Source of the DNA: Salinicola corii
Lineage (GTDB): Bacteria > Pseudomonadota > Gammaproteobacteria > Pseudomonadales > Halomonadaceae
NCBI RefSeq assembly: GCF_008298015.1
Contig: NZ_VTPX01000003.1
Span: 36,290 to 68,289 of the forward strand
Length of the DNA stretch: 32,000 nt
Direction: 5' to 3'
Shown here: piece after piece, positions 1 to 32,000 of the stretch
Layout of the letters: every line of letters begins with the position of its first letter
How positions within the stretch are numbered: the stretch's first letter is position 1
Notes under the pieces: model-generated
The model's database searches: none
The model's input: the letters and a program-made list of their open reading frames with translations, nothing else
Told to the model about the DNA's origin: nothing
Made by a program: the position numbers and the translations under genes

Positions 1-513
1 CGCGAGCTGGATGCGCGCAAGCTGCTGGCGGTGCTGATCCGCGCCGGGCGTTCCACCGCCCTGGTGATGTTCCTGGTCGGCGCGGCGATGGTCGCTTCCT
101 GGGTGATCACCATCGCCCAGTTGCCGCAGCAACTCGCCGGACTGCTGGGGCCGTTGGCGGACGATCCGAAGCTGTTGATGGCGGCGATCATGGTGGTGGT
201 GCTGCTGGTCGGGATGGTGATGGATCTCGCGCCCGCCATCCTGATCCTGGTGCCGCTGTTCATGCCGCTAGTGAAGGCGGCGGGCATCGATCCGATTTAC
301 TTCGGCCTGATGTTCGTCATCAACTGCTGCATCGGGTTGATCACACCGCCCGTGGGCACGGTACTCAACGTGGTCTGTGGCGTCGGCAACACCACCATGA
401 CCAACGCGGTGCGGGGCGTCTATCCCTTCGTTCTGGTGTACATCGGTCTGCTGGTGCTGTTCGTGCTGGTGCCGCAGATCATCACGGTGCCGATGCATTG
501 GCTGATCGGCTAG
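1..513 (+). CDS. TRAP transporter large permease subunit (DctM family), C-terminal part; 5' end lies outside the window
   Basis: Frame 1 is open from base 1 (RELDARKLLAVLIRAG...) to TAG at 511-513. The product is almost entirely hydrophobic helices with DctM-type C-terminal motifs (GIDPIYFG, LITPPVGTVLNV). A DctP-type binding-protein gene follows 47 nt later. Confidence 0.85.
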   Translation, partial: RELDARKLLAVLIRAGRSTALVMFLVGAAMVASWVITIAQLPQQLAGLLGPLADDPKLLMAAIMVVVLLVGMVMDLAPAILILVPLFMPLVKAAGIDPIYFGLMFVINCCIGLITPPVGTVLNVVCGVGNTTMTNAVRGVYPFVLVYIGLLVLFVLVPQIITVPMHWLIG

Positions 514-560
514 CGCCTGTAAAAGCTGCAGCGCTGCACAACAAGGCAAGGAGAGGTGTC

Positions 561-1550
561 ATGAACAAGATCATCAAGGCAACCACCGCCACGCTGTTCG
601 GGCTGGCGCTCGTGTCGAGTTCCGCCATGGCCGCGACGACGTTGCGTTTCGCGCATCCGGCGCCGCAGAGCGATCTGCAGCAGACCCTGGCGGAGAAGTT
701 CAAGGAGGAGGTGGAAAGCGCCAGCAATGGCGAGCTGAAGGTGCAGATCTTTCCCAACGGCCAGTTGGGCAACGACTCCCAGATGATCGACGGTACCCGC
801 TCGGGCATCATCGACATCACCCTATCGGGTCTCAACAACTTCACTGGACTGGTGCCCGAGGCCGCCGCCTTCACGCTGCCATTCATGTTCGCCGACCACC
901 AGGCCGCCTTCAATGCCCTCGATGGCGAGCCGGGGGATCGGGTCATGAGCGAACTCGAGAGTGCCGGCCTCAAGGGCCTCGCGTTTCCCGAGAACGGTTT
1001 CCGGGAGATGACCAATAACCGGGGGCCGATCCGCGAGCCCAAGGATCTGGAAGGGCTGCGCATGCGGGTCAACAACTCCATCGTGCTCAACAATATGTTC
1101 GAGCTGCTGGGCGCCAATCCGCAGCAGATCCAGGTCAACGAGCTCTACACTGCCATGGAGACCGGCGTGGTCAACGCCCAGGACCACCCGCTGGGTATCG
1201 TGGTGTCGTTCAATTTCGACGAGGTGCAGCAGTATCTGTCGATGACCAATCACGCCTACGCGGCACTGTTGCTGGCCATGAACAGGAACCGGTTCGACAG
1301 CCTGACGCCCGAGCAGCAGCAGATCGTGCAGAAGGCCGCCGACGACGCCACCGCCATGCAGCGACAGATGAACATCGACCAGACCGAGCAGATGATCTCG
1401 CAGCTCGAGGACGATGGCATGGAGGTCAATCGCGGCGTCGACACCGCCGCCTTCCAGGAAGCGGTGCAGCCGGTCTGGCAGGACTTCATCGATGAATACG
1501 GCGAGGAGCTGATCGACAGCATTCAACGGGCGGCGGGGCAGCAGAGCTGA
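561..1550 (+). CDS. TRAP transporter substrate-binding protein (DctP family)
   Basis: ATG at 561 is preceded by AAGGAGAGG (548-556). N-terminus MNKIIKATTATLFGLALVSSSAMAATT is a signal peptide with an AMA cleavage motif. The body matches the DctP fold by eye (LRFAHPAPQSD, FPENGFREMTNN, NAQDHPL). The listed ORF start at 498 is an upstream extension without an RBS. Confidence 0.9.
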   Translation: MNKIIKATTATLFGLALVSSSAMAATTLRFAHPAPQSDLQQTLAEKFKEEVESASNGELKVQIFPNGQLGNDSQMIDGTRSGIIDITLSGLNNFTGLVPEAAAFTLPFMFADHQAAFNALDGEPGDRVMSELESAGLKGLAFPENGFREMTNNRGPIREPKDLEGLRMRVNNSIVLNNMFELLGANPQQIQVNELYTAMETGVVNAQDHPLGIVVSFNFDEVQQYLSMTNHAYAALLLAMNRNRFDSLTPEQQQIVQKAADDATAMQRQMNIDQTEQMISQLEDDGMEVNRGVDTAAFQEAVQPVWQDFIDEYGEELIDSIQRAAGQQS

Positions 1551-1680
1551 ACGGTAGCGCGGATGCGGGAGGTCTCGATTCGGTCGCGCGAGCTCGCTCC
1601 CGCGAATATGATTGGGCCGGCTGGAAGAGAGGCCGGGGCTGTCGAATCCGGTTTGGCATTTAAGATAATCGCCGAACGTC

Positions 1681-1716
1681 TTGACGTACGTACCTAAAAG
1701 CGTACGCTATGGATAT
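1681..1716 (+). promoter_or_regulatory. Putative promoter/operator of TA module 1 (GTAC-core palindromes)
   Basis: TTGACG (1681-1686), then 16 nt, then TACGCT (1703-1708), a sigma70-like pair. It is overlapped by the perfect palindromes ACGTACGT (1684-1691) and GCGTACGC (1700-1707), about 30 nt upstream of the antitoxin ATG. Function is inferred by analogy with autoregulated type II TA operators. Confidence 0.35.
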
Positions 1717-1736
1717 CGAAGTGCAAGGAGTGCGTT

Positions 1737-1979
1737 ATGACAGGAATTACGGCAACTGAGGCGCGTGGTAACCTCTATCGTTTGATCGATGAAACCGCTG
1801 AGTCTCACCAACCCATCGTCATCATGGGTAAACGGAACAGGGCGGTTCTGGTATCGGAGGAAGACTGGGCCGCCATTCAGGAAACGCTTTACCTACTCTC
1901 TGTACCGGGTATGCGTGAGTCTATTCGTGAGGGGATGGAGACCCCGGTCGATGAGTGCTCCGAGGGGCTCGACTGGTGA
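1737..1979 (+). CDS. Type II antitoxin, Phd/YefM family (module 1)
   Basis: 80 aa. The N-terminal ITATEARGNLYRLIDETAESHQPIVIMGKRNRAVLVSEEDWAAIQETLYLLS is the typical Phd/YefM fold signature. AAGGAG lies 7 nt upstream of the ATG. The stop overlaps the toxin start (GTGA at 1976-1979). Confidence 0.9.
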   Translation: MTGITATEARGNLYRLIDETAESHQPIVIMGKRNRAVLVSEEDWAAIQETLYLLSVPGMRESIREGMETPVDECSEGLDW

Positions 1980-2239
1980 CGTGGAAGCTGGTCTACGCCA
2001 GGCAAGCCCAGAAAGATGCTCGGAAGTTGGCCTCCAGCGGCCTGAAGCCCAAGGCCCAGGAGCTGCTGGCGTTGCTGTCGGAAGATTCGTATCGGAAGCC
2101 GCCTCCGTTCGAGAAGCTGATCGGCGATCTCGCGGGTGCCTATTCGCGCCGAATCAATATCCAGCACCGTCTGGTTTATCAGGTGCTCGATGAAGAGCGG
2201 GTCGTGAAAGTGCTTCGCCTCTGGAGCCATTACGAGTAA
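1976..2239 (+). CDS. Type II toxin, Txe/YoeB (RelE superfamily) family (module 1)
   Basis: GTG at 1976 overlaps the antitoxin TGA by 4 nt, the classic TA coupling. The C-terminal YSRRINIQHRLVYQVLDEERVVKVLRLWSHYE aligns by eye with the YoeB catalytic C-terminus (WSRRI..EHRLVY....HY). The ORF-track start at 1955 would lie inside the antitoxin gene. Confidence 0.85.
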   Translation: MTWKLVYARQAQKDARKLASSGLKPKAQELLALLSEDSYRKPPPFEKLIGDLAGAYSRRINIQHRLVYQVLDEERVVKVLRLWSHYE

Positions 2240-2318
2240 CGCAACGCACCTGGCATCGCTTCTTCGACCTGTTTCGCGTTCATCTCGTCCTGGGTCTTGA
2301 ATGCCTCCCAGCACGCAA

Positions 2319-2351
2319 ACGGCCTTGTCACTCTTCAGGTGGCAAGGCCGT
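2319..2351 (+). terminator. Possible terminator hairpin after TA module 1
   Basis: Perfect 9-bp inverted repeat ACGGCCTTG (2319-2327) / CAAGGCCGT (2343-2351) with a 15-nt loop, 80 nt after the toxin stop. Only a weak T-containing tail follows (ATTCAT). Confidence 0.35.
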
Positions 2352-2436
2352 ATTCATGATGCTGGCTCACGCGCCGTCTTGAAACCGCAAGGCGGCGGAA
2401 ACTCGGTCGCTGCGCAGCCGATTGCTGAATCCGATA

Positions 2437-2474
2437 TTGTACGCTATCCTGTACATGGTACAATATCCTGTACA
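2437..2474 (+). promoter_or_regulatory. yefM-yoeB promoter/operator (TGTACA repeats)
   Basis: TTGTAC (2437-2442), 16 nt, TACAAT (2459-2464), a sigma70-like pair. Four GTAC cores sit at 2439, 2451, 2458 and 2470, giving 12-7-12 spacing. An 11-bp direct repeat TATCCTGTACA occurs at 2445-2455 and 2464-2474. The E. coli yefM-yoeB operator palindromes have a TGTACA core. Confidence 0.6.
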
Positions 2475-2485
2475 GGAGTAGTCTC

Positions 2486-2737
2486 ATGGATGCCATTAGC
2501 TATACAGCCGCCAGAACCAACCTGGCAAAAACCATGGAGCAGGTCTGTGAAGACCATTCACCGGTCATCATCACCCGAAGCAAGTCGCAGTCCGTAGTCA
2601 TGATCTCTCTTGACGACTATGAGGCGTTGCAAGAAACCGCTTATCTCCTGCGCGCACCGAAGAACGCCCGTCGCCTGTTGGAATCCGTCGCCGAGCTGGA
2701 GTGCGGCGGCGGCCAGGAAAAGGAACTTCTTGAATGA
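2486..2737 (+). CDS. yefM: Antitoxin YefM (module 2)
   Basis: 83 aa, colinear by eye with E. coli YefM (ISYTAARTNLAKTMEQVCEDHSPVIITR...LDDYEALQETAYLLRAPKNARRLLESV). AGGAG lies 7 nt upstream. ATGA overlap with the next gene at 2734-2737. Confidence 0.95.
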   Translation: MDAISYTAARTNLAKTMEQVCEDHSPVIITRSKSQSVVMISLDDYEALQETAYLLRAPKNARRLLESVAELECGGGQEKELLE

Positions 2738-2988
2738 AACTTATCTTCTCCGAGAACGCTTGGGAAGATTATCTGTACTGGCAGAAAACCGACAAGAAGC
2801 TCGTTATCCGAATCAACAAGTTAATCCAGGAGACGAAACGAGAGCCATTCGAGGGTGTTGGCAAACCGGAACCCCTCAAACACAGTCTCGCTGGTTATTG
2901 GTCTCGCCGAATCAACGACGAGCACCGCATGGTCTACAAGGTCATGGAGGACGCCTTGCTTCTTGCCCAGCTTCGGTACCACTACTGA
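2734..2988 (+). CDS. yoeB: Toxin YoeB (ribosome-dependent mRNA interferase, module 2)
   Basis: 84 aa, colinear by eye with E. coli YoeB (MKLIFSENAWEDYLYWQKTDKK...PFEGVGKPEPLKHSLAGYWSRRINDEHRMVYKV...LRYHY). Confidence 0.95.
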   Translation: MKLIFSENAWEDYLYWQKTDKKLVIRINKLIQETKREPFEGVGKPEPLKHSLAGYWSRRINDEHRMVYKVMEDALLLAQLRYHY

Positions 2989-2993
2989 CGGCT

Positions 2994-3052
2994 TGTTCAC
3001 ACTATCCATGCAGCCGCGATGGAGCCGGTTTTTCGTGAGGCTAGTGTGAACA
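2994..3052. repeat. Perfect 11-bp inverted repeat in the convergent yoeB / AOS intergenic region
   Basis: TGTTCACACTA (2994-3004) and its exact reverse complement TAGTGTGAACA (3042-3052), separated by 37 nt that contain a T5 run (3029-3033). It sits 6 nt after the yoeB stop and 9 nt after the AOS stop. Possible bidirectional terminator or recombination/boundary site. Confidence 0.5.
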
Positions 3053-3060
3053 GTCCCTGG

Positions 3061-4383
3061 TTAGTTGGCCCGCGCCTTCCACTCCGTTGCCAGTACGTCG
3101 AGGGTCTGGTCGATCTGTTCGCGGGTATGGTCGCAGTTGAGGAAGAATCGTAGCCTCGCGCTCTTCTCGGGCACCGCCGGGTGCAGGATCGGCTGCACGT
3201 TGATGTCGTGCTTGAGCAGGGCATCCGATAGCCCGGCGGCGAGCACGGAACTGCCGACGATGATCGGCACGACGGCGACGCCGATGCTCTCGCCGATGTC
3301 GAAGCCTTTGAGCCTGGCCTGCTCGAGGAAGTAGCGCGAGATGTCGTGCAGCCGCTTCAACCGTTCGGGTTCGTCCTTCATCAGCTGGAGTGCGGCGAGG
3401 GATGGCCCGGCGACCTGGGCAGGCATTCCAACGCTATAGAGGAAACCCGGCGCGAAGTAGCGCAGCATCTCCACCAGCTCCCGGCAGCCGGCGATGTAGC
3501 CACCACAGCCGGAAAGCGTCTTGGATAGGGTGCCCATCCAGATATCGACATCACCGGATGGCACGTCACAGTATTCCCGCAGGCCCAGCCCCCGATCGCC
3601 CATCACCGCAAAGGAGTGAGCCTCGTCCACCATCAGCCAGGCCTGGTGGCGCTGCTTGATCTCGACGAAGCGCTTCAGATCCGGAGCGTCGCCATCCATG
3701 CTGTAGAGCCCTTCGATCACTACCACCACGCGCTCGAACTGGCGACGATGACGCCCCAGTAGGGCCTCGAGCGCGGCCGGATCGTTGTGCGCGAAGCTCA
3801 TGCGCCGTGCACCGGATAGCTGCGTGCCGACTACCGTGCTGTTGTGGATGTACTCGTCGTGGAGGAGAAGATCCTTGGGGCCGAGCAGGTAACCCAGCGT
3901 CGAGACGTTGGTAGCATGGCCGCTAACGAAGACCACGGCATCCTCGACAGCGTAAGTGTCGGCGATCGCCCGCTCCAGTTCATGGTGGATCGGACGTTCA
4001 CCGGAAACCGGGCGGCTGGCGGAAACCGAACTGCCGTAGCGTTCCAGGGCCTCGATACCGGCCTGGATTACCTTGGGATGATGCGCCAGACCCAGGTAGT
4101 TGTAGCTGGCGAAATTGATGCACTCCCGTCCGCCAATCACCGTGGTCGCGCCGGCGGTGCTTTCATGGACCTTGAAGAACGGATCGGGGATACCTAGCCG
4201 CTTGCCACCTTCACGCATCATCTTGAGCTGCTGATAGCCCGGATGGCGGTCGAAGCGGGTAAAGCGCTCGTCGACGCTGCTGGCGGCAGGCTTGGGGGCG
4301 GTATCTCCCTCCGGCCGTTGCTGGCGGCGCTGGCGTGCTTCCTGCAGCAGGCGCTGCTTGAGGGCGTCGCGGGGCTGGCTCAT
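3061..4383 (-). CDS. Alpha-oxoamine synthase family PLP enzyme (serine palmitoyltransferase / AONS / KBL-like), last gene of the PKS operon
   Basis: 440 aa with the family motifs ASYNYLGL, SGHATN, YSMDGD, VDEAHS and GTLSKTLSGCGGYIAG (PLP lysine). Carries a roughly 60-aa basic N-terminal extension. Its ATG overlaps the PKS stop (ATGA, 4380-4383). Confidence 0.88.
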   Translation of the reverse strand: MSQPRDALKQRLLQEARQRRQQRPEGDTAPKPAASSVDERFTRFDRHPGYQQLKMMREGGKRLGIPDPFFKVHESTAGATTVIGGRECINFASYNYLGLAHHPKVIQAGIEALERYGSSVSASRPVSGERPIHHELERAIADTYAVEDAVVFVSGHATNVSTLGYLLGPKDLLLHDEYIHNSTVVGTQLSGARRMSFAHNDPAALEALLGRHRRQFERVVVVIEGLYSMDGDAPDLKRFVEIKQRHQAWLMVDEAHSFAVMGDRGLGLREYCDVPSGDVDIWMGTLSKTLSGCGGYIAGCRELVEMLRYFAPGFLYSVGMPAQVAGPSLAALQLMKDEPERLKRLHDISRYFLEQARLKGFDIGESIGVAVVPIIVGSSVLAAGLSDALLKHDINVQPILHPAVPEKSARLRFFLNCDHTREQIDQTLDVLATEWKARAN

Positions 4384-7300
4384 GATTCGCCTCTCTCGGT
4401 CCCGCTATCGTCCCGAGACTCGGCGCCATTCTGAAGCGCGTCGACGCCGTGCTGGGCGGCAAGGCCGCTGAGTGCATCCTCGTCGCTGTCGGTCTCGGTA
4501 TCGTCGCCACGCAGCTTGAGCATCAGGTAGTCGCACAGCTTGGCCAGCGTGTCGGCCTCGCTAAGCACCATCACCGGCACCTGAATGCCCAGACGGGCTT
4601 CCAGTGCCGTGACAAGCTCGACGCCCATCAGCGAGTCGAAGCCCATGTCGTAGACGGACTTGTGGATATCGATCTTCTCCTCGTCGATCAGCAGAATCTT
4701 GGCGAGTTCCTTGCCGAGAACTTCGGTCAGAGTGGTGTGGAGCGCTTCGGGTGACAGGCTGGCCAGCAGTTTTTGCAGGTCATCGTCACCTTCCTGACCG
4801 CCGTCATCCTCGGCAGTACGGGCGATTTCGCGGTAGCGTGGCGCTTCCGCCGTGGGCAGGAAGCGTGCCAGCGCTCGCCAGTCGAGTTCCAGCACGCCGA
4901 GCGAGGCGACATCGGCCACCAGCATCTGCTCGAGTACGGCCAGCGCGTCGCTGGAGGCCAATGCCTGGCCGCCGAGGCGTTCCTGCAGGCTGTCGCGGGT
5001 CTGGGTATTGCGCGCCAGAAAGCCGACATCCTCGATTGCACCCCAGCGGACCACCGTCGCCGGGCGACCGTTGGCGCGACGGTTGGCGGTGAACGCCTCC
5101 AGCCAGTGGTTGGCGGCCACGTAGCTGGCCTGACCGGGGTTGCCGAACAAGGTGGTGGCAGAGGAGTAGACAACGAAGAAGTCGAGTGCATCGTTCGCCG
5201 TCAGCGAGTCCAGGTGACGAGCGCCCTCTAGCTTCGGTGCCATCGCCTGGCGGATGCGTGCTGCGTCGAGATTGCGGATCAGACCGTCGTCGATGACGGT
5301 GGCGGCATGTACGATGCCGCGAATCGGGCCGAGGCTCTCACGCGCTTCGTCCAGCACCCGCTCTAGCGCCTTGGCGTCGGTCACGTCACAGGCGCGGGCA
5401 GCGACCGTCACGCCGAGAGCTTCCAGCCGCTCGATGCTGGCCTCGGCTGCCTCGGTGACAGCACCGCGGCGGCTCAATAGCAGCAGCTGGCGCGCGCCTT
5501 TGGCGGCCAGCCATTCGGCGCTCGCAAGGCCGAAGCCGCCGAGTCCGCCGGTCACCACGTAGGTGCCCGTCGCGTCCAGCATCAGCGGAATATCCCTGGC
5601 GGGCGCGGGCGCCATTGTCGGCGGTCGCTCGTAGGTGACGACGACTTTGCCGATCTGGCGCGCCTGTTGCATGTAGCGGAAGGCCTCGACCACGCGATCG
5701 CTGCCGAACGCGATGTATGGCAGCGGGGCGAGCGTGCCGTCGGCGAACAGGGTCATCATCTCGCTGAACAGTTCGCCGGTGAGATCTGGAAGTTCGCTCA
5801 TGAGCTGGTCGGAATCGACCCCGAAGTAGCTCAGATTGTTGCGGAACGGGCGCAGGCCGACCTTGGTGTTCTCGTAGAAGTCGCGCTTGCCGAGTTCAAT
5901 GAAGCGGCCGAACGGCTTGAGTACCCGCAGGTTCTGGTTGATCGCCTCGCCGGCCAGCGAGTTGAGCACCACGTCGACACCATCGATGCCGATGCGCTGA
6001 CCGTTGCCGCCGTCTCTCGATGCCTGACGTTCGACCGCGTTGTCATGGAGGATCTCCTCGGCGAAGGTCAGGCTGCGCGAGTCGTAAATGCGATCAACGC
6101 CCGTCAGACGCAAGAAGTCCTGCTTCTCCGGCGAGCCGACGGTGGCGTAGATCTCGGCTCCCAGCCAGCGTCCGACCTGGATTGCGGCCAGGCCGACGCC
6201 GCCGGCCGCGCCATGGATCAGCAGCCGCTCGCCGGGCTGCACGCGGGCCAAATGCTTGAGCGAGTAGTAGACGGTGAAGAAGGTCGTCGGGATCGTCGCA
6301 GCGGCGGCGTAGCCGATCTCCGCGGGAATCGGCGCCACGGCGTTGACGTCGGCGATCAGGCGATCGCTGAAACTCGCGGGGCCGAAGCCGACCACGGCAT
6401 CGCCCGGGCGCAGCGACCCGTTTGGATCGCCGACGCTGACGACTTCTCCGGCAAACTCCAGGCCCAGCGTCGGTCCGGCAAAGCCGTTCTCGATCGCCTC
6501 GTCGGAGAGCAGGCCGAGCGCATACATGACATCGCGGAAGTTGAGGCCGGTGGCCTTGACCGCGATCTCGACCTGGCCGGGCTGCGGCGCGGGCAGGTCG
6601 TGCGGCCGCCAGCGCAGATGACGCAGCTGCCCCGGCAACTCGAAGCCCAGGCTGACAGCGCGATCGTGTCCGGGCCGCTCCTCGCTGGGCCGGGTGCCCG
6701 GCGCCGGTGCCAGGGCCAGGCGGGGCACCCAGCGCTGGCCTCCGGCGTCGAGCACGACCTCGGTTTCCGCATCCGGCATGCTGAGTTCGAACAACACGGC
6801 ATCCAGCAGCTCGCTCGACAGCGAGTCCCGACTCGACAGCGGCAGATCCAGTAGCCGAACCTGTCGGTTACCGGCCTCGTTCTGCAGCGATCGGCCGAAG
6901 CCCCACAAGGCTGCGTCTTCAGCTAGCTTGGAAATACCGGACTGCCCGGATGATTCAGGCCGCGAAACCGGGTCGGCTGCGGCCTCGGGCAGTATGAAAA
7001 AGTGGGCTCCCACGCCGAGTGTGAGCCACCACAGCGCGGCGTCGCTCTCCATCGACTCCAGCGTCTGCAGCCACTGGGCGGCCAGCACGCAGCGATCGTC
7101 GGCCGCGCTTGCCAGGCCACGCAGATCGACGATCTGACTCGGGGTGAAGGACTCCAGCGCCAGCGGCAGCAGTTCGCCAGGCATCAGCTCGCTGCCGGCC
7201 AGGTGGTGGACGGCCTGGCCCAGTGTCTTGAAGCGGGAGACGAGCTTGGAGGCCAGCCATTGAGAGCTGTCGTCGCTGACCACCAGCCACTGCTCGGTAT

Positions 7301-10300
7301 CATGGGCCGAGTCGTCACGGGCGGTTCCGGGCTCTGCCTCCGCCGTGGCGGAAGACAACGGTGCCTGAGCGGTCAGTAACTGCAGACCGCCCTGGTCGTT
7401 CTCCAGCGTGTGGCGTTCGAGCTGACGGTAGCCCAGTGCTTCCAGTCTGTGGCGGGTCGTCTCGAGATCGGCGGGGCGTGAATCGGGCGCCATCGCCAGT
7501 GACAGGAACGACTGCCAGTCGGTGTCGCCCAGTGCCAGCAACGCGATCTGCGCGTCGTCCGCCAGTTGTCCCGGCAACCACTGCAGCAGCGTATCGATCT
7601 CGTCCTGGGTGCCATCCAGCGTGACCAGTGCGACATTGGCACCGATCGCGGGAGGGGCGGCGTCAACCGTCAGCAGGTCGACCCTGGCATCGTGTTCCGC
7701 CAGGGATTCGGCTTCATTCAGGGCGTTGTCGCGCAGGGCGACGAAGCGATACTGGGCGCGATCGCCGCTCAATCCGCCCATCAATCGTTCACCGAGCTGC
7801 GGGCGCAGCGCCGAGGCTTCTAGCATCACCAGCCGCTGGTGGGGCGGCAGCAGCTCAAGCGACATGGCGTACTGGGCCAGCCAGGTATCGGCCAGGGCGT
7901 GCCAGCCGCGTTCGCCGACGGCGGCCTGTACCAGTTTCGTCAGGCGGGGGGCGTCCAGACCCAGCGAGGGGACATCGAGACGCTCTTTGAGCCAGTCCGT
8001 CAGATGGAGGCCGAAACGGCCGATGCTGTGGGTCAGCGCGGCGTAGTCCGGGTAGTCCCGGATCAGCAGATTCCAGACCGTCGCCGCATCGATCTCCGGC
8101 GCTTCCTGCAACTGCCAACCGGCCGGCGTTTCCGTCACGATGCCGATGGCAAGCGCTAGGTCGACCAGCGCCTGGCGGCGTTGGCGGATCTCGCTCGCGC
8201 CGGCATCGAAATGGCCCGCCAGCAGTTGACCGTCGCTGTCGGCGTGGCTGCGCAGGGCCTCGTCGAGAAACGCCGAGACCAGGGTCTCCAACAGCGGCTC
8301 GACCTCGTCGCCGTAACGGCTTCCGGTCACGCTCCGGTAGTTGTCGACCAGTTGCGCCAGTGCCAGCTCGGCGGTGGTCTCGTCCAGCGGCAACACGGCA
8401 GCTTCGCGCGGAGCCGGAACGAGGCGATGGTCGAGATAGCTGAGTCGATGCTGTACCGCGTGGCGCAGACGGGCGGCCTTGAAACGGGCGCCTTCGACCA
8501 CCGCCACGGCATTGCCAGTGGCATCGAACAGTGCCACGTCGGCACACAGCGAATGCGGCGCGCGGCTGGTGAGGCGTACTTCCATCCACGCTGGCGGCGC
8601 AGCATCGACCTGCAGTTGCAGCCGTTCAAGGCGCACGGGCACGAAGGCCAGTCCGCCTCCCTTGGCGAGTTCGTCGGCCAGCAGCGGAATGAATAGCTGG
8701 AAGGCGCTGTCGAGGATACCCGGTGCCAGCAGGCAGTCGCGCTGGTCCTCGGCGATGGCGGCGGGCAGGTCGATGCGACCCAGCGCGCGGTCGCCCTCGA
8801 CCCAGACTTCGCTGATCGCCTGGAAGCCCGGCCCGTACTCGAGCCCGACGTGAGCGGCCATCGCCAGATGCTGTTCTCGGGTGACGTCCGCCGGCCGGTC
8901 GGGCAGTGGCGTGCCGCGGCGAGTCAGCAGCAGGCCACGGGTCTGCACCGTGATCCGGGCCCGGGCGTTAAGGGTCCAGGCATCCTCGCTGGCCGGCTCG
9001 CGGGTCTTCATGGTCAGGGAGCCATCGGCATCCTGGATCTCCAGTTGCAGCTTCTTGCCATGGACGGCGTCGAGCAGCAGCGGGCTGAGAATCTCCAGCG
9101 CCTCGATATCGAGCACTGGCGATGCCTTGGCGGCGGCCGCTGCGGCAAGTGCCAGTTCGGCAAAGCCCGCGCCCGGGAATACCGTGGCGTCGCCGACGCG
9201 GTGATCGGCCAGCCACGGAAGGCGGCGGGTATCGAGTTGGCTTTCCCACGCCATTCCTTGGCGAGCCAGGCGATAACCCAGTAGCGGGTGTTCGTAGTGG
9301 CGTCCCATCAGTCCCTGGGAGTCTCCGGTAGCCTTGACCCAGTACCGCTCGCGCTGCCATGGATAGCGCGGCAGGTCGACGAAACGACCGCTGACAGGGA
9401 ACCACGCCTTGGGAGAGACGGCGCCGCTGACCAGTAGCGCGGCGAGACTGGCATCCATGGCGGTGGCGCCGTCGTGCTCGCGACTCAGCGTGCCGATGAC
9501 GCTGCCGGTGACCGACTGCGCGGAGAAGGCGTCAGTCAGGTAGCGTCGCAGAATCGGTTGCGCGCCGATCTCGACGAAGGCTCGAGCCCCCGCTTCGAGC
9601 AATGAATCGACCGCCGGTGAGAACTGCACCGGTTCGCGGATATTGAGCCACCAGTACTCGGCGCCCAGTTCTCTGCCGTCCAGCGCTTTGCCGGCCACGG
9701 TCGAGATGAACGGTATCCGGGTGGCGGAGGGCTTCAGATGCGAGAGGGCGTTGATGACCTCCTGGCGAATCGGATCCATGGCCGGGCTGTGGAAGGCATA
9801 GTCCAGCGCTAGGCGCTTGGCGAAGATCCGCTCGTCGGAGAGTGCCGCTTCCAGGCGTTCCAGCGCATCCGCTGGGCCGGCCAGGGTGACGCCCTTGGGG
9901 CCGTTGACGCCGGCGATCACGATCGCCGAGTGAGCGGGGGCTTCCAGCCAGCGCTGCATGGCTTCGGCGCCGAGGCCGACAGCGGTCATCTCACCGCTGC
10001 CGCGGGTGCGGCCTTGGCCGGCGCTGCGATAGTAGATGACGCTGACAGCGTCGGCCAGGCCAAGCGCGCCACAGGCCCAGGCCGCGGCGACTTCACCCAC
10101 GCTGTGGCCGATGACAGCGGCGGGGCGCACGCCCTCGGACTCGAGCAGTCGGGTCACGCCGACCTGCAGCGCGAACAGCGCGGGCTGGGCGATCTCCGTG
10201 AGGGCCAGCCGATCGCCTCTCTCCACGGCCTCGTGCTGGTTGGTGCCATCGAGTTCGGCACGCAGCGAGAAGTCGGCGTGTTTCGCGAACAGTGCGTCGA

Positions 10301-11972
10301 CTTCGTCGACGGCAGCGGCGAAGACAGGGGACTCCCTCAGCAGCGTGCGACCCATCGCCGTCCACTGGCAGCCGTTGCCGTCGTAGACGAACACCGGGCC
10401 GTAGCCGGCATCGACGCGCTCGCCGAGGGCGGCGCCGGGTACGCTCTCGGCGGCGGCCAGCGCGTCCAGGCGGGTGATCGCGTCGGCGGTGTTGTCGCTC
10501 AGCAATATCGCTGCGTGGGGGTGCTGTTCGCGGCGGAAGGCGAGGCTGTAGGCGGTGTCGTAGAGCGAGACATCGCCAGCCGTGAGGCTGTCGCTGAGGC
10601 GCGCGGCGAACTCGCGCAGCGCTTCCGGGCTGCGAGCGCTCAAGCACAGCGGGAGACGCCGAACGGGCGACTCGGCGACCTCGGCTGCTGGCGTTTCCGG
10701 CGGCGACTGCAGGATGACGTGGGCGTTGGCGCCCCCGAAACCGAACGAGTTGATGCCGATGGTGAGTTGCCCCTCGGCCTTCAGCTTGCGCGGTTTGTCG
10801 ACAATGTCGAGGTTCCAGCCCTTCAGGGCGATGCGCGGATTGACCTTGCGAATGCCGATGGTGGCGGGAACTTCACGCTCACGCAGCGCATAGAGCGCCT
10901 TGGCGAGACCGGCGATGCCGGAGGCGGTTTCCAGGTGACCGAGGTTGCTCTTGACTGAACCGATCGGCAGCGGCGTCTGGCGCTTCTGGCCGATTGCCGC
11001 GCCGATGGCGCGGGTCTCCAGCGGGTCGCCGACGGCGGTACCGGTGCCGTGGGCCTCGAGGTAGTCGAGGTCGTCCGGCGTCAGCCCGGCACGCGCCAGG
11101 GTCTGGGTCATCAACGCGACCTGGGCGTCGGGATTGGGGACCGTCAGGCCCTTCTTGAAACCGTCGGTGTTGACGCCGCTGCCGGCGACCACGGCCAGAA
11201 TGCGATCGCCATCCTCGAGCGCCTTGTCGTAATCCTTGAGCAGGAAGACCCCGCCGCCCTCGGAGCGCACGTAGCCGTCGCCGGACTCATCGAACACCTG
11301 GCAGCGTCCGGTGGGCGAGAGCATGCTCGCCTTGGAGAAGATGATGAAGCCGAACGGGTGCAGGTGCAGGCTGATGCCGCCGGCCAGCGCGATCTCGGTC
11401 TCGCCGCTGCGGATCGACTGGCACGCCTGGTGGAAGGCGACCAGCGAGGACGAGCAGGCGGTATCCATCGACATGCTCGGGCCATGCAGGTCGAACACGT
11501 AGGAGATTCGGTTCGAGGCGATACTCGAGGTATTGCCGGTCGCCGTCGAGGTGTCGATCACCGACATGTCGTCGGCCATGCGGTAGGAGTAGTCGAGACT
11601 GGAGATGCCAAGGAAAACGCCGCACTGGCTGCCGCGCAGTGTCTGCGGTGGAATGCCGGCGTCTTCCATGGCTTCCCAGGTCATCTCCAGCAGAATCCGT
11701 TGCTGTGGATCCATCTGGGTAGCTTCGCGCGGCGAGATGCCGAAGAAACCTGCGTCGAAACCGGAGATGTCGCCGAGACTACCGGCGGCGAAGGTGTAGC
11801 TGGTGCCGGGATGCTGCTTGTCCGGGTGGCGATAGGCTTCCAGGCCCCAGCGGTCGTCTGCGACCATGGTGACGAGATCTTCGCCGGTCTTGAGCGCTTG
11901 CCAGAAACGTTGTGATGTCGGAGCGCTCGGAAACCGGTGAGCCGCGCCGATGATGGCAACGCGTTTGGTCAT
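4380..11972 (-). CDS. Type I polyketide synthase, FAS-like fully reducing: KS-AT-DH-(degenerate MT/psiKR)-ER-KR-ACP, no release domain
   Basis: KS: DTACSSS (Cys codon 11454-11456), HGTGT, GHLE. AT: GHSVGE (Ser codon 10101-10103), YAFHS. DH: HRVGDATVFPG (His codon 9201-9203). ER: LIHGAAGGVG. KR: TGGLGGFG ... YSSATTLFGNPGQASYVAAN. ACP: GFDSLMG (Ser codon 4632-4634). The start is placed at the ATG at 11972 (MTKRVAIIGAAHRFP) because AAGGAG (complement of 11978-11983) lies 5 nt upstream. The ORF track extends to 12020. Confidence 0.95.
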   Translation of the reverse strand: MTKRVAIIGAAHRFPSAPTSQRFWQALKTGEDLVTMVADDRWGLEAYRHPDKQHPGTSYTFAAGSLGDISGFDAGFFGISPREATQMDPQQRILLEMTWEAMEDAGIPPQTLRGSQCGVFLGISSLDYSYRMADDMSVIDTSTATGNTSSIASNRISYVFDLHGPSMSMDTACSSSLVAFHQACQSIRSGETEIALAGGISLHLHPFGFIIFSKASMLSPTGRCQVFDESGDGYVRSEGGGVFLLKDYDKALEDGDRILAVVAGSGVNTDGFKKGLTVPNPDAQVALMTQTLARAGLTPDDLDYLEAHGTGTAVGDPLETRAIGAAIGQKRQTPLPIGSVKSNLGHLETASGIAGLAKALYALREREVPATIGIRKVNPRIALKGWNLDIVDKPRKLKAEGQLTIGINSFGFGGANAHVILQSPPETPAAEVAESPVRRLPLCLSARSPEALREFAARLSDSLTAGDVSLYDTAYSLAFRREQHPHAAILLSDNTADAITRLDALAAAESVPGAALGERVDAGYGPVFVYDGNGCQWTAMGRTLLRESPVFAAAVDEVDALFAKHADFSLRAELDGTNQHEAVERGDRLALTEIAQPALFALQVGVTRLLESEGVRPAAVIGHSVGEVAAAWACGALGLADAVSVIYYRSAGQGRTRGSGEMTAVGLGAEAMQRWLEAPAHSAIVIAGVNGPKGVTLAGPADALERLEAALSDERIFAKRLALDYAFHSPAMDPIRQEVINALSHLKPSATRIPFISTVAGKALDGRELGAEYWWLNIREPVQFSPAVDSLLEAGARAFVEIGAQPILRRYLTDAFSAQSVTGSVIGTLSREHDGATAMDASLAALLVSGAVSPKAWFPVSGRFVDLPRYPWQRERYWVKATGDSQGLMGRHYEHPLLGYRLARQGMAWESQLDTRRLPWLADHRVGDATVFPGAGFAELALAAAAAAKASPVLDIEALEILSPLLLDAVHGKKLQLEIQDADGSLTMKTREPASEDAWTLNARARITVQTRGLLLTRRGTPLPDRPADVTREQHLAMAAHVGLEYGPGFQAISEVWVEGDRALGRIDLPAAIAEDQRDCLLAPGILDSAFQLFIPLLADELAKGGGLAFVPVRLERLQLQVDAAPPAWMEVRLTSRAPHSLCADVALFDATGNAVAVVEGARFKAARLRHAVQHRLSYLDHRLVPAPREAAVLPLDETTAELALAQLVDNYRSVTGSRYGDEVEPLLETLVSAFLDEALRSHADSDGQLLAGHFDAGASEIRQRRQALVDLALAIGIVTETPAGWQLQEAPEIDAATVWNLLIRDYPDYAALTHSIGRFGLHLTDWLKERLDVPSLGLDAPRLTKLVQAAVGERGWHALADTWLAQYAMSLELLPPHQRLVMLEASALRPQLGERLMGGLSGDRAQYRFVALRDNALNEAESLAEHDARVDLLTVDAAPPAIGANVALVTLDGTQDEIDTLLQWLPGQLADDAQIALLALGDTDWQSFLSLAMAPDSRPADLETTRHRLEALGYRQLERHTLENDQGGLQLLTAQAPLSSATAEAEPGTARDDSAHDTEQWLVVSDDSSQWLASKLVSRFKTLGQAVHHLAGSELMPGELLPLALESFTPSQIVDLRGLASAADDRCVLAAQWLQTLESMESDAALWWLTLGVGAHFFILPEAAADPVSRPESSGQSGISKLAEDAALWGFGRSLQNEAGNRQVRLLDLPLSSRDSLSSELLDAVLFELSMPDAETEVVLDAGGQRWVPRLALAPAPGTRPSEERPGHDRAVSLGFELPGQLRHLRWRPHDLPAPQPGQVEIAVKATGLNFRDVMYALGLLSDEAIENGFAGPTLGLEFAGEVVSVGDPNGSLRPGDAVVGFGPASFSDRLIADVNAVAPIPAEIGYAAAATIPTTFFTVYYSLKHLARVQPGERLLIHGAAGGVGLAAIQVGRWLGAEIYATVGSPEKQDFLRLTGVDRIYDSRSLTFAEEILHDNAVERQASRDGGNGQRIGIDGVDVVLNSLAGEAINQNLRVLKPFGRFIELGKRDFYENTKVGLRPFRNNLSYFGVDSDQLMSELPDLTGELFSEMMTLFADGTLAPLPYIAFGSDRVVEAFRYMQQARQIGKVVVTYERPPTMAPAPARDIPLMLDATGTYVVTGGLGGFGLASAEWLAAKGARQLLLLSRRGAVTEAAEASIERLEALGVTVAARACDVTDAKALERVLDEARESLGPIRGIVHAATVIDDGLIRNLDAARIRQAMAPKLEGARHLDSLTANDALDFFVVYSSATTLFGNPGQASYVAANHWLEAFTANRRANGRPATVVRWGAIEDVGFLARNTQTRDSLQERLGGQALASSDALAVLEQMLVADVASLGVLELDWRALARFLPTAEAPRYREIARTAEDDGGQEGDDDLQKLLASLSPEALHTTLTEVLGKELAKILLIDEEKIDIHKSVYDMGFDSLMGVELVTALEARLGIQVPVMVLSEADTLAKLCDYLMLKLRGDDTETDSDEDALSGLAAQHGVDALQNGAESRDDSGTERGES

Positions 11973-12009
11973 TGGGACTCCTTGCTTCGTAGCATGGGCT
12001 ACGCCTTTC

Positions 12010-13569
12010 TCAATTCGCACCGCGCCTTCCAGCGTGGTCGATAATCCTGTCGTAGATTGTTACTCCCAGCTTATCGGCTGGAAGCGTCATCCGCACGTTA
12101 TCCCCCGAACGGGGTGCGGTCTGCCAGATGAAATAGTTCGTGAAACCATCCGGCTCACCGTGTCGTGCGTAGACTTTCGGCATGATCGGCACGTGATCTC
12201 CGTAAAAACCCAGAATGCCGGGCCGTCCGCCTTGATGAAGAGAGTCCCTGAGTCGTTCCAGCATACTATCGGTGTTGCGTAGATGCTTCAGATAAACCGT
12301 CAGCTCTTCGCAATCGTCGGTAACGCCGCCTTCAACCCAGCGTTCGGCGACGGCCGGGTCCGCCGTCTCCAGGTGGAGCGGGCCGTGATTCTCCATGCTG
12401 ATCACGAAAATGAACAGCGGTTTCTCGTCGGCTATCGTCAGCCGTTTCCGAACCCGCTCCGCCAGCGCGAGATCGCCGGTGTACTGGCCGTCGCGCTCGT
12501 CGATATCGAAGTCGGCGATATCGACGAAGGTCTCGAAGCCCAGGTTGGGATAGACCTTGTCGCGCAGATAGAAGCTGGCGGGATAGGGGTGAATGCAGAC
12601 CGTCCGGTAGCCCAGGCGCTTGAGCGCGCCGGCCAGGTTGTTGACCGGTAGCTTCGATAACTGGTGGTAGGGGTTGAAACGATGCACGCCGAGACGGGAT
12701 GGCGTGAGCCCTGTCAGTACCGCACACTCCGTGCGCACGGTGTTGGCGCCCCAGGCGGGCACGTCGAAACGGCCGGCCTGCAGGGCTTCGGCCATGAGCG
12801 CGTCATACGTGCCTAGCAGATCGCGGCGAATGGCCTGATGCCAGTCGCGAGGGTCGAAGAACGACTCGCTCTGGACCAGCACCACGTTCGGCAGCGTGGC
12901 GGGATCCATGCTGTCCATATCCAGATCGACCGGCAAGGCGAAGGCGCTGTCGTTGTCCTGACGGTCGATCGGCTCACGTGTCAGGCGACCATAGGCCCAG
13001 AGGTAGGGATAGAGGCCGAGCCTGACCAGGTCGTCGTTGGGTTCGAGCGTACAACCCGTCAGCCGGGGCAGTTGCCAGATCAGCACGGCGATACTGGCCG
13101 CGACCAACACCAGGGTGCCCAGCAGCGACCACGGCGCGTCGGCATGGCCGTAGAGCGAGGGCTCGAGCCAGAAGCCGATACCGATCGCGATGGCGCCGGC
13201 CAGGCTGGCGGCGATGGTCAGACCGATACCGAAAAAGGGGATGTAGAGGCGGGGATGGCGAACCGCATCGACGAAGTACTCGAAGTCTTGGCACAGAAAG
13301 GGTTCACGCAGCGAGCTCGACTTGGTGTTGTTGACCTGGATCACCACCATCTGCAGCGAAGCGGCGATCACCAACGCAAACCAGGGGCGCTGCACGATCA
13401 ACAGCCAGAAGGCGAAATGCAGCACGGCGGTGGCCAGGTGAACGGCAACTGCTGCCGGCGCGCGCTGCCACAGCAGCCGGGGGCGCGGTTTGAGCAGCAG
13501 TTCGAACAGGCTGGTGACGACCAGCGTGGCCACCGTCGCCCAGACCCCGTTCCAGAATCCATGAATCAT
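12010..13569 (-). CDS. LTA-synthase / OpgB (MdoB) / sulfatase-family membrane phosphotransferase
   Basis: 519 aa. About five N-terminal hydrophobic helices (aa 1-180), then an alkaline-phosphatase-superfamily domain (VVLVQSESFFDP, GANTVRTECAVLTGL with candidate Thr nucleophile, FVISMENHGP, GFYGDHVP). ATGA overlap with the SDR stop at 13566-13569. Confidence 0.8.
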   Translation of the reverse strand: MIHGFWNGVWATVATLVVTSLFELLLKPRPRLLWQRAPAAVAVHLATAVLHFAFWLLIVQRPWFALVIAASLQMVVIQVNNTKSSSLREPFLCQDFEYFVDAVRHPRLYIPFFGIGLTIAASLAGAIAIGIGFWLEPSLYGHADAPWSLLGTLVLVAASIAVLIWQLPRLTGCTLEPNDDLVRLGLYPYLWAYGRLTREPIDRQDNDSAFALPVDLDMDSMDPATLPNVVLVQSESFFDPRDWHQAIRRDLLGTYDALMAEALQAGRFDVPAWGANTVRTECAVLTGLTPSRLGVHRFNPYHQLSKLPVNNLAGALKRLGYRTVCIHPYPASFYLRDKVYPNLGFETFVDIADFDIDERDGQYTGDLALAERVRKRLTIADEKPLFIFVISMENHGPLHLETADPAVAERWVEGGVTDDCEELTVYLKHLRNTDSMLERLRDSLHQGGRPGILGFYGDHVPIMPKVYARHGEPDGFTNYFIWQTAPRSGDNVRMTLPADKLGVTIYDRIIDHAGRRGAN

Positions 13570-14342
13570 CGCTGCGCTCCGTCGCCGTGGTCATAGCCGA
13601 ACCACTTGAGCAGGCGTTGCGAGATCGCCGCCGGCAGCACGGCCAGCCACCAGCTGCCGAAATTGAGCGGGAACGGGAAGCTGATCCGGGCACGGTTGCG
13701 CTCGATACCCTGGGCGATGACCCTGGCGGCGCGCTCGGGTTGCCAGATAAATGGCTTGGGACCGAGCATCTCATGGCACATCTTTGAACTGACGTAGCCC
13801 GGCATGACCACGGTGATGCCGACGCCGCGAGGCGCCAGCCAGCCGCGAAGCGCTTCACCGTAGGCTTTCACCCCGGCCTTGCTGGCGCTGTAGCTCGGTG
13901 TGACCGGCAAGCCGTGATAGGCGGCGAGCGAGCTCATCAGCACCAGTTGGCCGCGTCCCGCCGCGCGCATGCGCTTGCCAAGGAAGTTGCCCATTGCCAT
14001 CGGCACACGCAGGTTGATATCGAGCAGGCGGCTGGCGTCTTCCCATGGCTCGCCGCTGCCGTCTTCGCCGATGTTGATGTTCATGCCGGCGTTGACGATG
14101 ACAATGTCCGGCGGAGTGGGGGCGCACAGCGAATCGAGCCAAGCGAACAGGGCGTCGTCGTCGCCCAGGTCGATCTGGCTGTATTCGACCTCGGCGCCGG
14201 ATTCGCGACAGGTTGCCGTCAGCGATTCGAGCACTTCGCGCTGGCGGCCATGCAGCACCAGCCGATTGCCGGGCCTGGCGTAGACGGCGGCCAGTGCCTG
14301 TCCGATGGCTCCGGTGGCGCCGGTAATGACGATTCGAGTCAT
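13566..14342 (-). CDS. Short-chain dehydrogenase/reductase (SDR) with hydrophobic C-terminal tail
   Basis: 258 aa. Cofactor loop ITGATGAIGQAL, NAG motif (IVNAGMN), catalytic YSASK. The C-terminal FPFPLNFGSWWLAVLPAAISQRLLKWF looks membrane-associating. ATGA overlaps at both ends (14339-14342 and 13566-13569). Confidence 0.88.
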   Translation of the reverse strand: MTRIVITGATGAIGQALAAVYARPGNRLVLHGRQREVLESLTATCRESGAEVEYSQIDLGDDDALFAWLDSLCAPTPPDIVIVNAGMNINIGEDGSGEPWEDASRLLDINLRVPMAMGNFLGKRMRAAGRGQLVLMSSLAAYHGLPVTPSYSASKAGVKAYGEALRGWLAPRGVGITVVMPGYVSSKMCHEMLGPKPFIWQPERAARVIAQGIERNRARISFPFPLNFGSWWLAVLPAAISQRLLKWFGYDHGDGAQR

Positions 14343-15586
14343 GACGCGATCTCATCCATGAGTTGTTGCAGCGGAGAGCGATCTCGCTGCAGCGCCTGAA
14401 GGGCGTTTTCCGAGGCTAGCTCGATCCCGGGGCGGCAGTAAAACCCGCCATTGATCTGAACCGTCTGGGCAACGGTTCGTCGATAGGCCCGGAAGAGTCC
14501 CGCTTCCGGAGCGGGCGTATTGTGCCAGAAATCGTCCAGCTTGCCTTGATGGGTCAGGCCCGCCATGTCGTAAATCGGTGAGGCCAGGGCGTGAGTCGGG
14601 CAGCCGAAGCCTAGCGAGACGTTGCCGGCGGTGCTGTTGACCGTGACCAGACCGCTGGCGTGCTTGAGTAGTGCTTCGAGGCTCCCCCCTTCGAGATAGA
14701 CCAGGCGATCACCTAGATCGTACTCGTGGGTCAGCACCTTTATCAGCCGCGCGTACTGGGCCAGGCCCATGTCGAGCGGGTGGTTCTTGATCACCAGCAA
14801 GGCATCCCTCGGCGCATGGTAGGCAAAGGACGCGGCCACCTTCCCGATCACCTCCTGCATGTTCTTGTAGTCCGAGTGATAGCGAACCTGGGCGTCGCTC
14901 TTCAGTTGCAACGGCAGCAGATAGAACGGACGCCTGGAAGCCATCAGCGCTTCGACGCGCTGCTTGTCCCGGCGTTTCAGGTAGGGCATGCGCATCTTGC
15001 GCAGCACGAAGCCTGCGTATTCCACGGGGGCGGTGACCAGGGCGTGGTTGCGATAGTGGGGATGCAGGAACGGGTTGGCGACGCCAGCCAGGTGATAGAG
15101 CACATCGTGGCGCGCGCGCATGTGGAACTGGTTGGGAAAGGACTGGGGACGACCGGCGCTGGGCAGGCGCTCGCCGGCCGCGCGATACCAGTCGGGATCC
15201 CGGGGCAACAGCGAGTGCGCATTCACGCCCTCGCGTTCCAGCGTCACCCAAAAGGGGCGAAAGTAGCCCTCCTCGAACACGTGGTTGCGGATACCCCGAC
15301 GTCTGGCGGCAAGGATGGCGCGCCGATGAACGGGACGGCGGTCTCCGAAGACGATCTGGTCGGTAATCTCGTGTCGATCCCAGATGCCGGAGAGGTATTC
15401 GGGGATGTCCTTGGCCTGGCCGCGGTAGGCATAGGTGTTTTTCTGCCGCCAGTAGACACTGTCGCCGACGGTGAAGTTGACCTTGATGACCGAGTGTCCC
15501 GCTTCCCGCAGTCGCGCGCCCAGCCGGTCGAAAAAAGGTGAGCAGACACCCTGTAAAAGAAGAAAGTGTTTGCGTGTCGTGCTCAA
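14339..15586 (-). CDS. kpsS: KpsS-like capsule-linker beta-Kdo transferase homologue
   Basis: Colinear by eye with E. coli KpsS (HFLLLQGVCSPFF, FEEGYFRPFWVTLEREGVNAHS, FYLLPLQLKSDAQV, IKNHPLD, VTVNSTAGN). The start is uncertain. TTG at 15586 sits 1 nt after the kpsC stop (TGAcTTG) and gives 415 aa. GTG at 15664 would overlap kpsC by 77 nt. Confidence 0.82.
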   Translation of the reverse strand: MSTTRKHFLLLQGVCSPFFDRLGARLREAGHSVIKVNFTVGDSVYWRQKNTYAYRGQAKDIPEYLSGIWDRHEITDQIVFGDRRPVHRRAILAARRRGIRNHVFEEGYFRPFWVTLEREGVNAHSLLPRDPDWYRAAGERLPSAGRPQSFPNQFHMRARHDVLYHLAGVANPFLHPHYRNHALVTAPVEYAGFVLRKMRMPYLKRRDKQRVEALMASRRPFYLLPLQLKSDAQVRYHSDYKNMQEVIGKVAASFAYHAPRDALLVIKNHPLDMGLAQYARLIKVLTHEYDLGDRLVYLEGGSLEALLKHASGLVTVNSTAGNVSLGFGCPTHALASPIYDMAGLTHQGKLDDFWHNTPAPEAGLFRAYRRTVAQTVQINGGFYCRPGIELASENALQALQRDRSPLQQLMDEIAS

Positions 15587-15587
15587 G

Positions 15588-17648
15588 TCATTGCCTTTTG
15601 GAGAACAGATTGCGGTATAGCCGGTAGAGGCGGACTCGGAGCGGCAATCCCGAGCGCCGATCACGCTGTTGCTGCATCAACTCGGTGGCGGTATCGGCGT
15701 TGCAGAACTCGCCGGTGACCGGGTCGACGTAGGTTGGATACAGTAGCAGAGCGCCTGCGACCAGGGCATCGAGGGTTAGCTGCCGCTGACGCCGCGGGGA
15801 GGATAACCGGTCGCGGGTCAGTCCCCAACCGGCATAGAACGGCAGGCCGTAGGTGTGCACTTCCACGCCGCGCATCAGACCCTCGAAGCCGGTCAACGAG
15901 CACATGGTATGGATCTCGTCGGCCAGCTCGATCAGGTCGATGATGTCGCAGTCGACCAGTTCGAGGTCGTAGAGCGTTCGCGCCGTCTTGTCGAGCAGGC
16001 CAAGCCGGGCGCCCGAGACCACGTCGGGATGCGGCTTGTAGATAACGAAGGCGTCGGGCCGATTCTGCCTAACGGCCTCGAGCAGCGCCTGGTTGGTCTT
16101 GATCTCGGGAGAGCCGTAGGCGATCGAGGCGTCGCTCTCGACCTGGCCGGGCACCAGCACGACCGGTCGTGAGCCGATTGCGTCCATCGGCAGCGAGGGT
16201 CGCGTCTTGCCTTGCACGTTGTACTTCGAGAGCTTGAGCTCGGTGAGACGTTGGCGCAGGCGCCCGGCGCGGGCCAGCAGAGTCGGTTCGAAGTCCGTCT
16301 CGGTGAGCAGTCGTTCGAGATCGCTTTCGTGATCGGCGTCGTAATAGAGTCCGCGGGAGTCGAAGGCCAACGACAGTGGCCGGATCAGATCGACTCCCAG
16401 CCCGACCGAACGCACGAAACCATCCTCCATCCGCCACAGCTCGAGTCCGTGCTGGCGGCATAGCGCCTTGATCTTGTCGGTAGCCTTTTGCCCCCACACC
16501 ACCAGGCTGTCGCGGCCTTCGAGTTCATGGGGCCGCGGGTGATCGCCCGGAATGAAGCGCACGCTGGAGGCCGGACCGAGAAAATCGGTAATGAAGGCAC
16601 GCTTCCAACTGGAAAATCCGACGGCCAGCCAACGTCCCGCCAGTCGATCCCGTTGACGCTTCTGGTCGGCGATCAGGTCGATCGTCGCCTCGAGCGTCGA
16701 CACCTGCCCGGTGTAGGGGTTGGCGTAGCGGCAATAGCGCAGATAGGCCGCGGCGAACAGTTCCAAAAGCGTGCGCTCGCGCTGGCGGCGTTCGCAGCGC
16801 AGTGCATCCCGAGTCAGGCCCCAGCCGGCATAGAACGGCATGCCGAAGCAGTGCACCGGCTTTTCCGCCATCAGCGCCTCGAATCCCAGTTGGCTGGTGA
16901 CCACGTAGACCGCGTCGGCGGCGTCGATCAGCGCCCACGGATTGATATCGTTACCGATTAGCCGGCAGCGCGGATGCGCCGAGGCGCGGGTCAGGTAGCC
17001 CTGCTTGCGTCCGGCGATGACGTCGGGATGGGTCTTGATCAGAATTTCGGCATTGGGGTGATCGTCGATCGCGTTTGCCAGCATGCGCTGGAACGAACCG
17101 GCGTCGGCCATGCCATGGGTAATCGAGGCGTCGTCACGCGTCTGGTCGATGACCAGGACGCGGGGCCGGTCGGCGGGCTCGAGCGGCCGATCCGGGGCGT
17201 GGTTGTACTTCGACAGCCGCAATCGACGCAAGCGCTGCATGGCTTGGTCGGCGCGTGCCAACTCATCCGTGCCGAAGGTCGCCTCGGCGAGAAGCGTCTC
17301 CAGGTCCGAGGGCCGGGTCGCATCGTAGTAGATGCCGCTGTAGTCCACGACCAGGCTATGGGGCTGGGAGTAGTTGACGCCCAATCCCAGTGAACGCAGG
17401 AACCCGTCCTCGATGGCGATGTAGGGCAGGCCCCGGCGTGTGGCCAGGCGACGTGCCTGTTTCGACGTCGGCTTCAGGCCCCAGCCGAGAATGGCGTCGA
17501 CGGGCTGGCGGCTACCGGGCTTGAGGCGAACCTGACGCGAGTACTCCGGCAGCAGACAGCGGATGATGTTCCAGCGGGCCAGGCCCTTGGAGAGATAGCC
17601 GGCCACGCGATGGTAGGACGGTCGCAGGACTGTCGAATCGTTATGCAT
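15588..17648 (-). CDS. kpsC: KpsC-like two-module beta-Kdo transferase homologue
   Basis: 686 aa, colinear by eye with E. coli KpsC. An internal duplication is visible: IEDGFLRSLGLGV...GIYYDATRPSDLETLL / MEDGFVRSVGLGV...GLYYDADHESDLERLL; LSKYN twice; IKTHPDV / YKPHPDV; FYAGWGLTRD twice. Confidence 0.9.
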   Translation of the reverse strand: MHNDSTVLRPSYHRVAGYLSKGLARWNIIRCLLPEYSRQVRLKPGSRQPVDAILGWGLKPTSKQARRLATRRGLPYIAIEDGFLRSLGLGVNYSQPHSLVVDYSGIYYDATRPSDLETLLAEATFGTDELARADQAMQRLRRLRLSKYNHAPDRPLEPADRPRVLVIDQTRDDASITHGMADAGSFQRMLANAIDDHPNAEILIKTHPDVIAGRKQGYLTRASAHPRCRLIGNDINPWALIDAADAVYVVTSQLGFEALMAEKPVHCFGMPFYAGWGLTRDALRCERRQRERTLLELFAAAYLRYCRYANPYTGQVSTLEATIDLIADQKRQRDRLAGRWLAVGFSSWKRAFITDFLGPASSVRFIPGDHPRPHELEGRDSLVVWGQKATDKIKALCRQHGLELWRMEDGFVRSVGLGVDLIRPLSLAFDSRGLYYDADHESDLERLLTETDFEPTLLARAGRLRQRLTELKLSKYNVQGKTRPSLPMDAIGSRPVVLVPGQVESDASIAYGSPEIKTNQALLEAVRQNRPDAFVIYKPHPDVVSGARLGLLDKTARTLYDLELVDCDIIDLIELADEIHTMCSLTGFEGLMRGVEVHTYGLPFYAGWGLTRDRLSSPRRQRQLTLDALVAGALLLYPTYVDPVTGEFCNADTATELMQQQRDRRSGLPLRVRLYRLYRNLFSKRQ

Positions 17649-17895
17649 GGGTCACAGAAAGCGGGTGCGGTCCGTCGAGGAAATGTCATGTCACTGCCTT
17701 GGGCGCTGGCCCGACGCAACCGGCCCGAGTCCGGAGCGTGAGGCAATCTGGTGCGCAGTGTAACGCAAACCGCGGATCGAGGGCGCGTTTCGGCTGTATC
17801 GAATTGCTAAGCGCCGGGATTTTTCGTAATCATGTAATGCCCCCTGTTTTCTGCACACCCTACGCAGCTAATGCGGGATGTGCTCGGGGTGCCAC

Positions 17896-17980
17896 CTAGT
17901 CCAGAGACTGATGCGGCCGCTCTTCGTTGAAGTGAGTGTTGTGTTTTGAGTCAAGGAGCTTGAAAGTGCTTCTTACTGCG
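17896..17980 (-). pseudogene. Remnant of a transposase/integrase (rve core domain C-terminus)
   Basis: The minus-strand reading frame ends ...AVRSTFKLLDSKHNTHFNEERPHQSLD*. The (Y/F)NxxRPHxSL motif is the hallmark end of DDE/rve transposase catalytic domains (IS3/IS481-type). The upstream part of the 127-aa ORF has no transposase character and overlaps ligB, so only about 27 codons look genuine. Confidence 0.45.
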
Positions 17981-18124
17981 CTTCCCTCGATCGACCGAGC
18001 TCCTTTTTTGGGCCTGCAGCAGCATGGCCTCAGGATGGTTTGCGAGGGTTGATTGGTGGCGGTAATATGCGATTCTAGGCTGAGCGGCAGCCAGGGCAGG
18101 CAACCAACTGAATATGGCGGTGGT

Positions 18125-19897
<1,773 letters not shown>

Positions 19898-19971
19898 TCA
19901 ACGACCGCTCGGCGATTTTCTTGATCCGCGGGACGCGGCAGGAGTGAGGGACGAGTCGACACCAGACGACG

Positions 19972-20027
19972 AAGCCCCGCGAGACGAACCGACTTCACCG
20001 AGTCGGGGATTCGATATCGCGGGGCTT
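19972..20027. repeat. Nested inverted repeat between prc and ligB (possible prc terminator or REP-like element)
   Basis: Outer 11-bp perfect stem AAGCCCCGCGA (19972-19982) / TCGCGGGGCTT (20017-20027). Inner 6-bp stem CCGACT (19989-19994) / AGTCGG (20001-20006). It begins 53 nt downstream of the prc stop. There is no U-tract on the minus-strand transcript. Confidence 0.45.
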
Positions 20028-20079
20028 TGTCGTTTCAGGACCCGGGATCGCCTGGCCCCATTGGGCCAGAGCGCGACGG

Positions 20080-22200
20080 TCAGCCCTTGGAGATCAGCTT
20101 CACGTAGTCCAGCAGGATCTGGGAGGTCTCCTGCAGTTCGGCGCGGTCGATGGGCTTGGCGTCATCCGAATCGGGCACTTCGTCTTCACCGCCATCCTGA
20201 CCCTCGTCGTTGCCCTGGGCATCGGCATTGTCCTGGCCCGTGCCGTCGTTCCGATCCCTGGCTTCGGTCCAGTCATCGAGCGGCTCCATGCCTAGCGAGC
20301 GCCGTCGCTGGTTCTCCAGCGCCAGCTGCTCGGCTTCCTGGGCATCCATTTCACGCTGACGCTGCTCCCTGTTGAGGCTGATGCTGGTCTGCTGCTCGCG
20401 TAGTCGCTTGCTCAGCTGCGCCTGCTTTTCCAGATAGACGAAATCGGGATCATTGGCGATGCGCTGCTCGTGACGATCCTGCAGTGCCTCGAGATAGCGC
20501 CAGGGCTCGCCGTAAAGGCGATATTGCACCGGCCGGACCCGATCCCAGGGCAGGGCGTTGTCGAGAGCGCTTTCGCCGATCTCGTCCGGATCGATCAGGC
20601 TCGGATAGATGATGTCCGGCTCGACGCCGCGGTGCTGTGTGCTCTCGCCCGAAATGCGATAGAACTTGGCCCGGGTCAGCTTGATCTGCCCATGGCTGAG
20701 GTCGGTCAGTGTCTGCACGGTACCTTTGCCGAAAGTCCGGGTTCCGACGACCAGGCCTCGGCCGTAGTCCTGAATCGCGCCGGCAAAGATCTCCGAGGCG
20801 GAAGCGGATAGCCGATTGACCAGGACGGCGAGGGGGCCATCGTAGGCGACGCCGGTATCGGTGTCTCCGTAGAGGTTGATGCGGCCGCGGGCATCGCGTA
20901 CCTGGACGGTCGGACCGCGATCGATGAACAGCCCGATCATCGAGTTGGCTTCCTGCAGGGCGCCGCCACCGTCGTTGCGCAGGTCGAGCACGATGCCTTC
21001 GACGTGTTCGGCCTTGAGTTTGTCGATCTCCTTGGCCACGTCGCGGGTCGTGCTGCGGTAGTCGGATTCCCCGGCCTGCCAGGCATCGAAGTCGACGTAG
21101 AAGGCCGGCACGGTGATGATGCCGATCTTGTGCGTTTCGCCGCCACGCTGAATCTCCTCGACCCGACTATGAGCGGCCTGATCCTCGAGCTTGACGGTAT
21201 CCCGGGTGATTTTGACGGTATGGGTCCGGGTCACGTCGACGGCCTTGGCGGGAATGATCTCTAGCCTCACCGTCGAGCCTTTCGGTCCGCGAATCAGGTC
21301 GACCACTTCATCGAGACGCATGCCGACCACATTGACCAGCTCGCCGTCCTCGTCCTGACCCACGGCCACGATACGATCCGCCGGCTGCAGCACGCCGGCC
21401 TTGTCCGCTGGCCCGCCGGGAACCAGACTCGACACTTTGACGTACTCGCCGTCGCTCTGCAGCAGCGCGCCGATGCCTTCCAGCGAGAGGCGCATCTGGA
21501 TATCAAAGGACTCGCTCTGCTGCGGCGAGAAGTATTCGGTATGCGGATCCACCGTGCCGGTCACCGCCGACATCAGCAGCACCAGGACGTCTTCGGCATT
21601 GGTCTGGCGCACGCGGTTGAGCTGGTTGGCGTAGCGGTCGTGGAGTGTCTTCTGGATCTCCTCCGGAGTCTGATCGCTCAGCGACAGCGTCAACGCGGCG
21701 TTCTCCAGACGCTTGTTCCAGAGGTCGTCCAGCGCGCTCTCGCTGCCTGCCCAGGAGGAGTCCTCGCGATCCAGCGCCAGACGTTCGTTGCTGGTGTAGT
21801 CGTAGTCGATGCCACGGTCGACCTTGTCCACCAGCCACTGGAGCCGTGCCTCCACGCGATCCTGATAGCGTGAATAGAATGCATAGACGCGGTCCAGGTC
21901 GCCTGACTTGATGGCGTCATCGAGCGACGTGTCCAGATCGTTGAAATTATCCACGTCGCGCTGCAGCAGGTAGGCCCGCTGGTCGTCCAGCACATCGAGC
22001 AGACGCTGGAAGGCGCGTTTCGACCAGTCGTCGTCGAGGTCGACTCCCGAGTAGGAGCCGTACTGCAGTGACTCGGCGACTTCGCTCGCCGCCTGGCGCT
22101 GATCGTTGGTTGGGGTGGGACCGGCCAGCGCCGTGACGCTCCATGCCAGCAGTAGCAAACACATGGCCGCGTGCCGAGCGGCGACAGTCAGGGTCATCAA
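20080..22200 (-). CDS. prc: Carboxy-terminal processing (tail-specific) protease, S41 family
   Basis: 706 aa. Signal peptide (AAMCLLLLAWSVTALAG), PDZ segment (GIGALLQSDGEYVKVSSLVPGGPADKAG), S41 catalytic region (VLVNRLSASASEIFAGAIQDYGRGLVVGTRTFGKGTVQ). Start is either TTG at 22200 or the adjacent ATG at 22197; GGGAG lies 7-10 nt upstream. Confidence 0.92.
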   Translation of the reverse strand: MMTLTVAARHAAMCLLLLAWSVTALAGPTPTNDQRQAASEVAESLQYGSYSGVDLDDDWSKRAFQRLLDVLDDQRAYLLQRDVDNFNDLDTSLDDAIKSGDLDRVYAFYSRYQDRVEARLQWLVDKVDRGIDYDYTSNERLALDREDSSWAGSESALDDLWNKRLENAALTLSLSDQTPEEIQKTLHDRYANQLNRVRQTNAEDVLVLLMSAVTGTVDPHTEYFSPQQSESFDIQMRLSLEGIGALLQSDGEYVKVSSLVPGGPADKAGVLQPADRIVAVGQDEDGELVNVVGMRLDEVVDLIRGPKGSTVRLEIIPAKAVDVTRTHTVKITRDTVKLEDQAAHSRVEEIQRGGETHKIGIITVPAFYVDFDAWQAGESDYRSTTRDVAKEIDKLKAEHVEGIVLDLRNDGGGALQEANSMIGLFIDRGPTVQVRDARGRINLYGDTDTGVAYDGPLAVLVNRLSASASEIFAGAIQDYGRGLVVGTRTFGKGTVQTLTDLSHGQIKLTRAKFYRISGESTQHRGVEPDIIYPSLIDPDEIGESALDNALPWDRVRPVQYRLYGEPWRYLEALQDRHEQRIANDPDFVYLEKQAQLSKRLREQQTSISLNREQRQREMDAQEAEQLALENQRRRSLGMEPLDDWTEARDRNDGTGQDNADAQGNDEGQDGGEDEVPDSDDAKPIDRAELQETSQILLDYVKLISKG

Positions 22201-22329
22201 TGAAGCACTCCCGGTTTCCTGTACACTCTCTATTCCCTAGAAGACCACCGGATCCATGAATCTTTTTCAGGTCCGGGCCTATTGTAGCAGCCAGTCCGCA
22301 TGACTACAGACCGACATCCGAGGAAACCC

Positions 22330-23646
22330 ATGTCAGACCACGCCGCCGACAAGGCTCTCGAAGATCGCTTGATCGATTTTCTCCAGCGCTCACCCTCTCC
22401 CTGGCACGCCACTGCGAATCTCGTGACCATGCTGGAGGCGGCAGGATATCGGCCGCTCAAGGAAACTGACAGCTGGAAGTTGTCCCCGGGCGAAAAATAT
22501 TACGTGACGCGCAACGATAGTGCCTTGATCGCGTTTCAGCTACCGGCATCGTCTCTCGAGACCCTGCGCATGGTGGGGGCTCACACCGATAGTCCGGCCT
22601 TGCGTCTCAAACCGCAACCGGCGATTGTCAACAAGGGCTGGCTGCAGTTGGGCGTTCAGGTCTACGGCGGCGCGCTGCTGGCGCCCTGGTTCGATCGTGA
22701 CCTGGGGCTTGCCGGGCGCGTCCACGTCCGCCGTGCCGACGGGAGGCTTCAGGCAGTCCTGCTCAACGTGAAGGAGCCGGTGGCGATCATACCCAGCCTG
22801 GCGATTCACATGGATCGCGAAGCCAACAACGGCCGGCCGCTGAACCCGCAGACGCAGATGGCGCCGCTGTTGATGCAGGGCGGCGATGCCCCCGACCTCG
22901 ATCGCCTGCTGAAACAGTGGATCGAGCGAGAACACGATCTCGAGGTGGCGGACATCGTCGATTTCGAGCTGGGGTTCTATGATGTTCAGCCGCCTTCGCG
23001 GGTCGGTGTCGGCGGCGAGATGATCGCCAGTGCGCGGCTGGACAACCTGCTTTCCTGTTTCATCGGGATCGAGGCTTTGCTGTCGGCCGATGGGCAGCAG
23101 GGCGCGTTGTTCGTGGCCAATGATCATGAGGAAGTCGGCAGTGCCAGTGCCTGTGGCGCCCAGGGACCATTTCTGGCCGACGTCCTGCGCCGACTCAACG
23201 CTGCGCTCGGCGAGGCGGGCGACGAGGGCTTCGTGCGATTGATCCAGCGCTCCCTGATGATCTCCTGTGATAATGCCCATGCCGTGCATCCCAATTTCGC
23301 GGACAAGCACGACGCCAATCACGGGCCAGCACTCAACGCCGGGCCGGTGATCAAGGTCAACGCCAGCCAGCGCTATGCAACCAACAGTACGACGGCGGCG
23401 CTGTTTCACGACCTTTGCCGAGAGGCGGATGTGCCCGTACAGCAGTTCGTGACGCGAGCGGACATGGGGTGCGGCAGCACCATCGGCCCGATTACCGCCA
23501 CGGAACTGGGCGTACCGACCATCGATGTGGGCGTACCGCAGTTCGGCATGCATTCGATTCGCGAGACGGCCGGTACCCGCGATCCGGCGTATCTGATCCG
23601 GGCGCTCACAGCGTTCTTCAATCGGCCGGCGCTGATGAACGATTGA
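22330..23646 (+). CDS. apeB: M18 family aminopeptidase (aspartyl aminopeptidase-like)
   Basis: ATG at 22330 with AGGA 5 nt upstream. [48 protein letters not shown] are M18 signatures. The ORF-track start at 22300 lacks an RBS. Confidence 0.9.
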
Positions 23647-23791
23647 TTTCGAGCCTGGAGGGGCGAGTGACGGCTCTCGGTGTCAGCCCGTTCCCGATGT
23701 TGGTGCTGAAGAGCCGACCTGAATCAGGGCCGAGCGCCGGCTCCCCACTGGCTTCCATGGCGTATTAAGGTCGCCGAAAGCGTTGTCAGGC

Positions 23792-24451
23792 TCATGACGT
23801 GAGGCAGGCAGCCGTTAAGGCCATGCCGGTTGCGGCTCGAGATGGCTCGACAACCGGCACGCCCAGGATCTGCGACAGCGAGTGCTGGAATTGCGGCATC
23901 CCAGCACATCCCAATATCAGCACATTGGCCTGATCCTCGTCGCGCAGTTGTCCTCCTATCTCGAGTAAGCGATCCCACGTTCTCTGCGTGTCTTGGAGCT
24001 CGGCCACATCGAGACCCAGCGCGCGTTCTCCGGCGAGGCGGGATGTGATACCCATCGCACCCCAGGTACGCCAGTGGCGTGCGATGGAAGTGGGTTGAAT
24101 GGCAATGACGCCGACCCGCTGGCCCTGAGTCAGTGCAGTCAACATGGCACTTTCACCAATACCGAGCACCGGCAGACTCGTCGCTTCCCTTGCCACGGCC
24201 AACCCCGGGTCGCTGAAACAGGCGATCACGAAAGCGCAGGCATTGGCCTCATTGGCCTGTATGAATGCTGTCAGTCGAGGAAGGACTTGGACGATATCCG
24301 CCTCGGTCTGAATGCCGGCGGGGGCGTCATGAAGCGTGTGGCTGGTAATGGGTGGCCCACCCGCCAGACGCAGAGGCTCCAGCGCGGCATCGATACCTCG
24401 CGTCACGTCGACGGATGAATTTGGGTTGATGACGCAAATACTGCGGGGCAT
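23792..24451 (-). CDS. Asp/Glu/hydantoin racemase family protein (hydantoin racemase-like)
   Basis: 219 aa. ICVINPNSS start and two catalytic-Cys contexts (VIACFSDPGL and LILGCAGMP) typical of hydantoin racemases. Divergent from a LysR gene and adjacent to hydantoinase and carbamoylase genes. Confidence 0.82.
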   Translation of the reverse strand: MPRSICVINPNSSVDVTRGIDAALEPLRLAGGPPITSHTLHDAPAGIQTEADIVQVLPRLTAFIQANEANACAFVIACFSDPGLAVAREATSLPVLGIGESAMLTALTQGQRVGVIAIQPTSIARHWRTWGAMGITSRLAGERALGLDVAELQDTQRTWDRLLEIGGQLRDEDQANVLILGCAGMPQFQHSLSQILGVPVVEPSRAATGMALTAACLTS

Positions 24452-24534
24452 GGCAGGCGCTCTCCCTATGAAGCTTGACCGACAGTCTACCGTGCGTTGG
24501 GGTATGGCGTGATTGACGATATGGGGATGGTACT

Positions 24535-24593
24535 TAACATGAGGTTATGGTTTTTGGCGTGGTTATTGCTTGATGACCCTTAACATCATGTTA
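24535..24593. promoter_or_regulatory. Two LysR-type T-N11-A boxes (TAAC-N5-GTTA) in the racemase/lysR divergent intergenic region
   Basis: TAACATGAGGTTA (24535-24547) and TAACATCATGTTA (24581-24593) each have a perfect TAAC/GTTA dyad and fit T-N11-A. Centres are 46 bp apart. The second lies 26 nt upstream of the lysR ATG. Confidence 0.55.
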
Positions 24594-24618
24594 TTGGTCA
24601 TGCAGGGGGGCGACCGAC

Positions 24619-25518
24619 ATGGCACTCAACCTCCGTCAAATCGAGGTGTTTCGCGCCGTCATGATCGCCGGGTCGATCAGCGGTGCCTCGCAGCTTCTGA
24701 TGATTTCACAGCCCGCGGTAAGTCGAATGCTTTCCTACAGCGAGCAGCGAATCGGGTTTCGACTCTTCGAGCGGATCAAAGGGCGGCTATATCCCTCGCC
24801 CGAAGCGCGTCGACTGTTCCGTGATGTCGAACACGTATACCGTGACGTCCAGCGCGTCAACGCCACTGTTAGTGATCTGGTGCAGCGTCGCCATGGCGTG
24901 GTTCGCCTCGTATGCAGTCCAAGCCTTGGTCATCAGCTGGTACCGCAGGCGATAGCGGCCTTTCGGTACCATCATCCACAGGTCCGCGTCAGTCTGGAGT
25001 GCACCCGCAACATGACATTGCGGGACCGGTTGCTCGACCACCAGGCTGATCTCGGGATATCCCTCTTTCCCGTCGATCACCCTAATCTCGAGATATCACC
25101 GCTGTTCGAGACGCGACTGGTGGGTATCTGTCACCGAGAGCATCCGCTCGCCGCCGAGGAAGTGTTGAACGTCGAGACGCTCTCCCAGCATGCGCTGATT
25201 GGCTATGGCGTCGATACGCCCTTTGGTCGATTGGTGCAGCAGCTTCATGACAGCCATGGAATGGTGTACCAGCCGGCGATCGAGGTCGACTCCCCGCACT
25301 ATGCTTGCGGGCTGGTTCGAAGTGGCGCCGGTATCGCCTTGGTCGACGAGTTCTCGCTACACAGTGACGTCTCCAATGCGCTTTGCGCACTGCCTCTCTC
25401 CTACACGCAGACGCTCGAGGTCAGTCTGGTTCACCCGCTTAGCGAACCGCTATCGCAACTGGCGCGAGTGTTCATCGAAGAACTCAATGAGGTGTTTCGG
25501 CATCGCTTCTTCGCTTAG
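24619..25518 (+). CDS. LysR family transcriptional regulator
   Basis: 299 aa. N-terminal wHTH LRQIEVFRAVMIAGSISGASQLLMISQPAVSRMLSYSEQRIGFRLFER, plus a C-terminal substrate-binding domain. Divergent from the racemase gene. Confidence 0.92.
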   Translation: MALNLRQIEVFRAVMIAGSISGASQLLMISQPAVSRMLSYSEQRIGFRLFERIKGRLYPSPEARRLFRDVEHVYRDVQRVNATVSDLVQRRHGVVRLVCSPSLGHQLVPQAIAAFRYHHPQVRVSLECTRNMTLRDRLLDHQADLGISLFPVDHPNLEISPLFETRLVGICHREHPLAAEEVLNVETLSQHALIGYGVDTPFGRLVQQLHDSHGMVYQPAIEVDSPHYACGLVRSGAGIALVDEFSLHSDVSNALCALPLSYTQTLEVSLVHPLSEPLSQLARVFIEELNEVFRHRFFA

Positions 25519-25562
25519 GGGGCATATGAAGCCAGCCGAGATCTCTATCGACGCTCTACATT

Positions 25563-25575
25563 TAACAAAATGTTA
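25563..25575. promoter_or_regulatory. Third TAAC-N5-GTTA (T-N11-A) box upstream of the hydantoinase operon
   Basis: TAACAAAATGTTA (25563-25575), within the longer perfect palindrome TTAACAAAATGTTAA (25562-25576). Same dyad arms as the two boxes at 24535-24593. Confidence 0.5.
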
Positions 25576-25779
25576 ATGGGAGACGATAAAAAGGCATGTG
25601 ACATCAATATCTAATCCTCTCAAAATCTTTCCCAGGTTCGACGTTCGAACGATGCCTGACACCTGATCGGGACAGTAGGCGAGGCGTCATTCATCGAGGC
25701 CGCAGCCTGTTCATCAACGTCACCACGGCCCTTGCAGCTTCTCCGCTCTTCCAATAAAGCAACAATGACTGGAGCTGGT

Positions 25780-27294
25780 ATGACATCAACCATGACTGAG
25801 AGGCACCGAGATCTTGATTTCGATCTGGTCGTTCGCAATGGAAAAGTGGCGACGGCGAGCGATACCTATCGGGCGGATATTGGCATTATCGATGGGCGCA
25901 TCGCTGCCATCGCCAATGGACTGCCGACGGGGAAGCGTGACATCGATGCGGGAGGGCGCTGGGTGATGCCCGGTGGCGTCGATAGCCACTGTCACGTCGA
26001 GCAGCTTTCGGGGATGGGCCTGATGTGTGCCGACGATTTCTACTCGGCAACAGTCTCGGCCGCGTTCGGTGGCAACACCACTATCATGCCCTTCGCGGCG
26101 CAGCATCGTGAGGATCGCGTGCGTGACGTTCTTGAGGACTATCACGCGCGTGCGGTGGAGAAGTCGGTCATCGACTACGCCTTTCACGTGATCGTCACCA
26201 ATCTAGACGAGCAAACCCTGAACGAAGATCTGCCACAGGCTATCCGTCAGGGCATTACCTCGCTCAAGGTTTTCATGACTTATGAGCGCATGAAGCTCGA
26301 CGATTATCAGATTCTCGACACGCTGGCGCTTGCCGATCGCGAAGGCGCGTTGGTGATGGTTCACGCGGAGAACAATGATGTCATCCGCTGGCTGGGGGAT
26401 CGCCTGACCGAACGCGGCTTGCAGGCGCCCAAGTACCATGCGATCGCCCACTGCGGGCTCGCCGAGACCGAGGCCACCCATCGTGTGGTCACGTTGTCGC
26501 GGATATTGGAGACTCCCATCCTGATCGTGCATGTCTCCGAGGCCGAAACCCTCGACTGCATTCGTCAGGCTCAGCAGAAGGGAGCGGCCCTCTACGCCGA
26601 AACCTGCCCTCAGTACCTTTTCCTGACTGCCGCCGATATCGACAAGCCAGGTGTCGAGGGCGCCAAGTTCTGCTGCAGCCCGCCGCCGCGAGACGAACGC
26701 TGCCAGGGCGCCATGTGGCAAGGACTCATGGAGGGCTCACTGAGCCTCTATTCTTCGGACCACGCGCCATATCGATGGGACGAGACGGGTAAGTTGCCGA
26801 AGGGTGAAAAGACCGGGTTCCGCGAAATGGCGAACGGTCTGCCGGGCCTAGAAGTGCGAATGCCCTTGCTGTTCAGCGAGGGATACCGCAAAGGCCGCCT
26901 GACCATCAATGAATTCGTTGCGCTGACTTCAACCAACCATGCCCGAACCTATGGGCTCTATCCGCGCAAGGGCACCATCGCTGTTGGGTCGGATGCGGAC
27001 CTCGTCATCTGGGACGAGGCGCGAGAAGTCACCATTACCAACGATCTTCTTCATGACAACGTCGACTACACCCCCTATGAGGGCATGAAAGTGACTGGCT
27101 GGGCAGACACCGTGATCAATCGAGGACGCGTCGTTGTCGAGAATGGAGAACTCAAGGTCGACCGTGGAACGGGCGAGTTCTTGCCCTGCGGTCTCCCCGA
27201 ACCGGTGGCCAAGGCTCGTGCCAATCGCGAACCCGATACGCTGATTCGCAAGCTGGTGGGGCTATCGTCGGGTGCGCAGAATCATGATGCATGA
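25780..27294 (+). CDS. D-hydantoinase / dihydropyrimidinase
   Basis: Colinear by eye with Agrobacterium-type D-hydantoinases: GGVDSHCHVE (HxH), ITSLKVFMTY (carboxylated Lys context), VMVHAENND, LYSSDHAPY, GTIAVGSDADLVIWD. Start chosen at ATG 25780 (GGAG 5 nt upstream). In-frame alternatives at 25765, 25792 and 25732. Confidence 0.9.
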   Translation: MTSTMTERHRDLDFDLVVRNGKVATASDTYRADIGIIDGRIAAIANGLPTGKRDIDAGGRWVMPGGVDSHCHVEQLSGMGLMCADDFYSATVSAAFGGNTTIMPFAAQHREDRVRDVLEDYHARAVEKSVIDYAFHVIVTNLDEQTLNEDLPQAIRQGITSLKVFMTYERMKLDDYQILDTLALADREGALVMVHAENNDVIRWLGDRLTERGLQAPKYHAIAHCGLAETEATHRVVTLSRILETPILIVHVSEAETLDCIRQAQQKGAALYAETCPQYLFLTAADIDKPGVEGAKFCCSPPPRDERCQGAMWQGLMEGSLSLYSSDHAPYRWDETGKLPKGEKTGFREMANGLPGLEVRMPLLFSEGYRKGRLTINEFVALTSTNHARTYGLYPRKGTIAVGSDADLVIWDEAREVTITNDLLHDNVDYTPYEGMKVTGWADTVINRGRVVVENGELKVDRGTGEFLPCGLPEPVAKARANREPDTLIRKLVGLSSGAQNHDA

Positions 27295-28072
27295 ATCGAT
27301 GTCATCGCTCTCGGCGGCTAGCACCGTGGGTACGAGCAACCCGTTTCCGATACTGGAGCTCATTGGTCTGCGCAAGGTGTTTGGACAGCAAGTCGTGCTG
27401 GAGAGTATCGATCTTAAAGTTCGTCCGGGCGAACTCGTGTGCGTGATCGGTCCCTCCGGCTCTGGGAAAAGCACCATGCTGCGGTGCTGCAATCGGCTGG
27501 AAGAACCCAGCGGCGGTCAGGTGATCGTCGACGGTACCGATCTGATGGATCGTCGGACATCAATCGATCGAATGCGTCAAAAAATCGGCATGGTTTTCCA
27601 GCAATTCAATCTCTATCCGCACTACAGCGCGCTCGGTAACGTGGCGTTGGCGCTGCGGCTGGTCAAGAAAATGTCCCGTGCCCAGGCCGAACTAACGGCG
27701 CTCGATGCGCTGAATCGCGTAGGGCTGGGGGAGCGTGCCGGTCACTATCCGCATCAGCTTTCCGGCGGCCAGCAGCAACGTGTCGGCATTGCCAGGGCGA
27801 TAGCGTTGGGTCCTAAGATCGTGCTGTTCGACGAACCGACCAGTGCGCTGGATCCTGAGCTGGTGGGTAGCGTGCTCGAGGTGATGCGGAAATTGCGACA
27901 GATCGGTATGACGATGCTGGTCGTGACCCACGAGATGGCCTTCGCCAGGGCGGTAGCAGACCGAGTGGTTTTCATGGCCGATGGACACATCGTCGAGCAG
28001 GGGCCCCCCGAACAAATTTTTCAGTCTCCCATCCAGGAGCGAACCCGGGCGTTCGTCGAGCAGCGCCATTAA
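27284..28072 (+). CDS. Polar amino acid-type ABC transporter ATP-binding protein
   Basis: Walker A GPSGSGKST, signature LSGGQQQRV, Walker B IVLFDEPTSALD, H-loop VTHEM. The start is ambiguous (GTG 27272, ATG 27284/27287/27299). All but 27299 overlap the hydantoinase stop (27292-27294). Confidence 0.88.
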   Translation: MMHESMSSLSAASTVGTSNPFPILELIGLRKVFGQQVVLESIDLKVRPGELVCVIGPSGSGKSTMLRCCNRLEEPSGGQVIVDGTDLMDRRTSIDRMRQKIGMVFQQFNLYPHYSALGNVALALRLVKKMSRAQAELTALDALNRVGLGERAGHYPHQLSGGQQQRVGIARAIALGPKIVLFDEPTSALDPELVGSVLEVMRKLRQIGMTMLVVTHEMAFARAVADRVVFMADGHIVEQGPPEQIFQSPIQERTRAFVEQRH

Positions 28073-28250
28073 CAGTAATCGGCTCGCAGAGGGAATCTTG
28101 CCTGTTCACGTGGCGGGCGATGCTCGCCCGATGACACCGCATGCAAGCACCCGGCGCGCGGGTTTGCGATATCGACAATACAGTGGGTGTGTCACGGCAA
28201 GTCGCCCTCGTTCAAATCTTTCCGACAACGATAAAACAGGAATAACAACC

Positions 28251-29126
28251 ATGTCCTATTGGCGTTTTCTTCAGGATTCGACGCGTATCGCGCGATATGC
28301 GACGGTCGGCTGTCTGACTCTGGGTTTCGGCCTCTCGGCGGCGCAGGCAAGCACGCCGGACAGTTACCGCGTCGCTCTCGACGGCACGTTCGCGCCTCAC
28401 GCCATGCCGACGATGGAGGGGGGCGTTCAGGGATTCAACGTCGACTTGGCCAATGCCCTCGGTGAGCAGATGGGGATGGACATGGAGATCACCTCCACGC
28501 AGTTCTCCGGTTTGATCCCTGGGCTACAGGCAGGGACCTACGATTTTCTCATGGCACCGACAACAGTGACCGAACAGCGGGCCGAAAACCTCCTGTTCTC
28601 AGAAGGTTATCTCGACACTGATTTCCAATTCGTGGTCAAGAAGGGCGGGCCCAACATTACCGACCTGCATCAGCTCGAGGGAAAAGTCATCGCCGTCAAC
28701 AAAGGATCGGCCTACGACAGTTGGGCTCGCGAGCACGCGCAGGAGTACGGCTGGCGGGTGGAGGCCTACGGCACCAACAGTGATGCCATTCAGGCCGTCA
28801 TGAGTGGCCGCGCCACGGCGAACGTCGCCGGCAATACGGTTTCCGCTTATGCCGTGAGCAAAAATCCAGCCATAGAACTCTCCTATCTCGTGGATACAGG
28901 GCTCGTCTGGGCCATTCCATTTCGCAAGGATGACACCGAGAACCGGGATCGTGTCGAGCGCGCACTGGAGTGTCTGAAGACGAACGGCGTTATGGCCGAA
29001 CTCTCACAGAAGTGGTTCGGTTTCGAGCCTGCCGAGGGGGCGACGGTCGTTACGCCGATAGCCGGTTTCGGCCAGCCCGGTTTCACGGGATACGTCGAGG
29101 ACGATCACGCTTTCTCCTGTGATTGA
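28251..29126 (+). CDS. ABC transporter substrate-binding protein (family 3, polar amino acid-type)
   Basis: ATG at 28251 follows ACAGGAA. The signal peptide is ARYATVGCLTLGFGLSAAQAS. The body matches the SBP_bac_3 pattern (GFNVDLANALG, FDFLMAPTTVTEQR, VNKGSAYD). The ORF-track start at 27981 is an upstream read-through overlapping the ATPase gene. Confidence 0.85.
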   Translation: MSYWRFLQDSTRIARYATVGCLTLGFGLSAAQASTPDSYRVALDGTFAPHAMPTMEGGVQGFNVDLANALGEQMGMDMEITSTQFSGLIPGLQAGTYDFLMAPTTVTEQRAENLLFSEGYLDTDFQFVVKKGGPNITDLHQLEGKVIAVNKGSAYDSWAREHAQEYGWRVEAYGTNSDAIQAVMSGRATANVAGNTVSAYAVSKNPAIELSYLVDTGLVWAIPFRKDDTENRDRVERALECLKTNGVMAELSQKWFGFEPAEGATVVTPIAGFGQPGFTGYVEDDHAFSCD

Positions 29127-29231
29127 GTGCCTTGCGTGAGTTTTTCGGAGAAGGCCAAGCGCTGAATTCGAACCGCCGGCCGCCAGCGGGTAGCGGTGGT
29201 GGGGTGATCAGCGCTTCATGGGAGAGAGCTC

Positions 29232-29915
29232 ATGGGTGGAGTACAGCAATTTTCGCAGGTGTTCCTCGACCCTGCGATCATCAACCAGTATTGGCCGGCC
29301 ATCGCCGGGGGCCTACGGGTGACGTTGGGGCTAGCGGCCGCGATCGTCGTGGTCGGCATCAGCGCCGGGCTGTTGCTCGCGTGTCTGCGCTGTGCCGGAA
29401 TCCGGTCCTTGAATGCGTTAATTATCGCTTTCGCCGACATCTGGAGAGCCTTGCCGCCGCTGGTCGTCATTCTGATCTTCTATTTTGGCCTGCCAGGCAT
29501 CGGTATTACCTTTTCGGCTTGGATGGTCCTGTTTCTCACGCTGAGCCTGGTCTTGGCAGCCTTCTCCGAGGAGATTTTCTGGGCAGGTATTCGTGCCGTG
29601 GATCGCGGTCAATGGGAAGCGGCGAGTGCCAGTGGAATGCGTGCTATCACGGTACTGATCTGGATCGTACTCCCCCAGGCCATGCGAATGTCAATGCCGT
29701 CATTGACCAACCGCGCCATCGCCATCACCAAGATGACCGCGCTCGGCACGGTCATCGGTGTTCCCGAGATACTGTATCAAGCATCTAGCGCGCAATCGTT
29801 CTCCGGTAGCGCCACGCCATTGACGATGGGAGCGCTGGCCTATGTTGCGCTGTTCCTGCCGTTCGTGATTTTGGGGCGCTGGCTAGAATCGAGAATGAAT
29901 TGGCGGAGACACTGA
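29232..29915 (+). CDS. Amino acid ABC transporter permease (His/Glu/Gln/Arg/opine family)
   Basis: 227 aa, multi-helix membrane protein with an EAA-like loop (FSEEIFWAGIRAVDRGQWEAASASGM). GGAGAG lies 5 nt upstream of the ATG. Confidence 0.88.
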   Translation: MGGVQQFSQVFLDPAIINQYWPAIAGGLRVTLGLAAAIVVVGISAGLLLACLRCAGIRSLNALIIAFADIWRALPPLVVILIFYFGLPGIGITFSAWMVLFLTLSLVLAAFSEEIFWAGIRAVDRGQWEAASASGMRAITVLIWIVLPQAMRMSMPSLTNRAIAITKMTALGTVIGVPEILYQASSAQSFSGSATPLTMGALAYVALFLPFVILGRWLESRMNWRRH

Positions 29916-29916
29916 G

Positions 29917-30582
29917 ATGGATAATTTCGTTGACCAATTCTTCAATCTCGATTTGATGTGGCAGTCACTGCCTCTGCTCATGAAAGGGCTTGGGGTCACA
30001 CTACAGATCTGTGTCGTCGTGATCGTGCTGGGCGGGCTGGGTGGGTTGTTGCTGGCGGTCGCCAGTGACAGTCGGCGTCTCTGGCTGCGCTGGCCGACGA
30101 TCGTCTATGTCGATTTCTTCCGTGCGGTCCCCCCTCTGGTGCTGCTGATATTCGTCTATTCGGGTATGCCGTTCGCGGGGGTGAATCTCTCACCCTATGC
30201 GGCTGTGATACTGGCCTTTCTTCTCAATAATTCCGCTTATTACAGCGAAGTCTACAGAGCGGGACTGCAGTCCATACCGCCGGGTCAAATCGAGGCATCC
30301 CGCTCAACGGGAATGAGTCGACTGCAGACCATGACCTGGGTGGTGATGCCGCAAGCGGTGCGTAACGTACTACCGGATCTTCTCTCGAATACGGTGGAGG
30401 TGGTCAAGCTGACATCGCTGGCCAGTGTCGCTTCACTCGGCGACTTACTCTATCGAGCGGATATGACACGCTCCATGAGTTACAACTCCTCTCCGATCGT
30501 GCTAGCAGCACTGATCTATCTGATACTCCTGTGGCCTCTGGTCCGTATGGTGAGCCGATTCGAACGTAAGCAGAGCCAGTGA
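29917..30582 (+). CDS. Amino acid ABC transporter permease (second subunit)
   Basis: 221 aa. Starts 1 nt after the preceding stop. EAA-like loop (YYSEVYRAGLQSIPPGQIEASRSTGM). Confidence 0.88.
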   Translation: MDNFVDQFFNLDLMWQSLPLLMKGLGVTLQICVVVIVLGGLGGLLLAVASDSRRLWLRWPTIVYVDFFRAVPPLVLLIFVYSGMPFAGVNLSPYAAVILAFLLNNSAYYSEVYRAGLQSIPPGQIEASRSTGMSRLQTMTWVVMPQAVRNVLPDLLSNTVEVVKLTSLASVASLGDLLYRADMTRSMSYNSSPIVLAALIYLILLWPLVRMVSRFERKQSQ

Positions 30583-30678
30583 GCGATCTGGCCGTAGTGC
30601 CATTGCTCGTCGTGGCCATGGCGGGGAGTGGGGCGGCGTCCGTCCCACAACGATCGTGATAAAGGCAAGGAAACAGTG

Positions 30679-31599
30679 ATGCGTAAATGGGTAATTGGTG
30701 GCGCTCAAATGGGAGCGATTCAGAAGAACGATAGCCGCGAGCGTGTCGTCGAACGTATGGTGTCGCTGCTTGACCAGGCCGTGAAGGAGGGATGCGATCT
30801 CGTCGTCTTTCCGGAACTGGCGCTCACGACATTCTTCCCGCGCTGGTACATGGAAGATCAGGCCGAGGTCGACACCTGGTTCGAGCGAGAGATGCCGAAC
30901 GCCGCCACGCAACCGTTGTTCGACCGCGCTCGAGAGCACCGTATCGCTATCTCGTTCGGCTATGCCGAGCTGACACCGGAAGGGCGCCATTTCAATACTT
31001 CCATCTTAACCAACCGTCAGGGCGAGATCGTCGGCAAGTATCGCAAGGTGCATCTGCCTGGGCACGTCGAGTACGACACCGAGCGGGACTTCCAGCATCT
31101 CGAGAAGCGCTATTTCGAACCCGGTGACCTGGGCTTCGAGACCTTCGACAACGAAGGCACGCTGATGGGCATGTGCATCTGTAACGATCGCCGCTGGCCG
31201 GAAACCTGGCGCGTCATGGGATTGCAGGGGGTCGAGCTGGTGATGCTCGGCTACAACACGCCGTCGGTGAACTCCCAGAACCGAGGGGAGGGACTGGCGC
31301 AGCGCCTCTACCACTCCGAGCTCTCCGTCACGGCGGGGGCCTACCAGAATGCGACCTGGGCGGTGGCGGTGGCCAAGGCGGGCGTCGAGGATGGTTTTCC
31401 GCTGATGGGCGGTACGATCATCGTCGACCCGGATGGCTTCGTCGTCGCGCGTACCCAGGGGGAGGGTGATGAACTGATCACCGCGGGATGCGATATGGAG
31501 CGCTGTCAGTTCGGCAAGAAGACCATCTTCGATTTTGCGCGTCATCGTCGCATCGAACATTACGGGCGAATTACCTCGCAGACGGGCGTCGAGCGCTAG
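30679..31599 (+). CDS. N-carbamoyl-D-amino-acid hydrolase (D-carbamoylase, nitrilase superfamily)
   Basis: ATG at 30679 after AAGGAAAC. Colinear by eye with Agrobacterium D-carbamoylase, including the Glu-Lys-Cys triad contexts FPELALTTFFPRW, YRKVHLPGH and MCICNDRRWPE. Confidence 0.9.
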   Translation: MRKWVIGGAQMGAIQKNDSRERVVERMVSLLDQAVKEGCDLVVFPELALTTFFPRWYMEDQAEVDTWFEREMPNAATQPLFDRAREHRIAISFGYAELTPEGRHFNTSILTNRQGEIVGKYRKVHLPGHVEYDTERDFQHLEKRYFEPGDLGFETFDNEGTLMGMCICNDRRWPETWRVMGLQGVELVMLGYNTPSVNSQNRGEGLAQRLYHSELSVTAGAYQNATWAVAVAKAGVEDGFPLMGGTIIVDPDGFVVARTQGEGDELITAGCDMERCQFGKKTIFDFARHRRIEHYGRITSQTGVER

Positions 31600-31663
31600 C
31601 GGTTGCCGCGATGAAGGCCGCTTTCCCGAGAACGACAATAACGGCAATCGCCGAGGTGCGGAC

Positions 31664-32000
31664 ATGATCGAGCGCTACGACACCCTGCTGCGCAATGGCA
31701 CCGTCGTCGACCCCGCCAACGGGGTGCACGAGATCCGGGACATTGCGCTACGCGACGGAAAAATCGTCGAGGTGGCGTCGTCCATTGCCGGTGGGGCAAG
31801 ACGCGAGCACGATCTGACGGGGTTGCTGGTCATGCCGGGTATCGTCGACATGCACGTGCATCTCTCGCCCTTTCTGGGTGGAGGATGCGGTCATCGCATG
31901 CTGGCGCTGGCGGGCGTGACCACGGCGCTGGATATGGCCGGGCCCATCGAGGGCGTCGTCGATCTGGCGGTCCGTCACGGTTGCGGGCTGAGCATCGCCT
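31664..32000 (+). CDS. Amidohydrolase-superfamily metallohydrolase (N-terminal part; continues beyond the window)
   Basis: Not in the ORF track because it runs off the end. ATG at 31664 after GAGGTG. Translation: MIERYDTLLRNGTVVDPANGVHEIRDIALRDGKIVEV...LVMPGIVDMHVHL, with the HxH metal motif typical of the dihydroorotase/deacetylase-like amidohydrolase N-terminus. Confidence 0.7.
   Translation, partial: MIERYDTLLRNGTVVDPANGVHEIRDIALRDGKIVEVASSIAGGARREHDLTGLLVMPGIVDMHVHLSPFLGGGCGHRMLALAGVTTALDMAGPIEGVVDLAVRHGCGLSIA

Follow-up and report, generated by a model that had tools for sequence, protein, structure and literature searches.

A six-gene operon of Salinicola corii related to the rkp-1 and wcb capsule modules and its probable role in forming a lipid terminus and Kdo linker

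Results

Six minus-strand genes lie within the window (the whole stretch of Salinicola corii DNA analyzed here, 32 kb long), and the coordinates and junctions given for them in an earlier sequence-only reading were confirmed in the sequence (Table 1; 3061-17648 overall). The TTG start of kpsS lies 1 nt past the kpsC stop (TGAcTTG, 15584-15590), stop and start codons overlap as ATGA at 14339-14342, 13566-13569, and 4380-4383, and the Shine-Dalgarno motif in the spacer ahead of the PKS gene is 5 nt from the ATG. The view that the genes form a coupled operon is upheld, and no promoter-like or terminator-like site inside the six-gene block exceeds chance level. Longer GTG starts are possible in a mechanical list of open reading frames for KpsS (15664) and the PKS (12020); homologues of both proteins in related Salinicola loci align from the junction onward, which supports the starts chosen in the earlier reading. 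Alignment of the region upstream of kpsC from eight Salinicola-clade loci revealed a block holding conserved TTGCGTTACACTGCGC, GATTGCCT, and CGCTTAGCAATTCGA. The block has no Rfam family match, and no ops/JUMPstart element was found on the operon strand of the leader region; we regard it as a candidate for the operon's promoter or leader.

Table 1. Features of the operon and its upstream region
Feature	Position	Strand	Description
Conserved leader block	17741-17813	minus	92-165 nt 5' of kpsC ATG; candidate promoter or leader
kpsC	15588-17648	minus	686 aa; dual-module beta-Kdo transferase
kpsS / rkpJ / wcbO-like Kdo transferase	14339-15586	minus	415 aa; TTG start
SDR oxidoreductase, rkpH / wcbP-like	13566-14342	minus	258 aa; proposed 3-keto reductase
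LtaS/GacH-like membrane phosphotransferase, rkpI / wcbQ-like	12010-13569	minus	519 aa
Intergenic spacer	11973-12009	minus	37 nt; Shine-Dalgarno AAGGAG 11978-11983
RkpA/WcbR-type iterative type I PKS/FAS, single-module	4380-11972	minus	2530 aa; ATG start
Alpha-oxoamine synthase (AOS), rkpG / wcbT-like	3061-4383	minus	440 aa; proposed chain-release enzyme

The assignments originally made for the six products (KpsC, KpsS, SDR, LtaS-like, PKS, and AOS) hold in every Pfam call. KpsC has two Capsule_synth domains (PF05159, E = 1.4e-91); its N half matches the solved KpsC-N structures 6mgb and 6mgc (E = 4e-84 and 7e-79), and its C half matches the KpsC-C structure 6mgd (E = 3e-68). KpsS has one Capsule_synth domain (PF05159, E = 1e-79) and is 38% identical to S. 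meliloti RkpJ, which occupies the same cluster position; no solved structure related to it by sequence was found, and its score against the NCBIfam KpsS equivalog (268.8 bits) is under the 600-bit cut-off. The SDR (adh_short, E = 3.6e-29) is 27% identical to RkpH and is proposed to be a 3-keto reductase, a substrate that we infer. The PKS has the domain order KS-AT-DH-ER-KR-ACP, with a 629-aa unassigned region between DH and ER; the release domains sought with Pfam (TE/R) are absent, and its catalytic motifs are all present (DPQQR, DTACSS, HGTGT, GHSVG, YAFH, GGVG, and GFDS). It shares 36-40% identity with S. meliloti RkpA, 43-45% with a Caballeronia PKS, and 48% with a PKS on a Pseudomonas plasmid. 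The AOS (Aminotran_1_2) is 49% identical to S. meliloti RkpG, and its PLP lysine (TLSKT) aligns with that of its structural relatives, among which Thermus AOS, Kbl, and Spt structures match at E = 1e-65 to 1e-52 (Spt structures alone, 1e-61 to 1e-52). It falls under the NCBIfam cut-offs for bioF, Kbl, and all three Spt models (for Spt, 277/640, 270/500, and 207/670 bits). With scores under the cut-offs of their nearest equivalogs, KpsS and the AOS may act on substrates that are not exactly those of the textbooks.

The LtaS-like protein (Sulfatase, PF00884) consists of five TM helices and an alkaline-phosphatase-fold domain, and an AF2 model (pLDDT 90.4) contains the five helices. It is 31% identical to S. 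meliloti RkpI over 431 aa (E = 3e-41); by sequence and fold it comes closest, among solved structures, to the phosphoglycerol transferases GacH, LtaP, and LtaS, followed by PbgA and MCR-1/EptA, all at just 16-22% identity, and it scores 32.6 bits against the NCBIfam LtaS equivalog (cut-off, 970 bits). Among 25 family members, E235, D458, and H459 never vary and T277 hardly does; these are metal and nucleophile positions and are the catalytic residues of phosphoglycerol transferases. To our knowledge, the characterized LtaS/GacH/EptA relatives are all extracytoplasmic. One could therefore place RkpI/WcbQ outside the cytoplasm as well, given that the solved relatives share its five-TM and catalytic architecture; there it could, like GacH, add glycerol phosphate to the exported polymer, or else transfer or re-anchor that polymer, and KpsS would use the aminolipid, or ordinary PG, directly. 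We consider such a location possible but doubtful, for the charge bias across the family is the reverse of that in Listeria LtaP, in which loop 4 is most basic: mean K+R counts are 0.1 for the N-terminus, 3.0 for loop 1, 1.1 for loop 2, 4.0 for loop 3, and 0.5 for loop 4. The N-terminal methionine column is invariant, so that no basic N-terminus is missing from these proteins, and cysteine counts in the catalytic domains are often odd. In a few relatives a GNAT gene lies downstream of, or is fused to, the LtaS-like gene, and the Orrella homologue carries its C-terminal (acyl-CoA-dependent) GNAT with no TM segment between the domains or anywhere after residue 200. On the strength of the positive-inside rule and this one fusion protein, the enzyme is predicted to be oriented N-out/C-in, with a cytoplasmic catalytic domain.

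The six-gene synteny, the conservation of which the earlier reading had wished to see checked, is indeed conserved. The LtaS-like gene served as the anchor for 80 species-level (species-representative) loci; the SDR gene is directly upstream of it in 78, and KpsS, PKS, AOS, and KpsC genes occur in 66, 53, 51, and 47, respectively. All six genes are found in 37 of the 80, and the identical order and strand in 31, all of them from Halomonadaceae or closely allied genomes. Export genes (KpsD/M/E) lie within 10 kb in 17/80 loci; on a Pseudomonas plasmid the module lies within a kps locus that also has kdsA, kdsB, and kpsF, and on a Caballeronia plasmid SDR, LtaS, PKS, LpxC-like, and AOS genes (the wcbP-Q-R-S-T order) are followed by KpsD-M-T-E. 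Neither the 32-kb window nor the DNA up to 10 kb from the operon in any of the Halomonadaceae loci was found to contain a kpsM/T/E/D, kpsF/U, or serotype-specific glycosyltransferase gene. The six-gene block is a closed unit, and its neighbors are not conserved across Halomonadaceae genera. An arrangement of this kind is far beyond chance. The weak similarity of the AOS to CqsA in the PDB (E = 4e-15) might suggest a fortuitous pairing of a secondary-metabolite PKS/AOS with capsule genes, as AOS enzymes such as CqsA produce signaling molecules (here, e.g., an amino-ketone). However, Alpha-, Beta-, and Gammaproteobacteria all show the association, with the gene order varied but the genes always together, and capsule genetics in S. 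meliloti and B. pseudomallei (see Discussion) also speaks against it; chance juxtaposition is effectively refuted by the recurrent synteny, and we give it almost no credence.

Discussion

The sequence-only reading held that this gene combination was not a described system, a claim that fails because S. meliloti rkp-1 and Burkholderia wcb match it, the characterization of these clusters being genetic and not chemical. The rkp-1 region (rkpA-G-H-I-J, 1993/1997) holds the same five families: PKS, AOS-type, SDR, LtaS-like, and KpsS-like. Homologous rkp-1/wcb genes are genetically required for production or secretion of K-antigen or CPS-I, and genetic work on S. meliloti and B. pseudomallei connects genes of the PKS/AOS module with capsule (PMC3557214; PMC4881576; PMC3735121). 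Poly-Kdo secretion needs rkp-1 (Muller 2009, as cited in PMC4881576 and PMC5539429), and CPS-I is reduced in mutants of wcbR (PMC3735121; PMC7858667), which encodes a type I PKS (BPSL2789; PMC3735121). WcbR/RkpA is one recognized PKS class within capsule clusters (PMC3908369), the wcbT-wcbO block is kept even where the remaining capsule locus differs (PMC2945791), and Halomonas genome papers already name KpsC, KpsS, WcbQ, and WcbR (PMC10752968), the last two being labels that SEED-style annotation gives to the Halomonas genes. The operon is the Halomonadaceae version of the rkp-1/wcbO-T module, already known for capsule, and we favor, at a probability of about 0.6, the view that it makes the lipid terminus and Kdo linker within a capsule system of the ABC-transporter-dependent (group-2-like, K-antigen) kind. 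The analysis shows that every component has homologues, that the catalytic motifs are intact, that the genes form an operon, and that the gene set is deeply conserved and linked to kps export genes.

In the pathway that one could envision, the RkpA/WcbR-type iterative PKS would assemble a long, fully reduced acyl chain bound to its own ACP, the AOS would release this chain through a decarboxylative, PLP-dependent condensation with a small amino acid, and the SDR would reduce the ketone of the resulting 2-amino-3-keto lipid, yielding a sphingoid-like 2-amino-3-hydroxy lipid. The membrane-bound LtaS/GacH-like enzyme, its catalytic domain predicted to face the cytoplasm, would move a phosphoglycerol-type head group from phosphatidylglycerol, giving a single-chain lyso-PG mimic; KpsS would add the first beta-Kdo, two-module KpsC would extend the oligo-Kdo linker, and the glycolipid would prime or anchor the polymer, with export via KpsMTED encoded elsewhere in the genome. 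Every chemical step and the order of the steps are features that we infer, as are the amino acid used, the length of the chain, and the orientation of the enzyme. The aminolipid, phosphoglycerol, and Kdo chemistry proposed earlier is plausible and amounts in essence to the older "specific lipid carrier/anchor" hypothesis; the general idea that the PKS-AOS-SDR trio yields a 2-amino-3-hydroxy lipid whose function is bound up with KpsS/KpsC is supported.

We found no chemically solved lipid product of an rkp-1/wcb-type module in the literature. The poly-Kdo anchor of S. meliloti 1021 was reportedly solved in part by Fraysse et al. (2005, in Glycobiology) as phosphoglycerol with hydroxy-octacosanoic acid, which fits the phosphoglycerol head group; it has no obvious amine, and this counts against the proposed aminolipid. 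Such a hydroxy-C28 anchor would also suit a PKS whose sole task is to provide an uncommon fatty acid, long or hydroxylated, for an anchor of the glycerol-based (lyso)PG type, with the AOS, SDR, and LtaS-like enzymes acting on something besides a sphingoid-like base. Although annotations widely call WcbR the capsule cluster's "fatty acid synthase" (PMC3735121; PMC10752968), this role seems to us quite improbable: the PKS has no thioesterase, the overlap of its stop with the AOS start is classic for AOS-mediated chain release, the PKS and AOS genes are neighbors wherever both are found in the loci table, and a glycerol-3-phosphate acyltransferase is missing from the module.

The closed nature of the block, its non-conserved neighbors across genera, and the absence of glycosyltransferase and export genes within 10 kb could alternatively mean that the operon needs no further genes and that its product is a free lipid bearing oligo- or poly-Kdo, much like the poly-Kdo KPS of low molecular mass in S. 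meliloti 1021, and not a primer for a separate serotype polymer. Kdo polymerization is possible by KpsC alone. The KPS of S. meliloti 1021 is a lipid-anchored beta-2,7 Kdo homopolymer that depends on rkp-1 (PMC5539429; PMC4881576). However, Halomonas malpeensis, which carries the same operon, has kpsD/M/E/T in its genome and makes polysaccharide (PMC7814019), the module adjoins KpsD/M/E in 17 other loci, and a poly-Kdo lipid too would need an exporter; we therefore think a free glycolipid unlikely and prefer a part in a capsule system. The lipid module is unlinked from export genes in rhizobia as in Salinicola, the rhizobial export genes being those of rkp-3 on pSymB, apart from rkp-1 (PMC3557214).

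The gene order in Salinicola is KpsC-KpsS-SDR-LtaS-PKS-AOS, whereas in rkp-1 (also that of S. fredii) it is PKS-AOS-SDR-RkpI-KpsS, with no KpsC inside the block and, in S. meliloti, rkpU before and kpsF after it; the rkp-1 hosts are symbionts, and Salinicola is a halophilic gammaproteobacterium. The Burkholderia CPS-I genes wcbO-P-Q-R-(S)-T (pseudomallei/mallei/thailandensis; plus wcbA) share the KpsS-SDR-LtaS-PKS-...-AOS order with Salinicola, to judge from the homologous Caballeronia plasmid. The letters wcbO, P, Q, S, and T are assigned here provisionally, from gene order. In Burkholderia-type clusters the wcbS position, between PKS and AOS, is taken by an additional LpxC-like gene, which Salinicola lacks, its PKS and AOS genes overlapping by ATGA; the Burkholderia block is part of a 34.5-kb locus that also holds export and sugar genes, whereas the one in Salinicola is free-standing.

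Other known systems share parts of the module. Salinicola KpsC, with both of its GT107 modules, is closely homologous to KpsC of the group 2 capsules of E. coli and Neisseria meningitidis (E. coli KpsC-N, 6mgc, E = 7e-79), and KpsS belongs to the same Pfam family as theirs (Salinicola KpsS, 269 bits against the 600-bit equivalog cut-off), and the proposed product would mimic their lyso-phosphatidylglycerol with its poly-beta-Kdo linker; these systems lack PKS, AOS, SDR, and LtaS-like genes and use housekeeping PG, and, unlike in group 2, kpsMTED and kpsFU are not next to the Salinicola operon. Bacterial sphingolipid synthesis (Spt, ACP, reductase, and ceramide synthase) and the fungal fumonisin-type HR-PKS, AOS, and ketoreductase have a common chemical logic with the operon, by which an acyl thioester and an amino acid give a 2-amino-3-keto lipid that is then reduced. 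The window contains no ceramide synthase, the AOS is under all three Spt cut-offs, and it receives its acyl chain from a giant PKS, not from a separate ACP or CoA; the operon works like sphingolipid and sphinganine-analogue pathways, yet is not a member of them. Finally, LtaS, LtaP, and GacH share with the Salinicola enzyme the five TM helices, the alkaline-phosphatase fold, and the Glu/Thr/Asp-His active-site set, but the predicted orientation is inverted and the context is a Gram-negative capsule. A cytoplasm-facing LtaS-like enzyme would be a small new point, unlike all characterized relatives, and would fit a wholly cytoplasmic pathway.

Results

The operon is the Halomonadaceae representative of a known capsule lipid module, one characterised by genetics rather than by chemistry. 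The sequence-only reading had proposed an undescribed Kdo-glycolipid/aminolipid pathway from a gene combination that it did not recognise as a described system; this was wrong, since the same families occur in Sinorhizobium meliloti rkp-1 and in Caballeronia and Pseudomonas capsule loci. The rkp-1 match came from a tblastn search of the LtaS-like protein against a plasmid collection that includes some mislabelled chromosomes. There, a polysaccharide export protein (rkpU position) is followed by a 2502-aa PKS, a PLP aminotransferase-family protein, an SDR, a 512-aa ORF, a KpsS-like gene annotated "capsule biosynthesis protein" and kpsF; the 512-aa ORF has the LtaS motifs and is 31% identical over 431 aa (E 3e-41) to the window's LtaS-like protein. 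This gene order is that of rkpU-rkpA-rkpG-rkpH-rkpI-rkpJ. In the window, the SDR and LtaS-like genes likewise form the RkpH/WcbP and RkpI/WcbQ pair, with a KpsS homologue (RkpJ/WcbO) within the same cluster. The matching entry, CP090106.1 (locus L001), is titled 'S. meliloti plasmid pSymB' and measures 3.72 Mb, bears the chromosomal rkp-1 region, and seems to be a chromosome under the wrong label; its distributed gene table omits the rkpI ORF.

The arrangement of the operon was as first described, with six minus-strand ORFs at 3061-17648 (kpsC, kpsS, SDR, LtaS-like, PKS and AOS) and every detail of their junctions borne out when read from the sequence (see table). Longer GTG starts for KpsS and PKS, which appear in a mechanical ORF list, had no backing from homologue alignments. 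A simple scan found no promoter-like or terminator-like sites above chance inside the operon, and a block in the leader upstream of kpsC is common to the leaders of Salinicola species (TTGCGTTACACTGCGC, GATTGCCT); AGAAAACTTTGCTTACATTTGCC, common to other Salinicola leaders and lying further upstream, is missing in the window. The leader block and the lack of internal sites are consistent with a single predicted transcription unit with its own start. On the operon strand, a NAD-dependent DNA-ligase-like gene of 580 aa, which has adenylation, OB and HhH domains and the size of a LigB, ends 476 nt ahead of kpsC, and read-through from it into the operon is possible. No Rfam family was found in the window, nor in the leader even at a permissive threshold.

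RfaH/ops control of the operon was rejected, as the ops core GGCGGTAG had no match on the operon strand within the 476-nt leader and the Salinicola window holds no homologue of a NusG/RfaH-like gene. Across the whole window, one-mismatch matches to GGCGGTAG numbered 56 (32 ± 6 in shuffles), mostly on the plus strand and within coding regions, an excess that probably reflects biased codon usage or composition, not ops elements. A NusG-family (RfaH/LoaP-like) paralogue lies directly downstream of AOS in Vreelandella malpeensis and in 13 scanned Vreelandella/Halomonas loci (L020, L022, L026-L029, L031, L033, L036-L038, L054, L055); such a neighbour suggests that, in some lineages, the operon has its own antitermination control.

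The component assignments made in the sequence-only reading held for all six genes on comparison with Pfam, NCBIfam, solved structures and motifs. KpsC carries the two tandem PF05159 modules of a dual GT107 beta-Kdo transferase, its N half aligning with the solved KpsC-N at E about 1e-84 to 1e-79 (residues 21-358 matching 6mgc) and its C half with KpsC-C at E 3e-68 (residues 374-655 matching 6mgd). KpsS, with one PF05159 module and 38% identity to RkpJ, scored 268.8 bits over its full length against the NCBIfam equivalog NF050054 (cut-off 600) and gave no match to solved structures by sequence search; by Pfam it is a member of the family, in a divergent subfamily. The SDR is a generic classical SDR in Pfam and NCBIfam. 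The PKS has the order KS-AT-DH-ER-KR-ACP; by Pfam and motif search its catalytic motifs are all present and it lacks a release domain or thioesterase. It is 36-48% identical to the PKSs of three rkp-1/wcb-type clusters. As a single-module iterative type I enzyme with intact DPQQR and HGTGT, it falls within the RkpA/WcbR class as defined by those motifs (PMC3908369). A 629-aa DH-ER stretch (residues about 1168-1796) had no Pfam match at E ≤ 0.01 and is probably a degenerate structural region (pseudo-KR or pseudo-methyltransferase) as in FAS-like synthases.

The AOS gene adjoins that of the PKS, its start overlapping the PKS stop. Its product shares 49% identity with S. meliloti RkpG and 57-60% with the Caballeronia and Pseudomonas homologues; when aligned to Thermus AOS, Kbl and Spt structures, it retains the PLP lysine. 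Because it fell below the curated NCBIfam cut-offs of bioF, Kbl and all three Spt models (Spt scores of 277, 270 and 207 bits against cut-offs of 640, 500 and 670), we assign it to an AOS subfamily of its own. A true sphingolipid (Spt) pathway was rejected on the failed Spt cut-offs; neither a ceramide synthase nor a discrete ACP was found in the window.

Conservation was assessed in 80 species-representative loci from one genome-collection scan anchored on conserved LtaS-like family motifs, gene presence being scored by running the six window proteins in local tblastn searches. The sample comprised Halomonadaceae (Salinicola, Halomonas, Vreelandella, Chromohalobacter, Kushneria, Carnimonas and Cobetia), Methylococcaceae, Marinobacterium, Neptunomonas, Nitrincola, Motiliproteus, Acidithiobacillus, Legionella and many Betaproteobacteria, including Accumulibacter, Comamonadaceae, Bordetella, Alcaligenes, Chitinilyticum and Methylobacillus. 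The six-gene synteny proved to be conserved across genera: all six genes were present in 37 loci, and 31, spanning the sampled Halomonadaceae genera and a few unclassified or allied genomes, had the window's exact order and strand. An SDR gene adjoined the LtaS-like gene in 78/80 loci; KpsS was present in 66/80, PKS in 53/80, AOS in 51/80 and KpsC in 47/80, many of the seeming absences being contig ends. KpsD, KpsM or KpsE lay within 10 kb in 17/80, every one of these loci belonging to the sampled Betaproteobacteria or Methylococcaceae. On these synteny data, a chance juxtaposition or a secondary-metabolite cluster was rejected.

When clustered across the Halomonadaceae, the flanking ORFs were conserved within close clades only and were unrelated to capsules; few were shared (a GGDEF sensor, a Mem_trans permease, weak GT matches), and the window's own neighbours include TRAP transporter genes, the LigB-like ligase, Prc and an M18 peptidase. 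The six-gene block is thus a mobile, self-contained unit in this family. The window also holds ORFs of 127-221 aa without a Pfam match, some mutually overlapping; those at 1789-3038 fall immediately beyond the operon's downstream end, where the GC content is lower (55-59%). In several lineages, the module has beside it a recurrent PhyH (phytanoyl-CoA dioxygenase family) gene, which the window lacks and which may encode a lipid-chain hydroxylase.

The "sulfatase" protein is nearest, by sequence and predicted fold, to the phosphoglycerol transferases GacH, LtaP and LtaS, and its family numbers 434 clusters at 50% identity with E ≤ 1e-30 in a representative library. The window's protein has 100% identity to an S. 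corii protein at NCBI, which places the window in Salinicola corii or a strain almost identical to it. In 25 diverse members of the family, Glu235, Asp458 and His459 do not vary, and Thr277 hardly does. A true LtaS lipoteichoic acid synthase was rejected, the score against the NCBIfam LtaS equivalog being 32.6 bits (cut-off 970). The AlphaFold model (pLDDT 90.4) has five TM helices and then the catalytic domain. Across the same 25 members, the mean number of basic residues was 0.1 at the N-terminus, 3.0 in loop 1, 1.1 in loop 2, 4.0 in loop 3 and 0.5 in loop 4, a charge pattern that under the positive-inside rule indicates an N-out/C-in topology rather than the extracytoplasmic catalytic domain of LtaS. 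Since the start methionine aligns in all members, no basic N-terminal extension was overlooked, and Listeria LtaP, used as a control, showed the reverse pattern with loop 4 the most basic. A homologue in Orrella carries a C-terminal GNAT (acyl-CoA-dependent) domain and has no hydrophobic segment beyond residue 200. This fusion, known from a single genome, supports a cytoplasmic location of the LtaS-like domain; together with separate GNAT genes beside the LtaS-like gene, it tentatively suggests that an amine is N-acylated in a ceramide-like step.

Coordinates of features in the window and, where prefixed by an L number, in other loci
Feature	Position	Strand	Remark
kpsC/kpsS junction	15584-15590	-	kpsC stop TGA, one base, kpsS TTG start
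ATGA stop/start overlap	14339-14342	-
ATGA stop/start overlap	13566-13569	-
ATGA stop/start overlap	4380-4383	-
Spacer before PKS	ATG at 11972	-	37 nt, AAGGAG five bases ahead of ATG
PKS DH-ER stretch	6585-8471	-
Conserved leader block	17741-17813	-	92-165 nt upstream of kpsC
DNA-ligase-like gene	18125-19867	-
Pfam-less ORF	1789-2193	+
Pfam-less ORF	1889-2314	-
Pfam-less ORF	2610-3038	+
Pfam-less ORF	17896-18279	-
Pfam-less ORF	29123-29788	+
rkpI ORF	L001:14305-15843		S. meliloti
LpxC-like gene	L002:24008-24934		Caballeronia plasmid
NusG-family paralogue	L085:20266-20784	+	V. malpeensis, first sighting
NusG-family paralogue	L069:7431-7943		one Burkholderiaceae locus, just upstream of KpsS
GNAT-LtaS-like fusion	L078:10001-12220		P0130, Orrella sp. 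JC864
GNAT gene	L003:16505-17107		Pseudomonas plasmid, right after LtaS-like gene
GNAT gene	L052:4860-5219		one MAG, right after LtaS-like gene
PhyH gene	L003:19223-20266
PhyH gene	L074:8159-9037
PhyH gene	L078:7045-8001
PhyH gene	L019:6846-7754
PhyH gene	L020:21027-21518
PhyH gene	L085:21004-21584

Discussion

The interpretation first placed on this operon survives in part: its claim of novelty fails, and its PKS-AOS-SDR logic is, we infer, sound. A PKS without a thioesterase together with an overlapping AOS gene, as in this operon, is the standard arrangement for AOS-mediated release, a reaction that yields a 2-amino-3-keto lipid. Under such a scheme, AOS would off-load the PKS chain in that form and the SDR would reduce it; the LtaS-like enzyme would then phosphoglycerylate the aminolipid on the inner leaflet to give a single-chain lyso-PG mimic, which KpsS would use as acceptor and whose product KpsC would extend. 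Full-text literature searches found no paper solving the lipid product of the module. The poly-Kdo anchor of S. meliloti 1021 has reportedly been solved in part, as a phosphoglycerol bearing a hydroxy-C28 acid, and this supports the phosphoglycerol head group, though not obviously an amine.

To our knowledge, all characterised relatives of the LtaS-like enzyme act outside the cytoplasm. The TM model, the charge bias, the invariant start methionine, the contrast with LtaP and the GNAT fusion nevertheless lead us to prefer, with a probability of about 0.65, a catalytic domain that faces the cytoplasm and acts on the aminolipid at the inner leaflet. The inverted topology, if confirmed, would explain how a 'periplasmic-type' enzyme sits within an otherwise cytoplasmic pathway. 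One could further envision the RkpI/WcbQ family as the first LtaS-type clade with cytoplasm-facing catalysis, making a 'sphingoid-1-phosphoglycerol' that replaces (lyso)phosphatidylglycerol as the KpsS acceptor, so that many proteobacterial capsules would be aminolipid-anchored; we regard this broader proposal as speculative and, taken whole, rather unlikely. Were it true, rhizobial K antigens, Burkholderia CPS-I and the capsules of Halomonadaceae and methanotrophs would be anchored by a non-glycerolipid aminolipid, and the compact Halomonadaceae operon would be a minimal self-contained reconstitution set.

No kpsM, kpsT, kpsE or kpsD linked to kpsC/kpsS was found in the 32-kb window or within 10 kb in the Halomonadaceae loci, and the window thus lacks the linked export genes of an ABC-transporter-dependent (group 2-like) capsule locus. 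Alternatively, then, the Halomonadaceae may use the operon for a free oligo-Kdo lipid, as the absence of export or serotype genes near it would allow. The same operon is present in Halomonas (Vreelandella) malpeensis, for which kpsD, kpsM, kpsE and kpsT have been reported elsewhere in the genome (PMC7814019), so operon-bearing Halomonadaceae genomes can have export genes. A capsule role for the Salinicola operon is predicted by homology to the rhizobial and Burkholderia genes, a requirement for capsule (K-antigen-type) production or secretion having been shown for S. meliloti, S. fredii and B. pseudomallei only (PMC3557214, PMC4881576, PMC7858667, PMC3735121); rkp-1 is needed for poly-Kdo secretion, as far as Muller et al. 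2009 is relayed in PMC4881576 and PMC5539429. As a single translationally coupled six-gene operon in fast-growing, non-pathogenic halophiles, without surrounding serotype genes, it would be a minimal cassette well suited to heterologous expression and lipidomics. Its value lies in being a compact route toward the identity of the lipid and its use by KpsS, and secondly in a prediction open to test, that of an LtaS-type enzyme with inverted topology.

Genetic work has documented this set of genes since 1993-1997 (rkp-1), and the CPS-I virulence locus of B. pseudomallei includes it; an apparent discovery is thereby corrected to a gene set already known from genetics. On the Caballeronia plasmid, SDR, LtaS, PKS, LpxC-like and AOS genes are followed directly by KpsD, KpsM, KpsT and KpsE, an order that we take to equal that of Burkholderia wcbP-Q-R-S-T. 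The LpxC-like deacetylase gene there lies between PKS and AOS, at the wcbS position; neither the window nor any of the 80 scanned loci yielded an LpxC-like homologue. In B. pseudomallei the type I PKS WcbR is BPSL2789 (PMC3735121), the wcbT-wcbO block is conserved between that species and B. thailandensis (PMC2945791), and WcbR/RkpA already constitute one PKS class residing in capsule clusters (PMC3908369). Among the Halomonadaceae, a Halomonas species description lists KpsC, KpsS, KpsD, WcbQ and WcbR from automated annotation (PMC10752968). On the Pseudomonas plasmid, KpsC, KpsS, SDR and LtaS genes, together with AOS and PKS, lie within a kps locus with kdsA, kdsB and kpsF.

Follow-up and report, generated by a model that had tools for sequence, protein, structure and literature searches.

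A probable lipid carrier and Kdo primer module in Salinicola corii and its presumed link to a distant capsule locus

Capsule systems with Kdo transferases

In E. coli and Neisseria, KpsS acts on (lyso)phosphatidylglycerol (PG) without a lipid module of the PKS/oxoamine synthase type. Such a module occurs in other bacteria. The rkp-1 region of the alphaproteobacterial symbiont S. meliloti (rkpA, rkpG, rkpH, rkpI and rkpJ, with rkpU and kpsF) has been assigned to a specific lipid carrier for the K-antigen and the poly-Kdo capsule, and the capsule is lost in rkp-1 mutants (PMC4881576). The main export and serotype genes are located elsewhere, but a polysaccharide export gene and kpsF directly flank the rkp-1 region. 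The wcb genes of B. pseudomallei CPS-I (wcbA=KpsC, wcbO=KpsS, wcbP, wcbQ, wcbR, wcbS and wcbT) represent the same module, judged by published descriptions only, and are embedded in a single complete capsule locus. The equivalence of wcb and rkp has been published, and WcbR/RkpA form a recognised class of PKS in capsule clusters (PMC3908369). Within the Halomonadaceae, Cobetia marina carries kpsSC and wcbPQRT beside kpsDMTE and PAPS genes. In 2025 these were described as "lipid carrier biosynthesis" genes of a sulfated capsule cluster, and little is known about wcbPQRT-type proteins (PMC11766843).

The window analysed here is a 32-kb stretch of the S. corii genome. It contains an operon that corresponds to rkp-1 of Sinorhizobium (rkpA/G/H/I/J) and, according to published work, to Burkholderia wcbA/O/P/Q/R/T. 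We consider it likely that this operon, kpsC-kpsS-wcbP-wcbQ-wcbR-wcbT, is a lipid carrier plus Kdo primer module that serves an ABC-transporter capsule locus on the same contig, at a distance of about 30 genes.

The six-gene operon

Positions 17648 to 3061 of the window (minus strand, as for every operon gene below) form one tightly packed operon. The gene order is kpsC with two modules, kpsS, an SDR gene, an LtaS/GacH-type phosphotransferase gene, a single-module reducing type I PKS gene and an alpha-oxoamine synthase gene. Adjacent genes overlap by 4 nt or are spaced by 1 nt, except at one junction with an 11-nt overlap. GenBank accessions KAA0019037 (oxoamine synthase) to KAA0019043 (LigB) follow the order of the genes. 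The initial annotation had described a KpsC/KpsS pair heading a lipid-synthesis operon, with ligB and a transposase scrap on one side and SDR, phosphotransferase and PKS genes on the other. These neighbours are confirmed: LigB lies upstream, and Pfam and NCBIfam matches give the downstream order as SDR, phosphotransferase, PKS and BioF/SPT-type PLP enzyme.

The first gene, kpsC (wcbA-like, 15588-17648), encodes a predicted dual-module beta-Kdo transferase of 686 aa (KAA0019042.1) with two PF05159 Capsule_synth stretches (E 1.4e-91). Its N-terminal half matches the solved KpsC-N structures 6MGB (3.6e-84) and the E. coli-type 6MGC (7.3e-79), and its C-terminal half matches the KpsC-C structure 6MGD (2.7e-68). 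The motifs EDGFxRS, DQT..DAS, HPD and SQxGFE are present. The start of kpsS (wcbO/rkpJ-like, 14339-15586) lies 1 nt past the kpsC stop. From the annotated ATG at 15586 it encodes a predicted single-module Kdo transferase of 415 aa, and the ORF at its longest (14339-15664) has 441 aa. KpsS has one PF05159 module (1.2e-79) and is 100% identical to the entry "capsular biosynthesis protein [Salinicola corii]" (P0001). It aligns end to end with the NCBIfam KpsS model NF050054 (positions 12-389 of 390), but its 269 bits fall below the E. coli-type equivalog cut-off of 600, which indicates a distant orthologue or a subfamily. These matches agree with the earlier identification of the two ORFs as KpsC, with its internal two-module duplication, and KpsS. 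The enzyme families and module architecture are those of the group 2 KpsC-KpsS of E. coli and Neisseria (GT107); unlike the S. corii operon, the capsule loci of E. coli are without lipid-synthesis genes. The two proteins had also been called paralogues. Instead, they are the sole KpsS and KpsC named for S. corii among the matches listed, and they are orthologous to those of sister species at 82-90% identity.

The SDR ketoreductase gene (wcbP/rkpH-like, 13566-14342; 258 aa, PF00106 3.6e-29) overlaps the kpsS stop by 4 nt, and an SDR gene directly follows kpsS also in Salinicola, Cobetia, Chitinilyticum and a Pseudomonas plasmid. The next gene (wcbQ/rkpI-like, 12010-13569) encodes a 519-aa membrane phosphotransferase of the LtaS/GacH family. 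Five N-terminal TM helices, as in LtaS, precede an alkaline-phosphatase-fold domain (PF00884, residues 227-473). Among solved structures, the phosphoglycerol transferase GacH is the best match (4e-16), and the AF2 model (pLDDT 94.3) has LtaP, GacH and LtaS as its top Foldseek matches. The protein resembles these enzymes in fold and in its catalytic Thr nucleophile and E, D and H metal ligands, at a sequence identity of only about 16-23%. In 122 homologues, E235, T277, H395 and D458-H459 show little or no variation. The protein differs from the three enzymes in having a distinct, highly conserved motif in the TM3-TM4 loop and in its context of Gram-negative capsule genes. The loop charge distribution in the same homologues favours a cytoplasmic catalytic domain, which suggests a membrane orientation opposite to that of GacH, LtaS and LtaP.

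The mono-modular, fully reducing type I PKS/FAS (wcbR/rkpA-like, 4380-12020; 2546 aa) has the Pfam domain order KS-AT-DH-ER-KR-ACP, without a thioesterase. The motifs DTACSS, HGTGT, DPQQR, GHSVG/YAFH, GGVG and ACP DSL are intact, and the identity to the PKS of the Pseudomonas plasmid is 48%. The last gene, which overlaps the PKS stop by 4 nt, encodes a PLP-dependent alpha-oxoamine synthase (wcbT/rkpG-like, 3061-4383; 440 aa, PF00155) with the PLP lysine motif GTLSK. It matches the bioF, KBL and SPT models, each below the cut-off, and is about equally far from the solved BioF/KBL and SPT structures (1e-52 to 1e-61 for SPT).

The operon genes are undamaged and evolve under purifying selection. 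None of the six ORFs is truncated, and catalytic motifs are kept in KpsC, the PKS, the oxoamine synthase and the LtaS-family protein. Against Salinicola sp. CPA57, dN/dS is 0.08-0.16 for the four genes tested, including 0.089 for kpsC and 0.083 for kpsS.

A tblastn search against S. meliloti rkp-1 (locus L018) found the same five-protein set, with identities of 36-40% for the PKS (RkpA), 49% for the oxoamine synthase (RkpG), 27% for the SDR, 39% for the LtaS-like protein (C-terminal half) and 38% for KpsS. Like the S. corii operon, rkp-1 is located apart from the main export genes, but its order is permuted, with the PKS first and kpsS last, and kpsC is not in the stretch compared. The Burkholderiaceae plasmid Caballeronia p2 carries genes for an SDR, an LTA synthase, a PKS, an LpxC-like protein and an oxoamine synthase, and export genes come next. 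The LpxC-like gene corresponds to wcbS, an extra gene of the wcb set that is absent from S. corii. In Cobetia marina KMM 1449 and Cobetia amphilecti, kpsC-kpsS-SDR-LTA synthase-PKS follow the S. corii order as far as the comparison extends, inside the PKS, at 50-60% protein identity.

Genomic context and the capsule export genes

Close relatives carry this operon beside or between ABC-transporter capsule loci. It is divergently adjacent to kpsD/M/E/T in Cobetia, adjoins cysD-cysNC-kpsD-M-T in S. endophyticus and CPA57, and is separated by about 20 kb from cysDN-kpsD-M-T-E in S. avicenniae. Chitinilyticum, S. meliloti rkp-1 and plasmids of Pseudomonas, Caballeronia and Acidisoma also carry this gene set, in each case next to genes for capsule export or Kdo. 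The arrangement is not unusual.

At the position of the Cobetia export operon, S. corii has a junction with an IS remnant; its remaining export locus lies about 30 genes off. The region upstream of kpsC (17649-17840, minus strand), the presumed promoter and leader, is conserved with relatives: positions 17727-17840 and 17500-17677 match the CPA57 kpsC upstream region at 76-89% (blastn). A sigma-70 consensus scan of 17649-17840 found no promoter. On the far side, ligB (18125-19867, minus strand; NF005987, 675 bits against a cut-off of 498) is a housekeeping gene whose product is 94.5% identical to LigB of a relative (L023) in which a kpsS paralogue and glycosyltransferases come after LigB. It marks the far border of the deleted capsule locus. 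Homology of the ligB flank to that relative ends at 18109, and homology to the CPA57 kpsC upstream region begins at 17840. The capsule locus of about 20 genes found between ligB and kpsC in relatives has thus been replaced in S. corii by a novel 268-bp junction (17841-18108). The junction bears an IS integrase C-terminal remnant, with the DDE-integrase motif ...HFNEERPHQSLD* and the minus-strand translation ...LLDSKHNTHFNEERPHQSLD*, each ending in a stop; a tblastn search of the fragment against plasmids gave no match.

No kpsMTED, kpsF/U, kdsA/B or cysDN genes occur in the 32-kb window. Pfam scans of 26 ORFs, chosen from the list of those of at least 100 aa, found no capsule genes outside the operon. 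In tblastn searches, KpsD/M/T/E/F, CysD/NC, the PF16587 protein and KdsA/B of relatives had no specific match in the window; the sole match was a generic ABC-ATPase similarity in an amino-acid transporter (27290-27526). The absence of kpsM/T/E/D and kpsF/U genes, the two ORFs and their neighbours were all confirmed, so the sequence description in the initial annotation was correct. Other Gram-negative bacteria obtain CMP-Kdo from the LPS pathway. If the same holds for S. corii, the absence of CMP-Kdo genes carries little weight.

However, the description of the pair as an orphan does not hold outside the window. KpsD (KAA0019007.1) and KpsE (KAA0019352.1) are recorded for S. corii on a 427,494-nt contig, as are the operon genes. 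They are 82% and 83% identical, respectively, to KpsD and KpsE of S. peritrichatus. The KpsD accession precedes the oxoamine synthase accession by 30, which puts KpsD about 30 CDS away, past the left end of the window and apparently on the same contig. Orphan status is therefore an artefact of the window. The KpsE accession is out of positional order relative to that of KpsD. CPA57 has a second export locus about 30 kb past the PKS end, a spacing equal to that inferred for S. corii, with no kpsS in the stretch compared. From the relatives we infer that KpsM and KpsT are also encoded at the S. corii export locus, without a second kpsS. The earlier alternative of an anchor for a capsule locus elsewhere is supported, since S. 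corii encodes KpsD and KpsE. A kps locus elsewhere without kpsS had been named as evidence against a special lipid acceptor; an export locus exists, and the lack of kpsS is seen in its counterparts in three relatives, within the stretches compared. As the module is long known from rhizobia, Burkholderia and Cobetia and export genes lie about 30 genes off, the operon appears to be an ordinary member of a known system.

Proposed pathway and alternative explanations

In the proposed pathway, the iterative reducing PKS would assemble a long, saturated acyl chain bound to the ACP of the same protein. The alpha-oxoamine synthase would free this chain by decarboxylative condensation with a small amino acid, and the SDR would reduce the 3-oxo group of the resulting 2-amino-3-oxo lipid to give a sphingoid-type amino alcohol. 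The predicted chemistry is that of the bacterial sphingolipid pathway, in which a ketoreductase follows serine palmitoyltransferase; unlike that pathway, the predicted acyl donor is a dedicated PKS-bound chain. The operon has no N-acyltransferase, whereas the Pseudomonas plasmid version has a GNAT. The LtaS/GacH-family enzyme would then add a phospho-head group, most likely glycerol phosphate from PG, to form a lyso-PG-like product. We propose here that this enzyme may be oriented towards the cytoplasm and make an acceptor that resembles lyso-PG. KpsS and KpsC act in the cytoplasm, whereas, to our knowledge, every characterised LtaS/GacH/EptA-type enzyme works outside it. KpsS would add the first beta-Kdo, the two KpsC modules would extend a short poly-Kdo linker, and serotype-specific glycosyltransferases and KpsMT-KpsED of the distant locus would complete and export the polymer. 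A PKS-derived acceptor, the other alternative of the initial annotation, is a 30-year-old standing hypothesis for the homologous rkp-1/wcb modules. The accessible literature yielded no chemical identification of their lipid product and the proteins are little known, so the steps up to the head group and the link to KpsS follow from domain logic and gene linkage. The poly-Kdo anchor of S. meliloti is reportedly a phosphoglycerol with a hydroxy fatty acid, not an amino lipid.

A less likely explanation, though one with appreciable support, is that KpsS and KpsC prime ordinary PG as in E. coli, with whose PG-using enzymes they share motifs. The wcbPQRT products would then not be an acceptor pathway; the LtaS/GacH-like enzyme would be periplasmic and decorate the polymer, the Kdo linker or the anchor with glycerol phosphate or phosphoethanolamine, and the PKS/oxoamine synthase/SDR lipid would be an envelope lipid of its own or be attached later. 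All solved relatives of the 519-aa protein (GacH, LtaP, LtaS, EptA/MCR-1 and PbgA) have extracytoplasmic catalytic domains, and GacH puts glycerol phosphate on a polysaccharide. The Cobetia marina capsule has a Man-6-P-glycerol substituent, for which WcbQ was suggested as the transferase (PMC11766843). However, the LtaS-like gene keeps company with kpsS, SDR and oxoamine synthase genes in loci of alpha-, beta- and gammaproteobacteria with different serotype-specific genes, which fits a conserved role at the lipid end better than a serotype-specific decoration. The 4-nt overlaps, which tie it to the lipid genes, and the loop charges also argue against this explanation.

It is improbable that the operon makes a free Kdo-capped envelope aminolipid or glycolipid, independent of a capsule and of KpsMT-KpsED export. 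The window contains no export gene, and the operon has been kept and constrained despite loss of the adjacent capsule locus. Among more distant homologues, the module stands alone in Roseomonas (33% identity), the one that was checked. In contrast, the close-homologue contexts examined (at least 37% identity, plus Acidisoma at 30%) adjoin ABC capsule export or Kdo-pathway genes, rkp-1 mutants lose the capsule (PMC4881576), and KpsD and KpsE are recorded on a contig of the same length as that of the operon. A functionless leftover of IS-mediated loss of the neighbouring capsule locus, on its way to pseudogenes, is highly implausible: an IS remnant sits right at the junction, and some 20 genes that close relatives have are missing, but the ORFs are full length (the 7.6-kb PKS among them) with intact catalytic motifs and low dN/dS, the kpsC upstream region is kept, and a second export locus with KpsD and KpsE exists.

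The operon and its predicted enzymes

At the level of sequence, the minus-strand operon of Salinicola corii between 17648 and 3061 has every feature of the rkp-1/wcbPQRT capsule lipid-carrier module, and it corresponds to the wcb genes of Burkholderia. By Pfam assignment, its six closely packed ORFs encode a 686-aa KpsC with two Capsule_synth modules, a 441- or 415-aa KpsS with one such module, a 258-aa SDR, a 519-aa LtaS-like membrane protein with a sulfatase-fold domain, a 2546-aa PKS (KS-AT-DH-ER-KR-ACP), and a 440-aa oxoamine synthase of the class I/II aminotransferase fold. Stop/start overlaps of 4 nt join kpsS to the SDR gene, the SDR gene to the LtaS-like gene, and the PKS gene to the oxoamine synthase gene. 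The LtaS-like and PKS genes overlap by 11 nt, and the kpsC stop lies 1 nt from the kpsS start (ATG at 15586). A promoter and terminator scan across the operon gave no signal above chance. The S. corii accessions follow the order of the window, running from the oxoamine synthase (KAA0019037) through the LTA-synthase family protein (KAA0019039), the SDR (KAA0019040), KpsS (KAA0019041, 100% identical to 'capsular biosynthesis protein [Salinicola corii]'), KpsC (KAA0019042), LigB (KAA0019043) and a racemase (KAA0019046) to LysR (KAA0019047).

The upstream flank of the operon encodes LigB, which scores over its NCBIfam cut-off, and Prc. Outside the operon, a Pfam search of 26 selected ORFs of at least 100 aa found no capsule export, Kdo-pathway or sulfate-activation genes. 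Likewise, tblastn of the window with the KpsD, KpsM, KpsT, KpsE, KpsF, CysD, CysNC, PF16587, KdsA and KdsB proteins of relatives found no such gene. The initial annotation therefore described the 32 kb accurately as regards ORFs, neighbours and absence of export genes, as judged by Pfam, NCBIfam and tblastn. Between the TRAP transporter genes and the operon end, the interval 1600-3050 has a GC content of 0.55-0.59, compared with 0.63-0.69 in the operon; it holds two plus-strand ORFs (1789-2193 and 2610-3038) that matched no Pfam or NCBIfam family.

KpsC carries tandem PF05159 modules in a single polypeptide (two stretches, E 1.4e-91). Its N and C halves can be aligned to one another as well as to KpsS, and they match the solved structures 6MGB (3.6e-84) and 6MGC (7.3e-79) of KpsC-N and 6MGD (2.7e-68) of KpsC-C. 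The motifs DQT..DAS, HPD and SQxGFE are kept, and KpsC is predicted to be a dual-module retaining beta-Kdo transferase of family GT107. Its exact nucleophile residue is assigned from the literature. KpsS, encoded next to kpsC, has a single PF05159 module (1.2e-79) in about 400 aa and shares with KpsC the segments EDGF/EEGY, (D)Q..DAS/DAQ, HPD/HPL and an SQxGFE-type segment. It aligns with positions 12-389 of the 390 in NCBIfam model NF050054, but its score of 269 bits fails the E. coli-type equivalog cut-off of 600. The protein is thus classed by profile as a KpsS-family member and not as an E. coli-type equivalog. A search of solved structures by sequence with KpsS returned no match.

The PKS retains DTACSS, HGTGT, DPQQR, GHSVG, GGVG and the ACP DSL serine, and a thioesterase is absent. 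DPQQR and HGTGT have been reported for WcbR/RkpA, a mono-modular PKS class recognised in capsule clusters (PMC3908369). The AT specificity motif, YAFH, lies between the malonyl HAFH and methylmalonyl YASH signatures. Between DH and ER, about 600 residues (~1200-1800) are without a Pfam match; by analogy with animal FAS, this interval may be a pseudo-methyltransferase/pseudo-KR structural region. The oxoamine synthase keeps its PLP lysine and falls among the alpha-oxoamine synthases, with the bioF, KBL and SPT models of NCBIfam each scoring below cut-off. Assignment of one amino-acid substrate was rejected, since BioF, KBL and SPT fit the enzyme about equally well both as models and as structures.

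Every ORF of the operon is full length. In comparison with Salinicola sp. CPA57, dN/dS computed for four genes was 0.089 for kpsC, 0.083 for kpsS, 0.154 for the SDR gene and 0.156 for the LtaS-like gene. The intact motifs and dN/dS of 0.08-0.16 speak against a decaying operon, and the loss of catalytic residues that the initial annotation had raised as a sign of pseudo-enzymes was not seen.

Export genes elsewhere and the locus lost beside ligB

The KpsC/KpsS pair had been called an orphan, with either a PKS-derived acceptor or an anchoring role for a capsule locus elsewhere. A search with Salinicola endophyticus KpsD retrieved an S. corii 'polysaccharide export protein' of 591 aa (P0151, KAA0019007) recorded on a 427,494-nt contig, the length also recorded for the contig of the operon. 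Accession order (007 versus 037), an indirect measure, places KpsD about 30 coding sequences beyond the oxoamine synthase, and only 3 kb of the window extends past the oxoamine synthase in that direction. A KpsE search and cluster listing gave an S. corii 'chain-length determining protein' (P0590 and P0591; KAA0019352 / WP_239023736), recorded on a contig of 427,494 nt too, whose S. salarius homologue matches TIGR01010 (BexC/CtrB/KpsE). The S. corii KpsE is 83% identical to that of S. peritrichatus and the KpsD proteins of the two species are 82% identical, so KpsE belongs with KpsD KAA0019007. KpsE and KpsD are encoded side by side in S. salarius, CPA57, S. avicenniae and Cobetia, yet the S. 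corii KpsE accession lies far out of sequence with that of KpsD; this points to either non-positional numbering of KpsE or a rearranged S. corii locus. Orphan status does not hold with KpsD and KpsE recorded beyond the window, and what is missing in S. corii is the adjacent locus. The apparent oddity of a pair with no export genes nearby is a product of the edge of the window. Of the two earlier proposals, the anchor for a capsule locus elsewhere is the one supported by KpsD and KpsE outside the window.

The content of such a distant locus can be read in relatives, where KpsM, KpsT and serotype-specific glycosyltransferases adjoin the orthologous KpsD. The order is kpsD-kpsM-kpsT-kpsE-kpsF with serotype genes in S. 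salarius, kpsD-kpsM-kpsT followed by serotype genes in S. tamaricis, and kpsD-kpsM-kpsT-kpsE with serotype genes in CPA57; within the stretches examined, none of the three has a kpsS. On the CPA57 contig that holds both, the export locus begins at 47 kb and the lipid operon spans ~78-92 kb, which agrees with the spacing inferred for S. corii. A meaningful absence of kpsF and kpsU from the window was rejected, as housekeeping Kdo genes should suffice and kpsF occurs in the distant locus of S. salarius. The S. salarius (L007 15413-18739) and S. tamaricis (L008 14504-18019) loci also encode very large proteins (1108 and 1171 aa) that carry Capsule_synth (Kdo-transferase-like) modules, fused in S. 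salarius to a GT29 sialyltransferase-like domain. Both proteins probably polymerise capsules that contain Kdo or nonulosonic acids.

A metagenomic Salinicola contig (L023) encodes Prc, M18 peptidase and LigB proteins 98.7%, 97% and 94.5% identical to those of the window. Past ligB, it continues into a KpsS paralogue and a run of glycosyltransferases. The paralogue (L023 12007-13257) has 416 aa and a single Capsule_synth module, is 42.5% identical to the KpsS of the window, and is encoded directly behind ligB, where the capsule locus has its far end. Its position beside ligB means that strains with that locus have two KpsS-type genes; S. corii is without the ligB-adjacent one. The KpsC of one Salinicola MAG shares the 90% cluster of S. 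corii KpsC, and the accessions of this MAG run from the SDR (…303) through KpsC (…305) and KpsE (…312) to LigB (…326), indicating about 20 capsule-locus genes between kpsC and ligB. Homology of the window to L023 ends at 18109, 16 nt past the ligB stop, and homology to the CPA57 kpsC upstream region begins at 17840, some 190 nt before the kpsC start. The 268-bp junction (17841-18108) holds an integrase C-terminal remnant, with a translation ending in HFNEERPHQSLD before the stop. This assignment is based on the FNEERPHQSL motif, which is typical of DDE integrase C-termini; a tblastn search with the 75-aa peptide found nothing similar on plasmids. The simplest account is a deletion, associated with an IS, that removed the capsule locus and spared the kpsC promoter region and the operon. 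In S. avicenniae, ligB likewise adjoins kpsC, and the deletion history may therefore be more complex. In relatives, the place of the junction is taken by about 20 genes, comprising cysD, cysNC, kpsD/M/T/E, glycosyltransferases and a second kpsS (L023 11778-21761; CPA57, L016 1-7938).

Many Salinicola species have two paralogous ABC capsule export loci, seen as a pair of clusters for KpsD and another for KpsE with about 70% identity within each pair, and in CPA57 the two loci flank the lipid/Kdo-primer operon on one contig (L016, L017). The association of one locus with PAPS synthesis genes suggests a sulfated capsule, and that of the other with Stealth, LicD and Glyphos_transf genes suggests a phosphate-containing polymer. 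Only the locus of this second type appears to be retained in S. corii. It is a natural variant in which the adjacent capsule locus is gone and a second export locus 30 genes off remains. This loss makes the species a clean genetic background for the question of whether a capsule locus at a distance is served by a single lipid/Kdo-primer operon.

The module in other bacteria

The order of the six genes is kept in Cobetia amphilecti, S. endophyticus, CPA57 and S. avicenniae. The operon is divergent from kpsD-kpsM-kpsE-kpsT in C. amphilecti and from cysD-cysNC-PF16587-kpsD-kpsM-kpsT in S. endophyticus and CPA57. In S. avicenniae, prc-ligB lies directly upstream as in S. corii, and cysDN-kpsDMTE-rml/ugd is found about 20 kb past the oxoamine synthase on the same contig. 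In Chitinilyticum, kpsS-SDR-LtaS-like and PKS-oxoamine synthase adjoin kpsMTED. Caballeronia plasmid p2 has genes for the SDR, LtaS-like protein, PKS, an LpxC-like protein and the oxoamine synthase, followed by export genes. An Acidisoma plasmid (L022 4293-14275) carries genes for the SDR, oxoamine synthase, a sterol-desaturase-family protein, KpsS- and KpsC-like proteins and the LtaS-like protein with kpsE/M/T/D; the PKS is absent, and the acyl chain may there be drawn from housekeeping acyl-ACP or acyl-CoA. By tblastn, the rkp-1 products of Sinorhizobium meliloti are 36-40% (PKS), 49% (oxoamine synthase), 27% (SDR), 39% (LtaS-like) and 38% (KpsS) identical to those of S. corii. The trio of oxoamine synthase, SDR and LtaS-family protein occurs in seven further loci besides S. 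meliloti. kpsS lies immediately upstream of the SDR gene in S. corii, other Salinicola, Cobetia, Chitinilyticum and a Pseudomonas plasmid, and it is adjacent to the module in S. meliloti and Acidisoma. It was not seen by the module in Caballeronia p2, where transposons break the upstream side.

The Pseudomonas plasmid, pL21564-1 of Pseudomonas sp. TMW 2.1634, encodes KpsC, KpsS, the SDR, LtaS-like protein, PKS and oxoamine synthase together with kdsA, kdsB, kpsF and a second kpsC-like gene. The presence of the module on this plasmid is evidence for horizontal spread. pL21564-1 is a mobilizable MOBP plasmid from poultry meat, and its module also carries a GNAT acyltransferase and a phytanoyl-CoA dioxygenase. 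An N-acyltransferase and a hydroxylase are compatible with an amino-lipid product.

S. corii thus adds one species to a module known since the 1990s as rkp-1 and already described in its family (Cobetia, 2025). In Cobetia marina KMM 1449, 'kpsSC' and then 'wcbPQRT' adjoin kpsDMTE and PAPS genes (PMC11766843), and Halomonas piscis is annotated with WcbR and WcbQ (PMC10752968). Genetic evidence that the module is required for capsule comes from Sinorhizobium only (PMC4881576). A PKS-derived Kdo acceptor is a long-standing, unproven hypothesis for rkp-1/wcb; our literature search found no chemical structure of the lipid product of the module, and no paper joining polyketide synthase, Kdo and a capsule lipid anchor. 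The nature of the lipid carrier bears on a major virulence factor in B. pseudomallei and on a symbiosis factor in rhizobia. The remaining interest lies in the chemistry of the lipid and in a possible inverted topology of the LtaS-family component.

A possible route to the KpsS acceptor

Operon anatomy, its conservation, and its linkage to kpsS and ABC capsule export genes are direct observations, and the steps that follow are read from domain chemistry. The PKS would build a saturated chain bound to ACP. As the PKS lacks a thioesterase, offloading would fall to the oxoamine synthase, which would release the chain through condensation with an amino acid. The SDR would reduce the ketone to give a sphingoid-type base, and the LtaS/GacH-type enzyme would attach a phospho-head group, for which glycerol phosphate taken from PG is the most plausible candidate. 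KpsS, and then KpsC, would add the Kdo linker, and polymerisation and export would come from the distant locus.

The closest solved relative of the 519-aa protein is the phosphoglycerol transferase GacH (4e-16). In a set of 122 homologues, the metal-ligand and nucleophile positions (E235, T277, H395, D458 and H459) show little or no variation. An AF2 model (pLDDT 94.3) has five TM helices, and its nearest folds are LtaP, GacH and LtaS, followed by PbgA and MCR-1/EptA. Across the 122 homologues, mean K+R is 2.95 in loop 27-40 and 4.4 in loop 81-112, but 0.05 in the N-tail of about 3 residues and 0.63 in loop 132-148, the reverse of the N-in/C-out prediction of LtaS type. Together with five TM helices and the positive-inside rule, these charges would place the catalytic domain in the cytoplasm, and we advance this as a hypothesis. 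LtaS itself has the opposite orientation. A Bacillus LtaS-like protein tried as a topology control was a larger multi-TM protein and unsuitable.

The conserved catalytic residues and odd loop charges lead to a concrete, testable model of how the lipid becomes a KpsS acceptor. In its most novel form, which we consider improbable, the WcbQ/RkpI branch would be inverted, with cytoplasmic catalysis, and would move the glycerol phosphate of PG onto the PKS-derived sphingoid amino alcohol, forming a non-glycerolipid lyso-PG mimic as the dedicated acceptor of KpsS. The compartment is the weak point of the mechanism because, to our knowledge, the catalytic domains of known LtaS-family proteins are all extracytoplasmic. 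Such a location is assumed by the main rival, in which the LtaS-like enzyme acts in the periplasm to decorate either polymer or anchor and KpsS uses ordinary PG. The Cobetia authors propose a decoration of this kind for the Man-6-P-glycerol group, and the loop charges point the other way. If the inverted model were true, a previously undescribed aminolipid would anchor the capsules of many alpha-, beta- and gammaproteobacteria, among them Burkholderia pseudomallei and rhizobia. WcbQ/RkpI would also be the first member of the LtaS/EptA class to face the cytoplasm.

The TM3-TM4 loop (residues 81-112) contains a highly conserved motif, NAKxxxLREPFxxxDFxYFxDAxRHPRLYLPF, which is not known to have an equivalent in LtaS or GacH. 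K83, E89, D95 and P106 of this loop are invariant in 59 sequences, and the motif is a candidate lipid-substrate site.
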